Source: Deltaproteobacteria bacterium (GTDB lineage: Bacteria > UBA10199 > 2-02-FULL-44-16 > JAAZCA01). From it: a stretch of DNA of 64,000 nt. The notes under the pieces are model-generated. The model had not been told where the DNA came from and made no database searches. It saw only the letters and a program-made list of their open reading frames with translations. A program made the position numbers and the translations under genes. How positions within the stretch are numbered: position 1 is the stretch's first letter; the number at the start of each line of letters is the position of its first letter. The DNA is taken from assembly GCA_018645265.1 (NCBI GenBank), contig JABGOS010000088.1, positions 11,083 through 75,082 on the forward strand, in the 5' to 3' direction. Below, piece after piece: positions 1-64,000 of the stretch.

Positions 1-927
1 ACCGACTACTTTAACGGAGATGGTTGGCAGGAACAGTCAAATAGCTTTGAAGAGTACTATGGTGATGGCTACAGCGATGCATACCTACCACCTGATATTA
101 AACCTGGTGAGAACGATACACTTCTCGAGTTCCGCACTGGCATAATGATTCACAACATGCGTGGTGATATCAAGGGAACCGCCTACAATGACATCATACA
201 GACGTTAGGCGTTAATGAGAAAACAGACTACGCAAAGGAACATCTTCCTGAAGAGGTGCAATCCGCGCTCACTGGTGATCCATTTTATTCAAATATAGTA
301 AAATCGAGTGGCGGAAATGACGTAGTGGTCGCAGGATTTGGCGATAACTTCATCACTGGCGCTACGTTCGTTTCTGTAAAATCAAACCCAAATGATACGA
401 ATGTAATAATGACGCCTGAGCTTCTCTCACATGGTGCTCTTACCGAAAACACCAAGACCAGAAATCCAAAGACCTATATTGAAGTACATGGTGGAGCTGA
501 GACATTTATAGTCAACCCTGAAGAGGACAGCCCTGGCATACATAAAGATGACGACCCTACAGAAGATGAAGGGGAAGCAGATAAATGGAATGACAGCTTC
601 ATAGATGATTGGTTCGATATCAACAGCAACTCCGTAATTTACACAGTACACCCCTATGGTGATGAATATACAGGAAGTGCATCATTCGATGACAGCATGC
701 CGATGGATAAAACGGCTGTAGGCGATGCAATAAGTGGCGCCCAGCAAGCATTCTACGATGAACTCACGACGGCTCCCGATGTAGATGAACAGGCTCTTGA
801 AGCCACATGGAACGACGTATTAACCCAACAGACGACACTCGATGATGAAATGAACGGCTTCTTCGATGAGATGTTTGGAGAAATGGACTCAATGCTCGGC
901 GAACTCAATTTGGGGCCGAATACATAA
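1..927 (+). CDS. Acidic secreted-type repeat protein, 5'-truncated at window edge (reading frame is open back to position 1)
   Basis: Frame 1 has no stop from nt 1 to 927. Asp/Glu-rich with degenerate GxGDNxI (RTX-like) segments. No recognisable enzymatic motifs. Confidence 0.45.
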   Translation, partial: TDYFNGDGWQEQSNSFEEYYGDGYSDAYLPPDIKPGENDTLLEFRTGIMIHNMRGDIKGTAYNDIIQTLGVNEKTDYAKEHLPEEVQSALTGDPFYSNIVKSSGGNDVVVAGFGDNFITGATFVSVKSNPNDTNVIMTPELLSHGALTENTKTRNPKTYIEVHGGAETFIVNPEEDSPGIHKDDDPTEDEGEADKWNDSFIDDWFDINSNSVIYTVHPYGDEYTGSASFDDSMPMDKTAVGDAISGAQQAFYDELTTAPDVDEQALEATWNDVLTQQTTLDDEMNGFFDEMFGEMDSMLGELNLGPNT

Positions 928-940
928 TAATGAGAGGCAC

Positions 941-3061
941 ATGATGAAGATTACTGCACAGAAAATTAAAACCACTGATTTCTCGGACCTTCAGCCAGAA
1001 GCTACTGGACAGGCTCAAGCGGATAACGGAGTCGATACTTCCGATCTCGCAGCCGCGATAGCTGAAATAGAGCAGTTCGAACAGGAAAATTCCGAATGGC
1101 TCTCCGAGGAAAACTTAAGTGAAATGGACCGCATCAAAACCATGCTCGTCGCCGAAAAGGCCGCTATAGAGAACTTCGGCCCGTACGGATCTGGCGGAGC
1201 AGGAGCAGGTGGCGTAGATCCAACACTCTGGGAAATGCCACAGGCATTGGATGCATATTGGAACGGCGTTAATCCTGACCAAATTCTGCAATCCGATGAT
1301 GATGCATCTAGACTCGACGAAGATCCTGCATGGTACGGCGACTACATGGGTACAGTACAGGTTCTAAATAGTGGCGATCCTGCAAACCCGACGAATGTAG
1401 GATTTCAGATGACAGAGGATATGGTCGGTATCTGGGGTGAGTCACGCGGTAGCGATATAGTCGTTACAGTCGAGTACACTGATGGACGCCGTGAGTCATG
1501 GGTAGTCGAGGGCGGTTCTGTAAGAGCTGAGCCTATGATTGTTTCCGGAATTGGCCTCGAAGGCGTCGTTATGGATTTTAGCCGCGTATTTCGTCAGAAC
1601 GGTGATCTCTATCTGCATGGTTCGGATGGTGATGATGAGATCAAGGGTTCACAGAGTGGATGTGGAATTATAGCTTACGCCGGCGATGACATGATATGGG
1701 GTGGTGCTGGTGATGATAGAATCTACGGCGATGAACACTACCTCTATGCTGGTCAGTTTGATCCCAGTTACGGTGGTGCCGATACAGTCTACGGTGGTGC
1801 AGGCAACGATATCCTCTACGGCGGTGGTGGAATTGATACGAACTATTCATCCGACGCAGGTGAGAGCATCAACGAGTTTGATACCGATCCCATCAATGAC
1901 CTGACCACGACACCCCCGGATCCTGCAAGCTGGTCTAGCTCCGATGTATGGGAATACAACTTCGATGAAAGCCAGGACGGCACACTCATCTTTAGAAACC
2001 AGAGCACGGAAGGTTTCGGCGGCGACATCAATATCAATATGGATGGCATGCCCGGATACGACATGGCATTCGGTGATATGGATGCTGACGGAGCATTAGT
2101 CATCACATTCGTAGGCGAGGAAGGTTCATTCAAGGTTAAATATGAAGATTTCTTCAGCGATCAGTTTGGTGCTGACAATCCGATGGATCGCATCGTTAAA
2201 TTAAATCTATACGGTACATCTGGAAATGATATTATAAATTTTGATAAGATCCAGGTAACAAGTCAGGTAATCAACCTTCTCGGCGGAGCTGGCGAAGATA
2301 TTATTCTTGGAACACATAACAAACTTCTCATGGATGGTCTTAAGCCAGACAGTCTCGATAGAAGTCAGAAGAACGGTGCTGGAGTTCTCGCTGGTCATGT
2401 AAATGAAGGCATCTTCGCTGCAGATGATGAAAATCAGTATGGCAAGGATTCTGATGGCAAGGTCGATCTCGCCCAATGGAACGGTTACAAAGCCACGGCA
2501 GAGGATGGACAAATATCGATCAGCGATGATGGCAATGCTGAAACCACAGCAGGAGAGGTTCTCTGTCTCAAGGCACCTGATGGTTATACCCACGGTTATA
2601 TCACCCAGGATCCTTCAACGGGTGACACTATAGTCATAATGGTTAAACCTCAGGCAAGCGGCGATGCAAAGACGATAGTAGTTAGGATCGATGAGAGTCT
2701 TGGCCTAGGATATAATGACATCCTCGTTAAAAATGAAGTCACAACTATAGTTGGAGACGGCGATGTTGAGCAAAGCAGCATGGGTGCTCCATTCACATTA
2801 ACAGCTATAAGCCTCGATCCAAACGACTATGTAATAGAGGGTGGAGCTGGCAAGGATCTTATTTTTGCACCCGAGGGTACCAAGGTAGTTGGCGACGACA
2901 ACGAAGAGGTCGTCTGGGAAGAGGAGTTCAACACCCTTCCAACACCACCGCCAAGCGCACCAACACAGGATACCGATCCAATAGCGCCGGTGGAAGATAG
3001 CGGTTCTGAAAGCGACTCAATTGATGATTCTGGTGGAGATGACGGCAGTCAAACCGTGTAA
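941..3061 (+). CDS. RTX-type hemolysin-like calcium-binding repeat protein, no N-terminal signal peptide, acidic C-terminus
   Basis: Tandem GGxGxDxUx nonapeptides (GGAGDDRIYGD, GGADTVYGGAGNDILYGGGGID, LLGGAGEDIILG, IEGGAGKDLIF). Start moved to ATG 941, which has a GAGAGG RBS at 931-936 and is in frame with the track ORF 866..3061. The C-terminal 60 aa are Pro/Asp/Ser-rich and acidic. Confidence 0.6.
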   Translation: MMKITAQKIKTTDFSDLQPEATGQAQADNGVDTSDLAAAIAEIEQFEQENSEWLSEENLSEMDRIKTMLVAEKAAIENFGPYGSGGAGAGGVDPTLWEMPQALDAYWNGVNPDQILQSDDDASRLDEDPAWYGDYMGTVQVLNSGDPANPTNVGFQMTEDMVGIWGESRGSDIVVTVEYTDGRRESWVVEGGSVRAEPMIVSGIGLEGVVMDFSRVFRQNGDLYLHGSDGDDEIKGSQSGCGIIAYAGDDMIWGGAGDDRIYGDEHYLYAGQFDPSYGGADTVYGGAGNDILYGGGGIDTNYSSDAGESINEFDTDPINDLTTTPPDPASWSSSDVWEYNFDESQDGTLIFRNQSTEGFGGDININMDGMPGYDMAFGDMDADGALVITFVGEEGSFKVKYEDFFSDQFGADNPMDRIVKLNLYGTSGNDIINFDKIQVTSQVINLLGGAGEDIILGTHNKLLMDGLKPDSLDRSQKNGAGVLAGHVNEGIFAADDENQYGKDSDGKVDLAQWNGYKATAEDGQISISDDGNAETTAGEVLCLKAPDGYTHGYITQDPSTGDTIVIMVKPQASGDAKTIVVRIDESLGLGYNDILVKNEVTTIVGDGDVEQSSMGAPFTLTAISLDPNDYVIEGGAGKDLIFAPEGTKVVGDDNEEVVWEEEFNTLPTPPPSAPTQDTDPIAPVEDSGSESDSIDDSGGDDGSQTV

Positions 3062-3819
3062 TAGACCTTAACAAGATATAGAGCACAGGCAGGAGCGCAA
3101 CGATAGGCCTCCTGCCTGTTTTTTTTCTCTAGTATGGACTTCACCTCATCTGGAGAAATATTATTCAATCCAACCTCAACCAGCGTTCCTACAATGTTCC
3201 TTATCATATGCCGAACAAAGCCATCCCCCTCAAAGATTATATCAACCACCCTCCCCTCACTGGGGATTGAGAGTGAATCGTTTGAGGGAATTACATAATT
3301 AATCGAAGTTATAGTTCTCACTGCATCAGAAGCGGTACAACCGGAGGCCCTAAAGCTTTCATAATCATGTTTGCCAACAAGATAGCTTGAAGCTTTCTTC
3401 ATGAGCTCAATATCTAATTCATGTTTAATTCGCCATGCGCGATTATTGAGAAGTGGCACCCTCTGCTTACAATAGAGCATCCTATATCTATACTGCTTGC
3501 CCTGAGCATCACGAAGCGCATGAAAATTAAGATCCGCCTCCTCCGCATCGACGATAGCGATATCCTGGGGTAATATTGAATTAGCGCCCTTCATTATCCC
3601 GTCAGGGGGAATCGTTGAGTCAATCCTTACATGAGCAACCTGCTCAATGGCATGGACACCTGCATCCGTTCTGCCGGAAGCTATAACATCTACTTTTGAT
3701 TGAACAAGCTGACCTATCGCATCCTGCAACAGAGCTTGCACTGATCTCCCATTTGGCTGAACCTGCCAACCTACATACTCGGTGCCATCATAGGATAATT
3801 TTAGCTTAATATTTCGCAT
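3049..3819 (-). CDS. truA: tRNA pseudouridine(38-40) synthase TruA
   Basis: LSYDGTEYVGWQVQPNG and RTDAGVHA catalytic Asp motif. 256 aa. Confidence 0.9.
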   Translation of the reverse strand: MRNIKLKLSYDGTEYVGWQVQPNGRSVQALLQDAIGQLVQSKVDVIASGRTDAGVHAIEQVAHVRIDSTIPPDGIMKGANSILPQDIAIVDAEEADLNFHALRDAQGKQYRYRMLYCKQRVPLLNNRAWRIKHELDIELMKKASSYLVGKHDYESFRASGCTASDAVRTITSINYVIPSNDSLSIPSEGRVVDIIFEGDGFVRHMIRNIVGTLVEVGLNNISPDEVKSILEKKNRQEAYRCAPACALYLVKVYYTV

Positions 3820-3837
3820 GATCTATCAGGGTATTTT

Positions 3838-4563
3838 CTAAAACTCGAAAAGCAATCCAAACGAGAAGAGATATCCACTCACATCCAGCCCCTTCTTACC
3901 AAAACTATCAATCCACTGATACGCTCCCTCAAGGGTCAAAAAGAAATCATTGATACCCATGTCGTGATCAAGATCTCTCCTGCTTCCTGACATCTCCGCC
4001 AGATTCAGCATCAACCCACCAGCTCCGTGCATACCAAATTTCATACCACTGATCTTGCTGCCGGAGATACTCTCTTTATAATAGACCCAATCAAAACCAG
4101 GTCTCAGATAAGGAACTATATAGCGCCATGAAAAATAATCCGCCCGCCATGTAAAGTTGAGCTCCATGGGTATCATGAAAAGATGCAAACGCTGTGCAGA
4201 TTGCGTACCGGTTTGTGAGTCAGTTATAGTTGCCTGCCCACTCTTATATAGAAAACCTGCACTTATCCCTACGCCGTACCTCCTGTTGAAGAGTAAACCA
4301 CCTTGTACCTTAGTGATCAAGTTGCAACACTTTGTAAACGCCTGCTTCAATTCTGCATTATGCGGTATCCAGAAACCAGTTCTCAATTCGAACTCCCACA
4401 TCTGAGGTGATTCATCAGTAGGAGTATATGATGACGATACATCTACTTCATTCACGCGCTCTTCATAGACGTTCGTCTGAGCATATACCTGTTTGGACAC
4501 CAGGACTAAGGAGAGTAGAACACAGATTACGACAGGATACTGTAGAATGCTTTTTCTATTCAT
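3838..4563 (-). CDS. Putative outer-membrane beta-barrel protein
   Basis: N-terminal signal peptide (MNRKSILQYPVVICVLLSLVLVSKQVYAQ). Alternating amphipathic strands and a C-terminal aromatic-Phe (FSFGLLFEF) typical of OMPs. Confidence 0.5.
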   Translation of the reverse strand: MNRKSILQYPVVICVLLSLVLVSKQVYAQTNVYEERVNEVDVSSSYTPTDESPQMWEFELRTGFWIPHNAELKQAFTKCCNLITKVQGGLLFNRRYGVGISAGFLYKSGQATITDSQTGTQSAQRLHLFMIPMELNFTWRADYFSWRYIVPYLRPGFDWVYYKESISGSKISGMKFGMHGAGGLMLNLAEMSGSRRDLDHDMGINDFFLTLEGAYQWIDSFGKKGLDVSGYLFSFGLLFEF

Positions 4564-4565
4564 AA

Positions 4566-5585
4566 TCAGAGATACTCTTTAACCAATATTTCAGCGATTT
4601 GAACCGCATTCAACGCCGCCCCTTTTCGCAGATTATCAGCTACGATCCACAACGCGAGTCCGTTCTCCACGGTGTTATCTTTTCGGATCCTTCCGACATA
4701 GACCTCATCCTTACCAACAGCCTCTATAGGCATCGGGTACTTACAGAGATTTGTTTCATCCATGACGACAACTCCAGCGGTCTCCATTAATATTTCCCTA
4801 GCTTTATCAGGATCTATTGGATCTTCAAACTCGAGGTTCACCGATTCTGAATGTCCACAGAATACAGGCACCCTTACAGCTGTGGCTGTAATCTTTATAT
4901 TTTCATCACCAAGTATCTTCTTAGTTTCAAGGATCAGTTTCATCTCCTCATCGGTATAAGCATCATCGTTGAAAGTGCCTATATGTGGGATACAATTGAA
5001 TGCAATCCGATGTGGAAAATTCTCGATCTTACAATCACCTTCTGAAAAGAGATCAACCGACTGCCTGGATAACTCCTCTATCGCCTTCAGCCCGGCGCCG
5101 GACACAGACTGATATGTGGAAACCACCGCTCTACGTATACCGGCATACCTGTGCAGTGGATCTAAAACCACGACTAGCTGAATTGTAGAGCAGTTTGGAT
5201 TTGCTATAATTCTTCTATCCTTAAAATCTGAGATAGCAGCTGCATTAACTTCTGGAACGACTAGAGGTATATCCTCCTCCATTCTGAATGCTGACGTATT
5301 GTCTATAACCACCGCACCCGACTTAACAGCAATAGGCGCATATTTCTTACTTATGTCACCACCTGCCGAAAAAAGTGCGATATCAACATCTGAGAAAGAA
5401 TCTTCCGTTAGAACTTCAGCGGAGAGATCTTCTCCAAGATACATAACATCCTTACCAACTGAATTCTCAGAGGCTAGTGGAATTAGATTCCTCACTGGAA
5501 ATTTTCTCTCTTCCAGCAGAGAAATCATCTCACCGCCTACAGCTCCAGTAGCCCCAACAACCGCTACATTATATCCGTCACTCAT
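4566..5585 (-). CDS. asd: Aspartate-semialdehyde dehydrogenase
   Basis: N-terminal NAD fold VAVVGATGAVG, and active-site region IANPNCSTIQLVVVLDPL. Confidence 0.9.
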   Translation of the reverse strand: MSDGYNVAVVGATGAVGGEMISLLEERKFPVRNLIPLASENSVGKDVMYLGEDLSAEVLTEDSFSDVDIALFSAGGDISKKYAPIAVKSGAVVIDNTSAFRMEEDIPLVVPEVNAAAISDFKDRRIIANPNCSTIQLVVVLDPLHRYAGIRRAVVSTYQSVSGAGLKAIEELSRQSVDLFSEGDCKIENFPHRIAFNCIPHIGTFNDDAYTDEEMKLILETKKILGDENIKITATAVRVPVFCGHSESVNLEFEDPIDPDKAREILMETAGVVVMDETNLCKYPMPIEAVGKDEVYVGRIRKDNTVENGLALWIVADNLRKGAALNAVQIAEILVKEYL

Positions 5586-5588
5586 TGA

Positions 5589-5873
5589 CTATCCTTTCTT
5601 GAAAATGGCCTCCAGATCGCTCTTGGCCTTCTGAATATCTGCTTTTTCCTTATCGACCTCCCTACCAAACTTAAAGAACTCACAGAAGTTTGAGCCCTCC
5701 TTATCGGAGACAAGACGCGCCTGATTCTCCCTGCATTTATTATGATAGCTACGATCATAGAATGTACATTGCATACAGGCATGTAGATAATGCCCACAAT
5801 GACGACACTCTTCAAGTCGCCCTATCTTGAATTCTAGATCAACCTCATGTCCACAGAATACACATGCCGGCAT
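5589..5873 (-). CDS. Small Cys-rich zinc-ribbon protein of unknown function
   Basis: CxxC...CxxC...CxxC...C spacing in 94 aa with a Lys/Glu-rich C-terminal tail. Chosen over the overlapping same-strand ORF 5582..5815. Confidence 0.45.
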   Translation of the reverse strand: MPACVFCGHEVDLEFKIGRLEECRHCGHYLHACMQCTFYDRSYHNKCRENQARLVSDKEGSNFCEFFKFGREVDKEKADIQKAKSDLEAIFKKG

Positions 5874-5875
5874 AT

Positions 5876-6754
5876 CTATACTCCAGTGCCATTGGCTCGA
5901 TTCTTATCCTTCGATTTATCATGGTCCGACAAGTCTACAACATTATCGTCCCCATCTTTCATAAGCTCCAACTTGTACTGCTTTCTCTCAGCCCTTCTCT
6001 CCTTCATCTTTCTGACAAACTTCCGACTCTGATGAAGGGTCACGAGCTCCTCAACGACACCTGATGCCACATATCCAACGGTCAAGACGAACATGGTTAC
6101 CTCTGGTTTTATAGCCACCAGAAAAATCCCGATGACAACCAACACCAGTGCAAAAAAACTGTTCCGCTTTTTTATGTCAATGACCTTAAGACTTCGATAT
6201 CTGATCGTTGAAACCATGAGCAATGAGAGTATTATTGTAATTACAGCAATCGTAATACTTCCCTCAGGCGGGAAGATAAATAGATGATGATAGAATATTA
6301 CATAAGTGGCTAGAACATACGCGGCAACTGGAATAGGCAGACCCTGAAAATACTCCATCTCAACATCATCATGCTGAACGTTAAAACGCGCAAGTCTCAG
6401 TGCACCACATGCAAAAAATAAAAATGCCGCTAGCCAACCCAGCTTCTTAAGTCCGTATAATGACCAGGTGTACATCAATATGCCAGGAGCGAGTCCAAAA
6501 GATGCAAGGTCTACCAGGGAATCATATTCAACTCCAAACTGACTCTCAGCCTTCGCAAGCCTAGCCAATCTTCCATCGATGAGATCAAAGATGCCGGCTA
6601 GCAAAATTGCCCATGCTGCTGCTTTAAAATCTCCCGAGAGCGACTTAACAACTGAAAAGAAACCACAGAAGAGGCTCGCTGATGTGCATAGATTTGGCAG
6701 AAGATATACACCCTTCTTCATACTATCGCGGCGTCTATGTCCCTTCATATTCAT
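5876..6754 (-). CDS. pssA: CDP-diacylglycerol--serine O-phosphatidyltransferase (CDP-alcohol phosphatidyltransferase family)
   Basis: DxxDGxxAR...G...D...D motif (FDLIDGRLARLAKAESQFGVEYDSLVDL). Multi-TM. The start may be the internal Met MKKGVYLLPNL. Confidence 0.8.
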   Translation of the reverse strand: MNMKGHRRRDSMKKGVYLLPNLCTSASLFCGFFSVVKSLSGDFKAAAWAILLAGIFDLIDGRLARLAKAESQFGVEYDSLVDLASFGLAPGILMYTWSLYGLKKLGWLAAFLFFACGALRLARFNVQHDDVEMEYFQGLPIPVAAYVLATYVIFYHHLFIFPPEGSITIAVITIILSLLMVSTIRYRSLKVIDIKKRNSFFALVLVVIGIFLVAIKPEVTMFVLTVGYVASGVVEELVTLHQSRKFVRKMKERRAERKQYKLELMKDGDDNVVDLSDHDKSKDKNRANGTGV

Positions 6755-7422
6755 AGATATCTCCCGATAATTGTAGAACCTGAGATCACCCTATCCCCCT
6801 TCTTCACATCCACCATCGTCTCTGGTGAAAGATAGAGATCGACCCTTGATCCAAATCTTATCAGACCGAATCTGTCACCCCTTTCAAGCGATGCACCCTC
6901 CTTGAAATAGCAGATGATACGCCTGGCTATTAAACCAGCTATCTGAACCATCACTATCTCACGCCCTTCGTCATCCTCTAGCACCAAGAGATTTCTTTCA
7001 TTTTTCTCAGAAGCTTTGTCCAGACTGGCTACAAAAAACTTTCCCGCAAAATAACGGATCTTCTTCACAGTAGCACTTACAGGGAACCTGTTGATATGAA
7101 CATTAAGAACGGACATGAATATGCTGACTTTCGTTGTTTTCTTCCCAGTCTCCGGTGCAACTATGTCATTCTCAACTTTCAGAACACGTCCATCCGCTGG
7201 CGATATTATCAACCCTTCACCCTTTGGAACTGTGCGTTCAGGATTTCTGAAGAAATAGGTCACAAAGGCTGCCACCCCTATGAAGAACATAGCAACTGAA
7301 CTCAGTTCGACGGCAAAGAAAAAAAGCGATATTACGGCAGCTATTGCAATAAAGGGATGCCCCTCCTTCGCGATATACATCTGCCGCGGCATCGGCCTAT
7401 ACGAATCTATCAATTTTTCCAT
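6751..7422 (-). CDS. psd: Phosphatidylserine decarboxylase-related protein (short, archaeal-type Psd proenzyme)
   Basis: Overlaps pssA by 4 nt, which is the classic psd-pssA pairing. N-terminal TM segment and C-terminal FGSRVDLY (GS processing-site-like). Start chosen at MEKLIDSY (an AAGGA lies 11 nt upstream). The track ORF extends to 7512. Confidence 0.55.
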   Translation of the reverse strand: MEKLIDSYRPMPRQMYIAKEGHPFIAIAAVISLFFFAVELSSVAMFFIGVAAFVTYFFRNPERTVPKGEGLIISPADGRVLKVENDIVAPETGKKTTKVSIFMSVLNVHINRFPVSATVKKIRYFAGKFFVASLDKASEKNERNLLVLEDDEGREIVMVQIAGLIARRIICYFKEGASLERGDRFGLIRFGSRVDLYLSPETMVDVKKGDRVISGSTIIGRYL

Positions 7423-7584
7423 AGGGTAGATATCCTTGTAAGTATGCTTTATTAAACGCCTTCCACCAGCTATCCCGGCAGATAACATGCACCGATAGCG
7501 ACAAGAGTGCAAATCTTATTGAAGTGGTAATGCGATGAACGAATCTGGGACTTATACGAGCCTCGGCAACCTGCAGCCGTTCAA

Positions 7585-7821
7585 TCAGTCCTTACTAGCC
7601 CTCTTCCTGTAATCACAAAGAATATCCTCAATCATATCCCGACCACGCAGTTTTTCCTTCTGCATCTCTTTTCTTTTCAACTCTTCTATAGGTGTAAGAT
7701 ATGGCTTATTATTGAACTTTTCAAGTCTACGCTCAAAATCGACATGCTCGTCATAGAGCATCTTAAGTGCATCATCACTTTCCATGTACTGGTTAATCAA
7801 CTCGATATCACGCTGTTCCAT
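7585..7821 (-). CDS. DUF465/YdcH-like small protein
   Basis: 78 aa coiled-coil with a pattern resembling E. coli YdcH (L..EH..L..I....K...LK..KL.LKD.I..IL). Confidence 0.5.
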   Translation of the reverse strand: MEQRDIELINQYMESDDALKMLYDEHVDFERRLEKFNNKPYLTPIEELKRKEMQKEKLRGRDMIEDILCDYRKRASKD

Positions 7822-8037
7822 GAAAACCTCCTTGAAAGTAAAAAAACCTGAGCAATGCAGTCGCCCAGGCCTTGAAAATTAAAATTTATTTTCAGGGCGG
7901 GCATCTTATTTCGACCGAGCCCACCCTGGATCTCGATCTTTCATATATAGAATGTTACAGTAATGACTCTAATGTGTCAATAAATCACTTGTTTTCATTA
8001 GCTTTTTCCATTAGTTGAGGGGCCAAGGGGGTATTTT

Positions 8038-8457
8038 ATGAAACAGGAAATTCACTCATTTACATTAAAATCCAGCCAATACACTGACATTATTGACATT
8101 ACTGAAAAGGCAAATCAATTCATCGAACAAGCTGGCATCAGAAAGGGTCTTTTTACCGCTTCAGTACCAGGGTCAACTGCTTCAATAACAACCATCGAAT
8201 ACGAGGACGGCGTCCTTGAGGATTTGAAGAATGCTATCGAGAGAATCGCCCCTCAAGGTATGAAGTACGATCATGATGCAAAGTGGGGTGATGGAAATGG
8301 TTACTCGCATGTGCGCGCAGCACTTCTCAAGCCCTCCCTCTCACTTCCTGTCGAAAAGGGTCACATCATGCATGGCACATGGCAACAAATCGTTTTGATG
8401 GATTTTGATAGCAGGGCAAGGAATCGTAACATAATTTTTCATGTCATCGGTGAATAG
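8038..8457 (+). CDS. yjbQ: YjbQ/UPF0047 family secondary thiamine-phosphate synthase-like protein
   Basis: 139 aa with the TASITTIEYEDGVLEDL core and YSHVRAAL. A strong RBS (AAGGGGG) lies upstream. Confidence 0.75.
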   Translation: MKQEIHSFTLKSSQYTDIIDITEKANQFIEQAGIRKGLFTASVPGSTASITTIEYEDGVLEDLKNAIERIAPQGMKYDHDAKWGDGNGYSHVRAALLKPSLSLPVEKGHIMHGTWQQIVLMDFDSRARNRNIIFHVIGE

Positions 8458-8483
8458 AATACAAGACCAGCAGAAATATATTT

Positions 8484-10016
8484 TCAGATTTTCATTTCAC
8501 TACAAACTGACTCTGCAGCTTTGACAACTTCACCGCCTCTGACCATCTCAATACATCGATTGATGTCCAATCTATACTCCCTATCCTCATCGATTTTGTC
8601 TACAACCTTTCGCACTAATTCAAATACAGCACTCGTCCCCAGACCCGGTTTTCCATGCTTGTTCTGAAGATCGATAGCCTGACATGCGGCGAACAACTCT
8701 ATAGCCAGAATAATCTCTACATTCTCAATAATCTGAAGAGCCTTTCTCGCTCCGATCGTTCCCATGCTGACATGATCCTCTTGTCCACCGAATGTAGGAA
8801 TGGAATCAACCGATGATGGATGTGCGAGAACCTTATTCTCTGAAACCAAAGCGCTCATAGTCACATGTGGTGTCATAAGCCCTGAGCTCAATCCAGGATT
8901 TGGCACCAGACTCTTAGTAGGTATTTCGCCTGCAATCGGTGTCGTCAACACTGCTACCCTTCTCTCTGAAATACTCCCTAGCTCCGCTGCCGCAATTGCA
9001 AGCATGTCCATCGCAAAGGCTAGCGGCTCACCATGAAAGTTTCCACCGGACAAAATCTCATCATCCTTAGCGAAGAGTAGCGGATTATCTGTACAACTTC
9101 CTGTCTCTCGAAGCACGATATCCCTGGAATATTTTGCTGCATCCTTAACCGCGCCATGCACTTGAGGAATACATCTGAAGGAATAAGGATCCTGCACCCT
9201 TCCACAATCTCTATGATCAGCTATAATTTCGCTATCACTTAGAAGTATTCTCATATTATCCGCTGTCGCCATCTGTCCAGGATGAGGACGCAATTTATGA
9301 ATCCGTTCATCAAATGGTCTTGCGGAAGCCAGATCACCTTCAACGGAAAGTGCACCCACGATGTCAGCAACCTTAATAAGATTCTCCATCTTGATATGCG
9401 CCATACATCCAATCGCTGCTATAGCCTGCGTGCCGTTTATAAGGGCGATGCCTTCCTTTGCCTGTAACTTTATTGGCTCGAGGCGTTCAGTCTTCAAAGC
9501 TTCCGCAGCGGGCATAATCAGCCCCTTATAATAGACCTCGCCCCTTCCAATCAAGGTCAACGCAAGATGAGCCAGCGGAGCCAAATCACCACTAGCGCCA
9601 ACTGACCCTTTCTCCGGAATTACAGGTATTAGATCGCGGTTAATCATATCGAGAAGCAACTTGAATGTTTCCAACCTGATTCCAGAATAACCAACTGCAA
9701 GAACGTTAGCCCTAAGAAGCATTATCAACTTAGCAATATCAGTTCGAAGAGGATCACCCACACCCACTGCATGTGATATGATTAAATTCTCCTGGAGTTT
9801 CTCAAGATCTTCATGGGAGATGTGACAGCTGGCCATATTTCCAAAACCAGTATTGATTCCATAATAGGGTTTTTCAGAGGAGAGTTTCCCTTCAACAAAT
9901 TCGCGCACCTTCTTTATTCTAGAGATAGTTCCTCTTGACGGCTCAACAGTTTCGCCAGATATAAACCTTCTTATCTCATCTAATGTAAAACCTTTTCCAT
10001 CAATTTTAATAGCCAT
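8484..10016 (-). CDS. hutH: Histidine ammonia-lyase (aromatic amino acid ammonia-lyase family)
   Basis: MIO-forming GASGDLAPLAHL triad. 510 aa is typical of HAL. Confidence 0.85.
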   Translation of the reverse strand: MAIKIDGKGFTLDEIRRFISGETVEPSRGTISRIKKVREFVEGKLSSEKPYYGINTGFGNMASCHISHEDLEKLQENLIISHAVGVGDPLRTDIAKLIMLLRANVLAVGYSGIRLETFKLLLDMINRDLIPVIPEKGSVGASGDLAPLAHLALTLIGRGEVYYKGLIMPAAEALKTERLEPIKLQAKEGIALINGTQAIAAIGCMAHIKMENLIKVADIVGALSVEGDLASARPFDERIHKLRPHPGQMATADNMRILLSDSEIIADHRDCGRVQDPYSFRCIPQVHGAVKDAAKYSRDIVLRETGSCTDNPLLFAKDDEILSGGNFHGEPLAFAMDMLAIAAAELGSISERRVAVLTTPIAGEIPTKSLVPNPGLSSGLMTPHVTMSALVSENKVLAHPSSVDSIPTFGGQEDHVSMGTIGARKALQIIENVEIILAIELFAACQAIDLQNKHGKPGLGTSAVFELVRKVVDKIDEDREYRLDINRCIEMVRGGEVVKAAESVCSEMKI

Positions 10017-10052
10017 ATCCTGAACCCCCGAATGATAACTAGTATCTAATTA

Positions 10053-10751
10053 TCATTTACCTTTAAAACCTATTTCCGCATCAGACTGTCTCACATAGTT
10101 TGGAACCAACATTGTCAAATCATCACCCTCATGCGATTCGAACTTGGCAAGCGCTACAAGGGCTAAGTTATGTGCCATAGGCAATACCTCATTGCCCTGC
10201 GCGATCCTAATAGTGTCACCCAACTCATCCTCCAGAAACTTATGATACTCCAACGCCCCATCACCAACCGCATAGCAAGTCGTCCCTATAGATTTCACCT
10301 CTTCAACCAATTTTTCTGGCGATAGCACGCACTCATCCATTGTCGGAATAGAAATCTTTTTTCCATCTCTCTTCCAAAGAGCAGCATATAGCTCCCCCCT
10401 TCTCGCATCTATCAAAGTGAGGATAGATTTTTCAGCATCGCTTCCATTGATTGAAAGGGACTTCAAAGATGACACACCGACAATCGGAATCCCCAAGGAA
10501 AGGGCAATTCCCTTTGCCGTCGCAAGACCAATTCTCAGCCCCGTAAATGAGCCTGGACCCACCGCAACCGCTACACCCTCTATATCCTTAAGCTTCCAAT
10601 TGCTCTGCTGAAAAAGGGTATCAATAGTCTCTAGTAATTTAGCTGAATGTGTATCAGGCTTGGACTGCTGGATCTGCGAGATACAACTCTCCCCTTCGGA
10701 TAAAGCGAATGAACCGCGCATCGATGTGGTATCTATAGAGAGGATCTTCAT
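10053..10751 (-). CDS. tsaB: tRNA threonylcarbamoyladenosine biosynthesis protein TsaB
   Basis: N-terminal MKILSIDTTS and YeaZ-like fold. 232 aa. Confidence 0.8.
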   Translation of the reverse strand: MKILSIDTTSMRGSFALSEGESCISQIQQSKPDTHSAKLLETIDTLFQQSNWKLKDIEGVAVAVGPGSFTGLRIGLATAKGIALSLGIPIVGVSSLKSLSINGSDAEKSILTLIDARRGELYAALWKRDGKKISIPTMDECVLSPEKLVEEVKSIGTTCYAVGDGALEYHKFLEDELGDTIRIAQGNEVLPMAHNLALVALAKFESHEGDDLTMLVPNYVRQSDAEIGFKGK

Positions 10752-12106
10752 TACATGCCTAATGTATTTTTAATCCAAGCACTTACACCCCATATGCTAT
10801 CAATATCCTTTAAGGTAATAAGAACCATAAATGACATCAAAATGATGAATCCAGTCTGATTTGCGATAGATCTGAACTTTGCACTTAGTGGCTTCCTCTG
10901 GATCGCCTCGATCCCAAGGAACATGAGATGTCCACCATCAAGCACAGGAATAGGCAGAATATTCAAGATTGAGAGCTGTAGGCTTAAAAAAGCCATAAAA
11001 TAGAGAAAGTGCCCAAGCCCTGATGCAGCAGCCTGTGCGGACACCTTTGCGATTACAATGGGGCCACCCAGCACCTTATAGGATAGCTTCAGTGTAATCA
11101 GCCTGTACAGAACTTCAAACGTAAGCTTAGCTAGTTTTATATCCTCTTTAACTCCCAGAATAATTGAGTCTACGAAACCATAACGATAGACTTTCTGAGG
11201 ACCGATATTTCTTCCATTCGTATATATACCGACCACCCATCTACCGCTCTCTGCGCTATAGGTCGGCTGAATCTTGAAATTCTCTCTTGTACCATCATCC
11301 CTACTCACCGAAATTGAAGTCTCCTCACCTCCGGATGCATTGACGCTAGCAGAGAAGTCATAGAAGTCAGCAACTGCCCTACCATCATATGACGTGATGA
11401 GGTCACCCGGTTTCAAACCCGCCTTTTCAGCCGGGCCCCCAGGCACCAGCGAACTGACCTCGGCCTTATAGCCGAGAAAGAAAACCGGTTCGACTCCCAG
11501 ATATCCACCTTTTATTTCAGGCAGTTCACCTACGACGACCTCCTTCTCAATTACCTCCCCATCCCTCATCACCTTCAGTGAGACATTCTGACCGGGACTG
11601 AGCAAAATTCTATTGATGGTGTCAGACCACAGCTTCATCTCAGCACCATCAATAGAAAGGATTTTATCGCCCTTCATGAGTCCTGCCACCTCTGCCGGTG
11701 ACTCAGCTTTGATACCAATGAGAACTGGAGGTTCATGTAGATAGACCGGTTCTGTACGACCTATCATAAAAACTATCGGCATCAGGACTAAACAGAGCAC
11801 CATGTTCATAATTGGACCGAACGCTACGACCTTCGCCCTTGCCCAAACGCTTTTCTGTGCAAACGCCTGAGGATCATCTGCTCCCTCATCGGTAGGATCC
11901 TCTCCGAGCATTCTCACATATCCACCAATCGGAAATAATGAAATACGGTAATCCGTATCACCCTTTTTGAATCCAATAAGCCTAGGACCGAATCCCAAAG
12001 AGAAAGCGTCGACGCGTATGCCGGCACGCTTTGCCATTATAAAATGCCCCAACTCATGTATGAAGATTAATATTCCAAGTGTTATTACGAAGTAGATAAA
12101 AGTCAT
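10751..12106 (-). CDS. rseP: RIP metalloprotease RseP (site-2 protease, two PDZ domains)
   Basis: HELGHF zinc motif in the first TM helix, PDZ repeats, and a C-terminal LDGG motif. Sits downstream of dxr as in many bacteria. Confidence 0.85.
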   Translation of the reverse strand: MTFIYFVITLGILIFIHELGHFIMAKRAGIRVDAFSLGFGPRLIGFKKGDTDYRISLFPIGGYVRMLGEDPTDEGADDPQAFAQKSVWARAKVVAFGPIMNMVLCLVLMPIVFMIGRTEPVYLHEPPVLIGIKAESPAEVAGLMKGDKILSIDGAEMKLWSDTINRILLSPGQNVSLKVMRDGEVIEKEVVVGELPEIKGGYLGVEPVFFLGYKAEVSSLVPGGPAEKAGLKPGDLITSYDGRAVADFYDFSASVNASGGEETSISVSRDDGTRENFKIQPTYSAESGRWVVGIYTNGRNIGPQKVYRYGFVDSIILGVKEDIKLAKLTFEVLYRLITLKLSYKVLGGPIVIAKVSAQAAASGLGHFLYFMAFLSLQLSILNILPIPVLDGGHLMFLGIEAIQRKPLSAKFRSIANQTGFIILMSFMVLITLKDIDSIWGVSAWIKNTLGM

Positions 12107-12181
12107 AATTCAGCGCCTAAGTGTGTTTGTATTTGATTGTCTGAGTTTAAATAAACAACAGATTAAAACAAATATTGAATG

Positions 12182-13327
12182 TTATATGAGCCCGGATGCC
12201 TTCTCCCTCGCCCATCTATCGATATCCACTATCTCATCTATTGAATCAAAATCATGAGGATCGTGAGCATCCATGGTCCCCCTGACCACGCGATATATAT
12301 CTCCAAATTTTATACTGTTCTTCAAAAATGCATCTACAGCAATTTCATTTGCAGCATTCAAAACTGCTGGCATGGAACGACCCACCTCTAATGACTCAAA
12401 TGCAAGATTAAGACATGGGAATTTTTCTCTATCCGGATCCTCAAATGTAAGTTCGCCAATCTTCTTGAGATCCAACGTATCCACGCCGCTCTCTATCCTC
12501 TCCGGATAGGATATGGCATAAGCTATTGGTGCCCTCATATCCGGAACTCCTAGTTGAGCTACAACGCATCCATCACGATACTCAACCATAGAATGAATTA
12601 TACTTTGAGGATGGACGACCACATCTATCTGCGCCGGATCTACATTGAAAAGCCATTTAGCCTCGATAACCTCCAACCCCTTATTCATGAGTGATGCTGA
12701 ATCGATAGTTATCTTCGCACCCATCAACCACTTCGGATGTTTCAGGGCCGCTTCAGGTGTAGCATTATCTATTTCATCCTTACCCTTACCACGGAATGGA
12801 CCACCGGAAGCTGTAAGAAGGATTCTCTTCAGATCCTCATGTCTGTGACCGACGAGCGATTGAAAAATCGCCGAATGCTCGCTGTCTATAGGAAGGATCT
12901 CTACGCCATTCTCCTTGGCTAACCTAGAAACAAGCGCCCCGGCAACGACCATCGTCTCTTTATTTGCCAAGGCTAATCTCTTCTTACTTTTAATAGCTGC
13001 GACTGTGGGTTTCAATCCTGCTGCGCCAACAATTGCAGAGACAACTGTATCTGCCTCTGGATGCGCTGCCACCTGACAGGCCCCACTTATTCCGTGTACT
13101 ATTTCCGGTTTCTCCTTCTGCAACATGCCCCGCAACTTATCCGCTGCTTCCGAATCCCTAACAGATACGAGTTTCGGACGAAACATCTCTATATGCTTAC
13201 TCATCATTTCAACATCATGCCCCTCTGCCAAGGCCACGACATTGAACTTATCCGGGTGTCTCCCCACGACATCCAACGTGCTGAGACCAATTGAGCCTGT
13301 GCTTCCTAGTATAGATAGAGATTTCAT
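12182..13327 (-). CDS. dxr: 1-deoxy-D-xylulose 5-phosphate reductoisomerase
   Basis: [20 protein letters not shown] motif. Start placed at MKSLSILGS, which is preceded by GGAGAG. The track ORF begins 18 nt further upstream. Confidence 0.9.
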
Positions 13328-13345
13328 AAGCAACCCTCTCTCCAA

Positions 13346-14149
13346 TCACCATCCGAAGATGTACTTCATGTAAAGATATGCTGCGGGTGCAGTAAATATC
13401 AACGCATCCAAACGATCCAGCACACCACCATGTCCAGGTATAATACACCCTGAATCCTTAACGTTACAGCTCCTCTTGAGCATGGATTCTATCAAATCAC
13501 CAAACGGCGATGTTATCCAAATTATAAATGCTAGTCCTAGCGGCAAGTACCACTCTAGATGTGGCACCAAAAAGTACCATATCACAAAGACACCCAACAT
13601 AGATCCTACCAGTGCACCAGCGAACCCCTCCATAGTCTTATTAGGACTCGTTTTAGGAGCAAACTTATGACGCCCACAAGCCTTTCCAACAGCATATGCA
13701 AATGTATCACAGAGACAAGCTGGTGCGATGGCAAAAAGTACCGCTATATTTCCATAATCCATCTTTCTCAGCCAAACCCAAAATGAAAAAGAGACGCCAA
13801 GATAGAGTATACCGAGGGTAGAGAGACCTATCCTTTCTGCAACCCCTTTCATCTCAGAAGTTCTCCACATGAAGAGCATCGTAAGAAGAAACAGGAGTGA
13901 AGCAAGCGTTACGGGAAGGAGCGTCCTCGTGTTGTCAAAAAAGATCATCACTACAGCGGTGATAATTATAGATAGAACCGTAACCCATCTTTCCAGCACA
14001 TCTTTAAAAAACATCCTTCCATACTCGATAGAGCCGATCAATAGAATGACTAACATTAGAATATTAAAACTATCCTTAGGAAGCCACCATATGGCAGCAA
14101 CGATACCTAGCCCTAATAGAATTGCTGTAATAATTCTTATCATCGACAT
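13346..14149 (-). CDS. cdsA: Phosphatidate cytidylyltransferase
   Basis: Multi-TM with C-terminal GGVLDRLDAL (CTP_transf_1 signature). Confidence 0.85.
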   Translation of the reverse strand: MSMIRIITAILLGLGIVAAIWWLPKDSFNILMLVILLIGSIEYGRMFFKDVLERWVTVLSIIITAVVMIFFDNTRTLLPVTLASLLFLLTMLFMWRTSEMKGVAERIGLSTLGILYLGVSFSFWVWLRKMDYGNIAVLFAIAPACLCDTFAYAVGKACGRHKFAPKTSPNKTMEGFAGALVGSMLGVFVIWYFLVPHLEWYLPLGLAFIIWITSPFGDLIESMLKRSCNVKDSGCIIPGHGGVLDRLDALIFTAPAAYLYMKYIFGW

Positions 14150-14159
14150 CCCCCATTTC

Positions 14160-14858
14160 CTACTTTACTTGTTCACTGGTCATACCAAAACGACGTTCTC
14201 GCTGGGAATAAGAAACGATAGCCTTTTCCAACTCCGCCTCATCAAAATCAGGCCAAAGAGTATGAGTGAAATAGAGTTCCGTATAAGCCAATTGCCATAA
14301 CATAAAATTGCTAATTCTAAATTCACCGCTTGTTCTTATCAAAAGATCAGGGTCCGGAAAATCAGCTGTATCGAGTGCCTCATCAAAGATTTCCTGTGTT
14401 ACCTCACCGACCCCTTTTTGTATGAGTCCGTTGACAGCCCTTAATATCTCCTGTCTCGACCCGTAAGATAGTGCAACAATCATCGTGATTCTATCACCAC
14501 CCTTAGTAAGCTCCTGGGTCTCCTTGATATCCTTCTGAAGTTCAGCGGGCAAGCGTTCAACATCACCGATCACGCGAAATCTGACACCCTTCTCAACCAT
14601 TCCGCCCCTCTTACTCACAAGAAAGTGTCTCAAAAGTTGCATAAGCGCCAAAACCTCATCACTCGGCCTATTCCAATTCTCATCTGAAAAAGCATAGAGG
14701 GTGATAAATTTCACACCGCGGTCCTTACACAACTCAATAATCTCTTCAATTCTCTCAGCACCACGGCGATGGCCTTCCGCTCGTGACAAACCATTTTCGG
14801 CTGCCCAGCGTCCGTTACCATCCATAATAATTGATATGTGTTGGGGAATTCGGTGCAT
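14160..14858 (-). CDS. uppS: Ditrans,polycis-undecaprenyl-diphosphate synthase
   Basis: IIMDGNGRWA signature. 232 aa. Confidence 0.9.
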   Translation of the reverse strand: MHRIPQHISIIMDGNGRWAAENGLSRAEGHRRGAERIEEIIELCKDRGVKFITLYAFSDENWNRPSDEVLALMQLLRHFLVSKRGGMVEKGVRFRVIGDVERLPAELQKDIKETQELTKGGDRITMIVALSYGSRQEILRAVNGLIQKGVGEVTQEIFDEALDTADFPDPDLLIRTSGEFRISNFMLWQLAYTELYFTHTLWPDFDEAELEKAIVSYSQRERRFGMTSEQVK

Positions 14859-14956
14859 ACTATGCGCGTTTGCGCCTCCTAATGCTTGTATTTCCTAGAA
14901 CTCACGTGCTCGCAATTTATCTCTGACACGTAGGCACGAAGTTTTACAAACACAAA

Positions 14957-15514
14957 TCAGACTTCCATTATATCCTTTTCCTTATGATCCAAATTTTCAT
15001 CGATCATCTTAATAAAATCATCTGTGAGTTTTTGGATTTTATCATGTCCCTTGCGCTCGTCATCCTCGGTGATCGAGCTATCCTTCTTGAGTTTCTTCAA
15101 GTCCTCATTCGCATCACGGCGGGCGTTTCTCACACTTACTTTACAATCTTCGCCATGTTTTCTCATGACCTTAACGAGATCCTTGCGACGCTGTTCGTTA
15201 AGAGGAGGTATAGGAAGGCGAATAACCTTACCATCATTGATAGGATTTAGGCCTAAATCAGCTTTTTGAATAGCCTTCTCAATAGCTGCGACAGCCGAGT
15301 TATCCCAAGCCTGAATGGCAATCGTCCTCGCATCCGGCAAAGAAAGTGTCGCCACCTGGTTCAACGGCGTCAGAGTTCCATAGTAATCGACTTTTAAATC
15401 ATCCAAAATCGACAACGATGCCCTGCCGGTACGCATCTTTGACAATTCATGATGTAGAGCGTCGATTGCCTTCTTCATTCTAGCGTCAGTGTCATTGAAT
15501 ACTTTGTTATCCAT
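14957..15514 (-). CDS. frr: Ribosome recycling factor
   Basis: 185 aa with RRF-type conserved sequence and length. Confidence 0.9.
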   Translation of the reverse strand: MDNKVFNDTDARMKKAIDALHHELSKMRTGRASLSILDDLKVDYYGTLTPLNQVATLSLPDARTIAIQAWDNSAVAAIEKAIQKADLGLNPINDGKVIRLPIPPLNEQRRKDLVKVMRKHGEDCKVSVRNARRDANEDLKKLKKDSSITEDDERKGHDKIQKLTDDFIKMIDENLDHKEKDIMEV

Positions 15515-16220
15515 AAACCACCGTCCCTAGTTTTTCCCCACTCACCACCTTCTTCATATTTCCAGCCTTGAAGACGTCGAAGACAACGATGGGGATGTTA
15601 TGGTCCATACACATCGACACAGCCGTCGAATCCATCACCTTCAGCTGGTTCTTCAGCACATCGATGTATGAAAGTTTATCAAATCGTTTTGCTTGTGGAT
15701 CTTTCTTTGGATCCGCGGAATACACACCATCAACCTTTGTGCCCTTGAGAATCGCCTCCGCATCCACCTCAAGCGCTCGCAGTGACGCTGCAGTATCTGT
15801 TGAGAAAAAAGGGCTTCCCGTCCCTCCACAGAATATAAGGACGCGTCCCTCCTGCATATCACGAATGGCGCTCCTCCTATCAAACGGATGTGCAATCCCC
15901 TGGATTGAAAGAGCGCTCATCAATACGGTATCAATGCCATTCTGAAGCATGGCCTCTTGAAGACCAATTCCGTTTATAACCGTCGCAAGCATACCCATCC
16001 TATCAGCCTGCGCCTGACAGATTCCACCCTCCGCAGCAGCAACTGCTCCTCGGAAGATATTTCCACCACCTATGACGATCCCGATTTGCACTCCGAGATC
16101 CAAAGCTGTTTTAATTTCAGATGAAATTTTTGCTGCTGCGTCGAGGCATATGCCCTTTTTTACACCTTGGGATAGAAGGGCTTCACCGGACAATTTCAGG
16201 ATTATGCGTTTATACTTCAT
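15507..16220 (-). CDS. pyrH: UMP kinase
   Basis: KRIILKLSGEAL N-terminus, and GGGNIFRG. Confidence 0.9.
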   Translation of the reverse strand: MKYKRIILKLSGEALLSQGVKKGICLDAAAKISSEIKTALDLGVQIGIVIGGGNIFRGAVAAAEGGICQAQADRMGMLATVINGIGLQEAMLQNGIDTVLMSALSIQGIAHPFDRRSAIRDMQEGRVLIFCGGTGSPFFSTDTAASLRALEVDAEAILKGTKVDGVYSADPKKDPQAKRFDKLSYIDVLKNQLKVMDSTAVSMCMDHNIPIVVFDVFKAGNMKKVVSGEKLGTVVYG

Positions 16221-16314
16221 ACATCCCCCTATTTCATGAACATCCTGTCATCCGAGTATCCGAAACCCAGCTATCCGGCGAACCGGATAGCCGAGTGTAC
16301 GAATCTTCCAATAT

Positions 16315-17181
16315 TTATTGCTTCTTCTCAACGCCCTCGCCGACCTGAAGCCTTACGAAGGAATTGACCTTTATCGCGTCGTCGATTTTTGTAAGCCACT
16401 TAGCAACAGATGTCTTACCATCAGGATCCCTCACATAGACTTGATCATTCAGGCAGATCTCCGTGTAGAACTTATTAATCTTACCTGAAAGTATCTTCTC
16501 CATGATTTCAGGCGGCTTATTCGTATCGCCCATCTGAGCTGCCATAATCTCTTTCTCTTTCGTAACCACAGCTGCAGGAACTTCCTCTTTGGCAACATAC
16601 TGAGGATGCATGGCAGCTATGTGCATAGCAACCTCGCGGGAGGTTGCATCATCCAACTTATTATTCGGATCATCGTAGACTGCAATAACACCAATTTTCG
16701 AACCAGCATGAATGTACTGTGACAGTTTCTGATTATCGCTTGATGTAACACGTTCAAAACGTCTCACGCCTAGGTTCTCACCAATCTTTGCAATAACTGC
16801 AGTCTGAACATCCTTGACCAACTTGCCATCGATATCGATAGACATGAGCGCATCCAAATCCGCAGGATTCTTATCGCTGACGATCTCGGTCATATGCTTT
16901 ACGAAAGCCTGAAAATCATCAGTCTTTGTCACAAAATCAGTCTCACAGTTGACTTCAACTAGTGTACCAACCTTACCATCGGAGGTTACGTTCCAACCTA
17001 TCAAGCCATCAGCTGCTGTTCTTCCGGCTTTCTTAGCAGCAAGTGCAACGCCACTCTTTCTAAGAAGCTCAACGGCGTTATCCATATTGCCATCAGCCTC
17101 AGCCAGTGCCTTCTTGCAATCCATCATACCAGCACCAGTTTTTTCTCTTAACTCTTTAACCATCGTTGGTGAAATACTCAT
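16315..17181 (-). CDS. tsf: Elongation factor Ts
   Basis: N-terminal UBA-like VKELREKTGAGMMDCKKAL. Confidence 0.9.
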   Translation of the reverse strand: MSISPTMVKELREKTGAGMMDCKKALAEADGNMDNAVELLRKSGVALAAKKAGRTAADGLIGWNVTSDGKVGTLVEVNCETDFVTKTDDFQAFVKHMTEIVSDKNPADLDALMSIDIDGKLVKDVQTAVIAKIGENLGVRRFERVTSSDNQKLSQYIHAGSKIGVIAVYDDPNNKLDDATSREVAMHIAAMHPQYVAKEEVPAAVVTKEKEIMAAQMGDTNKPPEIMEKILSGKINKFYTEICLNDQVYVRDPDGKTSVAKWLTKIDDAIKVNSFVRLQVGEGVEKKQ

Positions 17182-17307
17182 CTTAATATTCTCCTGTAAT
17201 TTACGTTTACGACTGCGAAGCCCAAGTCATCGGATGAAGCATGTCAAACGCCACGCAACCGATCGACCATACGCGATGCTATATCGCAATCGATCGACGA
17301 TAGACGT

Positions 17308-18222
17308 TTATTGTATGACTTCCTTCTTTTCCGTAGCAGGCACTTCAGGTGTGGGCTCAGCTGAAGCCTTCGAATACTGTTCCGCTTCTTTATTGCTTAC
17401 GCCCTCATCTCCACCACGACGGGCGACCCATGCACGGCCTTTTCCACCCATCTTTTTCTCACGGACAGCCGGACCCTTGGGTTTCTCCGTCTGTTCCTTC
17501 TCCTGCTTTGCAGCCTGTTCGCGCAGCACGATTTCGCGACGCTTTGCACCATCCTCGCATGCATCCGCAGCTAGCTTCGAAAAATACTGAATCGATCGAA
17601 TGGCATCGTCATTACCTGCGATTAGATAATCAATTCCATCCGGGTTACTGTTCGTGTCGGTAAGCGCAATAACTGGAATCTTGAGTTTTCTCGCTTCTAG
17701 CTTTGCAATATCCTCTTTATTTGGATCAACAATGAAGATAGCGCCTGGAAGCTTTGTCATCGATTTGATGCCGCCTAGTGAAAATTCAAGTTTAGCTATC
17801 TCACGATCGATGCGAAGGGCCTCTTTCTTCGTAAGCTTATCAAGCTCGCCCTTCTCCTTCTTCTCTTCAAGCGTATTGAGGCGATCGATCGACTGACGAA
17901 TCGTACGGAAGTTAGTAAGCATTCCACCGAGCCACCTGTTGCTCACGTAATATTGTCCAACCCTCTTCGCCTCCTGCTCGATCACATCCTTCGCCTGCTT
18001 CTTCGTACCCACGAAGAGGATGATGTTACCGAGAGCAACCGTGTCGGCAATAAACTTATACGCCTTCTGCGCCTGCTTCGCTGTCTGATCGAGATCGATG
18101 ATGTGAATTCCATCACGCGCCGCGAAGATATATGGACGCATCTTCGGGTTCCAACGACGTGTCTGATGCCCAAAATGCACACCAGCTTCAAGCATCTCCC
18201 TTACTACCACTTCTTTTGTCAT
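17308..18222 (-). CDS. rpsB: 30S ribosomal protein S2 with Lys/Glu-rich C-terminal extension
   Basis: HFGHQTRRWNPKM S2 signature. A ~70-aa low-complexity tail follows the S2 core. Confidence 0.9.
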   Translation of the reverse strand: MTKEVVVREMLEAGVHFGHQTRRWNPKMRPYIFAARDGIHIIDLDQTAKQAQKAYKFIADTVALGNIILFVGTKKQAKDVIEQEAKRVGQYYVSNRWLGGMLTNFRTIRQSIDRLNTLEEKKEKGELDKLTKKEALRIDREIAKLEFSLGGIKSMTKLPGAIFIVDPNKEDIAKLEARKLKIPVIALTDTNSNPDGIDYLIAGNDDAIRSIQYFSKLAADACEDGAKRREIVLREQAAKQEKEQTEKPKGPAVREKKMGGKGRAWVARRGGDEGVSNKEAEQYSKASAEPTPEVPATEKKEVIQ

Positions 18223-18564
18223 ACCATTCTCCTTTGGTTTAAACCTTTCAGAATCCTCGAGCCAGCCGCTTCTCAGACTATTCGATAAGTGGCTGGAACC
18301 AAAGGGAGGATCCTTCGGGATTTATTATCTAACCTTCAAAACCCACGTTTTTATTACGAAAAAGTCCTTGAAGGTCGCGGTGAACTATCATGTAACTGGT
18401 CAACATGCAATAGAAAAAGCACCCCCTCCGTGTCACGGGGCAAATGCGCTCATATTTGCTCCTTAACTGGTGGTAGCTATTGTTTTACCGTTCACTCCGC
18501 TGTAAGATCGAACAATAAGCATCGAGTAACTATCGTTTAATCACTAGAATGGACGGATCGAGAT

Positions 18565-19440
18565 ATGCTCAAAATAACCAATAATATCATAACATTATCT
18601 TTGATAGCGGCTTTTCTGCTTATCCCTACGGCATCATCAGCACAGGATGGAGGGATGCTTGGCGCCTCCCCAGCCACCCCGCCAAAGAAACCGAGTAAAG
18701 CAGCACCCAAGTCGGAGACGAAGAAGAAACCCCCTCCACTTACCGCCACAACAAAGAGTGACTATTCCCAATACTGGAAGGTGGGGCATAAATCGGGAAA
18801 ATGGAATCAGTTCATCAAGCCCGGTTTTGAGACGTTCGATAATGGAAATATGGCTACATCTGCTATTTTCCTTCAGAAGGCTTACGATAAAGGCTGCCGC
18901 GATCCTCTCGTTCTCTTCCGACTGGCCATCATAAAGGAATCGCGCAAGGAGTATGATGAAGCGGCGAAGCTGATCATGGATGCAGATCGGGGGCTGGAGG
19001 AAAGATATTCCAGCCACCCAATCACCAAAGCGATTCATAAACATGCCGCGCGCGCCCTCTTCACCGCCAACAAAAATTCTGAGGCACTGCCACATCTCAC
19101 TGAGGCCCTGAAATATGAGCCGGATGATTTTATGCTGTTATTCATGGCTGGCCAGGTATTGCACCAGATGGGTGAGGCAGGCAAAGCACTTGTACCCCTT
19201 GAGAAAGCCCTGACCGTTACCCCCCCAGAAGGAAACGCACTGGATGCAGCTCGCTCCCTCCTGCACGAATTAATCATAGTAACATATGAAGTCGGCAACG
19301 CCGATGCATGCGCAGGGTATGTAGATAAAATGCTGACATTGGATCCCGCCGATCCCCTTGCCAACAAATATAAGAACAAGGTTGGCTTCCTTCGTAGAAA
19401 AAATCGTGAGAGTGAGATGCTTAAGAAGTTGGTTCAGTAG
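18565..19440 (+). CDS. Secreted TPR-like repeat protein
   Basis: Signal peptide (LLIPTASSAQD). Pro/Lys-rich linker followed by helical hairpins of TPR character. Confidence 0.45.
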   Translation: MLKITNNIITLSLIAAFLLIPTASSAQDGGMLGASPATPPKKPSKAAPKSETKKKPPPLTATTKSDYSQYWKVGHKSGKWNQFIKPGFETFDNGNMATSAIFLQKAYDKGCRDPLVLFRLAIIKESRKEYDEAAKLIMDADRGLEERYSSHPITKAIHKHAARALFTANKNSEALPHLTEALKYEPDDFMLLFMAGQVLHQMGEAGKALVPLEKALTVTPPEGNALDAARSLLHELIIVTYEVGNADACAGYVDKMLTLDPADPLANKYKNKVGFLRRKNRESEMLKKLVQ

Positions 19441-19482
19441 CTAAGTTCCTAATATATTTTTATACCATTTAAAAAATAAGAA

Positions 19483-19511
19483 CCCCGGGGTGCCTAAGCA
19501 CTTACCCGGGG
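19483..19511 (-). terminator. Rho-independent terminator for the giant TSP3-repeat gene (read on minus strand: hairpin then TTCTTATTTTTT)
   Basis: A GC-rich stem (CCCCGGG...CCCGGGG) with the T-run on the minus strand. Confidence 0.5.
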
Positions 19512-19578
19512 CCTTTGGGGGAGTTCTTTTCTAGTTGTAACCGTTACCAGCGGTTACGTTCCCTATTCCCATCCTTCC

Positions 19579-22500
19579 TCAAGCAGGGGTATTCCTTTTC
19601 TTCCTTGAAATTACCCTTGTAGTCATGAGCATCAGCAACGAACCTAGGAGGTAGATTATGCTGGTCGAGCTTCCTGCTGCCTGTCCAGCGATCAGTGAAC
19701 AACCTTCGCGGCTCCACGTCTTCGCGTAGTTCGCGGGGTTACCACCTACCTCGTATCCATCAGGCTGACCGTCGCCATCGGAATCGGCATTTGTCGGATC
19801 AGATTCCAACCAGTTTCCTTTACCATCCTGATCGCGCTTACCGTTACAGTTTAGATCCTCACCAAGTCCGCTTGAAGATGTGAAACCATCTGTCAATCCG
19901 TCTTGATCTGTATCCATCTCGAGTGCGTTCGTTTCGGAACCCATATCGAAGACACCATTCTGGTTCTTATCTTCGCCGAGACTTACTGTTCCATCGGACA
20001 GAGTCATCGGTCCATCAGGAATACAGTCACCATCGGTATCGATATTCGTTGCGTCCGTGCCGTATTTGAGCTCGAACCCATCGTTCAATCCATCATGATC
20101 CGTATCTGCTTCGAAAGGATCCGTCTCACTCAAGTTAGGCTCGTACGTACAGTTATGATTGATATCCTCATCACCATCCCAGACACCATCACCATCAGTA
20201 TCCGGATTCTGAGGATCTGTTCCTAGATCCTGCTCACAGAGATCCGTTAGTCCATCGCTGTCGGAGTCTTTGCCACCAGGGGCACCTTCTCCACCAACAC
20301 AGTTAGGATTGTCATTGAGTCTACAACCAGCTTCTTCTTCAGAATCTTTATTATTGTCAGCATCGGAATCGCGCATACATGGGTTGGAACCATTCCACTC
20401 AACCATGCTTCCGTTATATTCCTCAGCATCCTTCAGACCATCGTTATCGGAGTCCTTCGAACGTGGGTTCGATACCATCGGTATACCACCGATATTGTCC
20501 CAGATCTCTCCATCGATGATCTTCGTCAGGAAGGCCTGTCCTACTACCAAGTCACCAGTTACTTCGACGCCATCCTCAAGGCCATCACCATCCGTATCCT
20601 TGTTCGTAGGATCGGTATCCTGCATCATAGCATCTATACATCCCTCGGATCCCATCTGGTTCAGGTTCACGAGGTTGAAGCCAGGCTGGCCATCACGGTT
20701 CTCTTCACCATCTGGCAGGCCATCACCGTCTGTATCAGCATTACGCGGGTTCGTGTAGATCGGCATTCCATCGCCATTGACCTTCACATGAGTGTTGGTC
20801 TCAGCGAAATCATCTGCACCATCATCATCTGAATCAGCCTTCAGAGGATTCGTTTCAATCAGTGCCAATGCATCCATCGTAATGGCACCCTGAGAGTTGT
20901 CGTTACCATCGAAGCCCATGCCATCAAGATTCTTATCCTCTTGAGCATCGTACAATTCATCCTGATCGCGATCGATGAAGAATGCGAGCACCCTTCTGAT
21001 AGGATCATCAGCGTAGACACTCTTGAAAGGATCACAGCTGTAGTCGACATAAGGATTCTTGTCAGGGCTGTATTCATCGCTCGTGCTACCTGTTGCTGCA
21101 CTTTCAGGACATACATCGATGTTATCAGCAACTGTATCACCATCGGAATCAGCATCCCAGTACTTCAGCATCTGAGACTGAGGTGTCGTACCAGCAGCAT
21201 TCGTTGAATCACACTCTAATGTTGGCTGCTCTACACAATCCGGAATACCGTCACCATCGACATCACCCTGGCAGATACCCATGAGCTGCTCTCTTGTGAG
21301 ACCGTCGATCTCGAATAGATCTGGAACACCGTTCGTATCGTCATCTTTGAGCGCCACCGGCGAACCATCAAGTTCATCCCAGTATACGTACTCGGCATCG
21401 ATACCCCAGAGGATATCCTTAGGATGACATTTATTCTCCTTTTCACATTCCTTTACCTGATCTGCTATGGTAGTAGCAGTTGGTGTTGCATGGAGAGGAC
21501 ACATGTCAACGCCTCTTGGCGTCTTAGTGGTCGAATCGCAAGTAAAGGAAGCTGTCGGTACTGGGATTATGGTAAGATCAACATCTGCATTGATTGTACA
21601 TGTCTTCACACATCCGCCATCCTTGCCAGTTCCACTATTACCACCACCATCACACCAGTGATCACCATCTGAATCCGACTTCCATGGATTCATCTCGTTA
21701 TTATCTATATCAAGGTCACCGTCGAAGTTCGCACGATCACCCAAGCTTCTATTGCGACACATCAGCATCTGTAGGCGTCTCTCCGTCAACTCATCAACAA
21801 CCTCTGCGCCTGAACTGATGTCACCCCAATTACCCTGCTTCGGATCTTCATAGTACGTATCACAGTATGGATCATCCTTAGCACAGGTTACAATGTACCA
21901 CATATATCTGACACCGGTCTTACTCTCATTGCCTGAGCCCAAAGTACACTCGATTGGCTTCTGAGTAGTCTTGCTCTTAATAGGACTGCGAGTATCATAA
22001 GACCCGCCAAACTTGTAGAGCACGCCCTTCGTAACCGAGGTACCTACGCCGGTGAAGAAATGCTGGTTGCGATCTTCCTGGCCATCCCACACTCCATCAT
22101 TATCACTATCTTTATCTAGAACGTTCGGCTGGCCATCACCATCACTATGTTCAGTCATCGTCTCTTTGCCTACGCCATCTGGAATACCATCACCATCTGT
22201 ATCAGGCTCGTAGAAGTTAGTTTCCTTACCTTCATCCCACACGCAATCGCGATCGAGATCCTCATCATCATCCGGCAGACCATCGCTATCGGTATCAAAT
22301 CCCTTAGCTAGACCACCGCCCGTACCCCTGCTCGCTGCATCTGGAATTTTTCTTACGTCACGACAATGCGCGTAACCTGTCATTACATTGGAACCACCAC
22401 TACCCTTGCCACTGAGCGAACCAAATGGAGAGGAAATGTTTACATCCGGACACTGAATGTCAGGATCGTTTTCTGTAGAAGTGATATGAATGATCTTGCT

Positions 22501-23730
22501 CGCCTGACCAACGCCACCGCCGTTCATTTCAGGAACCAATATTATTCTTGAGAAATCGACCGGGACATTAATGCGGAAAGTTCCTGTGGTATTGTCCATA
22601 CCATAATCAACCGCCTTACCTACAAATGCGATCAACTCACCATCTTCCTTAGCAGTTCCACTCTGTGATTTTCCACCAATGGAGTAGACCTGAAGAGCAC
22701 TCAAACCACCGGCAGCTTCATCGGGACAGCTGTCATCGCTCAAACCTTCAACATTAGCAATGTAGCCCTCTATGATTATCGATGATGGAGTTTCATCACC
22801 TGGTTCATAGATAGCACTCTTATCAATAATTCTTACCTGGTACGGCTGCTTCGATGAAATCCAATCTTCAGAACTCTTAAGCTGTGTAATCGAAAGTCTT
22901 GCACCTGTAGAGAGATACATAAAACCATCATCATCCACTGAACTGATTGTGCCTGCGTTAGGAAGGATAAGGTTATTTGCTGACTCTCCAGGGTTATCAA
23001 AGACGATACCACTGTTTTTCGTATTTCTTAAGCTACAGTCAGAGTAAATGACGTTACCAGCAGCTGTCGGACTCATATAGAATCCATCATCTCCACCGTT
23101 AACCTCAACGTGACTGGCAGAGCTATCGTTTCCATAGAAACAAACACCCTTCATCCCATCCGGGATATTCTGAATTTCGAGGTTTTGAATCTCGACCCAG
23201 TCAACGTCCTCTTCTATTATAACCACGCAATCAAATCCCGATGGAATCTCAGCAGCATCGAGGACGGTTCTCTTTCTCTCCGTCACCTCATTGATACAAG
23301 CGCCTGCATCATCCGTCTCATAGCAGACCGTCTCCTCATCCCATGTATCACACGTACCATCGCCGTTGGAATCGTTGAGACATCCGCCGCTTATAACGAC
23401 GTGATGATCGTTCGATCCATCAGCCCTTATAACGAGAGGACCTTTCATGGCGATCCGCTCCTCCGCAATGGCAATCATCTCGCCACATGCGTAGTGCTGG
23501 CTGGTCGGCCCAAGGTTTGCGGAGTGCATTGCGACAGGCAACGTCAGCTTATTCTTATTGCCCGACTTTGCATCCCACTGACTGCTGGTGACCGTACAGC
23601 TCTTCACACTCATGTGATTATACTTGAAGCCTGCGTCGGCTCTAGATGAAATCACAATGGTGAGCGCGAAGACGACTATCGCCAGCGTTATCATGTTTCG
23701 TGATTTTACGTTATGCATGGTTTCCTCCAA
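19579..23730 (-). CDS. Giant (1383 aa) secreted calcium-binding protein with ~25 thrombospondin type-3-like Asp repeats and a C-terminal Cys-containing sorting-like tag
   Basis: Signal peptide. Reiterated DTDGDGxPD, DSDNDGxxD and DTDHDGLND units. The C-terminus reads GCSLIAGQAAGSS, then a hydrophobic helix IIYLLGSLLMLM, then RVISRKKR. Confidence 0.7.
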   Translation of the reverse strand: MEETMHNVKSRNMITLAIVVFALTIVISSRADAGFKYNHMSVKSCTVTSSQWDAKSGNKNKLTLPVAMHSANLGPTSQHYACGEMIAIAEERIAMKGPLVIRADGSNDHHVVISGGCLNDSNGDGTCDTWDEETVCYETDDAGACINEVTERKRTVLDAAEIPSGFDCVVIIEEDVDWVEIQNLEIQNIPDGMKGVCFYGNDSSASHVEVNGGDDGFYMSPTAAGNVIYSDCSLRNTKNSGIVFDNPGESANNLILPNAGTISSVDDDGFMYLSTGARLSITQLKSSEDWISSKQPYQVRIIDKSAIYEPGDETPSSIIIEGYIANVEGLSDDSCPDEAAGGLSALQVYSIGGKSQSGTAKEDGELIAFVGKAVDYGMDNTTGTFRINVPVDFSRIILVPEMNGGGVGQASKIIHITSTENDPDIQCPDVNISSPFGSLSGKGSGGSNVMTGYAHCRDVRKIPDAASRGTGGGLAKGFDTDSDGLPDDDEDLDRDCVWDEGKETNFYEPDTDGDGIPDGVGKETMTEHSDGDGQPNVLDKDSDNDGVWDGQEDRNQHFFTGVGTSVTKGVLYKFGGSYDTRSPIKSKTTQKPIECTLGSGNESKTGVRYMWYIVTCAKDDPYCDTYYEDPKQGNWGDISSGAEVVDELTERRLQMLMCRNRSLGDRANFDGDLDIDNNEMNPWKSDSDGDHWCDGGGNSGTGKDGGCVKTCTINADVDLTIIPVPTASFTCDSTTKTPRGVDMCPLHATPTATTIADQVKECEKENKCHPKDILWGIDAEYVYWDELDGSPVALKDDDTNGVPDLFEIDGLTREQLMGICQGDVDGDGIPDCVEQPTLECDSTNAAGTTPQSQMLKYWDADSDGDTVADNIDVCPESAATGSTSDEYSPDKNPYVDYSCDPFKSVYADDPIRRVLAFFIDRDQDELYDAQEDKNLDGMGFDGNDNSQGAITMDALALIETNPLKADSDDDGADDFAETNTHVKVNGDGMPIYTNPRNADTDGDGLPDGEENRDGQPGFNLVNLNQMGSEGCIDAMMQDTDPTNKDTDGDGLEDGVEVTGDLVVGQAFLTKIIDGEIWDNIGGIPMVSNPRSKDSDNDGLKDAEEYNGSMVEWNGSNPCMRDSDADNNKDSEEEAGCRLNDNPNCVGGEGAPGGKDSDSDGLTDLCEQDLGTDPQNPDTDGDGVWDGDEDINHNCTYEPNLSETDPFEADTDHDGLNDGFELKYGTDATNIDTDGDCIPDGPMTLSDGTVSLGEDKNQNGVFDMGSETNALEMDTDQDGLTDGFTSSSGLGEDLNCNGKRDQDGKGNWLESDPTNADSDGDGQPDGYEVGGNPANYAKTWSREGCSLIAGQAAGSSTSIIYLLGSLLMLMTTRVISRKKRNTPA

Positions 23731-23777
23731 ACTCTATTTAGATACCTCTTAAAATACATCCCCCAGTGTAAATAATC

Positions 23778-24911
23778 TTAGAATACAAACTGCAGAGTGG
23801 CTCCGCCACCGATGCCACCGCTGATCTGTCCCTGATGTCCATTGACATCTGAGTCTGTCGCTTCAAGAACGCTTCTCTCTGAAAAACCTGCGATCGGTAC
23901 ATCGAAGAATACATTACCCATGAGCCTTATGGCCGAGAGAATATCCTCCACACCACCGGTGTTGATCTGGATGCCGGCTGCGAGCATGAATCCGAGAATA
24001 CCGCGTCCCTGCTGTATCGGACCTGTCGCCGTACTGGCGAGATTTGCATATTCACCACCGAGATGGAACTGAGCACCAACTACGAGTGAAACAGAATCAT
24101 GGACCGGGATTACAGGTTCGAGACCTACAAATGCGGTTCCTCTGAAGCCAGCCTTCGGTTCGCTATCTACTGCACCGTTCGATGACATGATGCGGCTGGA
24201 GATAGGAATTCCTAGCAATGCACCGTATGAGAGGAAGAGACCTGAATGCTGCTGTGGCTTTCCCCACATCATAAGGCGACGTCTTCCCTCAAGGCTGATT
24301 TGAACCATGTGGCTAACTGCTCCACCGTCTCCACCCAAATCGCCCATATAGGACATATCACTGAAATCTCCATCGGTACCCTGGACCCATCCGCTACCGC
24401 TGTATCCATAACCAAGGCCCAAAACAAACTGATGCTCATCTACCTTGTCGGCATCTTTCGGTGTCGCTTTGCATGATTTGGAAGCAGCATCAAAAGTTTC
24501 ATCGCTATCACAAGGCTTACATACGCCCGCATCCACTTTCTTGCCTTCAAGAGCACACTCATCAGCAGTCTTCGGCTTCGGTGCGGCCATATCTTTTTCG
24601 ACATCGGCACGCTTCGGCAATGATGGAGCACTTGCCATACCATAAAAGCCAGACATTCCCTTGAACATCGGCAATGGAAGCTTGCCTGTGTGCATCTGGA
24701 AATAATCCTCACACTTAGCTGCGATAGGGGTGCCCTTCGTATGCCCTATGGTGCCGAGAAATTCGGACCAATCCTTCCCTGTGGCATCACCAGCATCAAA
24801 CATCTGTTGATCTGTATCTACCATTGAGCATCTAAATGTGATGCCATCCTTGAAATCCTGACACGCTTTGGTTGTACAACTCTTTAGTGTTCCGTCGCCT
24901 GCTGAAAACAT
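23778..24911 (-). CDS. Cys-rich protein with OMP-like beta-barrel C-terminal half (ends ...GGATLQFVF); no detectable signal peptide
   Basis: Strong RBS (AAGGAGG 7 nt before the ATG). The C-terminal 200 aa have alternating hydrophobic strands and a terminal Phe. Sits immediately upstream of the giant gene on the same strand with a 47-nt gap. Confidence 0.45.
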   Translation of the reverse strand: MFSAGDGTLKSCTTKACQDFKDGITFRCSMVDTDQQMFDAGDATGKDWSEFLGTIGHTKGTPIAAKCEDYFQMHTGKLPLPMFKGMSGFYGMASAPSLPKRADVEKDMAAPKPKTADECALEGKKVDAGVCKPCDSDETFDAASKSCKATPKDADKVDEHQFVLGLGYGYSGSGWVQGTDGDFSDMSYMGDLGGDGGAVSHMVQISLEGRRRLMMWGKPQQHSGLFLSYGALLGIPISSRIMSSNGAVDSEPKAGFRGTAFVGLEPVIPVHDSVSLVVGAQFHLGGEYANLASTATGPIQQGRGILGFMLAAGIQINTGGVEDILSAIRLMGNVFFDVPIAGFSERSVLEATDSDVNGHQGQISGGIGGGATLQFVF

Positions 24912-25266
24912 AATTACCTCCTTGAAATCTTTTTCCCCCGAAAAAGAATGAAGTGACTATTGTCCATTATCCTCCATCTTCATTATCGAACTTAGACGTA
25001 AAAAGTTGCTGGTTTTTTTATCGGTTTTTTTTGGAACTTCAGAAGCGCCCAAATAGGATAAAAAGGACGCTATATCATTAATCATTACATATACTTACAA
25101 AATATGCATTATTTCGGAGCTTTGCATATTTTTTTTGAAAATATCTATTTTTTTCTCCATGAAGAAATTTTTTATTAATTTTACCGAACACATTTTTTGA
25201 TATATTTAGCATTATATAAACGCTCTATACCCAGCCCATCTTCGTCATTTCTCCCAATTTGTTGCT

Positions 25267-25289
25267 AAAAAAGTGTCCGACACTTTTTT
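25267..25289. repeat. REP-like palindromic element copy 1 (AAAAAAGTGTCCGACACTTTTTT)
   Basis: Exact core GTGTCCGACAC flanked by an A-run and a T-run. Lies upstream of the RAYT gene. Confidence 0.75.
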
Positions 25290-25426
25290 GCTGCACATTG
25301 ACCACTTTTCATACACCTACAAGATTCATATCATTGATATATATGGGTTTTTTATGGAATAAATATTGCTCTCTCACATCTCAAATATCAATCGTAACAC
25401 CTATCCAGGAGGTTATTTTGACCAGA

Positions 25427-26029
25427 ATGCCACTTATCCATATCCCGGGGGGTCTCTACTCTGTGGTCAGCAAATGCAATAACAATGAATTTTTGTTCGA
25501 CTCTAAGGATAAATTCGAGCTGTATCTCAGGCATTTAATGGAGTGTAAGAAAGTGCAAGGCTTCAAGATCTACGATATCGTATGCATGTCGAACCATGTT
25601 CATGAACTGTATGAAGTGCCTGAAAAAGTAACTATCGCTAAAATTCTGCAGCGAGTTAAGGGTAGTTTTGCCATAAAATTCAACGTTATTTACAAGAGAA
25701 GCGGTCATTTCTGGAAGAACAAACCATTTTATAGGGTGGTTGAAGATGAGGAGCACGCCATCGCATGCATCAACTATTTCCACGAAAACCCCACAAGGGC
25801 AGGTATGGTGCTGCATCCATCCCTATGGCCCTTCTCCGGATATAACTTCCATGTACATGGTGATCGAACAGGCCTGATAGGAAAGCTACTTGACCCACTA
25901 CCCGGCTACAGCGAATTCTCGCCATTTGATGAGATGAAGATAGATGTTGAAAAGGTCCTAGGCTCTAAAAAACATAAATTTTTAGGCAGCTCTATCTTTC
26001 AGGAATCTATGAAAACAAAGTACAAATGA
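25427..26029 (+). CDS. IS200/IS605-family HUH/Y1 transposase, REP-associated tyrosine transposase (RAYT)-like
   Basis: HuH motif (MSNHVHEL) and a Tyr motif followed by NP.RAG (YFHENPTRAGMV). AGGAGG at 25407-12. The track ORF 25259.. extends 5' across the REP copy and an AT-rich tract, which is unlikely to be coding. TTG at 25418 is an alternative start. Confidence 0.65.
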   Translation: MPLIHIPGGLYSVVSKCNNNEFLFDSKDKFELYLRHLMECKKVQGFKIYDIVCMSNHVHELYEVPEKVTIAKILQRVKGSFAIKFNVIYKRSGHFWKNKPFYRVVEDEEHAIACINYFHENPTRAGMVLHPSLWPFSGYNFHVHGDRTGLIGKLLDPLPGYSEFSPFDEMKIDVEKVLGSKKHKFLGSSIFQESMKTKYK

Positions 26030-26039
26030 TAGATGACAT

Positions 26040-26061
26040 AAAAAAGTGTCGGACACCTTTT
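26040..26061. repeat. REP-like element copy 2, inverted orientation (core GTGTCGGACAC)
   Basis: Reverse-complement orientation of the core. Immediately 3' of the RAYT gene. Confidence 0.75.
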
Positions 26062-26074
26062 GTACAATTCTCGT

Positions 26075-26094
26075 AAAAAGTGTCCGACACCTTA
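26075..26094. repeat. REP-like element copy 3 (core GTGTCCGACACC); forms an inverted doublet (REPIN-like) with copy 2
   Basis: 18 nt from copy 2 and in opposite orientation. Confidence 0.75.
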
Positions 26095-26098
26095 TTCA

Positions 26099-27277
26099 TT
26101 ATAATAGTTCGATCACCATTGCTGTTGCTTCGCCGCCACCATTACACAGCGTTGCCAAACCCAACTTCTCGCCACGATTCTTCATAGCATGAACGAGTGT
26201 CACTAATATTCTTGCACCAGAGGCGCCGATCGGATGACCGACAGCCACTGCACCACCGTTCACATTCACCTTATCAGGATTCAGTTCCAGTTCCTTGATA
26301 GCTGCGAGCGTCACGGCCGAGAACGCCTCATTAATTTCAAAGAGATTAATATCCCCTGCCTTAAGCCCAGCCTTTTCCAAAGCACGTTTCGATGCACCTA
26401 TAGGCGCCGTCGTAAACCACTCAGGCTCTTGTGAAAAACCAGCATGCGAACGTACGTACGCAAGAGGAGTTAACCCTTCCTTCTTTGCTCTACTCTCAGA
26501 CATAACGACGAGCGCCGCAGCACCATCAGAAATTGAACTGGCGTTTGCGGCAGTAATCGTACCATCCTTCTTGAAGGGAGCCTTCAACGTTGGTATTTTA
26601 TCAAACTTCACGCGTCCCGGCTCCTCATCCTTATCGAAGATGATCGGCGCACCCTTCCTCTGTGGTATTTCAACTGTTGTGATTTCATTTTTAAATGCAC
26701 CATTCTCATTTGCAGCCTGCGCGCGCTTATACGTAGCAATCGCATATTCATCCTGAATCTCTCGCATAAATCCATATTTCTCAGCACAAAGTTCCGCACA
26801 TGCACCCATATGCTGATTTGAGTAAATGTCCCAGAGACCATCAAAGACCATTCCATCAACGACCTTTCCATCACCCATCCTGTAACCATTTCTAGCTTTT
26901 GGAAGATAATAGGGTGCATTCGACATCGACTCCATACCACCCGCGATCACAATTTCCACGTCACCGGCACGAATCATCTGGTCCGCAAGCATGACACTCT
27001 GCAAACCGGAGGAACACACTTTGTTGACAGTAAGCACGCCAACTTCTTTTGGTAGGCCGGCACCAAGTGATGCTTGTCGCGCAGGTGACTGACCAAGCCC
27101 TGCCGGAAGAACGCATCCCATAATCACCTGATCAACCTTCGAACCATCGAGACCCGTCTTCTTGAGTGCATCCTTGATGACGATAGAACCAAGCTCAGTA
27201 GATTTCATTCCGGACAAAGCTCCCTGAAAGCTACCGAGAGGAGTTCTTGTTGCTGACACTATGACTGTGCGTTCCAT
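26099..27277 (-). CDS. Acetyl-CoA C-acetyltransferase (thiolase II)
   Basis: Cys-acyl site VNKVCSSGLQ. C-terminal NGGGEATAMVIE thiolase signatures. Confidence 0.85.
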   Translation of the reverse strand: MERTVIVSATRTPLGSFQGALSGMKSTELGSIVIKDALKKTGLDGSKVDQVIMGCVLPAGLGQSPARQASLGAGLPKEVGVLTVNKVCSSGLQSVMLADQMIRAGDVEIVIAGGMESMSNAPYYLPKARNGYRMGDGKVVDGMVFDGLWDIYSNQHMGACAELCAEKYGFMREIQDEYAIATYKRAQAANENGAFKNEITTVEIPQRKGAPIIFDKDEEPGRVKFDKIPTLKAPFKKDGTITAANASSISDGAAALVVMSESRAKKEGLTPLAYVRSHAGFSQEPEWFTTAPIGASKRALEKAGLKAGDINLFEINEAFSAVTLAAIKELELNPDKVNVNGGAVAVGHPIGASGARILVTLVHAMKNRGEKLGLATLCNGGGEATAMVIELL

Positions 27278-27329
27278 TTTATACCCTCCGCTGTGATTTA
27301 CTATTTAGTGCTTCTTAAAAATAATTTCA

Positions 27330-28280
27330 TCAATCCTTGGGGTCGTACGGATGCTCCTTCGCAAGTTTTTCAAATGCCTTCTTAGCCTCACCCTTGAGCC
27401 CCTTCGGTGGAACGATCTTTACGATGACATACTGATCACCCTTCTTACCTTTCTTACCAAGTATGGGAGCTCCCTTTCCACCTATTCTAAATTTCTGTCC
27501 GCCGGAGGTACCGGCAGGTATTTTCATCTTTGCAGAACCACGAACGGTAGGGACCTCAACCGATGCACCCAGCACAGCATCATAAATAGTAATAGGAATC
27601 TCAGTATAAATATCTGCCGCCTCGCGCCAAAATGACTGATGAGGAGTTACGTGCACGCGAAGATAGAGATCACCATCCTTGCCACCACCAAAACCGGGCT
27701 GTCCCTTTCCAGCAATTCTCACCTTGGATCCGTTGTCGACACCTGCGGGAATTTTAACGGTAAGTTTCTCTACATTCTCACCACGCCTGATAGATATCTT
27801 TCTCTGCGTTCCTTCGACACCATCATTGAAATCGATTTCAATGTCGGCAAAGGTATCCTGTCCCTTAACCTGTGGCTGATATGAAGACCTCCTGGCCTCC
27901 CCTTGGGAATAGCCCTTACGCCTTACCCCACCCATATTGAAAAGCTCGCTAAAGAGATCTCCGAGATCGCCCATCTCCCCATAATCGCCCCCCGCAGGAT
28001 CGAAACCCTTGCCAGAGTTCTGCCATCTAAAACCACTGAAGTCCGGACCCGCTCCACCACCTCCGTATGCAGAATTGCCGAACATATCGTACTTCTTTTT
28101 CTGTTCTGGATTGGAAAGGACGTTGTAAGCCTCTGAAATTTCCTTGAAGCGCTCTTCAGCGGCTTTCTCACCTTTGTTGACATCGGGATGATATTGCTTG
28201 GCAAGCCTGCGATAGGCTTTTTTGATCTCGTCCGGTGAGGCCCCTCTGGGCACTCCTAAAGTCTGATAGAAGTCCTTCAT
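27330..28280 (-). CDS. cbpA: J-domain co-chaperone, CbpA-like (DnaJ without zinc-finger domain)
   Basis: J domain with HPD (YHPDVNKG). Gly-rich linker and two C-terminal beta-sandwich domains, with no CxxCxGxG repeats. Confidence 0.75.
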   Translation of the reverse strand: MKDFYQTLGVPRGASPDEIKKAYRRLAKQYHPDVNKGEKAAEERFKEISEAYNVLSNPEQKKKYDMFGNSAYGGGGAGPDFSGFRWQNSGKGFDPAGGDYGEMGDLGDLFSELFNMGGVRRKGYSQGEARRSSYQPQVKGQDTFADIEIDFNDGVEGTQRKISIRRGENVEKLTVKIPAGVDNGSKVRIAGKGQPGFGGGKDGDLYLRVHVTPHQSFWREAADIYTEIPITIYDAVLGASVEVPTVRGSAKMKIPAGTSGGQKFRIGGKGAPILGKKGKKGDQYVIVKIVPPKGLKGEAKKAFEKLAKEHPYDPKD

Positions 28281-28359
28281 AGCGCGGGGATACTCTGATT
28301 TGAGAGGGGCTATGTCAATGGAAATTATAAGAAATTAGTCACTGCACCGATCAAAATAG

Positions 28360-28869
28360 CTATAGAGCTCTTGATAAGGTCGAAGATCCTTCAGAGAAGT
28401 TTGAAAGAAGATATTCTTTATTATAGACGAGAAGCGAACGATCGAAGACAGCATTCTCATACTGTCCACTGTCCAATCTAATTGCATCACATGGACATGC
28501 CTCCGCGCACAATCCGCATAGCATGCAACGTGACATATCTATTTGAAAGCTCTTCGCACGTTTTTCGATATTAGGATCACCGACCTCCTCCGCTTTAATT
28601 GCTATGCAATCAGAAGGACAGACGGTGACACAAAGCATGCAGGCGGTACAACGAATCGAACCATCCTCCCTAGTCATCAAACGCGGTTCGGTCCTACATC
28701 CCGGAGGTAATAGCTTTTTATTTTCTGGATACTCCACCGTGATTCGATCACGCATCTTGAAAAGATTTCTGAGAAAATGATATCCGGTAACAGATAGACC
28801 GCGCACAATTTCAGGAATATATATTCTCTGCCAAAAGCTCATATCCCTTTTGTCGATCATGTAAGCCAT
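28360..28869 (-). CDS. nuoI: NuoI-like 2x[4Fe-4S] ferredoxin (NADH-quinone oxidoreductase subunit I homologue), orphan
   Basis: Two CxxCxxCxxxCP clusters (RCTACMLCVTVCPSDCI and RCMLCGLCAEACPCDAI). LVYNKEYLL aligns with E. coli NuoI LVYEKEDLL. No other nuo genes are nearby. Confidence 0.7.
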   Translation of the reverse strand: MAYMIDKRDMSFWQRIYIPEIVRGLSVTGYHFLRNLFKMRDRITVEYPENKKLLPPGCRTEPRLMTREDGSIRCTACMLCVTVCPSDCIAIKAEEVGDPNIEKRAKSFQIDMSRCMLCGLCAEACPCDAIRLDSGQYENAVFDRSLLVYNKEYLLSNFSEGSSTLSRAL

Positions 28870-28913
28870 GGCATGAAAATACCATCGTGCTACTACATCG
28901 TCAATTGATGGAT

Positions 28914-29405
28914 TTAATGAATTGGATATTTTTCGGCAGGAGTATACTGCTTACCGAAGAGAGGCTTTCTGGCGATATAATCCTCATCGACGTCATGCCA
29001 GAAACTCACCTCCATCTCACCATACTGCCATGAGAGGTACACCTCATCGTCATCCAACCACGAATACATTCTTACAATACCGTGATCGGCGTCCTCTACG
29101 ACTACACCTAATGACTCAATGCGATCCAGGTAATAGAGATAATCCTCGGAATGCTCATCAAGGCGCCGCTTGAGATGCCTTATTATAGGGTTGTCCAGCT
29201 TCTCAAGTTTATCGAGAAACTCATCTTCATCGATGTTGATTCCATAGTCGTTGGCCTTCCTGCAAATATTGTTCACATGCCTCTGCACACTTCCAAGCTT
29301 TCCGAAGAAATACTCGAGCTTAGGTACAATGGCATTCGCCTCTGATATGCTGTAGTAACGTCTCGGTTCAAAGACGATATCGTTATCGTGCTCCATCAAC
29401 CACAC
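28914..29405 (-). CDS. Hypothetical protein (possibly DUF2203-like; C-terminal [15 protein letters not shown])
   Basis: 163 aa, acidic. Overlaps the dcd stop by 10 nt, so it is probably co-transcribed. The family assignment is from memory of a motif only. Confidence 0.35.
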
Positions 29406-29953
29406 CCCTTTGCAACTGTTATCTCCTTCTGAGCCTGATACTTGCCCTTCTTATCCGCATAGGACACTTCACATGTCTCATCAGCACCCAGAAATAAAAT
29501 TTGGCCTATCCCCTCTCCCGCATAGATCTTGGCAGGATATGGCGTCGTGTTTGAAATGGCGATCGTAGCATGTCCTTCCCACTCAGGTTCGAATGGAGTT
29601 ACGTTTAGATGCACACCGCATCTTGCGTACGTAGACTTTCCATAGCATATGGTGATCACATCCCTAGGAATTCTAAAATACTCCACCGTCTGCGCGAGAA
29701 CATAACTGTTAGGTGGTATCTCACAGACATCACCTTCATAACTGCGAAAATGCGCACTCACATCCATCTTCGGATCCATGATGCCGCACTTTGCGGAATC
29801 AAAGATCTTGAAGTTTCGATCTATTCTAAAATCGTATCCATATGACGACAGGCCATAGGATATGCCATGACGTACCTGTTTCTCCTCAAATGGCTCAATC
29901 ATACCTTTTAGCTCAGCCATTTCCTTGATCCAACCGTCGGATTTTACTCCCAT
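29396..29953 (-). CDS. dcd: dCTP deaminase
   Basis: SSYGYDFRI and the housekeeping 185-aa length. Confidence 0.85.
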
Positions 29954-30083
29954 AAATTATTCCCCTAATTTCAAAATTATAAATGATATCCTCTAATGTA
30001 TACGTGGCGCTATACACCCAAAACACCTATAAATTCAAGCTTTGACATCAATCTGATATATATGTTGTATATCAACAAGTTGA

Positions 30084-30782
30084 ATGATATTCATTAAAGA
30101 ATTACAAAATGCTGGGGGAGATTTTTTGAAGAATAAAAGGCAGCTAATAGCGGTTCTAGTGATAATTTTAGGCCTTCTGGGGTTTTATACAGTCTCCAGG
30201 ATCTTCTCTACACCTAGCGTTTCACACCTCAGGTGGCACATTCCAAAGAAAACCGCCTTCATGAAGGATTGTGATACGGAGATTCAACGACAATATGTAC
30301 CCCTATCGAAGATATCTCTCTTTCTGAAGCAGGCTGTCATCTTGGCGGAAGATGATAGGTTCCCGCAGCATGATGGAATTGATTGGAAAGCGATTATGGA
30401 GGCATTCAAAAGAAACTGGAAGAGAAAACGGATAAGCCACGGCGCATCGACTATCACTATGCAACTAGCAAAGAATCTCTACCTCTCCCCCAGAAGGTCA
30501 CCATTTCGTAAAATCAAAGAGATGCTGATCGCCTTGAAACTGGAGCGAGAACTCTCCAAAGATCGCATCCTTGAAATATATCTCAACGTAGCTGAGTTTG
30601 GCTGTGGAATTTTTGGTGCCGAAGCGGCAGCAAAGCACTACTTCGGCGGTTCGGCCAGGTACCTGGACAAGCATCAAGCAGCATTCCTAGCTGCGATACT
30701 TCCTAGACCCTGTTTCTACGACAAACACAGATGGGGAGCCTTCCTTCAAGAGCGCATTCAAGGTATAGAAGGAAGGTTGTAG
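30084..30782 (+). CDS. mtgA: Monofunctional biosynthetic peptidoglycan transglycosylase
   Basis: GT51 motifs EDDRFPQHDGID and GASTITMQLAKNLYLSP. N-terminal TM anchor. Confidence 0.8.
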   Translation: MIFIKELQNAGGDFLKNKRQLIAVLVIILGLLGFYTVSRIFSTPSVSHLRWHIPKKTAFMKDCDTEIQRQYVPLSKISLFLKQAVILAEDDRFPQHDGIDWKAIMEAFKRNWKRKRISHGASTITMQLAKNLYLSPRRSPFRKIKEMLIALKLERELSKDRILEIYLNVAEFGCGIFGAEAAAKHYFGGSARYLDKHQAAFLAAILPRPCFYDKHRWGAFLQERIQGIEGRL

Positions 30783-30824
30783 CCTTAAAGAGTCAGCTAA
30801 ATAGAATTACTTACATCAACAAAT

Positions 30825-30857
30825 AAAAAACCCGGCTAGAAAAGCCGGGTTTTTTTA
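30825..30857. terminator. Bidirectional Rho-independent terminator (A7-CCCGGCT-AGAAA-AGCCGGG-T7)
   Basis: A perfect 7-bp GC stem flanked by an A-run and a T-run. Sits between convergent mtgA and the histone gene. Confidence 0.8.
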
Positions 30858-30871
30858 TCAATAAATATATT

Positions 30872-31051
30872 CTAAATATCACGATCCTTAACCGTCTGAC
30901 GGCCATTATCCTTCGCACGCGCTATGGCTTTATCCAAAAGCTCACGCACAGCATTTGAAAGAGCTTCTACAGCTGTCTCTGAGGTCTGCATCCCCTGTTC
31001 CTTCACATATTCTTTGACCTTCGATACCACTACTAATGTTTCCTTCGCCAT
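30872..31051 (-). CDS. Bacterial histone-fold protein (singlet histone, HBb-like), 59 aa - absent from ORF track (<60 aa)
   Basis: Translation: MAKETLVVVSKVKEYVKEQGMQTSETAVEALSNAVRELLDKAIARAKDNGRQTVKDRDI. Strong RBS (AAGGAGGGGAG then ATG). It has a histone-fold helix-strand-helix with the conserved GR.T...RDI loop, as in archaeal HMfB GRKTIKAEDI. The LVV.SKVK N-terminus matches my recollection of Bdellovibrio HBb. Confidence 0.7.
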   Translation of the reverse strand: MAKETLVVVSKVKEYVKEQGMQTSETAVEALSNAVRELLDKAIARAKDNGRQTVKDRDI

Positions 31052-31331
31052 ACTCCCCTCCTTTGTGTTGTCATAATTTATCGAAGGGCGATTTTTGAGT
31101 ATAGGCGCCGTATTGTCAAATTAAAAAATGGAGTTACTTGGATTGACATCATTTCAATGCTCTGCTAGATTCCCGCGGCCTTTCGGGTAGATAGCCAGAC
31201 AATACGGCGGAAATATCGACAGGAATTTGATAAATGCTGTCTCAGAAGGCTTAGATCTCGGTCCTTGAAAAGATGAAATATTGATAAAATCATGTCCCTA
31301 TTCGAAAGATTCTGCCCTTCTGTCATTTGTT

Positions 31332-31407
31332 GGGCCGCTAGCTCAGTCGGCAGAGCAACGCCCTTTTAAGGCGTGGGTCGAAGGTTCGAACCCTTCGCGG
31401 CTCACCA
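31332..31407 (+). tRNA. tRNA-Lys (anticodon TTT), CCA encoded
   Basis: Cloverleaf: acceptor GGGCCGC/GCGGCTC, anticodon loop CTTTTAA, T-loop GGTTCGAAC. 76 nt. Confidence 0.9.
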
Positions 31408-31475
31408 AAAGACATGAATGATGGCTAGAATCAGTCTGATTTTTATAGCAATTCATGATTTCGCAATATTTCACA

Positions 31476-31547
31476 GACCCCATCGTCTAGCGGTTAGGAC
31501 ACCGCCCTTTCACGGCGGCAGCACGGGTTCGATCCCCGTTGGGGTCG
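31476..31547 (+). tRNA. tRNA-Glu (anticodon TTC), no encoded CCA
   Basis: Acceptor GACCCCA/TGGGGTC, anticodon loop CTTTCAC, T-loop GGTTCGATC. Confidence 0.85.
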
Positions 31548-31558
31548 CAAAAAGCTAA

Positions 31559-31588
31559 GCTCCACCATATGGTGGGGCTTTTCTTTTT
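31559..31588 (+). terminator. Rho-independent terminator after tRNA pair
   Basis: 8-bp stem GCTCCACC/GGTGGGGC with ATAT loop, followed by TTTTCTTTTT. Confidence 0.7.
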
Positions 31589-31688
31589 ATAACCTCCTAC
31601 TTGACCAATCCTTGTATCAAAAATATAATGCGCACCATCATTTGGTGGCTCAAAGTTTGGGGCTACCTCAAATTCGAGGGAGGAATAT

Positions 31689-32219
31689 ATGAGGAAATTA
31701 GTAATCGCACTATCGATCGCCGCGAGCGTGACGATTCTGCTCCCGCAGATCGCTTCAGCAGGAACAGCCATGTTCAATAAGGACATGCAGGGCAGCAAGA
31801 TGGCCCTCGACAAACAGTGCATGCCACCCGCTGTAATGGTTGGTGTCGTCTACTCCGATAGAGGCGGCACAGATGCTATGGATGCTGCATCTGCAATTTG
31901 TTATTCAAAGCAACGCGGAGAATTTGAGATTCCTAACTCTGATTTTGGAGATCGCGCGAAGGTACGTGCTAAATGCAACCGTGATACAGAATATGTATGG
32001 GGTATTGCCTATAAAGACCGTGTCGACAGTGATGAGGCTGATGGCGTTACCGTAATATGCAGAAATAAGAAGAGTGGCTCGCAGAGAATTGTCAATGTAC
32101 CGGACCTTGCAGGTGGCCGTGCGTGGATGCAATTCACTGGAGCAAACGCAATAGGCATCTCCTGTAACGATAGGCAGGACTCCGATTCAGTAGATGGCTG
32201 CACTGTAATAGTAAAATAA
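31689..32219 (+). CDS. Small secreted protein with three internal D-x-DSD-x-DG-x-TVIC repeats
   Basis: Signal peptide (LLPQIASAGTA). Repeats DRGGTDAMDAASAICY, DRVDSDEADGVTVICR and DRQDSDSVDGCTVIVK. GAGGGAGG RBS. Confidence 0.5.
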   Translation: MRKLVIALSIAASVTILLPQIASAGTAMFNKDMQGSKMALDKQCMPPAVMVGVVYSDRGGTDAMDAASAICYSKQRGEFEIPNSDFGDRAKVRAKCNRDTEYVWGIAYKDRVDSDEADGVTVICRNKKSGSQRIVNVPDLAGGRAWMQFTGANAIGISCNDRQDSDSVDGCTVIVK

Positions 32220-32247
32220 GAATCAGCATCGAAAGAACCACATAGAA

Positions 32248-32277
32248 ACCCGGGTCAGTCATGATCCGGGTTTTTTT
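32248..32277 (+). terminator. Rho-independent terminator (CCCGGG stem + T7)
   Basis: ACCCGGG...TCCGGGT followed by TTTTTTT, immediately 3' of the 31689..32219 gene. Confidence 0.7.
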
Positions 32278-32283
32278 ATTTCG

Positions 32284-32302
32284 AAAAAGTGTCGGACACT
32301 TT
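32284..32302. repeat. REP-like element copy 4 (AAAAAGTGTCGGACACTTT)
   Basis: Same core as the RAYT-flanking copies. Follows the terminator. Confidence 0.7.
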
Positions 32303-32452
32303 AATGTGCCTATATATCATATAGATAAGAAATTTTGCGCTATTTAAAAGCTATATCAGAGAAAAGAAACTCACGCAAAAATAGCGCAACAAAGTTATCC
32401 TCTGGCCGATAAGAACCTGATTCATCATATAATGATATATTAGGAGGTTTAA

Positions 32453-33994
32453 ATGTCTAAACTGTTCTCCATCTTAGCACTTATAACAGTGCTTTTCCTT
32501 TCTCCAATGAGCCATGCAGACAACCAAATGACGGAAACGTTTCTAAACGACTTGGACTATCTGCATGAAGTGGGCGGTGACATATATTGTTATTGGGATC
32601 TCAAGAAGGAGATGGATGGGGTCGACTGGGATGAGCTCTATGAAGAGGCACGCTCACAGATGACCTCAGCTACTACGATCAAAGGATACTATACCATCCT
32701 TCGCAAGATGATAGCAGGAGTACACGATGGACATGTCAATATCTCGATGTTGAAAAATCAACTCAGCAATCCATACTATCTACCGCTAAGATTCAAAGAA
32801 GTTGAAGGAAATAAAATCGTAATCTCCGCTATAAAAACGGGAGCTTTTATAGATCAACCGCCCTTCACACTTGGTGATCAGGTCGTCGCTATGAATGACA
32901 TTCCAATAGAGGATGTAATCACGGACTGGCAGCAATATATGTCGGGCTCAACGGAACAACTGAGACGTTTCTATACGATCAAATTCATGCACAACTGGCC
33001 GCCATACAATGAACCTCCAATGAGCAATTCAATTCTCACGATCAAAGATGGAGGGACGACTCGCAAAGTTGAAGTTCCCTGGATCATCTATGACTATAAC
33101 GATGACCCAACATATAAGATGGAAGAGTACCGCATCAACGAGGATGTGGAAGCAAAGATTCTCCCGGGGAATATCGGATATCTCAGAGTGAGCGCAATGT
33201 ACGCCCCTGTGGATGAGAAATACATTCCATATATCAGATCTCAGATGGAGAAACTTCTGAACACCGATGGGCTCATCATCGATGTCCGAAATAATGGTGG
33301 CGGTTGGGGTGAAGTTGGTGATGCAATAATCAGCTACCTAATTGACGAACCTAAAATTCGTTACAAAGCCTCGCCTAGGATGTCTCCTCAGCTATTATAT
33401 GCAAGACCCCACTTTTATTCCGCATTCGAAGCGGACTTTGAAAACGATCCTCTATTTGCAAAATGGAAGGATTTCATCATTGAACCAGCACCCAAGGAGC
33501 TTCGATACAAGGGAGAAGTCATTACATTGATCAATTCAAAGTGTTTTTCAGCATGCGATACTTTCGCTGACAGCATCGCATCAAACAAGCTTTCAAAGAT
33601 GATGGGTACACCGACAGGAGGCGGCACCGGCTATCCAATGTATATTGAGATGCCTAGCGGAATGAGCGTAGCCAGATTCTCAACTACTCGAGGGTATTCC
33701 AACTTTGGCAGGCTCTTGGAGGGCACTGGTACAATTCCGGATATCTACGCCAGACTAACAAATGATGATATTAGGAATCGCCGCGATTCCGTTCTGATGA
33801 GCGCATATGAAATGTTGCTTGGCGATAATCAGCTAACAAAATCACACTCTCTCAAAAACGCAGTCACATATTCATACTCCGGGAAGAAGGAACTAGTTTT
33901 CTTTCCACTCGCCGATGAAGAGATACTGCCTCAGAATATTGAAGAGGAGAGGCTCATCAACCTGAGCAGCCACGAATTTGATGAGCTTTGGTGA
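32453..33994 (+). CDS. Secreted S41-family (tail-specific/C-terminal processing) peptidase
   Basis: Signal peptide. DVRNNGGGW matches the S41 LRNNGGG motif. A PDZ-like segment lies upstream. Confidence 0.65.
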   Translation: MSKLFSILALITVLFLSPMSHADNQMTETFLNDLDYLHEVGGDIYCYWDLKKEMDGVDWDELYEEARSQMTSATTIKGYYTILRKMIAGVHDGHVNISMLKNQLSNPYYLPLRFKEVEGNKIVISAIKTGAFIDQPPFTLGDQVVAMNDIPIEDVITDWQQYMSGSTEQLRRFYTIKFMHNWPPYNEPPMSNSILTIKDGGTTRKVEVPWIIYDYNDDPTYKMEEYRINEDVEAKILPGNIGYLRVSAMYAPVDEKYIPYIRSQMEKLLNTDGLIIDVRNNGGGWGEVGDAIISYLIDEPKIRYKASPRMSPQLLYARPHFYSAFEADFENDPLFAKWKDFIIEPAPKELRYKGEVITLINSKCFSACDTFADSIASNKLSKMMGTPTGGGTGYPMYIEMPSGMSVARFSTTRGYSNFGRLLEGTGTIPDIYARLTNDDIRNRRDSVLMSAYEMLLGDNQLTKSHSLKNAVTYSYSGKKELVFFPLADEEILPQNIEEERLINLSSHEFDELW

Positions 33995-34032
33995 TAGAAC
34001 TCAAATAACTAAACAGCTGAGTGTAATTGGAT

Positions 34033-35361
34033 TCAGGATATGCCCTGTACCTTCTTCACTAAAGGCGCAATAACCTCCTCCAGATGTTTCTCTGATGTTT
34101 CACTTGCTTTGTTTAAGAGCAGCTTAAGTGTAATTGGCCCGATCAATTGATTGATAGTTATAGCGGCTATCATAACAGTACGAAATGTTGCACCCCACTC
34201 GGGAAATACCCTTGCAACTGTAACAACAAGTCCAAGGCCAACGCCTGCCTGACTTACGAATCCCATCCAGCCATAGCGCTTGAGAAGACGCCCTTCCTTA
34301 CCTATACTTGCCCCTGCATATGTACCGACTGCTGTACCAAGAACCCTCAAAAATACTATACCCAAAGCATAAGGCCACATCGTCCGGATGGCAGTGAAAT
34401 CGATCATAGCACCAGCCAAGGCAAAAAATATGATATATACTGCCATTGAGGTGCGCTCTATAGCACCTACCAATCGATCGCCAAGACTCGTAAAGTTTTC
34501 TACTAGAAATCCAGCCATCAAACATGAAAGAAGATAGTGAAAACCCAATAATTTTGATAAAAATACGATCCCCAATGAGACCGTAACAACGAAGATAACG
34601 AACTCACGTCGTATATATTTAAGATAAAGGCCAACCACTACACTGACCGCTACGCCTCCGATCAAGGAGAGTGCGATAACGATGAGTGCCTCACCAATAA
34701 CCCCACCCTTAAGCGTTCCCCCCACCTTTATGGCGTAGGCAATGGCAAGCGCCATGGTAAAACCCAAAAAGACCAGAACATCCTTAATTACAGTCACACC
34801 TATTGTAATGTCGGTAATGCGGCCCTTCGACCTAGACCCAACGATGACAGCGATAGTGGTTGCAGGTGAACATGCAACCGCAACAGCACCAAGCATAATT
34901 GAAACAACGATCAGATCTCTCGTCAAAAGTCCGAAGCTGTTTATATGATACATGGCGAGATAGCTACCACCCATGACAATTGCAAAGATCAATACCGCCT
35001 GTAATACAGATATTGATAATATACTCAGTGCACATTTTTTAAATTTAGATAACTTTATCTCTCCACCAGCGGTAAAAGCTATTAAAGCTAGAGCTAGATC
35101 CTCTACGATTCCAAACTGCAGGACTGTTCCGTGATCCACCAAGTTGAGCAATTCCGGTCCACAGATAATACCCGCCAGGAGATATCCTGAAATACTCGGA
35201 AGTCCTATTTTTACAACGTAGCAACCGGCAATGTATCCGGCAAATATCATAAAACCAAATGCGAGAATGGCCCTAGGCATTGGATCCGCACCGGTAGCCC
35301 CCATAAGGTATTTCAACGTAAGCATAGATAACATCAAGAAGAAGAGAACGAGCACCCTCAT
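34033..35361 (-). CDS. Cation:proton antiporter (CPA/NhaP-KefB-like), paralogue 1
   Basis: 12+ TM segments. GLPSISGYLLAGIICGPELLNLV matches the CPA N-terminal signature. Confidence 0.6.
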   Translation of the reverse strand: MRVLVLFFLMLSMLTLKYLMGATGADPMPRAILAFGFMIFAGYIAGCYVVKIGLPSISGYLLAGIICGPELLNLVDHGTVLQFGIVEDLALALIAFTAGGEIKLSKFKKCALSILSISVLQAVLIFAIVMGGSYLAMYHINSFGLLTRDLIVVSIMLGAVAVACSPATTIAVIVGSRSKGRITDITIGVTVIKDVLVFLGFTMALAIAYAIKVGGTLKGGVIGEALIVIALSLIGGVAVSVVVGLYLKYIRREFVIFVVTVSLGIVFLSKLLGFHYLLSCLMAGFLVENFTSLGDRLVGAIERTSMAVYIIFFALAGAMIDFTAIRTMWPYALGIVFLRVLGTAVGTYAGASIGKEGRLLKRYGWMGFVSQAGVGLGLVVTVARVFPEWGATFRTVMIAAITINQLIGPITLKLLLNKASETSEKHLEEVIAPLVKKVQGIS

Positions 35362-36566
35362 GCTATACCCTCCTCTCTATTGAGGAGGAGCCTGATAAAA
35401 TATGAACTAGCCACACCATTTATGACAAATGCGATAACGACGGCACTGACGACAATCTGACTGATCATCCCAGGATACCTATTTAAAAAATCCAAAGACA
35501 TTGCAATTGATAGACCGCCCTGTTCCAAGAGCGAAAGCCCGAATAAATTTGGATTGCCTTTCATGAGAGGAACCGCCCAAAACGCAACTCGTGAGCCCAA
35601 CATCTTTGCCACAATTCTTATCACTACAAAAAAGAGGGACAACAGAACACAGAATGACTCAAATCCCATCCAGTATGCACCAGCTAGAATCAACATCATT
35701 CCAAAAAGAGGCTTCTCTGCGTTGGATAGGAGGCTTAACAATCTATCCTGATCATCAGAAAAATTATTAAGGACAATTCCAACGATCATCGAAAGAAAGA
35801 GAGGCGATACATCTATTGTAGAAGCTGCACCCGCCAGCATCACCACGATGCCAATCGCTATAACCAACCTTTCATTACTGGACAGCCTCAGCTTAAGGAA
35901 GACGTGATATAGAATACCCAAGAGAAAGCCGAGTCCTATTGTAATCAACAACCATATAAATCCTTGTACAAAAGCCCCTTCCACCATCGTATCCATCTTG
36001 AAGAACGAAAGGGATATCCCAAAAAGAGATATCCCTACAATGGCGTCGGATGCAGATACATAGAGTAGTGTCCTAGCAGTTGTGCCATGAGCCCTCATAC
36101 GTCTGACCACAGCGGAAACAGCAGTAGGTGCAGAAATGCTAGCAATAGCGGCAAGCGCAAATACGACTGGAAGCTCCTCAGACAGTGATAGAAAGAGATC
36201 AGGTTTAAAATAACGCAGGGGCAGCAGAAAAAGGCAGCAGAAAAAGAATACGACCAATGACTGAATAACCGCTATCTTAAAGTTCGCTCGCGATATCAGC
36301 CTCAAACTCTTAACTCTGAATTGAAGGCCAAACATGAGCCCAGCCCAACTGAGTATGATCGATGTTGGAGCGATGAATAGATCGAGCCGTGTTGAGTTCA
36401 ACCAATCCATACCAAGAGGTCCTACGGCCACCCCCATTAGTATGAAACCAACTCCAGCATGTAAAAAACTTGATATAAAGAATGGAAGACGCCAAGACTT
36501 AAAGACCAATCCAGCACCCATGTAGGCGAAAAGAACGAGGATTAGGATAAAGATAATGGATTCCAT
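35358..36566 (-). CDS. Cation:proton antiporter-like membrane protein, paralogue 2
   Basis: Multi-TM. ILMGVAVGP segment. Overlaps paralogue 1 by 4 nt (coupled). Confidence 0.55.
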   Translation of the reverse strand: MESIIFILILVLFAYMGAGLVFKSWRLPFFISSFLHAGVGFILMGVAVGPLGMDWLNSTRLDLFIAPTSIILSWAGLMFGLQFRVKSLRLISRANFKIAVIQSLVVFFFCCLFLLPLRYFKPDLFLSLSEELPVVFALAAIASISAPTAVSAVVRRMRAHGTTARTLLYVSASDAIVGISLFGISLSFFKMDTMVEGAFVQGFIWLLITIGLGFLLGILYHVFLKLRLSSNERLVIAIGIVVMLAGAASTIDVSPLFLSMIVGIVLNNFSDDQDRLLSLLSNAEKPLFGMMLILAGAYWMGFESFCVLLSLFFVVIRIVAKMLGSRVAFWAVPLMKGNPNLFGLSLLEQGGLSIAMSLDFLNRYPGMISQIVVSAVVIAFVINGVASSYFIRLLLNREEGIA

Positions 36567-36580
36567 AATAGGGCATCATC

Positions 36581-36928
36581 TTAGGACGATTTCCCGCCTC
36601 CCCCCTTAAGCCCAATGAACCTTCCAACCGGCAGGGTAAAAAGAACCCCCATACCTTCCTCTTCGAAATCACCACATATCTCTTTAACAAGCCTAACAAC
36701 CTTTTCGACCTGATCCTCATCCGCAACTGATAGGATCATGTGGTTGCCTATATTTCCTCCAGGCATGAGATCACGAAGACCGGCAAAGATAGGCACCTCC
36801 GCCGTAAGAATCTGCCCCATACCACGACTGTCAATAACCGTAGCGCCCTTTATGCCGATGTCGACAAAGCCCGTCAGGATATCGTCCAGAAAACGAGTGT
36901 GTTTTATGATCAATACGATGAGTTCCAA
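36581..36928 (-). CDS. PII-like (GlnB/DUF190 superfamily) signal-transduction protein
   Basis: 115 aa with a beta-alpha-beta ferredoxin-like start (MELIVLIIKHTRFLDDIL). Gly-rich T-loop-like segment. Lies 15 nt upstream of the transporter pair. Confidence 0.55.
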   Translation of the reverse strand: MELIVLIIKHTRFLDDILTGFVDIGIKGATVIDSRGMGQILTAEVPIFAGLRDLMPGGNIGNHMILSVADEDQVEKVVRLVKEICGDFEEEGMGVLFTLPVGRFIGLKGGGGKSS

Positions 36929-36966
36929 TTATCCCCCCGTTCTCTACAAATATCTAAAAAAAACAC

Positions 36967-37434
36967 CTACCCCACACAACGTTCATCTTCCTCTAGAATC
37001 AGTTGCACGAGATCATCTTTATCTTCTGACTGACTAAGCAGCTCTATAAAGATATCCTTGGAGCACAACCTGGATATGCGCGCCAACAGAGCTATATGTT
37101 CATCCACAGCAGCAGGTGGGCTGATCAGCACTATAACCAATTTCACCGGTCTTTTATCTATAGATTTAAAATCGATTGGATCCGCAAGGGTTGCGATTGC
37201 CATGTAGGTTTTATCCAAGCTCTCGATTGTTGCGTGAGGTATTGCCAGCCCCTTACCTATACCTGTAGAACAACTCGATTCCCTCTTCAAAAGCTCCCTA
37301 ACGACGATATCCACATCTATCTTTACACCGGATTCATAGAACTCTTCGGACAGTGTCCTGAATAAGGAATCCACAGATGGGGTATGAACTTTTACAGCGA
37401 TTACAGCATCTTTTAAGAATGGTGCGAGTTTCAT
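36967..37434 (-). CDS. ptsN: PTS EIIA type-2 (EIIA-Ntr/PtsN-like) regulatory protein
   Basis: GIGKGLAIPHAT with the phosphorylatable His. 155 aa. Confidence 0.7.
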   Translation of the reverse strand: MKLAPFLKDAVIAVKVHTPSVDSLFRTLSEEFYESGVKIDVDIVVRELLKRESSCSTGIGKGLAIPHATIESLDKTYMAIATLADPIDFKSIDKRPVKLVIVLISPPAAVDEHIALLARISRLCSKDIFIELLSQSEDKDDLVQLILEEDERCVG

Positions 37435-37476
37435 ATGCGCATTTGAAACCGTGAAGGGACAGGATGTCGAACTCTA

Positions 37477-37493
37477 AAGCGTCCGACGCTTCT
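37477..37493. repeat. Degenerate REP-like copy with compensatory stem changes (AAAGCGTCCGACGCTTC)
   Basis: T>C and A>G substitutions preserve the palindrome (GCGTC/GACGC). Confidence 0.5.
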
Positions 37494-37579
37494 TACAAAG
37501 TGATGTCTATACCCTCACAACTCCAGTATCCTAAAGTACGCAAACTGATATCATGATGAAGATAAGAGGTAAAGCACGT

Positions 37580-38176
37580 CTATACCGCGGGAGTTGTCTT
37601 CTTTCTGCGTCCCCTGACACCACCCTTTGGCATGATGACCGGCTTTACCGTTTCGAATAGCCTTGAATGATCGAACGGTGTGGAAATCCTAAGATCTGCG
37701 CCATTGTTAGGAGCTGTAGGTCCGGAAACTACGGCAACTTTCACATTCTTAAGCGAGGGTGCCATGTGAATGCTTTTGCAAGCCTTTGTGGCATCCAAAC
37801 CGGTCAGTGATGTATTTAAGATAACAAGATCAGGTTTCATTGACTCAATTAAAATACCTGCTTCGAATATATCATCCGTATTACGAACCTCGACGTTGTT
37901 TCTGTGAGTATGAAAGGATTCCTGAAGGCTGCGACTGACTTCCCCATCCTTGTCGACTACCACAATCTTCTTCTTCTCAGGATCGTGCTTGTCATTTATG
38001 GGCAAAGCATACTCGCGAGAAAAGCTCTCAAGATCGTCAATATTTATTCTAAGATGACCACCGGCAGTTCTATAAGCGGAGAGAAGTCCCCTCTTAATCC
38101 AATTTTTGATAGTGTTATAACTTACATTACACAGTGCAGCTGCTTCAAATGTTGTCAGTATTTGCTTGTTGGCCAT
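37580..38176 (-). CDS. HTH (MerR/excisionase-type) DNA-binding protein fused to a receiver-like domain lacking the phospho-acceptor Asp (pseudo-receiver)
   Basis: N-terminal LTTFEAAALCNVSYNTIKNWIKRGLL. The receiver-like fold has DLVILN where DLVILD is expected. Confidence 0.5.
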   Translation of the reverse strand: MANKQILTTFEAAALCNVSYNTIKNWIKRGLLSAYRTAGGHLRINIDDLESFSREYALPINDKHDPEKKKIVVVDKDGEVSRSLQESFHTHRNNVEVRNTDDIFEAGILIESMKPDLVILNTSLTGLDATKACKSIHMAPSLKNVKVAVVSGPTAPNNGADLRISTPFDHSRLFETVKPVIMPKGGVRGRRKKTTPAV

Positions 38177-38294
38177 CTAACCCTCCGAATTTAAAAGATA
38201 ATATTGCGTATAGTTGATTATACAATTATTATAATACTAAGTGCTGAAGTGCTCTGCATAGTAGAATTGATAAAATTTAGCAACTGCTAAATAA

Positions 38295-39557
38295 TTATTT
38301 CTTGATCAGCGAGGCGCCAAAAAAGCCATCCCAGCTGTAAGTGACGGGATTTGTTCTGAAATACATTCCATCGATAATATCGGTCGAGTCTACAGAATAA
38401 CGGGCAAAGTATTGATCTGGCTTCTCTAAAGCGAAGTCTCCGTTCCTCTCTAAAAATTTCTTCACGACATCATCATTTTCCTCATCGAACAGACTACAGG
38501 TCAGATAGACGACCCTTCCCCCTTCAGCAACAAACTGAGTTCCCTCATTTAGGATTTCCAATTGCATCTCTGCCCTATCCGAAATCAGTTTTTCATCGAT
38601 ACGCCATTTTAGATCAGGATTTCGACGTAAGGTCCCAGTCCCGGTACATGGGGCATCAATCAAAACGACATCAAATGATCCACGGAGTTTGTTGCTATCC
38701 ATCAAAGTGTCTTTAGATATAGTCTCTATACAATCGATTTTCATCCTCTTCGCTCTTGCATACAACTTCTTGAGTTTTTTTGAATCGATGTCCGATGCAA
38801 ACATCTGGCCCTGGCCGTTCATTAAATCCGCCAACATAAGAGATTTTCCACCTGCACCGGCGCACAGATCCAAAACCTTCTGTTTCTCACTGGAGAAAGC
38901 CAAGAACGTAGCAAGTTGACTAGCCTCATCCTGAATATCTATAGAACCATTCTTGTATGATGGCACGGTTTCGAGGTTCACCCTCTTGTTTAATCTGATA
39001 CCGAATGGAGACATTGTAGTCTCAAGTCCTTGTATTCCTAAATCCTTAAGCTCAGATATAATAATATCCCTATCAGTCTGAGCTTTGTTGATACGAAGAA
39101 CCGGCATAAGGGGTTCGTTCAGGGAAGGAAGACGGCCTTTATACTCTTCTGTACGATTCTTTTTTATTCTCCGATACAAAAAATCAGGCAATGAATAATA
39201 CGCAGCCTCACCACCTGGAAACCTATTCGAACCTACAGAATCATAATCAATACCGGAGAGCATTGCCTCAATAGTAGCATTGAGGACTAGTTTCTCTGAG
39301 CCCTCCGGTTTCTTCCACAAGTAGTAACACAGAATCCTATTCTGCCACGTCGATTTCCTGACACCAGACAGCTCAAGATATCCATCAAGGCGTCTTAACC
39401 AACGCATAACACCGAAGATCGTCTCGTAAAGCAGCCTTCGGTTCGCCCCGCTGATCTCCTTATGTTTCTTAAGATAAGCGGATAATACCCTATCGATTGG
39501 CTTGGGTTCTATCTCGAATGATTTAAGGACTGTAACTGAATGATCAATTATATTCAT
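38295..39557 (-). CDS. rsmB: RNA m5C methyltransferase, NOL1/NOP2/Sun (RsmB-like) family
   Basis: SAM motif DLCAGAGGKS. Catalytic DAPCTGTG and a second Cys region. Confidence 0.7.
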   Translation of the reverse strand: MNIIDHSVTVLKSFEIEPKPIDRVLSAYLKKHKEISGANRRLLYETIFGVMRWLRRLDGYLELSGVRKSTWQNRILCYYLWKKPEGSEKLVLNATIEAMLSGIDYDSVGSNRFPGGEAAYYSLPDFLYRRIKKNRTEEYKGRLPSLNEPLMPVLRINKAQTDRDIIISELKDLGIQGLETTMSPFGIRLNKRVNLETVPSYKNGSIDIQDEASQLATFLAFSSEKQKVLDLCAGAGGKSLMLADLMNGQGQMFASDIDSKKLKKLYARAKRMKIDCIETISKDTLMDSNKLRGSFDVVLIDAPCTGTGTLRRNPDLKWRIDEKLISDRAEMQLEILNEGTQFVAEGGRVVYLTCSLFDEENDDVVKKFLERNGDFALEKPDQYFARYSVDSTDIIDGMYFRTNPVTYSWDGFFGASLIKK

Positions 39558-39595
39558 AGAGACAACTATAAGATCCGCTTAAAGAACATTGGACA

Positions 39596-40897
<1,302 letters not shown>

Positions 40898-40913
40898 TTA
40901 ACATGCTTTAAAA

Positions 40914-42320
40914 CTACAGTATGTATCTCCTCAAATCCCTATCTTTCACGATCTCTGAGAGATGCTCCGTAACGTATTTCTTATCTATAACCAACTGCCC
41001 CGCTTTCATCTCAGGGGCTTCAAAGGAGATCTGTTCCAGCAGTTTCTCCATGACGGTATGCAATCGTCTAGCTCCAATATCCTCGAGCTGTGCATTGACC
41101 TCCGCTGCGACATCACAGATCTCATCTATCGCATCATCCTTGAAGTTCAGTTTCAATCCCTCGGTATCCATCATAGCCCTATACTGTTTGATAAGCGAAT
41201 TTTCAGGTTCCGTTAGGATTTTAATAAAATCCCCTTTATTCAATGAGTCGAGCTCAACACGAATGGGAAACCTACCCTGAAGCTCCGGTATCAGATCGCT
41301 GGGCTTCGATGAATGGAAGGCACCTGCTGCTATAAAGAGGATATGATCGGTCCTGACCAGACCATGTTTTGTCGTAACCGTAGAACCTTCAATTATTGGA
41401 AGAATATCCCGCTGAACTCCCTCTCGAGAAACATCAGGACCTTGCCCACCCCTCTCACCTGACGATCTCGCTATCTTATCCACCTCATCCAAAAAGATGA
41501 TGCCGTTTTGTTCAACGCGCTCAATTGCATTCTTCGTTACATTCTCCATATCGATCAATCTCGATGCCTCTTCCGCTGCAAGATGTTCAAGCGCCTTCGG
41601 AACTTTCATCTTTCTCTTTTTATTTCCTGAAGGGAATATATTGGAGAACATATCTCGAAGGTTTGAGTTCATCTCATCGATACTTCCAGCTGCCACAACC
41701 TCTACGGAAGGAAATCCTTGCCTTGGCTGTGATTGAATCTCAATCTTTCTATCATCCAACTTCCCCTCACGGAGAAGTTTTCTAAGGCGCTCTCTCGTCT
41801 CAACCGCCTTCTGCTCCTGCTTCGCCTCCGCCTGCTCTATCTCCTCCGCTGAAGGAAGCTCCCCAGTTGAGACCTCCGGTTCCTCATCTGAAGCATTAGA
41901 ACCTGGAAGGAGGAGATCCAAAAGCCTCTCCTCAGCCAACTCCTGAGCGCGAACTTTGACTTTTTCTGATTCCTCTTCGCGAACCATTTTTATAGCAACC
42001 TCGGCAAGTTCACGAATCATAGACTCGACATCCTTACCGACATATCCGACCTCGGTGAATTTAGATGCCTCGACCTTAATAAATGGAGCCTGCGCAAGCT
42101 TCGCAAGCCTTCTTGCAATCTCAGTTTTTCCAACACCGGTAGGCCCCATCATTATGATATTCTTTGGTACGATCTCATCGCGCAAATCATCGGCAACCTG
42201 CCTGCGACGCCATCTATTCCTAAGCGCTATTGAGACCGATTTCTTCGCCTTATTCTGTCCTATGATGAAGCGATCAAGCTCCGACACGATTTCACGCGGT
42301 GTAAAATTCTTTTCATTCAT
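40914..42320 (-). CDS. hslU: ATP-dependent protease ATPase subunit HslU
   Basis: Walker [19 protein letters not shown]-domain. C-terminal tail typical of HslU. Confidence 0.9.
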
Positions 42321-42369
42321 AAAATTTAAAACTCCTATTCACGTCTAATTTTTGAAATAGCTCAAATGA

Positions 42370-42900
42370 TTATTTTAGAACTTCAATTTGAATCTTATCA
42401 TTAGTATAGATGCATATCTCAGATGTAATTCTCATACCCTCTTTGACTATTTTTTCAGCATCCAATTTTGAATGCTGCAGCATAGCTCTCGCAGCTGCCA
42501 AGGCATATGGACCACCTGAGCCTATGGCGGTAACATCATCATCTGGCTCCAACACATCGCCCGTACCTGAAATTGTAAAAGTCTTCTCCTTATCGGCGAC
42601 TATCATCATAGCCTCCAGCTTTCTCAGAATACGATCAGTTCGCCAATCCTTAGCAAGTTCAACAGCCGCCCTTGTCAAGTTGCCGCGATATTCATCCAAT
42701 TTTGCCTCAAATCTCTCAAACAGCGTAAATGCATCAGCGCTTGAACCTGCAAAGCCCGTAATAACCTTACCATCGAGCATAGTCCTTATCTTGCGTGCAC
42801 CACTTTTCATAATGGTGTTGCCGAAGCTCACCTGTCCATCCCCACCAAGTGCAACTTCACCTTTTTTCCTGACACAGAGAATCGTAGTCGATTTAAACAT
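42370..42900 (-). CDS. hslV: ATP-dependent protease subunit HslV
   Basis: N-terminal Thr (TTILCVRK) and the GGxGxxxA proteasome-beta fold. Confidence 0.9.
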
Positions 42901-43056
42901 AGCACCTCCTGAGTGAACGGCAGCCTTCCTTAGTAAAATGTCCTGGAAAAATCAAATAGATAACTTACATCCGATACAAACCAGGCAAGGTCATTCTCAT
43001 TCAGGCGTTCAATATGGTGTCGAGTCGAACGAAGTCAATGCATCATTTCAGAATGA

Positions 43057-43078
43057 TTAAGTGTCCGACACCTTTAAA
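43057..43078. repeat. REP-like element copy 5 (core GTGTCCGACACC)
   Basis: Lies in the hslV-xerC intergenic region. Confidence 0.7.
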
Positions 43079-43111
43079 GTTAGAATTATTAGCTCATTTT
43101 AAATAAAACAA

Positions 43112-43147
43112 CCCCCGAGGTGTGCTTTACAGCCTTAACCCCGGGGG
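43112..43147 (-). terminator. Stem-loop (AACCCCCG/CGGGGGTT, 8 bp) with T-run on minus strand; probable xerC terminator
   Basis: Sits between two REP copies. The minus-strand read gives the hairpin followed by GTTTTATTT. Confidence 0.45.
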
Positions 43148-43157
43148 TTGCAAATAA

Positions 43158-43179
43158 CTAAAAGTGTCCGACACTTTCC
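43158..43179. repeat. REP-like element copy 6 (AAAAGTGTCCGACACTTTCC)
   Basis: 4 nt past the xerC stop. Confidence 0.7.
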
Positions 43180-43182
43180 TCG

Positions 43183-44088
43183 TTATGCCTTAGGATGAGA
43201 CTTATCGTATGTATCCATAAGTCCCTCAACACTCACATGTGTGTATTTCTGCGTCGTTGAAAGGCTGGCATGCCCGAGAAGCTCTTGAATACCCCTCATA
43301 TCCGCACCAGAACCCAAAAGATGTGTCGCAAATGTATGTCTAAGAATGTGAGGAGTAACCTTCTTCTGAAGCCCACAGACTTTTATGTATTTATTGAGCA
43401 TTCTCTCTATTGAGCGCGCTGTCAACCTGCCGCCACGCCTATTCACAAACAGCGCTTCCTGCTTCGCGCCATCCGGCGTCAGCACAGATCTAAACTCGAT
43501 ATACGCACCTATCGACCTACAGGCCTTCTCCCCAACAGGAACTATCCGTTCTTTCCGCCCTTTACCTAATACCCTCACCGTCCTCTCATCGAGGTCTACA
43601 TTGTCGAGATCGAGCTCCACGAGCTCACCGACACGGATCCCGGAAGCGTATAGAAGTTCTATTATAGCCTTATCTCTGGAGCCCAGGGCTTCATCGCCAC
43701 ATGGGGCATCAAGAAGAGAAAAGACCTCGTCAACTGTAAGAAATTTTGGAATTTTCTTCGGCACCTTAGGAGTTGCAACCTCTTTCGCCGGGTTATAATT
43801 GACTACACCCTTTCTCAAGCAATATTGAAAAAAGGTACGCAATGATGCCAATTTTCTAGCCATCGAAGATGGAGAGTGATCCTTGACCATATGGCCCAGA
43901 TAATCTCTCACCACATTGGCATCAACCTTAGTCAGATAAGATGCTTCCTTATCCATCACCCCTGGAAAACGCACACCCATGAAGGTGAAAAACTGGGTTA
44001 AATCAACCATATAGTTCTTGTGAGTGTGCGGCGACACGACTTTTTCGTGTTGTAGATAGGTCTCGAATTTTCTAATAAGTTGTCTCAT
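43183..44088 (-). CDS. xerC: Tyrosine recombinase XerC/XerD
   Basis: R..HxxR..Y catalytic set (HILRHTFATHLL and Y in TQKYTHV). Lies upstream of hslVU, as in the Bacillus codV-clpQ-clpY arrangement. Confidence 0.85.
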   Translation of the reverse strand: MRQLIRKFETYLQHEKVVSPHTHKNYMVDLTQFFTFMGVRFPGVMDKEASYLTKVDANVVRDYLGHMVKDHSPSSMARKLASLRTFFQYCLRKGVVNYNPAKEVATPKVPKKIPKFLTVDEVFSLLDAPCGDEALGSRDKAIIELLYASGIRVGELVELDLDNVDLDERTVRVLGKGRKERIVPVGEKACRSIGAYIEFRSVLTPDGAKQEALFVNRRGGRLTARSIERMLNKYIKVCGLQKKVTPHILRHTFATHLLGSGADMRGIQELLGHASLSTTQKYTHVSVEGLMDTYDKSHPKA

Positions 44089-44228
44089 TTTACCCCTCCC
44101 CCAAGGTTAAAGGGATTCTACCGGACAAACTGATAAAATCAACATCTTTGTCGCATAATCACTGAGATCGAGAATCTCTGATTTATGGGCAATGTCGCCA
44201 ACTCATTATAGTGTATATTATTGTTTAT

Positions 44229-45881
44229 TTACAGATACTTAAGACTTGGAATGATTTTACGAGATCCGTAAAATAGGATACAAGGCATGATGAACATGAA
44301 AACAATATAAAGATATATCGATAAATTTGACTTCGATCTTACGTCATTGGCTATAAACGAACACGCCCCCCCATCCGCAGCGCCTGCGAAATGACCGCTG
44401 CCCCCAGCGCTCGTCTTCTCTTCAGGACTCTGAGCAGGTGAACCACCCCCTCCTCCGCCAGCAGCTACATCGTCTGGACAGACTTTCGTCTTGGGGTCGT
44501 AGACATCCGGTATCCCATTTGTATTCGCATCGAGCCATCCCCCCTCCATGAGATCGGGACATGAATCACCATCCGAGTCACCATCCCTGGCATTCGAAAC
44601 ACCATCACAATCGATATCGGTTAGCATTTCTGGTGAAGAACATTCACCCTCTCCAATAACCATTCGATAATCGAAATCCGGTATACCATCCCCATCAAAA
44701 TCACCCAGAGTTTCGACACCATCGCTTAAGCCGTCGGAATCTGTATCGACTATCGAGGGATCGCTCTCATTGTGATCGACCCAACCATTTGCATTTAAAT
44801 CCTCCAGACCATCCTCCAGGCCATCGCCATCGGAATCCGGATTGAGAGGATTCATCTCGTTAGGTTTTTTAAAATTCGTTCCGGATGGCTGAAGGCCATG
44901 GCATCCGTTGTATGATATCGGCTGGATCCTTCCCATCTCCACCCCATCAGACAGGCCATCACCATCGGTATCGCATTCATTTATGAGAGTACCTGCTCGA
45001 ACCTCGTCACCATCGGAGACACCATCACCATCCGAATCAGCCCTGATAGGATCAGATTCAGATGAACCGTTTATCTCACCATCTCCATCGCGATCCCCTT
45101 CCTCACCATCTAGAAGGCCATCGTTATCTGAATCAGGATTCAATGGGTCCATCTCCAGCCAAATGACATGTTCCTCATCCTCAGTAAGTTCACCATCACG
45201 AAGACCATTGAAATTAGGGTCTTCAAGTCCATCAACAACTCCATCATCATCGGTATCGTCGAGACTTGGATCGGTCATACTGCTGACGTCGAGGTCGAAC
45301 AGCGCGGCTACGTTATGAATACCTGGCAAAGAATCATCATATGAAATTACATTTTCAAATGCCGACACTAGATTGTCATCCAATATTTTTTTACAGCGCG
45401 ATGTCGGAATATACTTAGGGCGACTTGGCATACGATCAATCAGTTGCAGCAGTTCTTCCTTCGTAACCCCCACCTCGACACCGTCAGGAATACAGTCACC
45501 ATCGGAATCACTTTTTAGAGGATCGAGTCGATCTGGAAAGCGAATGCGAACTTCTTCATTACCCAAAAGCTCTTCCACCCTGCCAATATGAAGGCGCTCC
45601 TCACCATCGCTCAAGCCATCTGCATCGGAATCTGGATTGTTTAAATCTGTCTCACCATTTTCAGGCTCCCAAACTCCGTCACCATCATGGTCCTCAGCCT
45701 CATCTAGCAGACCATCGCAGTCGGCATCCATGTTACAACCATCACTCTCAACCGTAGCGGGTTCACCATCAGCCGCAAATGCATCGGGAACAATAGATAA
45801 GGAGAGAACAATAAGACCCACCACAATAAGCAGCGCAACGTTATGGCCAATAAAGACCATTATTTTAATAGCTCTATTCAT
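44229..45881 (-). CDS. Secreted calcium-binding protein with thrombospondin type-3-like Asp repeats (550 aa) and C-terminal Cys-containing sorting-like tag
   Basis: Signal peptide. Repeats DSDADGLSDG, DTDDDGVVDG, DSDGDGLEDG and DTDSDGLSDG. A Gly-rich spacer is followed by GGACSFIAN, then TM IYLYIVFMFIMPCILFY, then GSRK. Confidence 0.65.
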   Translation of the reverse strand: MNRAIKIMVFIGHNVALLIVVGLIVLSLSIVPDAFAADGEPATVESDGCNMDADCDGLLDEAEDHDGDGVWEPENGETDLNNPDSDADGLSDGEERLHIGRVEELLGNEEVRIRFPDRLDPLKSDSDGDCIPDGVEVGVTKEELLQLIDRMPSRPKYIPTSRCKKILDDNLVSAFENVISYDDSLPGIHNVAALFDLDVSSMTDPSLDDTDDDGVVDGLEDPNFNGLRDGELTEDEEHVIWLEMDPLNPDSDNDGLLDGEEGDRDGDGEINGSSESDPIRADSDGDGVSDGDEVRAGTLINECDTDGDGLSDGVEMGRIQPISYNGCHGLQPSGTNFKKPNEMNPLNPDSDGDGLEDGLEDLNANGWVDHNESDPSIVDTDSDGLSDGVETLGDFDGDGIPDFDYRMVIGEGECSSPEMLTDIDCDGVSNARDGDSDGDSCPDLMEGGWLDANTNGIPDVYDPKTKVCPDDVAAGGGGGGSPAQSPEEKTSAGGSGHFAGAADGGACSFIANDVRSKSNLSIYLYIVFMFIMPCILFYGSRKIIPSLKYL

Positions 45882-46081
45882 GTATACCCTTTTCGACTGA
45901 CGTAAAAATATGTTGCGTGGTTTTTCTAATACAGGAGCGATCCCCCTACTAGCCGCAACGCAGCATAATTATAGGTTTTTTTGTTGTCATCACGCGTCAC
46001 ATCCCTAACGCACTGTACGTTGAATTTACGCAACTTTCTGTAAGGATAGTCGATAAGTTCTCCACGGAAAGGATACCCAAG

Positions 46082-46966
46082 ATGTCATCGATATGTAACC
46101 CTCTATCGGGGGAGAAACGCGACTACTGCATGGCACTCGATCAACAGTGCGATGCACTCCTCTCTGGGGACAAGAAGAGCATCAAGCTCGATTTGATGAA
46201 CGGTAAGTCATACAACTATACCGATATCGATCTATGCCGATCCTTCCTAAAATTTCAAGTGACGCACGGTGCAGTACCACCAGGCTTTAAAGAAATAAAG
46301 AGAACGACTGGGGGAACAACACCTACGACTACATACACGCCCAAAAGTACACCTTCCACAGATCTCGTTGCAAAAAGATGCATTGCAGCCGTACCTGTCG
46401 GAGTTCTTCCGGAATGCCAAAGACTGATGTCCATATGCTATTCGAAAGCGACTGGACCTTACCAACTTCCAACTAGCAGCGGCTTACAAACAATAGCTGA
46501 TCAGGACCAATGCTTCTCATTGGCTATATTTTATTCAAAATTCAGTGCACCCACTACAGACACGACCTATATCTCGACTGACACGAAACCGGGATGGACT
46601 GTGAATGGCAAGACAACTTTTGCAGCCAGCTTTGCAAGGGTCAGATTCGCACCCAATAAGAGTGAAGTAATCCACACACAGAAGCTAACTCTACCATTTC
46701 ATTATGGATGGACGATAAAGGGCATCAAAATCACAATTGCATATAAGTTACAGCAAAGAAGCGATTCTCGATATGCTATCCGCTACAACATCTATTACGG
46801 CGATACAAAAGTACCGGATAAAATCACAGATATGGACCTAACGAGGGCAGTAGGATTTGGATTCAAAGCTGGCGATACTATGACGGATATCCTCTCCTTT
46901 GGCGTAACGCTAGGCAATGAAGGCGATTTCGGAAATATCCAATCTATAGATATCGTAAAACTATAA
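46082..46966 (+). CDS. Hypothetical Cys/Thr-rich protein
   Basis: No recognisable motifs. Divergent from the 550-aa TSP3 gene. An in-frame upstream stop fixes the start. Confidence 0.4.
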   Translation: MSSICNPLSGEKRDYCMALDQQCDALLSGDKKSIKLDLMNGKSYNYTDIDLCRSFLKFQVTHGAVPPGFKEIKRTTGGTTPTTTYTPKSTPSTDLVAKRCIAAVPVGVLPECQRLMSICYSKATGPYQLPTSSGLQTIADQDQCFSLAIFYSKFSAPTTDTTYISTDTKPGWTVNGKTTFAASFARVRFAPNKSEVIHTQKLTLPFHYGWTIKGIKITIAYKLQQRSDSRYAIRYNIYYGDTKVPDKITDMDLTRAVGFGFKAGDTMTDILSFGVTLGNEGDFGNIQSIDIVKL

Positions 46967-47002
46967 TAAGAATGATTTCTTACGACATGAATGAGCGCTG
47001 CT

Positions 47003-49270
47003 CTATTCCATTTTTTTCTTAAAGCTACATTCCTTCTTAGGACAAGCTATCGAAGTCTCGCCACTCCTCTTGGAATATTTCTCAACTAGAATAGGATTCC
47101 CGCAGTCAGGACACTTCTCCGCAACCGGTTTATCCCAAGTTGCAAAATCACAATTCGGATACTTATTGCATCCAAAGAATATCTTTCCACGCTTTGTGCT
47201 CTTCTGGACCAGTTCGCCATCCGCACACTGAGGGCATTTCACACCAGTGCTGATCGATTTCGTATTCTTACAATCAGGGTATCCAGAGCAAGCCAGAAAT
47301 TTTCCGAATTTACCCCTCTTTACGACCATAGCTTTACCACATTTATCGCAGATCTCCTCCGTCTCTATAGCTTTCTTGATCTGTATCTCACCGGCATCAT
47401 CCCTCACGAACTCCTTAGTGGTTCTACATTCCGGATAGGTTGAACAAGCCAAGAATTCGCCATGTTTTCCCCACTTGATAACCATATTGTTGTTGCACTT
47501 CTCACACACGATATCTGTGACGACCTGCTGCCTTTTAACATCGCGCATCTTCTCCCTGGCTTCCCCAAGTGCTTTTTCAAAAGGACCATAAAAATCCTTT
47601 AATGTATTCAGCCAAGATACCTTACCCTCCTCGACTTCATCGAGCTCCCTCTCCATATGGGCGGTAAAACCTATTTCAAGGATTTTCGGAAAACTAGAAA
47701 CCAGGAGATCATTCACCAGCTTGCCAAGCTCTGACGGATGAAACCTCTTCTCCATTTTCCTTACATATCCCTTATCCTGAATTGTACTCATGATGGATGC
47801 ATATGTGGATGGCCGTCCGATTCCCTTCTCCTCCAACTCCTTGACGAGCGATGCTTCAGTAAAACGCGGTGGCGGCTGTGTAAAATGCTGATGAGGATCT
47901 ATCTCGATGAGTTTTAATTCTTCGCCCTCTTTTAAATCGGGCATTGTAGGATTATCTTCCTCGTCCTTCTCCTTCTCCTCATCCACACCTTCCATGTACA
48001 CGGAGATGAAGCCAGGAAAGCGCATTACTTGACCTGTCGCACGCAGTTTAAATCTTCCCGCCATAACATCAAATGCCGTTTGATCGAATACAGCTGGTTT
48101 CATCTGAGACGCTATAAAGCGCTTCCATATAAGATCATACAACCTATACGCATCTCGTTCGAGATATTCCTTCACCACCTCCGGAGAACGATCCATCGAT
48201 GTAGGTCTGATAGCTTCATGCGCATCCTGGGCGCCTCGTTTACTCTTATAGATAACGGGTTTATCGGGAAGCATTTTATCGCCGTATTTATCCTTGATGT
48301 AATCCCTGACCATATCGAGCGCTAAATTTGAAACACGGATAGAATCCGTTCTCATATAAGTGATCAGACCAACAGCTCCTTCACCGCCTATCTCAATTCC
48401 TTCGTATAGCATCTGGGCAAGCGCCATAGTCTTCTTTGCAGTAAAACCAAGCTTTCTTGCAGCCTCCTGCTGAATCTTTGAGGTGATAAAAGGCGGAGAT
48501 GGTCTTCTCCTGCGTTCACTCTTCCTAATCGCTGCCAATGTAAAATTCTGTTTACGAAGTTCATCGACTATCGAGGTGGCACCACCCTCATCTGAGATGT
48601 CGAAATCCTTCTCCTCAATTTTTATTAGTTTAGCTTCAAACTGGGGAGGAAGACTTCCCTCAAGCTTAGTAACAACCGACCAATATTCCTTCGATTGAAA
48701 GGCATCAACCTCCGCCTCGCGCTCACAGACGATCCTCACCGCAACGGACTGCACTCTACCTGCGGAGAGCCCCCTTCTCACCTTATCCCACAAGAGCGGA
48801 CTTATTCTATAACCGACCAATCGATCCAAAACCCTTCGAGCCTGCTGTGCTTCAAATAGGTTGCCATCCAACTCCGTGGGATTATCTATAGCTTCTTTGA
48901 TTGCTGCTTTCGTAATTTCGTTGAATCGCGCACGATGAATCGTTGGACAATTTTTCTTGGTGGCCTTCTTTATTCGGTCCGCTATATGCCACGCAATAGC
49001 CTCTCCCTCTCGATCTGGATCGGGTGCGAGAAATACTGAATCCGATTTCTTAGCTGCATCGGTGATCTTTTTGAGAACCTTCGATTTACCACGTATGATG
49101 ACGTATTTTGGCGTAAAATCATTTTCGACATCAACGCCTAGCTCACGAGTTGGAAGATCGATAACATGACCCACCGAGGCGATCACAGAAAAGTTCTTTC
49201 CGAGATACTTCTTGATAGTTTTGGCCTTCGCCGGAGATTCGACCACTACAAGCGCATTTCCCATTATCAT
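47003..49270 (-). CDS. topA: DNA topoisomerase I with C-terminal C4 zinc-ribbon repeats
   Basis: Toprim N-terminus (ALVVVESPAKAKTI). Active Tyr region. Three or more CxxC...CxxC ribbons at the C-terminus. Confidence 0.9.
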   Translation of the reverse strand: MIMGNALVVVESPAKAKTIKKYLGKNFSVIASVGHVIDLPTRELGVDVENDFTPKYVIIRGKSKVLKKITDAAKKSDSVFLAPDPDREGEAIAWHIADRIKKATKKNCPTIHRARFNEITKAAIKEAIDNPTELDGNLFEAQQARRVLDRLVGYRISPLLWDKVRRGLSAGRVQSVAVRIVCEREAEVDAFQSKEYWSVVTKLEGSLPPQFEAKLIKIEEKDFDISDEGGATSIVDELRKQNFTLAAIRKSERRRRPSPPFITSKIQQEAARKLGFTAKKTMALAQMLYEGIEIGGEGAVGLITYMRTDSIRVSNLALDMVRDYIKDKYGDKMLPDKPVIYKSKRGAQDAHEAIRPTSMDRSPEVVKEYLERDAYRLYDLIWKRFIASQMKPAVFDQTAFDVMAGRFKLRATGQVMRFPGFISVYMEGVDEEKEKDEEDNPTMPDLKEGEELKLIEIDPHQHFTQPPPRFTEASLVKELEEKGIGRPSTYASIMSTIQDKGYVRKMEKRFHPSELGKLVNDLLVSSFPKILEIGFTAHMERELDEVEEGKVSWLNTLKDFYGPFEKALGEAREKMRDVKRQQVVTDIVCEKCNNNMVIKWGKHGEFLACSTYPECRTTKEFVRDDAGEIQIKKAIETEEICDKCGKAMVVKRGKFGKFLACSGYPDCKNTKSISTGVKCPQCADGELVQKSTKRGKIFFGCNKYPNCDFATWDKPVAEKCPDCGNPILVEKYSKRSGETSIACPKKECSFKKKME

Positions 49271-50373
49271 CTCCCAATGCGAAACCTTCGTCCAGGCAAC
49301 TCCAGTATCTCACCACCCAGCGTAAGCTTCGTTATTTCCATCAGAATCTTTGATGTTTCCATTCCAGTTTTTTTAATGAGTTCATCCACCGTAACCTCAC
49401 CGCGTTTGGGGAAAAAGCTCAAAAGTGTTGAACCCTTACCCACATCATCTTCAAAATGTCCAGATTTTTTCAAATCGGGCCATTTTTCAAGCTCCCTCTC
49501 CACTATCCCTAACATGTCATCGACGCTCTCAACGAGAGTGGCTCCATCACGGATCAATCCGTTGGATCCCGCAACAGCCCAACTTCCACCAACACCAGGC
49601 ACTGCAAATACTTCACGCCCTTGCTCAAGCGCGAGCTTCGCTGTGATAAGGCTGCCGCTCGAATGTGCTGCCTGCACTATCAACACCCCCAAGCTCATTC
49701 CGCTAATAATTCTATTTCTCTGTGGAAAATACGATGGGTAGGGTCTGATCCCGATTGGAAATTCAGATAGCAGCAGACCATTATCAGAAATTTTTTGAGA
49801 TAAGCTGAGATGTTCAGCAGGATAAATATGATCTAAACCACACCCAAAGACAGCAATCGTATTACCCTGAGCATCCAGAGCTCCCCTGTGTGCCGCAGCA
49901 TCAACGCCATAAGCCATTCCACTAACTATACAGAAACCCGATTCACAGAGTGAACCAGCGATTTCAAAGGCAAGTCGCTTACCATCGGAATTCGCCTTTC
50001 TAGATCCGACAATTCCTACACATGGGATGTTTAATCTAAGTTCTCCCCGCCCCCTTACCGTAATAGCAAGTGGAGGATCAACAATCTCCCTCAGCATTCT
50101 TGGATAGCTCTCATCACAGATGCATATTATGCTAGTCAGAGATGCCTTGGCATGATTCCAAATCTTCTCTAACTTCTTCCAATCATTGAAATTCTTAAAT
50201 TTAAGCCATGCGGATTCTTGATACCCAAAAAGGTCTCTAAAACGGATACGATCTCCTGTGAATACTCCACTAGCTGATCCCTCGGCTTTGATAAGCTCCG
50301 ACATCAATCTTGGATAACCATGTAGAATTGTTTGGATTGCGAACAAAAAAAACCGCTCATCCTCATTAGCCAT
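49267..50373 (-). CDS. dprA: DNA processing protein DprA (Smf)
   Basis: Rossmann-like core GIVGSRKANSDGKRLAFEIA. Coupled upstream of topA by a 4-nt overlap. Confidence 0.85.
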   Translation of the reverse strand: MANEDERFFLFAIQTILHGYPRLMSELIKAEGSASGVFTGDRIRFRDLFGYQESAWLKFKNFNDWKKLEKIWNHAKASLTSIICICDESYPRMLREIVDPPLAITVRGRGELRLNIPCVGIVGSRKANSDGKRLAFEIAGSLCESGFCIVSGMAYGVDAAAHRGALDAQGNTIAVFGCGLDHIYPAEHLSLSQKISDNGLLLSEFPIGIRPYPSYFPQRNRIISGMSLGVLIVQAAHSSGSLITAKLALEQGREVFAVPGVGGSWAVAGSNGLIRDGATLVESVDDMLGIVERELEKWPDLKKSGHFEDDVGKGSTLLSFFPKRGEVTVDELIKKTGMETSKILMEITKLTLGGEILELPGRRFRIGR

Positions 50374-50431
50374 AACTCCTCCTTTGCTAATTTGGCACGA
50401 ACGGCAAAAGTCTATCTATTATATGGTCTCG

Positions 50432-50779
50432 TTAGAACGACTGCCCGCCGGTATCCGTACTACCATCGGTGCTTTGGGGTGGCGTAGGCGTCGACGCGCC
50501 AGCGCTACCATCGACTCTATCCTTAAGCTCCTTACCTACCTTAAAAAAAGGCAGTCTCTTAGGACTTACTTGGATGGAATCACCCGTTCTCGGATTTCTT
50601 CCCGTATAGGACTTGTACTCCTTAACTACGAAGCTGCCTAACCCACGGATTTCAATCCGTTCCCCCTTGGCCATAGCATTCGTCATCGAATCGAAGATGA
50701 GGTTGACAACATCCTCCGCCTTCTTCTTCGTTATCTTTGATTTTTCCGCTACAGCCTCGATGAGTTCTGACTTATTCAT
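50432..50779 (-). CDS. HU/IHF-family DNA-binding protein with Ser/Thr/Gly/Pro-rich C-terminal tail
   Basis: MNKSELIEAVAEKS...GFGSF..R..R.GRNP.TG arm motif, followed by a 25-aa low-complexity tail. Confidence 0.8.
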   Translation of the reverse strand: MNKSELIEAVAEKSKITKKKAEDVVNLIFDSMTNAMAKGERIEIRGLGSFVVKEYKSYTGRNPRTGDSIQVSPKRLPFFKVGKELKDRVDGSAGASTPTPPQSTDGSTDTGGQSF

Positions 50780-50974
50780 CCCCCACCCCTTGTCTAATTA
50801 TTGGATTTCATTAGAGAAAATAGCAACTACTCGCTTGTGTGTCAAGTGGCATTTTATATATTAGCTAGTTCGGCAAACCTTGATTTATCAATACTTTCAG
50901 GGAGATGGGGCATATCCAACAGGGACCTGTAGTCGATTCTTATCCACTTTATCAGCTTGAAAATTGACAAAAAA

Positions 50975-50999
50975 GCCCTCCATAAAGAGGGCTTTTCGC
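50975..50999 (-). terminator. Rho-independent terminator (GCCCTC-CATAAA-GAGGGC) flanked by A6/T4, bidirectional
   Basis: A perfect 6-bp stem. On the minus strand it is followed by TTTTTTGT. Sits 3' of the 432-aa orphan gene. Confidence 0.65.
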
Positions 51000-51022
51000 A
51001 GATCATTCATAACTTATTATTC

Positions 51023-52321
51023 TTAGAAACTGGGCTCAGCCAAAGGGTTAACAATTCCATACATCTTTGTGTTAGCTTTGACGGCAACAGCAAGTGCTTC
51101 TTCATCAGTAACGATATCTAGTGCCTGAATAAGTCCACGTGAAAAAGCTGAATGCAAACCATCACCCATATAAGCAGGTAATTTTACCCTGCTTTTTACT
51201 CGAGCTGCTTCCAAAGTAATCAATGCACTTCGAAGTGTTACAGCATCTCGAAGGATATCGCCTATACCAATACCACCATCCTCCTCAAGAGCGAATGGCT
51301 TAGCAATCAACGGTGAGTTCAGCCCACCCCAGGGATTATTAACTCTCCAAGCAACATTAATAATTCTCAGCATCTCTATTAGTGATTGAGCTTTATCAGC
51401 CGCACTTCCTTCACCAAGACTTTTTAGAATTGCCTCATTCTCTAAACCAAATAAGACGGCTGCAACATTATCGGTTTGTAGTTTGAATAAATATGCAGGA
51501 CGTTCCGCCATCCAATCCGGGTTTTCTTGAACCTGAATACCTAAAAGTGCTTTCCATTCACCCCCGACGGTATTTAGCATAAAACCACTTTCGAAGGCCC
51601 TACCAGCAGCTGCTTCAAAACTCCTTGAGAAGGCTACTGTTGCCTCTGCATCATCAGGAAGAACAAAGTCACCTTCCATTAATTTAAACTTTTTACCAGG
51701 GGCATGATGGGTTTCAAGATCCACCGAGGTTATCAAGCCGCCAGTTATACATCTCCTTATAAAATCATGAACTTCTTGTGTATACGGAGTATAGTACTTC
51801 TGTTGCTTTTCACCCGTTAGCCACGCCTCATGTGTAGCCCTTGCGAGATTGTGTAAATTTGTACCTACACCCCTACCTGGGTTAGCGCCTTCAAATCTTC
51901 CCAAGGCTTCATGAGTTTTTAGCTGGAGCTGCATCAGGCTTGAATAAACCCAAAAGGAATGAACAAGACGTTGTTTATCTGTAGCCAGAGCTCCTTCATC
52001 CCATGCGTTCTGCAAGGCCTCAAATGTATCAGGACCTACAAAATCATGTACACCGCCCATACCATCTGGACTAGCATACATCTTCACAAAATCAGAAACT
52101 CCTTGTGGCGCACGCGGCGTAACACCTGTAAAAGCGCTCACATCACCAGCTCTACCAGGTATTGAACTCAACTGTGGACCGCTAAGTTCAAACATCGCTG
52201 TAACTCTGGGATTGGCAACATATGTCGTAGCAGCCGCACCAACTGTAAATGGCCGTCCAGCAACTCCAAGGGTGAGCCCCTCCGTGGCTAATGCAGCTAG
52301 ATTACCTGCCGAAATCATCAT
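51023..52321 (-). CDS. Hypothetical 432-aa protein (orphan; no signal peptide; possibly capsid/shell-like, unverified)
   Basis: No motif recognised. Flanked by AT-rich intergenic DNA and a strong terminator. Confidence 0.4.
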   Translation of the reverse strand: MMISAGNLAALATEGLTLGVAGRPFTVGAAATTYVANPRVTAMFELSGPQLSSIPGRAGDVSAFTGVTPRAPQGVSDFVKMYASPDGMGGVHDFVGPDTFEALQNAWDEGALATDKQRLVHSFWVYSSLMQLQLKTHEALGRFEGANPGRGVGTNLHNLARATHEAWLTGEKQQKYYTPYTQEVHDFIRRCITGGLITSVDLETHHAPGKKFKLMEGDFVLPDDAEATVAFSRSFEAAAGRAFESGFMLNTVGGEWKALLGIQVQENPDWMAERPAYLFKLQTDNVAAVLFGLENEAILKSLGEGSAADKAQSLIEMLRIINVAWRVNNPWGGLNSPLIAKPFALEEDGGIGIGDILRDAVTLRSALITLEAARVKSRVKLPAYMGDGLHSAFSRGLIQALDIVTDEEALAVAVKANTKMYGIVNPLAEPSF

Positions 52322-52534
52322 TCCTCCATAAGAACGAAAAAATTACCTTCATCCATAACCATGTATCTGCGCACGATATTTCGCATATTTTACGAAAAAG
52401 TTGCTAGGTTTTATCTATATTATCCGACGACATTGCAAGAGAATTAGCTTTAAGTATTTTATAGGTTATTCATTTATCATATTGAATTTGAGAATAAAAT
52501 ATTTCTCACATTGATCAGCAAGAGAAAATAGCAC

Positions 52535-53170
52535 CTATCTTTTTCTCTTACATATCGAAAGCAGATTCCTATCGTTTACAGTTGGGTAACCCCATGCCCT
52601 TTCAAAGATCTCCTGGCTCACCTCGAAATTTGGCATCGGGGGCATCCCGGGGTCATGTAGTATAATCCTATCACCGACGATATCGCATATAACTATAAAA
52701 TGACCTGCATACCCTTCGTGACCATGAAGTGCAGCAGAGTTTAGATTAATGATAACAATATGCTGGCTCTTCAGGAGAGCTTCAATATCATCAAGCTGTG
52801 GAATGCGATATTCGATTGGAGCTTTATCAACGAATTCCTTAGCAATCGTTCTTTCCTCTTCAACATCGCTATTTTCTATCTGCGCCCTGCCTACTTCCTC
52901 ACCATATCTCTCTAGCAGATATTCACCACCTCTATCCACAAATGCCCGATAATCGAATTCTTCGATCAGGCCAATCTCCAACCCCTGATCCATCATCCAT
53001 AACATTGCAGATGTGGGCCAAGTCCATTTACCAGGTTTCTTGTTTGAGATCTCGTCGAGGTATTCATAGCTAAATTCCTTCTCTGGGATCAGCATTCCAA
53101 GTGCCATCTTGAGCGCAGCCTGAAAACAATGAGTGCCATCACCTGTATTTGGATAAAAAGGAATTTTCAT
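52535..53170 (-). CDS. Papain-like/C39-like cysteine peptidase domain protein
   Basis: N-terminal GDGTHCFQAALKMAL (a Cys nucleophile in a C39-like context) and a downstream His (GHFIVICD). 211 aa. Confidence 0.45.
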   Translation of the reverse strand: MKIPFYPNTGDGTHCFQAALKMALGMLIPEKEFSYEYLDEISNKKPGKWTWPTSAMLWMMDQGLEIGLIEEFDYRAFVDRGGEYLLERYGEEVGRAQIENSDVEEERTIAKEFVDKAPIEYRIPQLDDIEALLKSQHIVIINLNSAALHGHEGYAGHFIVICDIVGDRIILHDPGMPPMPNFEVSQEIFERAWGYPTVNDRNLLSICKRKR

Positions 53171-53193
53171 GAAAGATTAATTCAACCGCCCAG

Positions 53194-53266
53194 TGGGCCT
53201 GGCAGGAATCGAACCTGCGGCCCTCTGCTTAGGAGGCAGATGCTCTATCCCCTGAGCTACAAGCCC
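53194..53266 (-). tRNA. tRNA-Arg (anticodon CCT)
   Basis: The reverse complement folds as acceptor GGGCTTG/CAGGCCC, anticodon loop CTCCTAA, T-loop GGTTCGATTCC. No encoded CCA. Confidence 0.85.
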
Positions 53267-53324
53267 ATTGGGAAGTCGAATCTCTTAACCAAGTTATCAA
53301 TTAAAGCTCTCTGCTCGACACCTC

Positions 53325-53846
53325 TCAAGAATATGATACCAAAGAATGAATCGGCACATCACCGATCTTCTCCCGACCATTCAAGAAAGCCAGTTCAACA
53401 ATGAATGCACATTCAACTACGTCACCACCCTGTCTCTTTATCAATTCGCATGCCGCACCTGCTGTACCACCGGTTGCCAGCAGATCATCGATGATCAACA
53501 CCTTCTCACCTTTTTCAATAGCATCTGTATGCATCTCAATAGTTGCGGAGCCGTACTCCAAATCATATGAGATATCAATAGTCTTGTAAGGCAATTTACC
53601 TTTTTTCCTAACCGGGACAAAGCCTGCACCGAGCTGATGCGCAAGTGGCGTTCCGAATAAAAAACCTCTCGACTCTATACCAACAACAGTATCGATCTCC
53701 TGATCCACATATCTCTCAACTAAGCTTCTAATAGTCTCTTCAAAAGCTGCGTGGTTCTGAAGCAATGGAGTTATATCCTTAAAAACGATCCCTGGTTTGG
53801 GAAAATCGGGGATATCCCTGATGTGTTTCTTAAGTCTATCCTGCAT
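53325..53846 (-). CDS. apt: Adenine phosphoribosyltransferase
   Basis: [25 protein letters not shown]-binding [13 protein letters not shown]. Confidence 0.9.
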
Positions 53847-53878
53847 AGAACCTCCTGATACTCGTTTGTTCAGATGAG

Positions 53879-54616
53879 TTATTTCCTCTGAGGCAGGAAA
53901 AATAGGGGATTGCGGGCTTTTTGTCCATTACGAATTTCAAAATGCAGGTGAGGCCCTGTTGATCTTCCGGTCCTCCCAACATACGCGATCACCTGGCCCT
54001 TTTTCACAGTTTGTCCTTTTTTACTCTTATTACTCTTATTATGCGCATACGCCGTAAAAAAATCATCCCCATGCCTGATCAGAATAAGATTGCCATATCC
54101 ACGCATCTTACCGGAAAAAACTACACGGCCCGACCCAGCAGCCTTAATAGGCGTTCCGGATTTCGCCGCTATATCAATTCCATCATGACGCCTCCCCCCC
54201 CTTATTCCAAATGGAGAAGTAAGCTTACCGTCGACAGGCCATATAAACTTGCCATGAAAAGTTTTAATACTCTTGGAACGACTCTTCTTCTTACTACTCT
54301 TTGCATATCTCCTACTCTCCTTAGCTGACATCCCGAGAGGCAATTTCTTATAGCCAGCTGTCTTTTCTTTTGGTGGAAGATAGAGACGCTTTCCGGGCTG
54401 GGCATCGTTGGGGCTAAATATATTATTATATTCAGCAAGCTCCTGAAGATCGACATTGTAAGCCCTTGAGATTCTCCATATGGATTCTCCCGATCTTACA
54501 GTGTGATATTTACCTCGCTTATCAAATGAAGTAGCACATCCAGAGAAGGTCATCGCAACGAAGGTTCCGATGAATAGAATCAGCAGCATGCGCAATGTTA
54601 TTCCAGACCTAGTCAT
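53879..54616 (-). CDS. nlpD: LysM-domain M23 family murein endopeptidase lipoprotein (NlpD-like)
   Basis: Lipobox FSGC. LysM ([19 protein letters not shown]). M23 HxxxD and HxH region (HDGIDIA...HLHFEI). Confidence 0.8.
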
Positions 54617-55391
54617 TCACATTCCACCCCTGATCACCTACTAGTTTTACAAACCTACAATGAGTTACAACCCTTTTATCATATCTCTCGCCCTTCCGGG
54701 TAATCACTTCCAATTTCTGAAGATCCTTATCCCCCACTGGTATTACCAACATTCCACCATCCGTAAGCTGCATCTGCAACGCCTCCGGAACACACGGAGC
54801 ACCAGCCGTAACGATAATTCTATCGAAGGGTGCTTTATCAACCCAACCGAGAGTCCCATCCCCAACTTTCAGACTTATATTTTTATACTTCAAATTCGAA
54901 AGAACCTGCCCGGCCCTACTCGATAGATCGCTCAAGCGTTCAATCGTATACACCTCCTTAGCCAGCTCAGCTAATATCGCCGCCTGATACCCGGAACCTG
55001 TACCTATCTCCAGCACACGTTCTACACCTGTCAGGTGTAGCTCCTCCGTCATCATCGCAACTATCAGAGGCTGAGAAATCGTCTGGCCGAAACCGACCTG
55101 TAACGGACGATCTTCATAGGCCTGATATTCCATTCCAGGGCTTACAAAGAGATGCCTTGGAACTCTACTCATCGCGGCAAGAATTTGATCATCCTTAATC
55201 CCCTTAGGGATAAGTTGCTCAGTGACCATTCGCCGTCTTGCAACCTCGAAAGGGTCCCTCTCTTCACCATAGCGTGTCGAATATTTTTTTTTGCTTATTA
55301 AATTGGCCGTTGATGTTTTATCATCACGTGATTTGGAAGATTCCTTCTTCATGTGATATCGGAGCACGCGTGTTAAAATCTTCTTATCCAT
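54609..55391 (-). CDS. pcm: Protein-L-isoaspartate O-methyltransferase (with ~50-aa basic N-terminal extension)
   Basis: RRRMVTEQL..G.....L.AM..VPRHLFV and SAM motif VLEIGTGSGYQAA. Sits in a surE-pcm-nlpD cluster. Confidence 0.85.
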   Translation of the reverse strand: MDKKILTRVLRYHMKKESSKSRDDKTSTANLISKKKYSTRYGEERDPFEVARRRMVTEQLIPKGIKDDQILAAMSRVPRHLFVSPGMEYQAYEDRPLQVGFGQTISQPLIVAMMTEELHLTGVERVLEIGTGSGYQAAILAELAKEVYTIERLSDLSSRAGQVLSNLKYKNISLKVGDGTLGWVDKAPFDRIIVTAGAPCVPEALQMQLTDGGMLVIPVGDKDLQKLEVITRKGERYDKRVVTHCRFVKLVGDQGWNVND

Positions 55392-55405
55392 CTAAAATAT
55401 TCCCC

Positions 55406-56158
55406 TTAAATATTCCAGCTCGATAACTTTTTTAATGTAGGCTTATCGGTTATATCGACACGTAGTGGCGTAATCGAAATGTAATCTTCACGAACTGCAT
55501 TGCAATCTGAACTGGGAATATCTTCAAAACCATTTTGATCCCCACCAATCCAATAGTATTTTCTACCCTTAGGATCGACCTTGTCGACTATTATATCACC
55601 GTAGTTTCGCTTACCCTGTTTTGTAATTTTATATCCCAAGATTTCCTTTTCTGGAAGATCTGGAACATTCACATTCAGTATAACCCCCCTAGGCAACCCC
55701 TCCTTCAGAACCTTTTTCGAAACCCTCTTTGCAAATTCAGCGGCCGATTTAAAATGTTTCCCATTTTTGAAAAGTAATGACATCGCTATTGAGGGAATAC
55801 CCTCAATTCCACCCTCATATGCTGCGGAGACGGTTCCGGAATAGTGCACATCATCGCCGATATTTGGACCATGATTGATTCCAGAAACTATGAGATCCGG
55901 TTTCTCATCCAAGATTTCGTTCAAGGCCAACATGATACAATCAGTAGGAGTTCCGCTGACTGAATAGATATCTTTAGCCAGCTTATTAATTCTAAGCGGA
56001 AGATGCAGCGTGATAGAATGGCTACAGGCTGACCTCTGCTGATCCGGAGCTACAACGATCACACGGCCCAGCCCTTTAAGTGCCCTCGCTAGGATCTTCA
56101 AACCCTTGGCCTGCACTCCATCATCGTTCGATACTAATATCAGAGGTTTTCTCGTCAT
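55406..56158 (-). CDS. surE: 5'/3'-nucleotidase SurE
   Basis: ILVSNDDGVQAKGL N-terminal motif. Confidence 0.9.
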   Translation of the reverse strand: MTRKPLILVSNDDGVQAKGLKILARALKGLGRVIVVAPDQQRSACSHSITLHLPLRINKLAKDIYSVSGTPTDCIMLALNEILDEKPDLIVSGINHGPNIGDDVHYSGTVSAAYEGGIEGIPSIAMSLLFKNGKHFKSAAEFAKRVSKKVLKEGLPRGVILNVNVPDLPEKEILGYKITKQGKRNYGDIIVDKVDPKGRKYYWIGGDQNGFEDIPSSDCNAVREDYISITPLRVDITDKPTLKKLSSWNI

Positions 56159-56346
56159 AATAATGAAGCCGGCCAGCTGACCGGCTTAACCTAAAAAAGT
56201 CAATATTTATGCTAAGTTACGATACACCACCTAAAGTGTCAAGATCAAAGCTCCCCCCACGTTGTGCGCTAACGCGGATCCTCTAAAACTTTGGAGGTTG
56301 CCCATGATGCTTGCTTTTTTTCGATCCTGTGGTAGACGCCCTCGCC

Positions 56347-57381
56347 ATGAGCGATTCATATAAAAAATCCGGTGTGGATATAGACGCCGGCAACAAGTTC
56401 GTTAATAACATTAAAGATTTAGTCAAAAGTACGCATATCCATGGCGTCATCTCTGAAGTCGGCGGGTATGGGGCACTCTTTGCACCGAATATCTCTGAGA
56501 TGAAGGAGCCAGTCCTTGTATCTGGAACAGATGGCGTGGGCACTAAGCTCAAAATTGCGATCCAAATGAAAAAACTGGATACAATCGGAATTGATCTTGT
56601 GGCGATGTGTGTAAACGACATCGGTTGCCTTGGAGCAAAGCCCCTTTTCTTTCTAGATTATCTTGCTACATCGAAGCTTGAGCCAGAGCTGCACGCGGAT
56701 GTAGTTAAGGGAATTGCCGAAGGATGCAAGATGGCAAAATGTGCTCTCATAGGTGGTGAAACTGCTGAGATGCCGGATTTTTACAAAAAGGGAGATTTCG
56801 ATATCGCCGGCTTCTCCGTAGGAATCATCGACAGAGAGAAGATTATAGACGGAACTGATATTGGAGTTGGAAATGTTATTGTCGGCTTTCACTCCACAGG
56901 TCCCCACAGCAATGGCTATTCCTTAATCAATAAAGTCATCAAAGATTCCCAATTGGATTTACAAAAGAAATATGAGGGATTCGAAGAAAGTTTAGGAGAG
57001 GCCCTCCTCGCACCCACGAAAATTTACAGTCATCTTATTGAAAACCTCCGGAAGATTTTCAACATCAAAGGAATAGCGCATATCACCGGCGGTGGATTCT
57101 GGGAGAACATCCCTCGGATACTCCCTCGAGGTGTTCAGGCTGTAATTACAAAGGGCAGCTGGGAAGTCCCCCACATATTCCGTTTTATCCAGAAGCACTC
57201 CAATATGGATGAGGAGGAGATGTTCCGCGTATTCAATTGCGGCATAGGAATGGTCCTAATTGTTGATAAGGATCATGCCGAAGATCTTACCCAGGCAGCA
57301 TCTACAAACGGTATCCAAGCTACTATAATCGGCGAAACGAGGATTATGCCTGAGAATGATAAAGCAATTATTATGGAGTAA
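56347..57381 (+). CDS. purM: Phosphoribosylformylglycinamidine cyclo-ligase
   Basis: SYKKSGVDIDAGN N-terminus. Start moved to ATG 56347 (MSDSYKK). The track ORF begins 36 nt upstream. Confidence 0.9.
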   Translation: MSDSYKKSGVDIDAGNKFVNNIKDLVKSTHIHGVISEVGGYGALFAPNISEMKEPVLVSGTDGVGTKLKIAIQMKKLDTIGIDLVAMCVNDIGCLGAKPLFFLDYLATSKLEPELHADVVKGIAEGCKMAKCALIGGETAEMPDFYKKGDFDIAGFSVGIIDREKIIDGTDIGVGNVIVGFHSTGPHSNGYSLINKVIKDSQLDLQKKYEGFEESLGEALLAPTKIYSHLIENLRKIFNIKGIAHITGGGFWENIPRILPRGVQAVITKGSWEVPHIFRFIQKHSNMDEEEMFRVFNCGIGMVLIVDKDHAEDLTQAASTNGIQATIIGETRIMPENDKAIIME

Positions 57382-57386
57382 TCTCG

Positions 57387-58016
57387 ATGGTGAATAAAAT
57401 TAATCTTGGAATCCTAGTCTCCGGCAGCGGCACCAACCTTCAGTCCATCATAGATAACTGCAAATCCGACAGGATCGATGCTTTAGTCAAGGTTGTGATT
57501 AGCGATAGCCCTGAAGCCTTTGCCATTGAACGAGCGAAAAAAAATAACATAGATACAGTTACTGTTGTTAGAAGCGAATTCGACAGCAGGAAATCATTTG
57601 AGAAGAAGATTGTAGAGATTCTACAATCACATAAGGTTGAGCTGGTCTGTTTGGCCGGTTTCATGAGAATCATAGGGAAAACCCTCTTGGGCGCATACCC
57701 CAACCGCATCATCAACATCCACCCAGCATTACTACCATCCTTTCCAGGGCTGGACGGCCAAAAACAAGCCTATGATTACGGTGTAAAAATCGCTGGATGC
57801 ACCATGCATTTCGTAGATGACAAGGTCGATCACGGTCCGATCATATGTCAATCATCGGTGCCAGTCATGGAGGATGATACGCCGCAGACCCTCAAAGATA
57901 GGATCCTGGAAGAGGAGCATAGAATCTACCCACAGGCGATACAGCTATACGCCGAAGGAAAACTAAAAATTAAAAACCGACGTGTTTACATCCTGAACGA
58001 AAGTGATAAGGGGTAA
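57387..58016 (+). CDS. purN: Phosphoribosylglycinamide formyltransferase
   Basis: GILVSGSGTNLQ, and HPALLPSFPG folate-binding motif. Confidence 0.85.
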   Translation: MVNKINLGILVSGSGTNLQSIIDNCKSDRIDALVKVVISDSPEAFAIERAKKNNIDTVTVVRSEFDSRKSFEKKIVEILQSHKVELVCLAGFMRIIGKTLLGAYPNRIINIHPALLPSFPGLDGQKQAYDYGVKIAGCTMHFVDDKVDHGPIICQSSVPVMEDDTPQTLKDRILEEEHRIYPQAIQLYAEGKLKIKNRRVYILNESDKG

Positions 58017-58044
58017 GGCATAAGTTCATAAAAGGGGGGAGTTC

Positions 58045-58623
58045 ATGAGAAAGATTTTTTTCTGTTTATCAGCTATCGCAGTTGTTTTGATAAGTGGTCA
58101 AGCTTATGCTGGATCTGCCAGCGGCAACTTTTCTGTGGGCCTTGGACCTCTTGGTAATATTTACGTAGTCGATTCAAATCCTCAGCTTGATATGGGTGCC
58201 GGTGGTTATGTCTTTTTCGACTATAGATGGTCACCTCAATTCTCCACACAATTTGGAGTTGTAGTTACAACTCAGGATGGAACTGGCATATCAAATGGAG
58301 ATAATGGAATTGAATTTCTGGGCATCCCTACTTTCGACTTAAAATTCTACATATTCTCAGAACCTTCCAGATGGGATCCATACGGTCTTATAGGAATGGG
58401 AGTATACGCTGTAACCGAAGGTTCGGCAAAGAACGGCACAACGGCTGTCGGCATTGGAGCAAATCTGGGCTTGGGCACCGATTTCTATATTACTGAAAAG
58501 TGGTCTGTCGGACTTGCAGCTATCTTTCGCTCCATCGGCCTTATAGACTCAATGGGTGGGAGCAACAACGGCACCGCGCTCTTCCCATTCTCCATGATGG
58601 GTAACGTAGCATATCATTTTTAA
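58045..58623 (+). CDS. Small outer-membrane beta-barrel protein (OmpW/OmpA-barrel-like)
   Basis: Signal peptide (AVVLISGQAYAGS). Eight predicted amphipathic strands. Ends VAYHF. Confidence 0.5.
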   Translation: MRKIFFCLSAIAVVLISGQAYAGSASGNFSVGLGPLGNIYVVDSNPQLDMGAGGYVFFDYRWSPQFSTQFGVVVTTQDGTGISNGDNGIEFLGIPTFDLKFYIFSEPSRWDPYGLIGMGVYAVTEGSAKNGTTAVGIGANLGLGTDFYITEKWSVGLAAIFRSIGLIDSMGGSNNGTALFPFSMMGNVAYHF

Positions 58624-58632
58624 GATTTTTAA

Positions 58633-59400
58633 ATGCTACAACGGATATCTATGACTCTCAAAGTCCATACAAGAAAGACGATAACGTTCATGATACTAAT
58701 CGCGTTATCGTTTTTTTTCTTTTCATGTTCCAGCAAACCTAAGAGCTACGCTGAAAAAAGAATGTTGATGACAGAGAACCTCATCAAGAAGCGAGGCATC
58801 GAAAATCCAAGGATCTTAAAAGCCTTTCAAACAGTACCCAGAGAAGAGTTCGTTCTGCCTAAGTACAAGGAGAAAGCCCATGAAGACATTGAGGTCCCAA
58901 TAGCCTTCGGAGAGACATTAAATAGGCCATATGAAGATGCCGTAATGCTTGCCTCAATGGAGATCGAACCACATCACAAGGTCCTTGAAATCGGCACCGG
59001 CACTGGCTATCACACCGCCCTTCTCTCGCAATTGGCGGATAAAGTGTACACAATTGAAATTGAACCGGAATACGCAAAGAAAGCGAAAAGCAACTTTGAA
59101 AAATTAGGCTATAAGAATATCTTCCCTAAAACCGGCGATGGATTTGCCGGATGGCCTGAATTTGCACCTTTTCACAGGATAGTGATGATGTGCAGCCCTT
59201 CAGAAATCCCCATACCTCTCAAAAACCAGCTTGCAGAAGATGGACTGATGATACTCCCGCTTGGGGGTAGCGAGCGTTTTCAGGAACTTTTCCTATACAC
59301 CAAAAAGAACGGTGAATTAATTAAAGTCAGAAGCATAGCACCGACCACCTTCTCTCCAATGAAGGGCCAGATTCTTGAAATGGAAGACCAGAATCCATAG
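58633..59400 (+). CDS. Protein-L-isoaspartate O-methyltransferase paralogue with N-terminal export/lipoprotein-like signal
   Basis: The Pcm core (FQTVPREEFV, VLEIGTGTGYHTALL) is preceded by a basic n-region, the hydrophobic ITFMILIALSFFFF, then SCSS. Confidence 0.7.
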   Translation: MLQRISMTLKVHTRKTITFMILIALSFFFFSCSSKPKSYAEKRMLMTENLIKKRGIENPRILKAFQTVPREEFVLPKYKEKAHEDIEVPIAFGETLNRPYEDAVMLASMEIEPHHKVLEIGTGTGYHTALLSQLADKVYTIEIEPEYAKKAKSNFEKLGYKNIFPKTGDGFAGWPEFAPFHRIVMMCSPSEIPIPLKNQLAEDGLMILPLGGSERFQELFLYTKKNGELIKVRSIAPTTFSPMKGQILEMEDQNP

Positions 59401-59406
59401 TCCCAC

Positions 59407-60501
59407 TTAAGCCATATTCGGAGCATCTGCTTCAGACTGTTCCTGTGAATTTTTCAATCGATATACATAGACTAATATTTCCGCAATCGCAGCGTAGAGG
59501 TCCTCTGGAATTTCATCGCCAATGTCCAATTCAATCAAAGTCCAAGCAAGTGGGACATTCTCAATAATGGGAATGCCATAATCCTCGGCGTATTCCCTGA
59601 TGGTTTGTGCAAAGAGACGCTGCCCCTTCGCCATAATCTGCGGCGCTGCCATCTCCGAGTCATCATATTTGATCGCTATAGCCAACTCTGTTGGGTTGGT
59701 AATCACCGCATCCGCAGATTTCACTGACTGCTTCGTATCGCTCATCGCTAACTCCTGGTGGAGCTGACGTCTTGCACTCTTTATGAGTGGATCACCTTCA
59801 TCCTGTTTGTACTCCCTCTTCACCTCCTCCTTTGTCATCCTCATCTGTTTTTTATAATTCCACCGCTGAACGAAGAGATCGATAATAGCTATCATAATGA
59901 AGACGATAAAAACCTTCACCAAAAACTCCACAAGGAGCTGTGCGGCAAGCGCGCCAGACTGGTCGGGCGTACCCTTCACAGTCAACACGACTTCCCTCAG
60001 CCTATTGGTCACAACGAGATATGCCAGAAGAAAGATGAGGCTCATCTTTGCTATATTCTTTAAGAGCTCCACAAGGGTCGTAATCTTAAACATATTTTTA
60101 AGATTCTCTATGGCATTTATCCTCTTCATCTGGGGCTTCATCGATTCACCGGTAAAGATAGGACCAACCTGGAAGAAGCCCACTGCTATGGCTACCACGA
60201 TCATAACTATCCCAAATGGTATAACGATTTTCACATAGGTCATAAAATTACTGTGCGCTTGTAGGAATAATGTTTCGACATTCAGATCCGGCCTTGAGAT
60301 CAAATTGAAATTGGAGGTCAGCACTCCACGCAGCTGCTCACCGATATACCCCCTCATGAAGAGTATCGTTATGAATGCCGCTATAAGGATTACTATAGTG
60401 TTGAGATCGCGGGATTTTGCGACCTGTCCCTTCTTTCGCGCATCCCGCAGCCGCTTCGGTGTAGCTTCCTCAGTTTTTTCCTGGCTGCTTGATTCTCCCA
60501 T
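59407..60501 (-). CDS. flhB: FlhB/YscU-family type III export apparatus protein (orphan)
   Basis: N-terminal EKTEEATPKRLRDARKKGQVAKS. Four TM segments. The autocleavage-site region reads NPTE in place of NPTH. Confidence 0.75.
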   Translation of the reverse strand: MGESSSQEKTEEATPKRLRDARKKGQVAKSRDLNTIVILIAAFITILFMRGYIGEQLRGVLTSNFNLISRPDLNVETLFLQAHSNFMTYVKIVIPFGIVMIVVAIAVGFFQVGPIFTGESMKPQMKRINAIENLKNMFKITTLVELLKNIAKMSLIFLLAYLVVTNRLREVVLTVKGTPDQSGALAAQLLVEFLVKVFIVFIMIAIIDLFVQRWNYKKQMRMTKEEVKREYKQDEGDPLIKSARRQLHQELAMSDTKQSVKSADAVITNPTELAIAIKYDDSEMAAPQIMAKGQRLFAQTIREYAEDYGIPIIENVPLAWTLIELDIGDEIPEDLYAAIAEILVYVYRLKNSQEQSEADAPNMA

Positions 60502-60684
60502 TCAGTGCTCCTGTATATATTATCGGCAGTGAAGTTACCAAAAATTGCTTCATCCAGCAAGAAATGCCGGCAAAACTGACAAATTGATGTTGCTGACATA
60601 TAAGATTAAATTCTTCTTCATTTTTAGCCCCCCCTGATCGGCCTGGCCTTGCTTTTCTTTAAAAATACCGGTATCTTGCGGCGG

Positions 60685-62742
60685 ATGGCTCAAACGACAC
60701 AAGACAAGCAACCGAGACAGGTAGGCCAGTATTACCTCATGGAGAAGATTGCCCAGGGCGGCATGGCTGAGATCTTCAAGGGGCTCTCCTATGATGTCCA
60801 CGGCATAAAGAAAACGGTTTGTATCAAGAAGATCCTTCCACACATCGCTGCCAGTGAGGAGTTCATCGACTCTCTGATAGATGAGGCGAAGATCGCCGTT
60901 AAACTCGTTCATGGAAACATCGCCCAAACCTATGATCTGGGAAAGGTCGCCGACGACTATTTTATGGTTATGGAATATGTCGATGGCAAGTCACTCTCCC
61001 AAATTCATAAGCGTTGCCTTGCAAAGAAGGAAGTTATACCGATTCATCATCTGGTACACTTTATATCGGAAACTCTCAATGGGCTTGACTATATTCATAG
61101 GAGGACAGATGAGAACGGTCTGCCACTTCATATAGTGCATCGTGACATCAGCCCCCAAAATATAATGGTATCGTATGCAGGTACCGTTAAGATAATCGAC
61201 TTTGGAATAGCAAAGACTGGTTTCAAGGTTGGATCTACCGACTCTGGCATTCTCAAGGGGAAATTCGCATACATGTCCCCAGAGCAGGCACATGGGGATA
61301 CTATAGATCACCGTTCAGATATTTTTTCCTTAGGCATCATACTTCACGAAACGCTGACCGGAAAAAGGCTCTTCAAGGCGGGCGATAGCAGGGAGACAAT
61401 TAGGAATGTGAGGAAGGCAAAGGTCATTCCTCCCTCGGTAATAAGAAATGACCTCCCTGATGAACTTGACCGTATCGTCCTCAAGGCACTCTCAAAGGAC
61501 AGACGACATAGATACAAGAAGGCAGCGGAGATGCACGACGATCTGATAAAGTTTCTATATTCAAATTACCCTGAATTCAGGCCATCGGATGTTGGAACGT
61601 TCGTACAGGATCTTTTTAAGAATGAACTTCAGAACCAGGGCAAGAATGAGGCCGACGCCAAGACACCTTATTTAATCATAGATAGATCAAACTCTGCACT
61701 CGCAGACGATAGTCAATTTGAAGTCACAGGAGCGGCGAAAGCCCCTATCGACCTTGAGGAGTTTATGGTCGAAGAGGATAGTGAATCCGTACCTAAGGAT
61801 ATGGTACCCTATTCCGACAATGAAATGGAGGAATATAGGGATGGACCTGAAATCCCAAAAGAAAGCAAGTTCAAGTACGTATGGGATATTGTAAAACACA
61901 TTAAATATCATCTTTTAGTGATTTTTATAATTGCCATAGTGACTACTCTAGCAGTCATATCCAACAGAAAATCGGAAATTACAGAAGATAATACTGTAGC
62001 TTACACATCAGCAGAAATCATGATCACTACCGAGCCTGCCGATGCATCGATCGTCTTTAACAATAAGCCGATTGGGCAGGGATCCCCTATTACGATGCGA
62101 GATATCGATCCAAATGCTGACCATTTGTTGGTGGTCCAGAAAGAGGGATTCTTCACACACGAAAAACATCTCAATCTAAAACCTGGCGAGTTCTTAAGCC
62201 TCTCCATAGCCCTCAAGCCAAAGCCCCCCATGACATCGGCAATAGAGCTTACAACCATTCCAGAGGGTGCGACAGTTTTTCTGGACAACCGGGAAACTGC
62301 ATACCGCACACCGACAAACATAAAGGATATAGACCCCAAGCGGTCTCATGACATTGGTCTTTTTCTGAGGGGCCATCGTTTTTGGAACAAAAAAATCAAT
62401 CTAAAACCAGGAGAAACAAAATCCTTTGAGATTCAAATGGTCAAAGATTTTGCCACACTCAATGTCGAATCAGAGCCCCCTGGGGCACTCGTCATGCTTG
62501 ATGGCGTTCCAATAGGGCAGACCCCCGTCACAAGGGAAAAACTTGAACCGGATAAGGTTTATAAGGTAGAAGTATGGGTCCAGGGGTATGAGGCAACCAA
62601 GAAGGACTATAAAGCAGTTGCAGGTGTAAAAAAGGGACTTAGGTTCATCCTGAAGAAGATGCCCACACCCGCAGAATTAGAGATGAAGGCTAGGGAAGAG
62701 AAAAGAGAGATGATGCACCAAGAGGAAAAAGATGACCGATAA
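60685..62742 (+). CDS. Hanks-type Ser/Thr protein kinase with TM segment and C-terminal PEGA repeat domains
   Basis: GxGxxA loop (GQGGMAEIFKG), HRDISPQNIMV, DFGIAK, SPEQ. TM segment LLVIFIIAIVTTLAVI. Four or more PEGA-like units (TTEPADASIVFNNKPIGQ...). Start set at ATG 60685. The first 36 nt of the track ORF are probably not coding. Confidence 0.8.
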   Translation: MAQTTQDKQPRQVGQYYLMEKIAQGGMAEIFKGLSYDVHGIKKTVCIKKILPHIAASEEFIDSLIDEAKIAVKLVHGNIAQTYDLGKVADDYFMVMEYVDGKSLSQIHKRCLAKKEVIPIHHLVHFISETLNGLDYIHRRTDENGLPLHIVHRDISPQNIMVSYAGTVKIIDFGIAKTGFKVGSTDSGILKGKFAYMSPEQAHGDTIDHRSDIFSLGIILHETLTGKRLFKAGDSRETIRNVRKAKVIPPSVIRNDLPDELDRIVLKALSKDRRHRYKKAAEMHDDLIKFLYSNYPEFRPSDVGTFVQDLFKNELQNQGKNEADAKTPYLIIDRSNSALADDSQFEVTGAAKAPIDLEEFMVEEDSESVPKDMVPYSDNEMEEYRDGPEIPKESKFKYVWDIVKHIKYHLLVIFIIAIVTTLAVISNRKSEITEDNTVAYTSAEIMITTEPADASIVFNNKPIGQGSPITMRDIDPNADHLLVVQKEGFFTHEKHLNLKPGEFLSLSIALKPKPPMTSAIELTTIPEGATVFLDNRETAYRTPTNIKDIDPKRSHDIGLFLRGHRFWNKKINLKPGETKSFEIQMVKDFATLNVESEPPGALVMLDGVPIGQTPVTREKLEPDKVYKVEVWVQGYEATKKDYKAVAGVKKGLRFILKKMPTPAELEMKAREEKREMMHQEEKDDR

Positions 62743-63658
62743 AAAGAAAAAAGAGATAGATCCACTTCTTCAGAGCGATGAGTTGTCCGAATGCACTGTA
62801 GTAACATCATTGGAGAAGGTAAGTTTTCCAAAGGATGAACGCGCTTACATACTCTTCATTTCAGGCCCCCTAATTGGTAAAATGTACCTTCTTGAAGAAT
62901 CTACAACAATCATGGGCAGGGCTCCGGATATTGATATCTCTATTAGCGATTCAAGAATATCCAGAAAACATCTCTGCATACACCTTGAAACAGGTAAGGC
63001 AATCATTGAAGACATGGGCTCCACCAATGGAACCTTCGTAAACGGTGAGAGGGTTATACGGCGAGTGCTAGAAAATGGCGACAAGGTTCACATATCCAGC
63101 GATACCTTCTTTAAGTTTGCTGTAGGTGATGCGGCAGAAAGAATGTTTCAGGAGGAGATGCACCAGATGGCGAACTACGACGCCGTCACCGGCATACTCA
63201 ACAAACATGCATTCGCAAGACGCCTGAGGGAGGAGTTCAGCTATGCAAGAAGAAGAAAGCACTCCCTCTCACTCATGATGATCGACATAGATTTCTTCAA
63301 GAAGGTCAACGATACATATGGGCATATGGCTGGTGATTATGTCCTAAATGGAGTTGCACAAAGAATCCAAAGCAGCCTTCGTGATGAGGATATTACAGCT
63401 AGATACGGCGGCGAAGAATTTGCAATTATTCTTCGAAATACGGATGCCAAAGACTCGATGATGTTGGCGGAAAGAGTGCGTCATCTGATTGAGGAGAAAC
63501 CCTTCCAATTTGAAGATCAATCGATACCTGTGACAATCAGCGTTGGGGTATCCACACTCAAAGGCGACAACTTCAACTCCGCAAAAAAACTCATTTCTTA
63601 TGCCGATGAGTGCCTATACAAGTCCAAAGCTGATGGAAGAAACCGCGTAACCGCATAA
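62732..63658 (+). CDS. FHA-domain diguanylate cyclase (FHA-GGDEF)
   Basis: FHA core (GR....D.....D..ISRKH...........D.GSTNGTFVNG). GGEEF active site with an upstream RDED I-site-like motif. Overlaps the kinase stop by 11 nt. Confidence 0.8.
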   Translation: MTDKKKKEIDPLLQSDELSECTVVTSLEKVSFPKDERAYILFISGPLIGKMYLLEESTTIMGRAPDIDISISDSRISRKHLCIHLETGKAIIEDMGSTNGTFVNGERVIRRVLENGDKVHISSDTFFKFAVGDAAERMFQEEMHQMANYDAVTGILNKHAFARRLREEFSYARRRKHSLSLMMIDIDFFKKVNDTYGHMAGDYVLNGVAQRIQSSLRDEDITARYGGEEFAIILRNTDAKDSMMLAERVRHLIEEKPFQFEDQSIPVTISVGVSTLKGDNFNSAKKLISYADECLYKSKADGRNRVTA

Positions 63659-63671
63659 ACTATTCTAACAT

Positions 63672-63696
63672 AAAAAGGTGTCCGACACCTTTTTAG
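63672..63696. repeat. REP-like element copy 7 (AAAAAGGTGTCCGACACCTTTTTAG)
   Basis: The longest near-perfect palindrome of the family. Lies between convergent genes. Confidence 0.7.
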
Positions 63697-64000
63697 ATTA
63701 GACGATATTTACGCAAACGATATACGAGGGTGGAACGCGCAATACCCATCATCCTTGCAGCTTCACTCACGTTACCACCCGCCTTTCGAAGGGATGCCGC
63801 CAACTCCTTAGCGCTCTCATCATGAATCGTCTCCAGAACCGACCCGGAAATCTTATCAGGATCTATACTCTCAACTGTTGAAGCGGTTCTGTTGATTTCA
63901 TCAAGGTCAGTCACAAAATCGGAAACACCCAACTCACCCTCACCCATGATTACAGCTCGTTCTATCATATTTCTCAGTTCACGAACATTTCCAGGCCACT
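63693..64000 (-). CDS. Sigma-54-dependent transcriptional activator, C-terminal part (AAA+ end and Fis-type HTH); 5' portion lies beyond window
   Basis: The minus-strand frame reads WPGNVRELRNMIERAV (the AAA+ C-terminal signature) and continues to the HTH ARMMGIARSTLVYRLRKY. It is open to nt 64000. Confidence 0.75.
   Translation of the reverse strand, partial: WPGNVRELRNMIERAVIMGEGELGVSDFVTDLDEINRTASTVESIDPDKISGSVLETIHDESAKELAASLRKAGGNVSEAARMMGIARSTLVYRLRKYRLI

Follow-up and report, generated by a model that had tools for sequence, protein, structure and literature searches.

A cysteine-containing C-terminal tag on TSP3-repeat proteins of an uncultured deltaproteobacterial group, possibly a divergent member of the Cys-type sorting signals

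Introduction

Two proteins encoded in the 64-kb stretch of DNA analysed here (the window) carry TSP3-type repeats and end in a Cys motif, a spacer, a transmembrane (TM) helix and K/R residues, as described in a first-pass annotation. This raises the question whether the shared tail is a processed sorting signal and, if so, of which kind. Tripartite signals that contain a Cys are already described (MYXO-, JDVT-, Synerg- and CGP-CTERM) and are handled by CPBP/Rce1-like Mrt proteases (bioRxiv 10.1101/2023.06.07.544157; PMC11980579), and cleavage of MYXO-CTERM by MrtX is Cys-dependent (PMC11980579). Such signals and their CPBP proteases have been defined recently and for few lineages. Here we propose, with a probability of about 0.5, that the tag belongs, as a divergent and lineage-specific form, to the Cys-type sorting signals resembling MYXO- and JDVT-CTERM. 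Their range would then include a deep, uncultured "deltaproteobacterial" group.

Two paralogous proteins share the tail

Both open reading frames were confirmed on the minus strand. The gene for the larger, 1383-aa protein occupies positions 19579..23730 (NCBI start 23718, 1379 aa, MBT3181830.1). A Sec signal peptide, MHNVKSRNMITLAIVVFALTIVISSRADA (23632..23718, minus strand), is predicted from direct reading of the sequence. The C-terminal tail, ...WSREGCSLIAGQAAGSSTSIIYLLGSLLMLMTTRVISRKKRNTPA, is composed of the signature motif REGCSLIAG (19684..19710, with the codon of the tag Cys1344 at 19699..19701), the spacer QAAGSSTS leading to the helix (19660..19683), the hydrophobic TM segment IIYLLGSLLMLMTT (19618..19659) and the basic cluster RVISRKKR (19594..19617), which is predicted to be cytoplasmic, all on the minus strand. 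The 550-aa protein (44229..45881, minus strand; MBT3181852.1) is the positional orthologue of the family adjoining topA across the lineage. Its putative Sec signal peptide, ending in PDAFA (45774..45881, minus strand), was recognised in the same way and coincides with a helix at residues 2-37 in the AF2 model. The tail, ...AADGGACSFIANDVRSKSNLSIYLYIVFMFIMPCILFYGSRKIIPSLKYL, consists of the motif DGGACSFIAN (44346..44375, Cys507 codon 44361..44363), the hydrophilic, charged spacer DVRSKSN (44325..44345), the TM helix LSIYLYIVFMFIMPCILFYG (44265..44324; AF2 helix 515-549) and the short basic patch SRK (44256..44264), again on the minus strand.

The 550-aa protein passed the TSP3_bac model (Pfam PF18884) with 29.1 bits at a cutoff of 25; the 1383-aa protein remained below this cutoff (19.5 bits) and matched the TSP3 region of CglD (E = 3e-45). 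In BLASTP the two proteins align with 31% identity from the TSP3 region into the tails. By this alignment they are paralogues, and the shared tail is thus inherited rather than coincidental. For the 550-aa protein AF2 gave a mediocre model (pLDDT 65), to which Foldseek found no significant match in the PDB; the best non-significant matches were the signature domains of thrombospondin-1 and COMP.

The conserved signature

Among the homologues with a recognisable motif (n = 119), the signature was [D/G]-G-G-[A/S]-C-[S/T/A]-L-[V/I/M], and the Cys was present in all 119. The motif itself was borne out, but not in the form first given: C-S-x-I-A is not a conserved unit. The information content per position is 1.0-6.2 bits from -4 to +3 versus 0.2-0.8 bits in the flanks, an island of conservation that, in this alignment, far exceeds chance. 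Gly was found at -3 in 86% and at -2 in 65% of the tags, and Asp at -1 in 12%. The motif follows a low-information linker rich in G, S, A, P and E, which in the 550-aa protein (residues 469-505) is disordered in the AF2 model (pLDDT < 50). The full tripartite architecture was observed in 103-105 of about 120 homologues (~88%), in support of the proposed likeness to processed sorting signals. The spacer between motif and helix is hydrophilic with a median of 11 aa; it had been described as Ser-rich, which is not general, as 87% of the spacers contain charged residues. The TM helix has a median length of 18 aa, is followed by about three K/R within the next 8 residues and contains Pro in 59 of 105 cases, at no fixed position; in these forms 28-57 residues separate the Cys from the C-terminus. 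Loss of the motif in orthologues, which had been named as a sign of an ordinary membrane anchor, was clearly not what we found.

With a profile built without the window tails, the tail of the 550-aa protein scored 35.3 bits (E = 1e-10); that of the 1383-aa protein reached 11.2 bits with the same kind of profile, level with one false positive. Cys, TM helix and basic residues are kept in orthologues of the 1383-aa protein, among them P0127 (83% identity) and P0128 (motif DGGCTMV). One further sequence, P0124, is an 86-aa tag-only protein on a 505-nt contig and uninformative.

The other invariant Cys of the family form three pairs, leaving Cys507 as the odd, unpaired one. From its position in the family this residue would fit a free thiol that becomes modified. 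A free Cys would also suit a plain, uncleaved C-terminal anchor. The protein would then be bitopic in the inner membrane and face the periplasm, and its Cys motif would have a different role, such as an intermolecular disulfide with a partner, perhaps the OMP-like protein encoded next to it. The long, charged spacer between Cys and helix favours such an anchor as well, and for the sorting signal a Cys separated from the helix by some 11 residues, most of them charged, is awkward with respect to an intramembrane active site. We nevertheless consider the plain anchor unlikely, since across the family alignment the motif is conserved and the helix sequence is variable, a pattern of sorting signals rather than of a functional TM domain.

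A clade without the membrane helix

In one orthologue clade the TM and basic parts are lost and GGG[GS]CSL[IV] is kept at the extreme C-terminus. These helix-less orthologues (n = 12, mean identity 48.6%) end 5-16 residues after the motif Cys. The ends were checked on the DNA in two genomes: in the first the stop codon is followed by the rplU promoter, and in the second it lies inside a terminator hairpin. As the motif is retained in 12 orthologues that have lost the helix, anchoring by the helix is dispensable, which again speaks against the plain anchor. A whole clade with the motif and without the TM/basic part counts against the Cys-type sorting signal as well. It represents a natural experiment that could show which part of such signals is recognised, and whether the Cys can be modified without a membrane tether, a question that concerns MYXO-CTERM as well.

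The clade raises the alternative that function resides in the Cys motif by itself, as a CaaX-like periplasmic modification or attachment signal whose enzymes might not be of the Mrt type, with the TM/basic part as an optional tether that raises efficiency. The DNA-verified ends support this reading, as does the conservation peak, which lies on C-S-L-[V/I] and not on the helix. C-[STA]-L-[VIM] is similar to the C-a-a-X sequences that Rce1-type proteases prefer, which would be a point for the favoured Cys-type sorting signal. C-S-L-V follows the Cys-small-aliphatic-aliphatic pattern of the eukaryotic/archaeal CaaX box handled by Rce1/MmRce1, being nearly C-terminal in the clade without the helix. 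A true CaaX box, however, requires the Cys exactly four residues from the end of a cytosolic protein; here that distance was never found (5-16 residues in the helix-less clade), the proteins have signal peptides, Sec export would place the motif in the periplasm, and there is no prenyltransferase context. Neither is the motif an Lgt/LspA lipobox ([LVI][ASTVI][GAS]-C closing an N-terminal signal peptide), because it is C-terminal, and Asp at -1 and Gly at -3 do not fit one. No periplasmic prenyl- or acyltransferase is known to act on such a motif, and most homologues keep the complete tail, so that the Cys motif acting alone seems to us quite unlikely. The same low weight is given to its farthest-reaching form, in which the G-G-x-C-S-L-[V/I] peptide rather than the helix would mark a new periplasmic CaaX-like pathway, possibly non-Mrt, for one ancient, core-genome-embedded TSP3 envelope protein, with or without a TM tether. 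A Gly-Cys autoprocessing site of the intein/Hedgehog type was rejected, as no Hint domain follows the Cys.

Comparison with known C-terminal signals

In agreement with the first-pass annotation, which could not assign the motif to a named CTERM family, none of the NCBIfam CTERM models reached its cutoff with the tags. This counts against the Cys-type assignment. The best matches, weak and sub-threshold, were to JDVT-CTERM and MYXO-CTERM and not to PEP, GlyGly or LPXTG types, which argues for it.

For MYXO-CTERM (TIGR03901.2 and TIGR03382.1, cutoffs 20 and 15.85 bits), neither window tail matched at E <= 10, and 4 of 89 family tails matched weakly (best E = 0.014; one listed at 7.7 bits). Three more distant beta-helix/TSP3 homologues scored better: P0116 passed the cutoff of 20 on MYXO-CTERM with 32.3 bits, a Sorangium homologue (L029) passed TIGR03382 with 17.8 bits, and P0118 nearly passed MYXO-CTERM with 19.2 bits. 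Homologous TSP3/beta-helix adhesins of Myxococcota-like genomes are thus bona fide MYXO-CTERM carriers, a point for the Cys-type signal and a further one against a plain anchor. The layout is also that of clients of the myxosortases MrtX, MrtC and MrtP, with signal peptide, disordered linker, Gly-preceded invariant Cys, TM helix and a basic cluster near the C-terminus. In contrast to the GCGC of MYXO-CTERM, the signature here is GGAC-S-L-[V/I] with a single Cys; the spacer is longer and charged (about 11 aa, compared to 5-8 residues from Cys to helix in the classical-type tags of P0118 and L040), and the K/R patch is weaker, K/R-mixed and, in the 550-aa protein, short. In addition, a single cargo family and no Mrt gene were found in the DNA sampled here, which is mostly one syntenic neighbourhood. 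Clients of MYXO-CTERM, otherwise unrelated to each other, number 3-73 per proteome in Haft's set (bioRxiv 10.1101/2023.06.07.544157).

JDVT-CTERM (NF033191, cutoff 27 bits) was the commonest weak match, with 10 of 89 tails and a best E of 1e-3; the one lineage tail listed scored 13 bits, below the cutoff. The single invariant Cys and, so far, one or two clients per genome resemble the JDVT-CTERM/MrtJ system (NF033191, NF033192). The taxa differ, however, the near-invariant D-P found nine residues after the Cys in JDVT-CTERM is absent at positions +8 to +10, and the protease, adjacent in 16 of 17 JDVT cases, is not adjacent here. Systems of the JDVT type with few clients usually have such a neighbour, and its absence weakens the proposed assignment.

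The remaining families fit less well. CGP-CTERM has G-P right after the Cys, where the tags have S/T/A and then L, and Synerg-CTERM tags are short, their Leu-rich TM helix containing an invariant Pro; neither model matched. The LPXTG model gave 14.5 bits, below its cutoff of 15.9, and the LPXTG motif is absent. GlyGly-CTERM and its rhombosortase share with the tags a Gly-Gly in the signature, the tripartite layout and surface proteins of diderm bacteria as clients, but the GG of GlyGly-CTERM abuts the helix and it has no invariant Cys. Taken together, the earlier suggestion of an undescribed sorting class holds for the signature, which no model covers, but not for the architecture, which falls within the described Cys-type group.

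Search for a processing enzyme

A processing enzyme was sought in 11 gene neighbourhoods, by scanning for motif plus TM segments, and by comparing all loci with the L040 Mrt core in phmmer. As previously stated for the window, neither CPBP (PF02517) nor rhomboid nor exosortase genes were found in its 64 kb, and the same was true of about 8-10 kb of gene calls on each side and of related loci that total about 350 kb in about 21 genomes. Across more than 20 loci, none of the tagged genes has a CPBP gene beside it. This counts against a Cys-type signal, and the lack of any sorting enzyme near these loci is in line with the plain anchor. As a positive control, an ORF of the distant relative L040 reached 116.9 bits on NF040914, the model of the myxosortase core (cutoff 100). 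It adjoins the gene for a TSP3 protein whose tag, GGSCSAL...RRRR, is internal and scored 15.8 bits on TIGR03901 (cutoff 20). A tag that stays below the model cutoff can therefore stand beside a myxosortase, so that Mrt processing is compatible with a score under the cutoff, a point for the Cys-type signal.

Processing by another class of enzyme, be it a rhombosortase acting on G-G, a relative of the exosortases or a C-terminal processing peptidase of the periplasm, could draw on the nearly invariant G-G before A-C and on a gene for an S41 (CPAF/Ctp-like) peptidase in the window (32453..33994). The S41 linkage is not conserved in other loci, though, at most 1 of 89 tails showed a PEP-CTERM match (sub-threshold, E = 0.49), GlyGly-CTERM did not appear among the matches of these 89 tails at E <= 10, and the named signals have their motif directly against the helix and not about 11 residues away. 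Together with the absence of rhomboid and exosortase genes from the window, its flanks and the related loci, this makes another enzyme class very unlikely.

Cargo and distribution

The cargo survey covered 814 kb of loci, of which about 350 kb came from the lineage (about 21 related genomes), and mostly one syntenic neighbourhood. All tagged proteins found belong to one paralogous TSP3 family with one or two members per genome neighbourhood, the gene usually lying at one conserved chromosomal position adjoining topA; no tag on unrelated cargo was seen in the 814 kb. Genomes with the tag include a MAG with HN337_04880 and HN337_05000, and GCA_964458295.1; the helix-less form is represented by GCA_040960315.1 and GCA_016210045.1. 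Since the tag occurs on a single TSP3 family in the sampled DNA, a general sorting class is unproven; this confinement counts against the Cys-type signal and fits the plain anchor.

A tail-alignment search of a 5.8-billion-protein index returned 249 candidates, none at E <= 10, the profile being too short for an index of that size. An exhaustive profile search of 1.84 billion representatives gave five matches below 1e-3. Three were real tags (one TSP3 protein and two short fragments), and the other two were rejected as spurious internal GGAACTL repeats. With matches so few and partly spurious, the exhaustive search has no power to find other cargo. At the DNA level, no usable degenerate pattern recovers more than about 5 of 21 real tags, and in metagenomes such a pattern would be estimated to give thousands of matches by chance. 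The GC content of the genomes of the host group ranges from 37% to 65%.

The distinct signature is missed by current annotation models, and the examples named by NCBI are annotated as "hypothetical protein". With a dedicated model, the surface proteome in MAGs of this deltaproteobacterial group would be better predicted.

Proposed processing route and gene neighbourhood

For the Cys-type sorting signal, which we favour, we infer the following route. The TSP3-repeat protein would be exported by Sec via its N-terminal signal peptide, after which the C-terminal helix would keep it in the inner membrane and the K/R patch would lie on the cytoplasmic side. In the motif [D/G]-G-G-A-C-S-L-[V/I], the one unpaired Cys would be modified, probably lipidated, and a membrane-embedded CPBP/Rce1-like protease of the Mrt family, presumably encoded elsewhere in the genome, might cut just after it. 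The Ca-binding adhesin would remain anchored by its new C-terminus and move to the cell surface.

The neighbourhood of the tagged genes offers candidate partners. Gene X (46082..46966) was considered as a conserved partner and rejected, being homologous only between the window and L003 and replaced by unrelated genes elsewhere. A 377-aa ORF ending in GGGATLQFVF (23778..24911, minus strand) lies 47 nt upstream of the 1383-aa gene on the same strand. It gave no family match and has no signal peptide at the called start, and the 669-aa gene upstream of P0128 shows no similarity to it. By analogy, its outer-membrane beta-barrel-like end makes it a possible co-transcribed partner of the tagged adhesin, as TraB is for TraA. 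The pairing of a tagged adhesin with an OMP-like ORF recalls the adhesin and outer-membrane beta-barrel modules of the TraA/TraB and MXAN_5598 types, although the gene order is reversed here. In the L040 relative, TSP3 repeats, tag and a TraB/OmpA part are fused in one protein, as in MXAN_5598 (PMC11980579).

The two tagged proteins and their genomic position

Both tagged genes derive from a 158-kb contig of a metagenome-assembled genome labelled 'Deltaproteobacteria bacterium', and both open reading frames were found exactly as the first-pass annotation had placed them, on the minus strand: a 1383-aa protein (19579..23730; NCBI MBT3181830.1, HN337_04880) and a 550-aa protein (44229..45881; NCBI MBT3181852.1, HN337_05000). 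Each carries an N-terminal Sec-type signal peptide and thrombospondin-type-3 (TSP3) repeats; the proposed TSP3 cargo was borne out, the 550-aa protein passing Pfam TSP3_bac (29.1 bits) and both matching the TSP3 region of CglD (E = 3e-36 for the 550-aa and 3e-45 for the 1383-aa protein). The tail of the 1383-aa protein consists of the motif REGCSLIAG, the spacer QAAGSSTS, the transmembrane (TM) helix IIYLLGSLLMLMTT and the basic patch RVISRKKR; the corresponding parts of the 550-aa protein are DGGACSFIAN, DVRSKSN, LSIYLYIVFMFIMPCILFYG and SRK. In BLASTP the two share 31% identity, spanning the repeats and reaching the tails, and they are paralogues with an inherited tail.

Across the lineage the tagged TSP3 gene is a positional orthologue: in the window and in four loci of related genomes (L001, L003, L004, L050), HU-dprA-topA comes first, then a single variable divergent gene and the TSP3 gene, and xerC-hslVU, rpsB-tsf, rplU or guaB follow. 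The conserved block covers 44229-50779 in the window, the genomes sharing the position span 37-65% GC, and the orthologues at this topA-side position are 382, 550, 909, 924 and 935 aa long. A scan of a species-representative genome collection added about 15 tagged orthologues, likewise from genomes of 37-65% GC, under discordant labels (Myxococcales, Bdellovibrio, Pseudobdellovibrionaceae, Deltaproteobacteria, Pseudomonadota). In the window, and likewise in L006, the closest relative, the gene for the 1383-aa paralogue adjoins rpsB. Directly upstream of the window's 1383-aa gene lies a 377-aa ORF (23778-24911, minus strand) with an OMP-like C-terminus (...GGGATLQFVF), for which neither a family match nor a signal peptide at the called start was found; its 5' end may be disrupted, because an IS200/Y1 transposase gene (25259-26029, plus strand) adjoins.

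Conserved motif, spacer and helix

Motif statistics, anchored on the Cys, were derived from the best 120 of more than 2100 homologues of the 550-aa protein. The three-part tail as in the window ends 103-105 of these 120 proteins. The expected conservation of the Cys was confirmed in 119/119 homologues, and positions -4 to +3 read [D/G]-G-G-[A/S]-C-[S/T/A]-L-[V/I/M], where Gly(-3) occurs in 86% of tags and Leu(+2) in 84%, with 1.0-6.2 bits per position, compared to 0.2-0.8 in the flanking G/S/A/P/E-rich linker. An aromatic residue occupies -10 in 48% of homologues. The spacer from Cys to helix has a median of 11 residues and contains at least one charged residue in 87% of cases, and the hydrophobic segment (median 18 residues) is followed by about 3 K/R within the next 8 residues. 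Given these statistics, the motif C-S-x-I-A and the Ser-rich spacer of the first description are accidents of the two window sequences. Six further Cys that are invariant in the family alignment can be read as three pairs, leaving Cys507, the tag Cys of the 550-aa protein, as the odd one. The AF2 model of this protein shows a disordered linker (469-505) and a single helix (515-549).

When the window's own tails were left out of the profile and 323 window ORF ends were scored, the 550-aa tail reached 35.3 bits (E = 1e-10) and the 1383-aa tail only 11.2 bits, equal to one false positive; the latter tail belongs only loosely to the tag class. Its orthologues P0127 (83% identity) and P0128 (38%; ...DGGCTMV...TM...RVRKVLRSR) retain the Cys, TM and basic residues. 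The false positive, the C-terminus of an adenine phosphoribosyltransferase (53325-53846, minus strand), is the only one that recurs; it scores ~11-14 bits and turns up in L003 and L018 as well. Two unrelated proteins outside the window (P0121, P0122), with 5-7 internal repeats containing GGAACTL(K/V), were the top matches of an exhaustive tail-profile search and are spurious as regards the tag.

A local tail HMM was run on every ORF end in loci totalling 814 kb (~350 kb from the lineage), mostly one neighbourhood and no fair sample of whole genomes. It matched the tagged TSP3 proteins only, with 18.7-41 bits for true tags and at most 14 bits for all other ends.

Orthologues lacking the helix

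Twelve orthologues of about 900 aa stop 5-16 residues past GGG[G/S]CSL[I/V] and have neither helix nor basic tail (mean pairwise identity 48.6%, range 38-83%, n=12). The absence was confirmed at the DNA level in two genomes: in L001 the rplU promoter directly follows the stop (12700-12730), and in L050 the stop codon lies within a terminator-like inverted repeat upstream of guaB (8740-8800). In all twelve, selection has thus kept the motif in the absence of the TM and basic part, which argues for the Cys motif as the functional core of the tag. The same clade argues against a mere anchor. That the tail is an uncleaved membrane anchor with a functional Cys appears unlikely. A motif-centred pathway independent of the TM helix would accommodate this clade, and we regard it as quite unlikely.

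Comparison with named C-terminal signals

No CTERM model of NCBIfam release 20 was reached at curated cutoffs by the window tails or 89 family tails, in agreement with the first-pass annotation; MYXO-, JDVT-, GlyGly- and PEP-CTERM gave no match to the window tails. The tail of the 1383-aa protein stayed below cutoff on LPXTG (14.5 bits, cutoff 15.9) and VPAMP (13.6 bits, cutoff 32). Weak matches among the family tails were to JDVT-CTERM (10/89; cutoff 27 bits; best E = 1e-3, the one individually listed lineage tail being at 13 bits) and MYXO-CTERM (4/89, best E = 0.014, cutoff 20 bits). Controls behaved as anticipated: the more distant homologue P0116 reached 32.3 bits on TIGR03901, and the tail of a Sorangium homologue passed TIGR03382. 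Named examples with GGACSL-type tails are annotated by NCBI as 'hypothetical protein'.

In architecture the tag belongs with the tripartite, Cys-containing signals that Haft described and whose predicted sorting enzymes are CPBP/Rce1-like Mrt proteases (bioRxiv 10.1101/2023.06.07.544157); a sorting role of MrtX has been shown by experiment (PMC11980579). Two traits of the lineage tag are unusual, the long charged spacer and the helix-less clade. The sorting-signal reading stood as to architecture and fell as to a separate undescribed class: the tag is an unmodelled variant of known Cys-type CTERM signals, not a new category.

Search for the processing enzyme

The multi-TM proteins of the window (PssA, RseP, CdsA, two Na/H-exchanger-like proteins and FlhB) contain no CPBP motifs, and no PF02517, rhomboid or exosortase is among the precomputed Pfam calls, which cover the window plus ~8-10 kb on each side, consistent with the earlier statement that the window encodes no processing enzyme. 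A genuine Mrt core from L040 (Deltaproteobacteria bacterium UBA2385), used in phmmer against all loci, found no match within the lineage. This L040 ORF (7382-8866, minus strand), a CPBP protease, passes the Mrt core model NF040914 (116.9 bits, cutoff 100) and is arranged back-to-back with a gene (9227-12604, plus strand) for a TSP3 protein with an internal GGSCSAL-TM-RRRR tag and a TraB/OmpA-like half, the architecture of MXAN_5598 discussed by Guo et al. (PMC11980579). On TIGR03901 the internal tag falls short of the 20-bit cutoff (15.8 bits); therefore even a tag next to a true myxosortase-family gene can fail the model, as Haft cautions for divergent lineages (bioRxiv 10.1101/2023.06.07.544157).

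The window also encodes a secreted S41 peptidase (C-terminal-processing-type, CPAF-like; 32453-33994, plus strand), whose linkage to the tagged genes is not conserved across other loci. A 211-aa protein (52535-53170, minus strand) has a weak, sub-cutoff Peptidase_C39-like match (E = 7e-5), no signal peptide and 63% identity to its same-position L003 counterpart, above the TSP3 protein's own conservation.

Interpretation

The earlier interpretation is partly supported, its observation being confirmed with the motif corrected. As the most likely reading, we give roughly even odds (about 0.5) to the tag being a divergent Cys-type sorting signal. The TSP3 protein would be exported by Sec and tethered via its C-terminal helix, the free tag Cys would be modified, and a CPBP/Mrt-type protease encoded elsewhere would cleave after the Cys, whereupon the Ca-binding adhesin would be displayed at the surface. 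C-[STA]-L-[VIM] is similar to what we take to be the CaaX preference of Rce1-type enzymes. Asp(-1) in 12% and Gly(-3) in 86% of tags argue against recognition before the Cys of the Lgt/LspA or signal-peptidase type. Sorting by another enzyme class is improbable. Against the sorting-signal reading stand the enzyme search, negative in the window, its ~8-10 kb flanks and the lineage loci, the single cargo family seen in the 814 kb of loci, and the unusually long and charged Cys-to-helix spacer.

A second Ca-binding secreted type in the window, a 731-aa RTX (HemolysinCabind) repeat protein (866-3061, plus strand), is untagged. The window further encodes an FlhB/SctU-family export protein (Bac_export_2; 59407-60501, minus strand); the organism thus possesses an export apparatus, either flagellar or type III.

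Follow-up and report, generated by a model that had tools for sequence, protein, structure and literature searches.

The locus described here is very probably a REPtron, i.e. an apparently single-copy gene for a class 2 Y1 HUH transposase of the RAYT type, flanked by its predicted cognate REP hairpins. RAYT plus REP is a system type that is already known; the present case belongs to an uncultured lineage of Deltaproteobacteria. The foremost case of a domesticated transposase that keeps up a population of short mobile hairpins in bacterial genomes is the RAYT/REP system, and to our knowledge almost all that has been learnt so far concerns Enterobacteria and Pseudomonas, whose REPs bear a GTAG foot. 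Judging by analogy with studied systems, the transposase would be of the domesticated type and probably spreads the flanking hairpins through the genome. The window, that is, the whole stretch of DNA analysed, comprises 64,000 nt (JABGOS010000088.1, 11,083-75,082, forward strand; assembly GCA_018645265.1, Deltaproteobacteria bacterium). A preliminary description had placed three palindromes around the transposase, at 25267..25289, 26040..26061 and 26075..26094, and all three are present there.

The RAYT gene and its product

The gene and its ribosome-binding site, the latter read directly from the sequence, are located as follows:

25407..25412, + strand: ribosome-binding site AGGAGG, 5 nt ahead of TTG 25418
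25418..26029, + strand: RAYT (TnpA-REP-like Y1 HUH) gene, 203 aa from TTG 25418

In the NCBI annotation the gene starts at ATG 25427 (200 aa), and residues of the protein are numbered from this ATG throughout. On sequence grounds TTG 25418 is the best start and is favoured over 25259, because the homologs begin with MxRLPLIHIP (protein alignment A1, 27 homologs) and AGGAGG precedes it at a spacing of 5 nt. The same evidence supports the earlier view that 25259-25426 is not translated, and the annotated start is to be shifted to 25418. Database gene calls of several RAYT family members extend through REPs. When the surroundings of the gene were scanned for promoters and terminators, no signal exceeded shuffle expectation.

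The protein displays the class 2 RAYT signature NHVH ... YFHENP, in which H57-V-H59 forms the HUH motif and Y117, within YFHENP, is the catalytic tyrosine; HVHEL and YFHENPTRAGMV, the two strings quoted in the preliminary description, both occur in the ORF. The tail carries a WPFSGY motif followed by a C-terminal (K/R)F(L/I)GSxxF. Across the 27 homologs H57, H59, Y117, H119, N121 and WP.SGY are invariant, and the tyrosine motif has the family consensus Y[FY]HxNP, with P122 nearly invariant as well. Class 2 enzymes are characterized by Y---NP at this motif, and IS200 transposases of subclass 1.1 by Y---Q (PMC6006769 Table 1).

Profile and structure searches concur with this assignment. The NCBIfam model REP_Tyr_transpos scores the window protein at 77.3-77.5 bits, slightly under its curated cutoff of 80, and family member P0014 at 89.8 bits, above that cutoff. 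In a PDB sequence search the only significant match was 4ER8, the E. coli TnpA-REP with its REP hairpin (E 4.7e-4), with HMH and Y115 of 4ER8 pairing with the HUH motif and catalytic tyrosine of the window protein; the other listed match, 2x1w (E 0.68), is noise. An AF2 model of the protein (pLDDT 89.8), used as query in a fold search, again retrieved 4ER8 as best match (E 6.5e-8 over 166 columns), followed by the IS200, IS608 and ISDra2 transposases at ~3e-5 over ~113 columns. An identical protein is annotated as RayT by JGI.

These data bear directly on the idea of a canonical IS200/IS605 insertion sequence, in which the flanking palindromes would be the element's own subterminal hairpins. 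Such an element would account for the match to Pfam Y1_Tnp ('Transposase IS200 like', 3.9e-10) and for the hairpins at both sides of the gene. Its probability is now negligible and we regard it as effectively refuted: the motif is Y---NP rather than the Y---Q of subclass 1.1 (PMC6006769), the NCBIfam IS200 model stays at just 24 bits, below its cutoff of 55, and the protein exceeds IS200 TnpA (~150 aa) by ~50 aa and has a RAYT-type tail. Furthermore, there is one Y1 gene in the 64-kb window, which holds neither a tnpB partner nor a second Y1 copy, and the hairpins are inverted rather than same-strand and are also found apart from the gene. The preliminary assignment of the transposase to the RAYT type, as opposed to the IS200 type, is accordingly upheld by the tyrosine motif, the 4ER8 match and the 77.5 against 24 bits.

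REP-like palindromes in the window

The palindromes take the form (A)nGTGTC-S-GACAC(T)n, span ~19-23 nt, and are listed below together with the doublet that two of them compose; no strand is assigned to any of them.

25267..25289: upstream REP, AAAAAAGTGTCCGACACTTTTTT; perfect 23-nt palindrome AAAAAAGTGTC-C-GACACTTTTTT, central C, 128 nt before the TTG
26040..26061: downstream REP 1, AAAAAAGTGTCGGACACCTTTT; AAAAAAGTGTC-G-GACAC(C)TTTT, central G, one bulged C
26075..26094: downstream REP 2, AAAAAGTGTCCGACACCTTA; AAAAAGTGTC-C-GACAC(C)TTA, central C
26040..26094: REPIN-like doublet, in which the two downstream REPs pair into one long hairpin
32284..32302: dispersed REP, central G, 75 nt past the 3' end of a + strand gene
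37477..37491: dispersed REP variant, AAGCGTCCGACGCTT; AAGCGTC-C-GACGCTT
43057..43075: dispersed REP, central C, left-hand unit of a pair with 103-nt spacing
43161..43177: dispersed REP, central C, 14 nt after a stop codon
63671..63695: dispersed REP, perfect palindrome (T)AAAAAGGTGTC-C-GACACCTTTTT(A), with convergent genes on either side

Downstream REP 1 begins 11 nt past the RAYT stop codon, and downstream REP 2 ends 5 nt short of the stop codon of a convergent thiolase gene. The variant at 37477..37491 bears a compensatory change from T:A to C:G at stem position 4, and the same form also flanks the RAYT gene in lineage L004. The palindrome at 63671..63695 is found again, in the corresponding position, in a second, independent sample (L137, 99.95% identical).

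The window contains 7 copies of the 11-mer GTGTCSGACAC, compared with an expectation of 0.35, and none of 100 shuffled sequences attained this count; both the expectation and the copy counts refer to the 64-kb window. With the compensatory variant there are 8 copies, and every one of them falls in intergenic DNA, in 6 separate regions, although ~90% of the window is coding (P about 9e-7); within the 64 kb there is thus an intergenic bias. The three non-palindromic GTCSGAC heptamers of the window each lie inside a gene. Five of the units do not flank the RAYT gene, which amounts to a modest density in 64 kb.

The earlier expectation that the palindromes form hairpins was confirmed for the upstream REP, which as single-stranded DNA adopts a 10-bp stem (12 pairs including outer G-C pairs) closed by a CCG triloop, at -8.9 kcal/mol (z -5.1, with 0/200 shuffles folding equally well). 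The unit at 63671..63695 is comparable (-9.2 kcal/mol, z -5.8). The downstream units are weak when folded singly (-2.9 and -1.7 kcal/mol), whereas the doublet (26035-26101 as single-stranded DNA) reaches -14.1 kcal/mol (z -4.5, 0/200 shuffles). The REPIN-like label that had been given to the locus therefore stands insofar as 26040-26094 folds as one hairpin, but it applies to a single doublet in the window; four of the 8 units are singlets, and the pair 43066/43169 shares an identical central base across its 103-nt spacer.

The two downstream copies had also been said to lie in opposite orientation, as judged from the central base. The central bases do differ (G versus C), but the extra C lies on the same (3') side in both copies, and because the two asymmetries disagree, orientation cannot be read unambiguously from the sequence. 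The upstream unit of the window has a central C, whereas most homologous loci have G upstream. Across these loci the nearest upstream and downstream units carry opposite central bases in 12 of 15 cases (p = 0.018), and in L007 and L127 asymmetric units prove that the flanking hairpins are inverted.

Searches for the palindromes elsewhere yielded little. A collection of 596 Gb of contigs was scanned with AAGTGTCSGACACYTT, for which ~1,100 chance matches are expected; at least 108 stretches matched, and the source MAG is absent among the matches listed. Literature and supplement searches recovered the exact palindrome as unrelated string mentions alone, none of them in REP papers. Against Rfam, tRNAs alone reach the gathering threshold and no family matches the palindromes; sub-threshold matches on the doublet were dismissed as chance hairpin matches.

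A further explanation has to be considered at this point, namely that the palindromes are regulatory or terminator elements of the host, or sites for a dsDNA-binding protein, and that their adjacency to the RAYT gene reflects autoregulation or chance. Their construction as an A-run, a stem and a T-run would suit such a role, as would the location of 7/8 units either 14-117 nt past a stop codon or in the gap that separates convergent genes. Moreover, a terminator-like hairpin immediately precedes the unit at 32284..32302, and a GC-rich one is enclosed by the pair 43057-43075 / 43161-43177. We nevertheless consider this very improbable. The stems are too GC-poor for the terminator scan, which did not call the REPs around the RAYT gene as terminators, and they lack an Rfam match. 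Palindromes flank both ends of the gene at 25/25 homologous loci, often as arrays, the flanks and the dispersed copies share lineage-specific stem variants, and the same core flanks a distant RAYT gene in a high-GC MAG, as detailed below.

Conservation of the gene-palindrome association

The association of gene and palindrome was examined in 25 homologous RAYT loci, whose proteins are 53-65% identical and whose gene neighbourhoods are unrelated. At every one of the 25 loci palindromes occur within 250 nt of the RAYT gene, and arrays of 2-6 flanking units are common. The apex GTC-S-GAC is invariant in 24 of the loci, that of L126 being different, whereas the outer stems are lineage-specific and covary between lineages. 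Counted over the 24 loci, the GTCSGAC heptamer appears 70 times within the 11 kb that flank the RAYT genes and 15 times in the other 202 kb, which makes it 85-fold enriched near the genes.

Covariation was measured on 65 flanking units (alignment A2) without filtering for pairing; a pairing-filtered set was discarded as circular. In the unfiltered set 78% of cells are paired as against 70.6% in shuffles, with a covariation score of 0.244 as against 0.143, and none of 500 shuffles attains either the pairing or the score. The pairing collapses once the 3' partner is slid. Dispersed units, of which the homologous loci have 0-2 per 20 kb, bear the stem variant of their own lineage (L004, L134, L126). 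The same core is found beside a RAYT gene whose product is only 24% identical, in a 68%-GC actinomycete MAG, and as textbook inverted doublets in MAGs of Saprospiraceae. Taken together, the flanking palindromes at all 25 loci, their enrichment, the covarying stems and the intergenic copies unaccompanied by a gene support the RAYT-REP unit proposed in the preliminary description.

Could the gene and its inverted flanking blocks instead move jointly, as an autonomous element of the TIRtron type, with the scattered palindromes as remnants of solo ends? Mobility of this kind has been proposed for TIRYT / subclass 2.1, and the nearest relatives outside the clade do bear the Bac_DnaA_C HTH and the FQ / YIHLNP motifs of that subclass (PMC6006769, PMC3733652). 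The L007 gene lies between near-perfect inverted blocks of ~62 nt, and in every lineage examined the gene neighbourhoods are unrelated, as would befit a mobile gene. Within lineages, by contrast, the neighbourhoods of the homologs keep a stable context across samples, that of P0008 being unchanged on >20 contigs from different samples. The window has one copy of the gene, and no close relatives of it were found on plasmids or phages. The dispersed units, for their part, are 20-nt hairpins, solitary or in doublets, with no gene inside, and the clade is devoid of the HTH: 0/27 family members match any C-terminal HTH model at E <= 1, whereas these models do match the outgroup proteins P0098, P0130 and P0138. 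Joint movement is thus an unlikely account of the locus, albeit a somewhat better one than host elements, and the REPtron remains our preferred reading.

Recognition of the hairpins and a candidate mechanism

A conserved 5' guide tetranucleotide, which had been anticipated for the palindromes, was not found: sequence conservation stops at the stem, both in the 8 units of the window and in the 65 of A2, and both sets lack the GT[AG]G foot that is canonical for the REPs of subclasses 2.2, 2.4, 2.5, 2.7 and 2.8. In the alignment with 4ER8, four of the five residues by which the E. coli enzyme contacts GTAG are replaced, W94, Q95, E100 and H101 giving way to R, S/T, K/R and N in the window family (PMC6006769). 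Since both the foot and the residues that read it are missing, it is probably through the conserved apex of the hairpin, G[T/C]GTC-S-GAC[A/G]C, that the units are recognised, to judge from these sequence comparisons.

A mechanism can be sketched on the model of E. coli TnpA-REP (Ton-Hoang 2012; Messing 2012; Corneloup 2021). A REP unit on single-stranded DNA, for instance on the lagging-strand template, would form a hairpin of 10-11 bp closed by a 3-nt tip. The RAYT would bind this hairpin and cut beside it, with a metal held by H57/H59; Tyr117 would effect cleavage via a 5'-phosphotyrosine intermediate, after which the strands would be rejoined. The outcome would be the excision, copying or insertion of REP units or doublets. 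The hairpins may secondarily serve as 3'-end RNA or terminator elements.

It is also conceivable, though we hold it to be rather doubtful, that the clade constitutes a distinct, hitherto unclassified RAYT subclass that reads its REPs via the invariant apex and without a GTAG foot. The clade forms a single cluster at 50% identity, with a gap of about 200 bits to the closest relatives; it is marked by an FW[KR]N motif and combines a core like that of subclass 2.1 with the lack of an HTH. The apex shared with Saprospiraceae (Bacteroidota) and an actinomycete would then suggest a cross-phylum 'GTC-S-GAC' REP superfamily, and an apex-reading clade would, if real, represent a second mode of REP recognition.

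Comparison with known RAYT/REP systems

The best structural match is E. coli TnpA-REP (RAYT, YafM; 4ER8; Quentin subclass 2.2 / Bertels Group 2), which shares with the window protein the HUH motif and single tyrosine, Y---NP, and a C-terminal extension with W..S(S/G). The likeness extends to the REPtron as a whole, with its apparently single-copy gene, inverted hairpin flanks and intergenic dispersed repeats, often in inverted doublets. However, the two proteins are just 18% identical in the structural alignment, and the window family has an extra tail of ~60 aa ending in RF(I/L)GSxxF. A 5' GTAG foot and a long bulged stem characterize the REPs of E. coli, whereas the hairpins of the window are footless, near-perfect palindromes with an invariant apex.

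The REPINs of Pseudomonas (Bertels and Rainey 2011; Group 3 / subclass 2.5) are inverted doublets that fold into long hairpins, as does 26040-26094, but the REPs of the window are shorter, lack the GTAG foot and are singlets in half of the cases. The CGTC/TGTC-tagged REPs, a superfamily reported to be without a dedicated transposase (Di Nocera et al. 2013), have a [C/T]GTC tetranucleotide in common with the window units. In those REPs this tag is an unpaired foot placed at one end of an 8-9-bp stem, which is accompanied by a 4-5-nt loop and a CCA tail; membership of the window units was rejected and the resemblance judged superficial, because their [C/T]GTC belongs to the stem, next to the tip.

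Profile searches place the window family nearest to Quentin subclass 2.1 (Bertels Group 1; TIRYT of Di Nocera et al.), which is reportedly prevalent among delta-proteobacteria. Both groups have the NHVH HuH motif and Y(I/F)HxNPVRAG, and the subclass 2.1 tail linker motif RFLG(S/D)EEF aligns with the RFIGSxxF of the window family. Subclass 2.1 proteins, in contrast, have FQ / W[EQ] and a distal DnaA_C-like HTH, a domain represented by the models Bac_DnaA_C, HTH_23 and HTH_28, and are reported to be associated with no REPs but only with TIRs bearing GGGGWSAS (PMC6006769), whereas the window family has FW[KR]N, no HTH, and clear dispersed REP-like palindromes. As a separate observation, and as a lead only, the half-site GGACAC resembles the TIRYT TIR consensus GGGG[AT][CG]A[CG].

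The locus and its 24 relatives constitute a clean natural experiment, in which the enzyme and the apex are conserved, the stems covary and a guide tetranucleotide is lacking, and this combination offers a direct test of RAYT reading. A RAYT lineage that adjoins a subclass thought to be REP-free hence provides a handle for establishing which part of the REP is read by the RAYT.

Motifs and structural affinities of the transposase

The locus comprises a REP-associated tyrosine transposase (RAYT) and its cognate REPs, in an uncultured lineage that bears the label Deltaproteobacteria; systems of this kind are already known. Its immediate components are:

25267-25289, upstream palindromic unit, AAAAAAGTGTCCGACACTTTTTT
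25418-26029 (+), RAYT gene
26040-26061, downstream unit 1, AAAAAAGTGTCGGACACCTTTT
26075-26094, downstream unit 2, AAAAAGTGTCCGACACCTTA

All three units, read from the sequence, lie where the preliminary description placed them, and the product of the ORF that they flank carries the HUH/Y1 motifs it reported, HVHEL and YFHENPTRAGMV. The protein matches Pfam Y1_Tnp (3.9e-10) and scores 77.3-77.5 bits on the NCBIfam RAYT model, slightly below the cutoff of 80, versus 24 bits on the IS200/IS605 model (cutoff 55); P0014, the representative of the family's 50% cluster, reaches 89.8 on the RAYT model, above the cutoff. Among solved structures the sole significant sequence match was 4ER8, the complex of E. 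coli TnpA-REP with a REP hairpin; its HUH motif and its catalytic Y115 both align. An AlphaFold model built from 27 homologs was confident (pLDDT 89.8, pTM 0.87), and Foldseek likewise returned 4ER8 as its best match (E 6.5e-8, 166 columns, TM 0.72 on target), followed by the IS200, IS608 and ISDra2 transposases (about 3e-5, about 113 columns). Invariant positions in the homolog alignment are H57, H59, Y117, H119, N121 (numbered from ATG 25427) and the tail motif WP.SGY. The Y motif, Y---NP, is the signature of class 2 (TnpA-REP), IS200 having Y---Q (Quentin et al. 2018, PMC6006769). A canonical IS200 element is excluded: motifs, model scores and protein length disagree with it, neither tnpB nor a second copy was found within the window, and the hairpins are inverted and gene-independent. 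Database labels vary from 'transposase' (NCBI, MBT3181832.1, Deltaproteobacteria MAG) to 'REP element-mobilizing transposase RayT' (JGI, on a longer call). Searches of plasmids (best 32% identity) and phages gave no close relatives.

Gene start and neighbourhood

Homologs begin with MxRLPLIHIP, and an in-frame TTG at 25418 yields MTRMPLIHIP, 5 nt past an AGGAGG (25407-25412); the ATG at 25427 is 14 nt past it. The 5' portion of the longer ORF is therefore probably untranslated, as had been proposed, and 25418 is the better start. The 256-aa ORF from 25259, which reads through the upstream REP, is unsupported and an annotation artefact. In four database proteins (P0033, P0041, P0012, P0021) gene calls also run through REPs, the palindrome being translated as 'CVGH' (N-terminus) or 'KVSDT' (C-terminus); these ends are annotation artefacts. 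Divergent from the RAYT is a 377-aa gene without a Pfam match, adjoined by a 1,383-aa ORF. Other features of the window are:

19579-23730 (-), 1,383-aa ORF
23778-24911 (-), 377-aa gene
31332-31404 (+), tRNA gene (Rfam gathering threshold)
31476-31547 (+), tRNA gene (same threshold)
53194-53266 (-), tRNA gene (same threshold)

Palindromic units in the window

The 64-kb window contains 7 occurrences of the 11-mer GTGTCSGACAC (0.35 expected), a count reached in 0/100 shuffles. In an eighth unit, AAGCGTCCGACGCTT (37477-37491), the palindrome is maintained via a compensatory T:A to C:G change; its GCGTC...GACGC stem is typical of the lineages of homolog loci L004 and L124, the window genome otherwise having GTGTC...GACAC, and it represents a compensatory double mutant or else a second REP subfamily. 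All 8 units are intergenic, in 6 separate regions (P about 9e-7, on a crude gene set giving a coding share of ~90%), and the three GTCSGAC heptamers whose flanks do not extend the palindrome are all within genes. With the exception of the one preceding the transposase gene, the units are all located between convergent genes or 14-117 nt 3' of a stop codon, and a secondary role at 3' ends is plausible. GC-rich terminator-like hairpins adjoin units at 43045-43190, where two units bracket AACCCCCGAGG...CCCCGGGGGTT, and at 32250-32305, where cccgggtcagtcatgatccgggttttttt immediately precedes the unit at 32294.

Association of gene and palindromes across homologous loci

Homologs 53-65% identical to the window protein are encoded at 24 further loci, in genomes of 37-62% G+C and amid unrelated neighbouring genes. 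At 23 of the 24, as in the window, the gene has palindromes with a GTC-S-GAC centre no more than 250 nt from its ends; at the last one, L126, the flanking palindromes keep the outer stem and have a different tip (TAAGTGC-CGT-GCACTTA), a natural apex-swap variant inside the clade. Its units (7678, 9953, 10619, 10676) combine the outer stem TAAGTG...CACTTA with the tip GTGC-CGT-GCAC (ACG in the inverted copy), one dispersed copy being 2.3 kb off. Heptamer density is 6.3 per kb in RAYT flanks versus 0.074 per kb elsewhere (85-fold), and those elsewhere are mostly genuine dispersed palindromes, which bear their own lineage's stem variant.

Outer-stem variants by lineage
Window lineage: AAAAGTGTC
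L001, L116: TAAGTGTC
L004, L124: AAAAGGCGTC
L007, L122: TAGG(T/C/G)GTC
L121, L134: TTGGTGTC

This anatomy, and the co-evolution of gene and palindromes, are established. A purely regulatory or terminator function of the palindromes cannot account for the presence of units on either side of the gene at 25/25 loci, in lineage-matched variants; the same observations, with the RAYT-type motifs and model scores, uphold the original reading of a RAYT with cognate REPs. Another possibility, to which we give low probability, is a TIRtron-like unit in which gene and flanks move together: the non-syntenic gene contexts and 62-nt inverted blocks in L007 favour it, and the single gene copy in the window, a context stable across samples and the existence of solo 20-nt units argue against it.

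Of 65 distinct, unfiltered flanking units, 61 have a G:C pair at position 5 (counted from the centre), and positions 4, 6 and 8 alternate among different Watson-Crick pairs. Paired cells (78% versus 70.6% in shuffles) and covariation score (0.244 versus 0.143) each exceeded all 500 shuffles, figures that are supportive rather than formal probabilities since units inside one locus are mutually related; sliding the 3' partner collapses the pairing. Downstream of the RAYT in L128, L131, L132, L133 and L136, cores lie 13 nt apart, so that neighbouring units overlap and form larger perfect palindromes or arrays (e.g. CAAAAGTGTCCGACACTAGTGTCGGACACTTTTG).

Orientation, folding and doublets

The units are nearly symmetric, the central base being the main asymmetry. 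At 12 of the 15 loci with units on both sides, the unit closest to the gene upstream and the one closest downstream carry opposite central bases (p = 0.018), and a stem mismatch in L007 and L127 shows them unambiguously to be reverse complements. In the window the upstream unit is C-type and the downstream units G-type, then C-type; the opposite orientation ascribed to the latter two agrees with these bases, but both have an extra C on the same side, and the signals conflict.

Folded as single-stranded DNA, the perfect units each give a stem of 10-11 bp topped by a 3-nt tip (-8.9 and -9.2 kcal/mol; 0/200 shuffles as good). The downstream doublet is REPIN-like: a single long hairpin spanning both units reaches -14.1 kcal/mol (z -4.5), and the two small hairpins formed separately reach only -2.9 and -1.7. 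The pair at 43066/43169 shares a central base, is 103 nt apart and encloses a GC-rich terminator-like hairpin, and 4 units are singlets, so 'REPIN' is only partly apt in the window. In L116 two units with identical flanks, a G-type followed 35 nt on by a C-type, form a block found on each side of the gene (992-1027 and 1836-1871) as a direct, not inverted, repeat.

The same core in other phyla

Saprospiraceae (Bacteroidota) MAGs account for about a quarter of the palindrome matches listed. They contain textbook inverted doublets with the GTGTCSGACAC core, AGGTGTCGGACACTT, spacer and the exact reverse complement AAGTGTCCGACACCT, and the window REP core has thus apparently been amplified as REPINs in a second phylum. 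Spacing is ~67-71 nt in L018, L034, L075, L080, L082, L084, L089, L100 and L114, and ~18-19 nt in L015, L032, L092, L097, L103 and L112. No RAYT gene was found within these 8-kb stretches. A distant RAYT-like ORF (L109:5880-6740; MAG 'uncultured Actinomycetes bacterium', contig CAWDUL010000006.1, 68% G+C), 24% identical to the window protein (family HMM E 6.6e-13; NCBIfam RAYT model 45 bits), is flanked by tandem GTGTCGGACAC core arrays that repeat every 25 nt and comprise 2 units on one flank and 5 on the opposite one.

Comparison with known RAYT/REP systems

By analogy with E. coli TnpA-REP and the IS608 paradigm, the hairpin would form on single-stranded DNA and be bound by the enzyme, and the HUH-metal and Tyr117 would cleave and rejoin it via a 5'-phosphotyrosine. 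Canonical REPs have a 5' GT[AG]G foot, read in E. coli TnpA-REP by W94, Q95, E100, H101 and R104 (PMC6006769). These align to R91, S92, K97, N98 and R103 of the window protein (HMMER, 4ER8), 4/5 of the GTAG contacts being replaced. Nor did a conserved 5' tetranucleotide guide, raised in the preliminary description, emerge: neither the window units nor the 65 flanking units have a conserved position outside the stem. This conservation pattern and the replaced contacts suggest that the hairpin may be recognized via its invariant apex, not a foot.

The family's FW[KR]N corresponds to no subclass's 'W' motif in Table 1 of PMC6006769. In an exhaustive profile search of about 23,900 superfamily representatives the clade is discrete, the score falling from 349 bits for its one full-length 50%-identity cluster to 140 bits thereafter. 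Among the nearest relatives are 320-aa proteins that carry a C-terminal Bac_DnaA_C HTH, GH(L/V)FQGRY and YIHLNPVRAG, hallmarks of subclass 2.1 (Bertels Group 1, 'TIRYT'), whose RFLG(S/D)EEF linker aligns with the conserved RFIGSxxF of the window family, whereas no HTH was found in the latter. From the shared linker, the proximity in the search and the missing HTH, the family appears to be a short-form neighbour of subclass 2.1, as placed by profile search and motifs. Subclass 2.1 was reported to be without REPs (PMC6006769).

The exact palindrome is absent from the published REP tables searched, and a full-text literature search gave only unrelated mentions; foot-less, atypical structures have already been described for subclass 2.6 and class 3. 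The REP type here is foot-less and appears undescribed, and its RAYT clade is discrete and adjoins subclass 2.1. A more novel reading, in which the clade forms a subclass of its own that recognizes REPs by their apex and the GTC-S-GAC REP type spans phyla, we consider less likely than not.

Follow-up and report, generated by a model that had tools for sequence, protein, structure and literature searches.

Bacterial histones occur in fewer than 2% of bacterial genomes (PMC10627809), and a short reading frame in metagenomic DNA labelled Deltaproteobacteria bacterium has been put forward as a further one. The locus raises the question of whether an ORF of 59 codons, just below the 60-aa cutoff of an ORF list, is a gene at all, whether its product is a histone, and by which of the known modes of histone assembly that product would bind DNA. 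We addressed this within a stretch of 64,000 nucleotides of contig JABGOS010000088.1, referred to below as the window.

A 59-codon gene between a terminator and a tRNA pair

The minus-strand ORF at 30872..31051 is present as the original prediction described it, with an ATG at 31051..31049 and a TAG at 30874..30872, and the translation quoted there was reproduced exactly. The features of the locus are as follows.

30084..30782, plus strand: mtgA (TIGR02070, 207 bits), convergent with the histone gene
30825..30855, both strands: bidirectional intrinsic terminator, a 13-pair hairpin between the histone gene and the convergent mtgA
30872..31051, minus strand: histone-fold coding sequence (59 aa), stop codon included, MAKETLVVVSKVKEYVKEQGMQTSETAVEALSNAVRELLDKAIARAKDNGRQTVKDRDI, assigned from the ORF, homology, AF2/Foldseek and dN/dS
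31055..31063, minus strand: ribosome binding site AAGGAGGGG, with a GGAGG-to-ATG gap of 5 nt, read from the sequence
31091..31128, minus strand: putative promoter region of the histone gene (consensus scan, 10/12 matches)
31091..31096, minus strand: putative -10 AAAAAT of the histone gene (consensus scan)
31114..31119, minus strand: putative -35 TTGACA of the histone gene, with a 17-nt spacer to the -10
31123..31128, minus strand: T-tract upstream of the histone gene, part of the putative promoter
31143..31171, plus strand: tRNA-facing promoter-like site, TTGACA-17-TAGATT with a TG extension (consensus scan)
31332..31407, plus strand: tRNA-Lys(ttt), divergent from the histone gene
31476..31548, plus strand: tRNA-Glu(ttc), divergent from the histone gene

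The ribosome binding site had been called strong, and AAGGAGG is indeed in place ahead of the ATG; (A/G)GGAGG stands at the same position relative to the start codon in all 11 of the related loci compared. The terminator, also described as strong, holds up equally well. Its hairpin folds at -21.0 and -19.3 kcal/mol on the two strands (z = -6.2 and -6.6), none of 200 shuffled sequences folded as well, and it is bidirectional since a U-run follows it on each strand, so that it would be common to the histone gene and the convergent mtgA. A hairpin with a T-run also follows the histone stop codon in most relatives. On the other side lie tRNA-Lys and tRNA-Glu, divergently oriented (31332..31548, plus strand), and the gene therefore sits between a terminator and a tRNA locus, as had been stated.

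The T-tract and TTGACA box upstream of the gene form its putative promoter, from the position of which a 5' UTR of approximately 33 nt is predicted. A T-tract and TTGAC(A) box were found 60–70 nt 5' of the ATG in 10 of 11 relatives, within flanks that are otherwise unalignable. The tRNA-facing site, with its -35 TTGACA at 31143..31148 and an extended TG -10, is part of the context and lies outside the histone transcription unit; its -35 hexamer, which reads as a TGTCAA box on the other strand upstream of the histone gene, is kept in 8/11 relatives. The two promoter-like sites stand back to back (31091..31171) within one 280-bp intergenic region, and in most relatives both -35 boxes are kept while the surrounding sequence is not. 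An Rfam scan of the window returned three tRNAs only, and no RNA element in or around the histone gene. High expression of the histone is plausible, given the promoter, ribosome binding site and terminator signals and by analogy with HBb of Bdellovibrio and the Leptospira histone.

The length of the ORF is uninformative alone because the ORF list of the window contains many chance ORFs near 59 aa; the case for a real gene comes instead from conservation across relatives. A word-indexed protein search returned 114 database relatives with 58–100% identity, nearly all of them exactly 59 aa long and all from metagenomes or MAGs, and a scan in which each GTDB species was represented by a single genome gave 34 histone loci. 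Synteny was compared for the 16 closest of these, in which the arrangement of histone, convergent mtgA and dcd recurs with identities of 61–90% for the histone, 48–58% for mtgA and 59–79% for dcd (in locus L006 the three values are 90%, 54% and 79%). Directly upstream of the histone gene, L006, L009, L014 and L016 have both tRNAs and L015 has only tRNA-Lys; the pair also adjoins the histone gene in L011, with its orientation reversed, and is separated from it by about 2.8 kb in L019. When the window gene was compared with its counterparts in 11 of the closest loci, synonymous differences were at or near saturation (pS 0.56–0.87 vs pN 0.05–0.17), and dN/dS was 0.02–0.07 for the loci with a computable dS. 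The stop codon falls right after codon 59 in 11/11 loci.

These comparisons establish the ORF as a genuine gene that is transcribed on its own and kept by strong purifying selection. Were it a chance ORF or a decaying remnant without a product, as its length below 60 aa and the many ORFs of similar length arising by chance in the window might suggest, neither the low dN/dS at saturated synonymous sites nor the synteny across many species-level genomes would be expected, and these two observations rule that reading out. The invariant length and stop position, the conserved ribosome binding site, promoter box and terminator, and the confident fold prediction described below also speak against it, and we assign it a negligible probability.

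The gene had been described as unannotated, which proved incorrect. GenBank contains the identical protein as MBT3181839.1, 'hypothetical protein HN337_04925 [Deltaproteobacteria bacterium]', and in IMG it carries the name 'histone H3/H4'. A 158-kb IMG contig has this histone gene flanked by the same genes, and the identical gene occurs in the samples IMG 3300072015 and 3300004111 and ENA ERZ4201001, ERZ23491529, ERZ27246207 and ERZ508549. The earlier impression stemmed from the 60-aa cutoff of the ORF track. A 176-aa ORF at 31689..32219 (plus strand) is also called as a gene on the IMG contig that carries the identical histone. Its N-terminus resembles a signal peptide, and segments that contain Cys recur along it (…DRGGTDAMDAASAICY… / …DRVDSDEADGVTVICR… / …DRQDSDSVDGCTVIV), and no NCBIfam match was found for it. 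Across the window as a whole, most of 4001..56000 shows a strongly negative GC skew (-0.15 to -0.24) that weakens at 28–36 kb, and the skew is near zero at 1..4000 and 56001..64000; this pattern probably reflects gene strand bias or the replication strand.

The taxonomic labels of the related contigs are inconsistent. For loci L006–L039, NCBI gives Deltaproteobacteria, Pseudomonadota, Myxococcales, Bdellovibrio sp., Anaerolineales and plain 'bacterium' to contigs that have near-identical histone genes and the same synteny, which suggests a poorly classified uncultured lineage together with some mis-binning. The RIFCSP/CG 'Deltaproteobacteria' MAGs that have the histone gene may belong to the GTDB phylum UBA10199. 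No paper linking UBA10199 with a histone was found in the literature.

Histone fold and nearest relatives

A phmmer search with the single sequence matched HLp (9QT0) with an E-value of 5.8e-10, HBb (8FVX/8CMP) with 2.8e-9 and HTkC (9F2C) with 1.9e-5. With a profile of 27 clade members the same proteins were matched at 3.2e-17, 1e-15 and 7e-11, respectively, and nucleosomal archaeal histones came next, at 1e-3 to 1e-2. HLp (9QT0–9QT2), from Leptospira perolatii, is a histone around whose tetramer DNA is wrapped (Hu et al. 2025, PMC12701072), HBb (8FVX, 8CMP and 9EZZ) is Bd0055 of Bdellovibrio bacteriovorus (PMC10627809, PMC11317129), and HTkC (9F2C) is an archaeal face-to-face (FtF) histone of Thermococcus kodakarensis (PMC11390915).

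The AF2 monomer model (pLDDT 88.9) has helices at residues 9–18 and 25–48 and a three-residue helical turn at 56–58, which is the α1-L1-α2-L2 layout originally proposed with a three-residue α3 turn added. Foldseek aligned the model to HLp with a TM score of 0.83–0.88, to HBb with 0.84–0.89 and to HTkC with 0.81–0.84, at an rmsd of 1.0–1.8 Å; archaeal and eukaryotic histones followed at 0.5–0.65, and all 50 of the matches listed are histones or histone-fold proteins. The histone-fold assignment was thus upheld by structure and profile searches alike. The conserved L2 loop motif that had been claimed is present as R51-x-T53-xxxx-D58, with R51, T53 and D58 invariant in the 27 clade members; this is the RxTxxxxD motif, comprising the RD clamp and a DNA-contacting threonine, as defined in PMC11390915.

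None of the curated histone models reached its cutoff. Pfam PF00808 (CBFD_NFYB_HMF) scored 16.0 bits (cutoff 21.4), PF09123 (DUF1931) 16.5 bits (cutoff 21.8), PF00125 14.4 bits (cutoff 26.4) and the NCBIfam model archaea_histone NF043032 26.8 bits (E = 5e-6, cutoff 50), and the sub-threshold histone matches were mixed with hits to unrelated families, among them Flagellin_N and Pneumovirus_M2, that were just as weak; taken alone, these scans are uninformative. We attribute this to a sensitivity limit, since the models are built on longer histones, and the scores below cutoff in turn explain the GenBank label 'hypothetical protein'.

α3-truncated histones have an α3 of 3–4 residues and, compared with nucleosomal histones, an α2 shortened by 4–5 residues (Schwab et al. 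2024, PMC11390915). The present chain stops at residue 59, by which point three residues of the α3 turn are in place, and has a 4-residue gap in α2 when aligned to the archaeal histone HmvA; by the definition of Schwab et al. 2024 it is an α3-truncated prokaryotic histone. The archaeal nucleosomal histones HMfA, HMfB and HPhA also have a histone fold with the RxTxxxxD motif in L2, but their sequence similarity to the 59-aa protein is marginal (E about 1e-2), the TM scores are 0.53–0.63, their α2 is 4–5 residues longer, and their full α3 of about 10 residues, which forms the four-helix-bundle interface of hypernucleosomes, is truncated here. Bacterial singlet histones are characterised by Ser-Lys at the start of α1 (S9-K10 of Bd0055), a hydrophobic N-terminus and a length of at most 65 aa (Hocher et al. 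2023, PMC10627809). In the 59-aa protein S10-K11 is invariant and preceded by LVVV, and the likeness to the N-terminus of HBb noted in the original prediction is real, as both proteins have the LVVxSKVK start.

When 1.84 billion cluster representatives were searched with a profile, a wider family of 1682 clusters emerged at E ≤1e-3, 324 of them at E ≤1e-10, and a permissive tblastn search of the window with 17 bacterial histones found no second histone-fold gene. Members of the same orthologous group had been catalogued before: OGQ22999.1, PIU58409.1 and OGQ40011.1, all from uncultured 'Deltaproteobacteria' MAGs, appear as bacterial histone-fold singlets in Supplementary Table 1 of Hocher et al. 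2023 (PMC10627809). OGQ22999.1 (P0111) is 76% identical to the 59-aa protein, and PIU58409.1, a partial sequence, agrees at all of its 55 residues with P0085, whose identity to the 59-aa protein is 80%. These orthologues come from species other than the present one, and no FtF or dimer subgroup assignment was found for the three accessions. The gene described here is a further member of the bacterial histone family catalogued in 2023; what is mildly new is the mixed dimer and tetramer character of its clade and its fixed, highly conserved locus.

Dimer-type or tetramer-type assembly

To our knowledge, biochemical work on bacterial histones covers two of them only, HBb and HLp. HBb acts as a dimer that bends or coats DNA (PMC10627809, PMC11317129), and HLp wraps DNA as a tetramer (PMC12701072). 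As a category, FtF histones are defined by a homotetramer (torus), either observed or predicted with a confident interface. In these histones, residues R48, N52, R54, T56 and D61 of the FtF HMM are conserved, and the interface arginine forms a salt bridge to the C-terminal carboxylate of the opposing dimer (PMC11390915); the corresponding tetramer interface of HLp involves R49, N53 and R55 (PMC12701072). Bacterial dimer histones lack R48 and N52 and carry RKT in L2 (PMC11390915); their group was delimited by CLANS clustering. In the 59-aa protein, R45, N49, R51, T53 and D58 have a spacing identical to that of the FtF set, all five are invariant in the clade, and L2 reads RQT rather than RKT.

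HLp is the best sequence match of the 59-aa protein, and the alignment of the two is gapless. R49, N53 and R55 of HLp correspond to R45, N49 and R51, its RD clamp R55-D62 corresponds to R51-D58, and both chains stop one residue past the clamp aspartate, at F63 in HLp and at I59 here. The N-terminus of HLp is about 7 residues longer, whereas the 59-aa protein is without an N-terminal tail, and S52, T61 and RTT of HLp are replaced by D48, R57 and RQT. The HLp-like Leptospira homologue is also more basic (pI 9.05 vs 8.0), Leptospira is reported to be without HU (PMC12701072) whereas an IHF/HU-type protein is encoded in the present genome, and the neighbouring genes are SMC and MAP in Leptospira as opposed to the tRNAs, mtgA and dcd. 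It should also be borne in mind that HLp is a tetramer, while the 59-aa protein is known here from its sequence and a monomer model.

HBb has in common with the 59-aa protein the short α2, the RD clamp and most DNA-contact residues, and it likewise coexists with DNABII proteins. It differs in having S and D at the positions of the invariant R45 and N49, RKT in place of RQT, a one-residue insertion in L1 and five extra C-terminal residues (VIDHL). The same one-residue L1 insertion is found in the Waddlia, Simkania and Bdellovibrionales dimers, which together with HBb run 2–10 residues past RDx; the use of L1 insertion and C-terminal extension as a dimer criterion is empirical and derives from the present analysis. 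HTkC is also 59 aa long and tail-less, has the same chain end and carries an arginine equivalent to R45, but it is only about 40% identical to the 59-aa protein, reads RKT, has a two-residue L1 insertion and has E at the position of N49. Since HTkC is a proven tetramer, N49 is not strictly required for tetramer formation, and it may not suffice for it.

These characters were surveyed in 204 histone domains from 149 best family representatives, aligned to the clade profile. The domains fall mainly into two classes. The first combines the arginine and asparagine with no L1 insertion and with the chain end (59 domains, and a further 24 in which the chain continues at the C-terminus); the second has neither residue and shows both the L1 insertion and the C-terminal extension (69 domains). 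On 4/4 features the 59-aa protein falls in the first class.

Whole-sequence comparisons give a different picture. A neighbour-joining tree joins the clade and the bacterial dimer group as sisters. Profiles built from broad anchor sets score it at 80.9 bits (FtF) vs 77.5 bits (dimer), and profiles built from literature-labelled anchors only at 59.2 bits (FtF) vs 74.1 bits (dimer), where true members favour the profile of their own class by 25–55 bits. Even on the strictly labelled dimer profile, the score of the clade stays far below those that true members reach on their own class. The identity of the 59-aa protein is 48–50% to HBb vs 43–44% to HLp. The description 'HBb-like' in the original prediction therefore stands as far as overall similarity goes, but the four discriminating features are all HLp-like. 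From these comparisons, we regard the sequence of the clade as intermediate and its tetramer-interface signature as complete. A search of the supplements of Schwab et al. 2024 by sequence, accession and taxon did not find the clade. It is tentatively possible that it constitutes a third, intermediate group of bacterial α3 histones with a complete FtF interface.

The surveyed family also includes tandem doublets (P0115–P0147 and others), which account for 55 of the 149 best family representatives. They are 118–270 aa long and have two α3-type histone folds per chain; in 16 of them each half carries the FtF-like R/N, and in 18 each half is dimer-like and has the L1 insertion. The doublets of the literature are mostly DUF1931 pseudodimers. 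More distant homologues with the FtF signature were found in MAGs of Peribacteria/Peregrinibacteria (CPR).

Going by the motifs, a face-to-face tetramer appears somewhat the likelier assembly for the 59-aa histone. The protein might instead stay a dimer of the HBb type that bends DNA or coats straight DNA end-on with no wrapping, the latter as reported for Bd0055 (PMC10627809, PMC11317129). This is a serious contender, although we hold it to be less than evenly probable. Among solved structures HBb has the highest identity to the 59-aa protein and a TM score of 0.84–0.89, and the tree position of the clade and the scores of the strictly labelled profiles point in the same direction. So do the N-terminal LVVxSKVK, the ...KDRDI motif that resembles ...MDRDF of the dimers, and the presence of a DNABII protein, as in Bdellovibrio and unlike Leptospira (PMC12701072). 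Against a permanent dimer stand the presence and invariance of R45 and N49 and the RQT of L2 where dimers have RKT (PMC11390915), as well as the lack of both the one-residue L1 insertion and a C-terminal extension of at least 2 residues. The residues equivalent to R45 and N49 in HLp touch neither DNA nor the partner chain, and the strict conservation of two such surface residues at the end of α2 is hard to explain without a dimer-dimer interface.

DNA-contact residues and a proposed place in the nucleoid

In the two HLp-DNA crystals, side-chain contacts are made by S14, K15, K17, K21, T27 and T57 (PMC12701072). These map to S10, K11, K13, K17, T23 and T53 of the 59-aa protein, all of which are invariant in the clade. 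The main contacts of HBb (PMC11317129) are kept at 8/10 positions, namely S10, K11, K13, K17, T23, S24, T53 and R57. The 6.6-kDa protein itself is weakly basic, with a pI of 8.0, a net charge of +0.5 and no basic tail, compared with a pI of 8.85 for HBb and 9.05 for the HLp-like Leptospira homologue. Whichever oligomer it forms, these residues lead us to expect non-specific binding to the DNA backbone through the N-terminus of α1 and the paired L1/L2 loops.

The original prediction had also pointed to an HU homologue as a second nucleoid component. A DNABII protein is indeed encoded at that place, with IHF-beta as its best match.

49267..50373, minus strand: dprA, with the DNABII gene directly upstream
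50432..50779, minus strand: DNABII protein of 115 aa, best match IHF-beta (112.7 bits, equivalog cutoff 115)

Since the window encodes this IHF-beta-like protein, the 59-aa histone is not the sole nucleoid protein, and the combination of histone and DNABII protein resembles Bdellovibrio more than Leptospira. The DNABII protein has a 23-residue C-terminal tail rich in Ser, Thr, Gly and Pro that is absent from classical IHF and HU.

Taken as a whole, the evidence is best explained by a minimal, 59-aa tetrameric DNA-wrapping nucleoid histone, to which we assign a probability of roughly 0.55. The gene would be transcribed alone, from its own sigma70-type promoter to the bidirectional terminator, and two chains would pair as a histone-fold dimer. 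This dimer would bind DNA non-specifically, with phosphate contacts from the first turn of α1 (S10, K11, K13 and K17) supplemented by contacts from the L1/L2 loops (T23, S24 and T53), while the R51-D58 clamp would keep L2 in shape. R45, N49, R51 and the I59 carboxylate would most likely hold two dimers together face to face as a closed tetramer, in the manner of HLp of Leptospira and HTkC of Thermococcus, and about 60 bp of DNA could wrap around this tetramer. The histone would then act as a general packager of the nucleoid, alongside the IHF/HU-type protein encoded at 50432..50779. For DNA binding, tetramer formation, wrapping and abundance alike, we infer the behaviour of the 59-aa histone.

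Histone folds also occur outside chromatin, as in the eukaryotic TAF and NF-Y proteins. A role of this kind for the 59-aa protein, for instance as a specific regulator or as an adaptor between proteins, would fit with its nearly neutral pI of 8.0 and with the absence of any functional link to its neighbours mtgA, dcd and the tRNAs, and Schwab et al. caution that prokaryotic histone-fold proteins need not all be global organisers (PMC11390915). We consider it improbable, because the DNA-phosphate contact residues common to HLp and HBb are all invariant, the gene stands alone with strong-looking signals of its own and no partner gene, the window has no second histone-fold gene, and the nearest characterised relatives are abundant nucleoid proteins (PMC10627809, PMC11390915).

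The 59-aa histone opens no new category, but it adds a well-supported bacterial histone from an uncultured lineage. Its retention at one locus and its far slower evolution than that of its neighbours suggest a core function. For annotation, it demonstrates that a 60-aa ORF cutoff and current Pfam and NCBIfam thresholds both miss α3-truncated histones. The combination of a dimer-like overall sequence with a tetramer-like interface provides a cheap, informative test of which residues decide the mode of DNA binding. If these proteins are indeed DNA-wrapping tetramers, the clade would mark the proposed evolutionary bridge between FtF histones and bacterial dimers, and the 59-aa histone would be a core chromatin protein, kept at a fixed locus, of an uncultured lineage labelled 'Deltaproteobacteria' that also keeps an IHF/HU-type protein.

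Follow-up and report, generated by a model that had tools for sequence, protein, structure and literature searches.

The 64-kb stretch of DNA analysed here, which we refer to as the window, contains a single Y1 gene, neighboured by a thiolase gene and by an open reading frame without a family match (Table 1). Bracketing this gene, which encodes a tyrosine transposase, are three copies of a short palindrome referred to here as the REP, one upstream (core start 25273) and two downstream (26046 and 26080); away from it lie four further exact copies and one variant (37479), all of them intergenic. The transposase gene has an alternative in-frame TTG start at 25418. Copy 25273 overlaps the transposase open reading frame only in the mechanical 5′ extension of that frame.

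Table 1. The transposase gene and the REP copies of the window
Feature	Position	Strand	Remarks
REP copy 1, AAAAAGTGTCCGACACTTTTTT	25268..25289	+	Divergent intergenic/promoter region, 143 nt 5′ of the transposase start; no 3′ end near
RAYT-like HUH/Y1 tyrosine transposase gene, 200 aa	25427..26029	+	Pfam, NCBIfam, PDB and fold matches
REP copy 2, left arm of inverted doublet	26040..26061	-	16 nt 3′ of the transposase stop
REP copy 3, right arm of inverted doublet	26075..26093	+	8 nt past the thiolase stop (convergent gene)
REPIN-like doublet	26040..26093		Two inverted REPs, spacer 23 nt; pairing of the arms gives a long hairpin
REP copy 4	32284..32302	-	13 nt beyond the canonical terminator hairpin 32244-32275
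REP copy 5, variant core GCGTCCGACGC	37476..37493	+	Compensatory T:A to C:G at core positions 2 and 10
REP copy 6	43057..43075	+	xerC-hslV spacer, beyond the xerC terminator
REP copy 7	43159..43177	+	8 nt past the xerC stop
REP copy 8, palindrome lengthened to 39 nt	63664..63702	+	Between convergent genes; stops 19 nt and 4 nt off

The transposase matches the Y1_Tnp domain of Pfam (PF01797, 6.4e-10). By far its best-scoring NCBIfam model is NF047646 (REP_Tyr_transpos), at 77.3 bits and 2.7 bits short of the cut-off of 80. The best sequence match in the PDB is 4er8 (TnpAREP; E 4.7e-4), and a Foldseek search with the AF2 model (pLDDT 89) places 4er8_A first (E 5.9e-8), with the IS200 and IS608 structures also matching well. 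The HUH motif reads H-V-H, and the tyrosine of INYFHENP aligns with that of VDYIYINP in E. coli TnpAREP (4er8); both the HUH motif and the tyrosine are invariant across the 28 homologues aligned. The tyrosine motif is of the Y---NP form, and the W[KR] motif fits no published TnpAY1 subclass (PMC6006769, Table 1). The protein forms a tight cluster of its own, the next relatives being at most 41% identical. It is probably a domesticated tyrosine transposase, with intact catalytic motifs and a predicted TnpAREP-like fold.

The REP core GTGTCCGACAC is present in seven exact copies, starting at 25273(+), 26046(-), 26080(+), 32289(-), 43061(+), 43164(+) and 63678(+), against 0.01 expected from dinucleotide shuffles of the 64-kb window; the variant core GCGTCCGACGC occurs once, at 37479 (0.02 expected per window by chance). 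A preliminary description of this DNA had counted at least eight identical cores; its coordinates agree with ours, and the count is amended to seven identical copies plus one variant. An independent repeat search of the window likewise returned a seven-copy family of 19 nt. All eight copies lie outside genes, as had been described, in a window of which about 91% is coding, and the consensus yTAAAA(G)-core-(C)TTTTa confirms the reported bracketing of the core by an A-run and a T-run. The whole REP, of sequence yTAAAA(G)-GTGT-CCG-ACAC-(C)TTTTa, is 19-23 nt long and almost perfectly palindromic, with a predicted fold of four core pairs extended by the A/T runs and a 3-nt loop. One doublet (26040-26093) is present in the window and five other copies are singlets; copies 6 and 7 are direct repeats 103 nt apart, with the xerC terminator between them. 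An Rfam search of the window returned three tRNAs only, with no match at the repeats. In five of the seven exact copies the C-centred form lies on the + strand, the C-rich one as judged by GC skew, a number too small for interpretation.

A Y1_Tnp domain, hairpins on both sides of the gene and good fold matches to IS200 and IS608 would also suit an active insertion sequence of the IS200/IS605 type, made up of REP, gene and REP at 25268-26093, with the dispersed palindromes as its solo ends or as MITEs. We regard this as scarcely credible. The unit is present once in 64 kb and has no tnpB beside it, the IS200 model of NCBIfam (NF033573) scores 24.2 bits against a cut-off of 55, and Y---NP is the motif of class 2 (RAYT-type) proteins and not the Y---Q of IS200 (PMC6006769). 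Homologues keep to one conserved gene context, P0005 and P0008 having the same context in every contig examined, across many samples, and homologous protein clusters are each found on one or a few contigs. The dispersed units are 19-23 nt long and have no longer sequence in common: repeat search and flank comparison of the window's copies gave a shared unit of 19-27 nt with no conserved flanks beyond it, and on the evidence of the window we reject a MITE or other longer element for this genome. The longer unit bounded by terminal inverted repeats that had been raised earlier as an alternative was not found in the window.

Flanking related transposase genes is the same core. We compared 23 related loci with transposases 53-65% identical (L001, L006, L015 and 20 metagenome loci), which had been collected via the protein and not the DNA, with the exception of L015, found by a DNA-pattern scan. 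The pattern G[T/C]GTC[C/G]GAC[A/G]C occurs no more than about 200 nt from the gene, mostly on both sides, in 22 of them (19 of the 20 metagenome loci), and the link between the REP family and the RAYT locus proposed in the preliminary description is thus upheld. The exceptional locus, L085, carries TAAGTGC-CGT-GCACTTA, in which pair 4:8 has changed from T:A to C:G and the loop is altered too, as predicted by a triloop hairpin. The form GCGTC-S-GACGC, to which the 37479 variant belongs, is the cognate core at L006 and L084, where it flanks RAYT homologues, and it stands alongside GTGTC-type and hybrid copies at L015 and L077. Outside the core, the relatives have TAA/TTA or GG/CC flanks, or abutting cores in arrays without T-runs; inverted doublets or abutting inverted pairs are frequent, and the orientation of the REP relative to the gene varies among loci. 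The same core is ruled out for the nearest outgroup, P0062 (41% identical), which is flanked by TGGTCAA-tcg-TTGACCA. Longer composite units are seen in other genomes (L046, L070 and L093). Hybrid copies place a T.G wobble on the G-centre strand in three of four lineages, too few to conclude from.

Constraint on the core acts strongly on its primary sequence, because all 72 copies, drawn from 21 loci, carry GTC-S-GAC unchanged; the earlier suggestion of selection on structure rather than on primary sequence is not supported. The T>C and A>G double change at 37479, on which that suggestion was based, is nevertheless a genuine family variant that keeps the pairing: chance is ruled out by its low expected number in the window and by the occurrence of the same core as cognate to related transposases. 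Pair 2:10 alternates between T:A and C:G among lineages, and palindromic covariation runs 2-3 bp out into lineage-specific flanks, where pairs +1 to +3 are complementary at 0.65, 0.64 and 0.49, against 0.38, 0.46 and 0.33 in shuffles (at most 3 of 2000 reach the observed values). Covariation among the aligned copies is therefore present, at 2:10 and in the flanks, and in it a hairpin of ssDNA or RNA is inseparable from dyad recognition in the duplex; a dimer recognising duplex DNA would account for it equally well.

As dimer binding would predict, the core is a near-perfect 11-bp dyad with symmetrically covarying outer pairs, and distantly related Verrucomicrobial Y1 genes carry a single related motif 30-60 nt upstream, a typical operator position. 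The core might then be a dyad operator in duplex DNA, bound by a host regulator, a nucleoid protein or an autoregulating transposase that is dimeric, and not a hairpin; such a role is, in our judgement, highly improbable. Copies lie mostly at the 3′ ends of genes and not at promoters, inverted doublets and abutting arrays are typical of REPINs and BIMEs, and the partner protein has a predicted Y1 fold of the ssDNA-hairpin-binding kind. At L085, moreover, the change in the three central bases is accompanied by one in the neighbouring pair, with the length of the stem and the size of the loop preserved.

In the fold of a single copy a 5-bp stem cannot form, because the loop left would be 1 nt, and the core stem has only two G-C pairs. 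For single copies the folding energies are -1.6 to -11 kcal/mol; three of them lie at -1.6 to -4.5 kcal/mol, and just two reach about -10 (copy 1, as a 31-nt RNA, -10.1 kcal/mol); the canonical terminators of the same window, two of which directly adjoin copies, fold at -20 to -29 kcal/mol. A terminator scan of the window detected no single copy. This loop geometry and these weak energies do not support the claim that a hairpin resembling a bidirectional terminator would arise at every copy.

The placement of the copies bears on the same question. Proximity to a stop codon or a terminator, previously ascribed to every copy, applies to 26046, 26080, 43164 and 63678, which are 4-19 nt from a stop, and to 32289 and 43061, which adjoin canonical terminators, but neither to 25273, in a divergent promoter region, nor to 37479, which is 44 nt 5′ of the next start and 90 nt from the closest stop. 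That the palindromes are mainly bidirectional intrinsic terminators or stabilisers of mRNA 3′ ends, selected as RNA hairpins and only secondarily associated with the transposase, is suggested by the position of seven of the eight copies downstream of some gene's 3′ end, by the three of eight that fall in convergent spacers (347 nt in all), by the A-runs and T-runs flanking the core, and by terminator-like energies for 63664-63702 (-16.5 kcal/mol) and for the doublet 26040-26093 (-21.6 kcal/mol as RNA, -14.1 as DNA, z about -6).

We consider this very unlikely. Besides the weak folding of single copies, their absence from the terminator scan and the promoter location of 25273, copies 32289, 43061 and 43164 stand beside real, canonical terminators and so are not needed for termination there, and two of the three convergent-spacer copies form the transposase-linked doublet and hence are not independent. 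The A/T runs are not conserved around the cores of relatives (TAA/TTA or GG/CC flanks, or abutting arrays), so that likeness to a terminator is not the conserved property. The REP thus shares with intrinsic terminators a hairpin between an A-run and a T-run that lies mostly 3′ of genes, and differs from them in a core stem that is too short and G-C-poor, in far weaker energies and in A/T runs that are not conserved family-wide. If the REP terminates transcription or stabilises mRNA at all, it would do so incidentally and at the strongest copies only.

Taken as a whole, the window very probably represents a REPtron, in which the RAYT gene at 25427-26029 is bracketed by its cognate REPs and the same REP is dispersed between genes. 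The commonest 12- to 16-mers of the whole 64-kb window are REP-derived and are the same ones that flank the transposase gene, which is what the operational RAYT criterion of Bertels et al. (PMC5581495) asks for. The repeats form a REP family most likely spread by the transposase encoded in the same window, and the locus is thus a new example of the known REP/RAYT system and not a new kind of terminator.

Binding of ssDNA hairpins by the RAYT, and their cleavage and mobilisation, are inferred from the paradigms of E. coli TnpAREP and IS608. On ssDNA the REP would form a small hairpin, with a GTGT/ACAC stem extended by the A-run and T-run and a CCG or CGG triloop, which the RAYT would recognise in a sequence-specific manner. 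The enzyme may then cut and rejoin ssDNA, probably at replication forks, thereby copying REP singlets or inverted doublets (REPINs) to extragenic sites; copies downstream of genes would be kept because insertion there is harmless. Turnover is seen in one indel, a 65-bp REP unit that is in L006 and missing from L007, which is equally explicable by direct-repeat recombination. Orthologous xerC-hslV spacers, retrieved via the identical HslV protein, are 100% identical to the window; they come from the same organism, and consequently no empty site was seen among them.

Common to the window and to established REPtrons (TnpAREP/YafM of E. coli, the RAYTs and REPINs of Pseudomonas, and TnpAY1 class 2 of Quentin et al. 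2018) are an HUH/Y1 gene with palindromes on both sides, the status of these palindromes as the most over-represented extragenic oligonucleotides (here, over 64 kb), a location of the copies chiefly between genes that are unidirectional or convergent, the occurrence of inverted doublets, the Y---NP motif and a predicted fold nearest to 4er8. Unlike theirs, the REP of the window has no unpaired 5′ GT[AG]G foot, its GTGT/GCGT start being paired, and it is a far smaller unit, made up of an 11-nt core (four core pairs and a triloop) and the A/T extension, against 20-40 nt. Its core is near-frozen across transposases 53-65% identical, in contrast to the lineage specificity of classical REPs. The protein also stands apart: it belongs to a separate cluster, with one relative of at most 41% identity (P0062) using another palindrome, lies slightly under the NCBIfam cut-off and has a W[KR] motif unmatched by the published subclasses.

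Atypical REPs without a GT[AG]G foot are already accepted for TnpAY1 subclass 2.6 and class 3 (PMC6006769), and these resemble the present ones in flanking Y1 genes, in lacking GT[AG]G and in forming weak hairpins. Class 3 REPs have a CnGA tetranucleotide, and the centre of the present core is CCGA/CGGA; there, however, CnGA is a 5′ foot and the proteins are Y----Q, whereas here it spans the loop. Subclass 2.6 is found in Bacteroidetes with WQ and YIH[QN]NP motifs, neither of which is present in our protein. The CGTC-tagged REPs of Di Nocera et al. 2013 (PMC3733652) show a CGTC/TGTC alternation comparable to GCGTC/GTGTC here, and they too are short extragenic palindromes, often dimers, downstream of genes. 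Their tag is unpaired, at one end of a stem of 8-9 bp that begins with A-T and encloses a loop of 4-5 nt, and they end in a CCA tail, whereas in the present REP YGTC forms part of the paired palindrome, the loop measures 3 nt and no CCA tail follows; theirs are without a transposase, whereas here association with a Y1 gene is consistent. Neither GTCCGAC nor GTCGGAC occurs in any comparable REP of the manual REP table of Quentin et al. (Table S1; PMC6006769). A literature search for the motif strings returned no relevant paper containing them.

Repeats of the REP/RAYT kind rank with the most abundant in bacteria, and to our knowledge work on these systems has been almost confined to Enterobacteria and Pseudomonads, with REPs of 20-40 nt and a GTAG foot; the present locus extends REPtrons to uncultured lineages of deltaproteobacterial type. 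The clade comprises about 78 protein clusters, all from metagenomes and uncultured MAGs labelled ‘Deltaproteobacteria’ or ‘Pseudomonadota’, and its core is the 11-nt GYGTC-S-GACRC. Upstream of distant, class-2.1-like Y1 genes of Verrucomicrobiota are motifs of the form GxGxC-N-GACxC, and we know of no REP described for class 2.1. Tentatively, and with more doubt than confidence, we raise the possibility that this is an unclassified RAYT clade with a minimal, GTAG-less triloop REP whose core is essentially frozen clade-wide and which, together with the motifs and 17-mer families found in other phyla, would point back to an ancient, widely shared recognition element of Y1 enzymes.

If so, the clade would be a minimal model system for REP recognition. 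It couples a compact 200-aa enzyme with a hairpin of roughly 20 nt whose core is conserved over many divergent enzymes, so that the determinants of recognition (loop base, pair 2:10 and stem extension) should be easy to test in vitro. For annotation, it would be wrong to take short palindromes that have an A-run and a T-run and lie close to gene ends automatically as terminators if a Y1 gene bracketed by the same motif lies nearby.

A scan of 185,579 species genomes for the 17-mer gave 65 loci, none of which matched the window, against an estimated 69 or so by chance (4^-17 x 2 strands x 596 Gb). In MAGs labelled Myxococcales, Pirellulaceae, Saprospiraceae and Actinomycetes the same 17-mer makes up REPIN-like families with multiple copies.

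The finding is a REPtron, a gene for a REP-associated Y1 transposase (RAYT) with its cognate REPs, together with dispersed copies of those REPs. Seven copies of the 11-mer GTGTCCGACAC lie in the 64-kb window, the scope of the census for the source genome, against 0.01 expected from dinucleotide-preserving shuffles. A two-mismatch search adds one palindromic variant, GCGTCCGACGC (0.02 expected per window); the count of seven plus one and the coordinates in the preliminary description are correct. The seven copies were recovered by an independent repeat search as a 19-nt family, with no longer unit common to the copies in the window, and the consensus of the aligned copies is yTAAAA(G)-GTGTC-C-GACAC-(C)TTTTa. 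All eight copies, named here by core start, lie outside genes, in a window that is ~91% coding. The placement at gene 3′ ends described earlier holds for six of them, which adjoin a canonical terminator or have a stop codon 4–19 nt away; the exceptions are 37479 and 25273, the latter lying 143 nt 5′ of the transposase start, in a promoter region between divergent genes.

Positions of the palindromes, genes and repeats discussed (in the window, unless a locus, L, from another genome or metagenome is named)
Feature	Position	Strand	Remark
REP	25273	+	exact match
REP	26046	-	exact match; 16 nt downstream of transposase gene
REP	26080	+	exact match; 50 nt downstream of transposase gene
REP	32289	-	exact match; 13 nt past a canonical terminator
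REP variant	37479		nearest stop codon 90 nt away
REP	43061	+	exact match
REP	43164	+	exact match
REP	63678	+	exact match; in 39-nt palindrome 63664-63702
Transposase ORF	25427-26029		200 aa
REP-terminator-REP segment	43057-43177		
Asp/Gly-rich gene	19579-23730	-	1383 aa
Asp/Gly-rich gene	44229-45881	-	550 aa
65-bp REP unit	L006:9855-9920		absent at L007:9920
TAAGTGCCGTGCACTTA	L085:9947-9972, 10613-10638, 10670-10695		replaces usual core
Composite repeat	L046:333-2860		~110 nt, 4 copies in 3.2 kb
Tandem array	L051:4690-4760		three 25-nt units
AAAGTGTCCGACACTT..GGTTAGTGTGTAAA	L047:1225, 2486		direct copies
GTGTCCGACAC	L053:1274-1290		one copy
Distant Y1 transposase gene	L053:1314-2327		337 aa

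Flanked by three of the REPs is the only Y1 gene of the window, whose product contains a Y1_Tnp domain. Its top NCBIfam model is 'REP-associated tyrosine transposase' (77.3 bits; the cut-off, 80, is narrowly missed), against only 24 bits for the IS200 transposase model. The sole significant PDB sequence match is Escherichia coli TnpAREP (4er8), in alignment with which the HUH motif (H-V-H) is kept and the tyrosine lines up with the Tyr of VDYIYINP. An AlphaFold model (28 homologues as input, pLDDT 89) is likewise closest to 4er8_A (E 5.9e-8, TM 0.75 on target), with the IS608, ISDra2 and IS200 transposases ranking behind. The two downstream REPs are mutually inverted across a 23-nt spacer, the arrangement known as a REPIN, and pair arm to arm; the resulting hairpin folds at −21.6 kcal/mol when modelled as RNA and at −14.1 as DNA. 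REP-derived 12- to 16-mers are the commonest oligonucleotides of the entire window, so the gene qualifies as a RAYT under the operational criterion of Bertels et al. (PMC5581495).

A 'transposase' of a Deltaproteobacteria MAG matches the protein at 100% identity, and about 60 to 80 relatives at 53–65% identity come, every one, from MAGs or metagenomes. Below them is a sharp gap: when 1.8 billion representatives were searched exhaustively, one full-length 50%-identity cluster emerged, the next relatives being at 41% or less. DNA was examined at 23 loci of relatives, namely L001 and L006 (exact-protein look-ups), 20 metagenome loci (protein patterns) and L015 (a DNA-pattern scan; it proved to hold the homologue P0028). 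In 22 of the 23, G[T/C]GTC[C/G]GAC[A/G]C flanks the gene within ~200 nt, mostly on both sides; every locus but L015 was found through its protein, and at those loci the motif was thus observed independently of the search. The proposed RAYT link is borne out by these loci and by the REPs beside the TnpAREP-like gene in the window. The nearest outgroup examined, P0062 (41% identical), is flanked by another palindrome, TGGTCAA-tcg-TTGACCA, so the core is specific to this clade.

The lone exception, L085, encodes a clade member (56% identical). Compared with TAAGTGT-CCG-ACACTTA of L001 and L076, its palindrome (TAAGTGC-CGT-GCACTTA) has C:G in place of T:A at pair 4:8 of the core and differs in the three central bases, with stem length and loop size unchanged, as a triloop hairpin would predict. 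The L085 palindrome also shows that the fifth stem pair drawn previously, which would leave a 1-nt loop, does not pair.

Flanking pairs +1, +2 and +3 are complementary in 65%, 64% and 49% of 72 copies from 21 loci, against 38%, 46% and 33% in shuffles; the observed values were reached by at most 3 of 2,000 shuffles, and A:T and G:C are roughly equally frequent at +1. The symmetric covariation of the palindrome is thus real, but taken alone it fits a dyad-symmetric duplex site as well as a hairpin. Moreover, GTC-S-GAC is invariant (72/72), so primary sequence is strongly constrained as well, and the earlier claim of selection on structure rather than sequence was overstated. The 'compensated' variant at 37479 is a genuine family member rather than a chance match, since relatives in L006 and L084 have precisely this core as their cognate one; in L015 and in L077, one and the same gene is surrounded by copies of this type, copies of the GTGTC type and hybrids.

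That single REP copies act as terminators is a weak reading, and the role was overstated. As 31-nt RNAs the eight copies fold at −1.6, −1.6, −4.5, −4.7, −5.3, −6.1, −10.1 and −11.2 kcal/mol; for several of them shuffled sequence folds equally well or better. A consensus terminator scan of the window picked up none of the eight, whereas it does detect the G+C-rich hairpins typical of the genome (−20 to −29 kcal/mol). Copies 43061 and 43164 are direct repeats 103 nt apart on either side of the xerC terminator; because canonical terminators adjoin these and 32289, the REP is not needed for termination there. Terminator-like stability is seen only in the 39-nt palindrome (−16.5) and the downstream doublet (−21.6), both of which lie between convergent genes and could be incidental terminators there. 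Three copies fall in convergent spacers, which total 347 nt; tandem spacers (3,523 nt) have four and divergent ones (1,640 nt) one, a split as in the usual REP distribution (PMC3733652). Of the three in convergent spacers, two form the doublet linked to the transposase gene. The most telling point is that relatives retain the core without the A-run and T-run, the flanks being TAA/TTA, GG/CC or abutting cores with 2-nt spacers. Terminator-likeness is a local trait of this genome's copies, not the conserved property.

On the minus strand the order at the xerC spacer is xerC stop, REP, terminator (−28.8 kcal/mol), REP, and the REP-terminator-REP segment could be a mobilisable cassette. No empty site was found, as the spacer recurs unchanged in two further metagenome contigs from this organism. 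The homologues P0005 and P0008 have one conserved gene context in all contigs read, from many samples. Each protein cluster of the family is confined to a single contig or to a few; this is how a domesticated, single-copy RAYT behaves, not an insertion sequence. A strain-level REP indel was seen upstream of the transposase gene, where a 65-bp unit with one REP is present in five sampled populations (L005, L006, L008–L010) and missing in L007. It is the one sign of turnover seen, with recombination between the direct repeats as another possible cause.

Canonical REPs are defined by a 5′ GT[AG]G foot and accompany TnpAY1 subclasses 2.2, 2.4, 2.5, 2.7 and 2.8; the foot is missing from the 'atypical secondary structures' of subclasses 2.6 and 3, and 2.1 and 2.3 have no REP (Quentin et al., PMC6006769). 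The window protein shares the Y---NP motif of class 2 and has NHVH; its W[KR] motif, however, matches no subclass in Table 1 of that study. We could not assign the clade to any group of the published classification. The core strings are absent from comparable REPs in the manual REP table of the same authors and, in a literature search, from every relevant paper. The window REP is an unusually small hairpin without GTAG. CGTC-tagged REPs (Di Nocera et al., PMC3733652) share the CGTC/TGTC alternation, but their architecture differs and they lack a transposase, so the likeness is a resemblance only. By analogy with TnpAREP of E. coli and with IS608, the RAYT would bind the REP hairpin in single-stranded DNA and mobilise it.

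In 185,579 genomes the 17-mer AAAGTGTCCGACACTTT has 65 loci, a total near chance, and 14 of them hold 2–4 core copies within 8 kb, mostly as inverted doublets, one being AAAAAAGTGTCGGACACTTTTTAAAAAGTGTCCGACAC from a genome with a G+C content of 66%. Multi-copy loci include L021, L039, L042, L059 and L063 (Myxococcales MAG CAYPII01), L070 and L050 (Pirellulaceae JBGSNE01), L016, L055 and L071 (Saprospiraceae CALLVG01) and L026; REPIN-like families of this core are thus present in MAGs that their depositors assign to several other phyla. In L046, from the same MAG as L015, the REP lies inside a composite repeat of the form ccccttgcaaccc..AAAAGGTGTCCGACAC..tataaaac..AAAAGGGTCCGACAC, so the family has grown into MITE-like units in some genomes.

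In L051, from an Actinomycetes MAG of 70% G+C, each array unit has CCCGTCAAAGTGTCGGACACTTTT, an AT-rich REP-like core in a very G+C-rich genome; the array is intergenic, after a CrcB-like gene. The L047 copies (Bacteroides cellulosilyticus DSM 14838) lie on either side of a phage portal protein gene, and L065, another Bacteroidaceae MAG, has a similar copy. In L053 (Verrucomicrobiota) the 11-mer is ~30 nt upstream of a Y1 gene whose product (23% identical) has NHFH/WE/YIDLNP motifs as in subclasses 2.1/2.3. Homologues have AAAGTGCCAGACACTTT (L100), GGGTCAGACC (L103) and GGGACAGACCC (L101) in the same region, and the motif may be a conserved operator or solitary recognition site.

The window's other main repeat family, unrelated to the REPs, lies in two large genes sharing many dispersed 29–62-nt repeats (13–17 copies, 60–90% identity) that encode an Asp/Gly-rich repeated motif, with a faint TSP3_bac match in the shorter gene.
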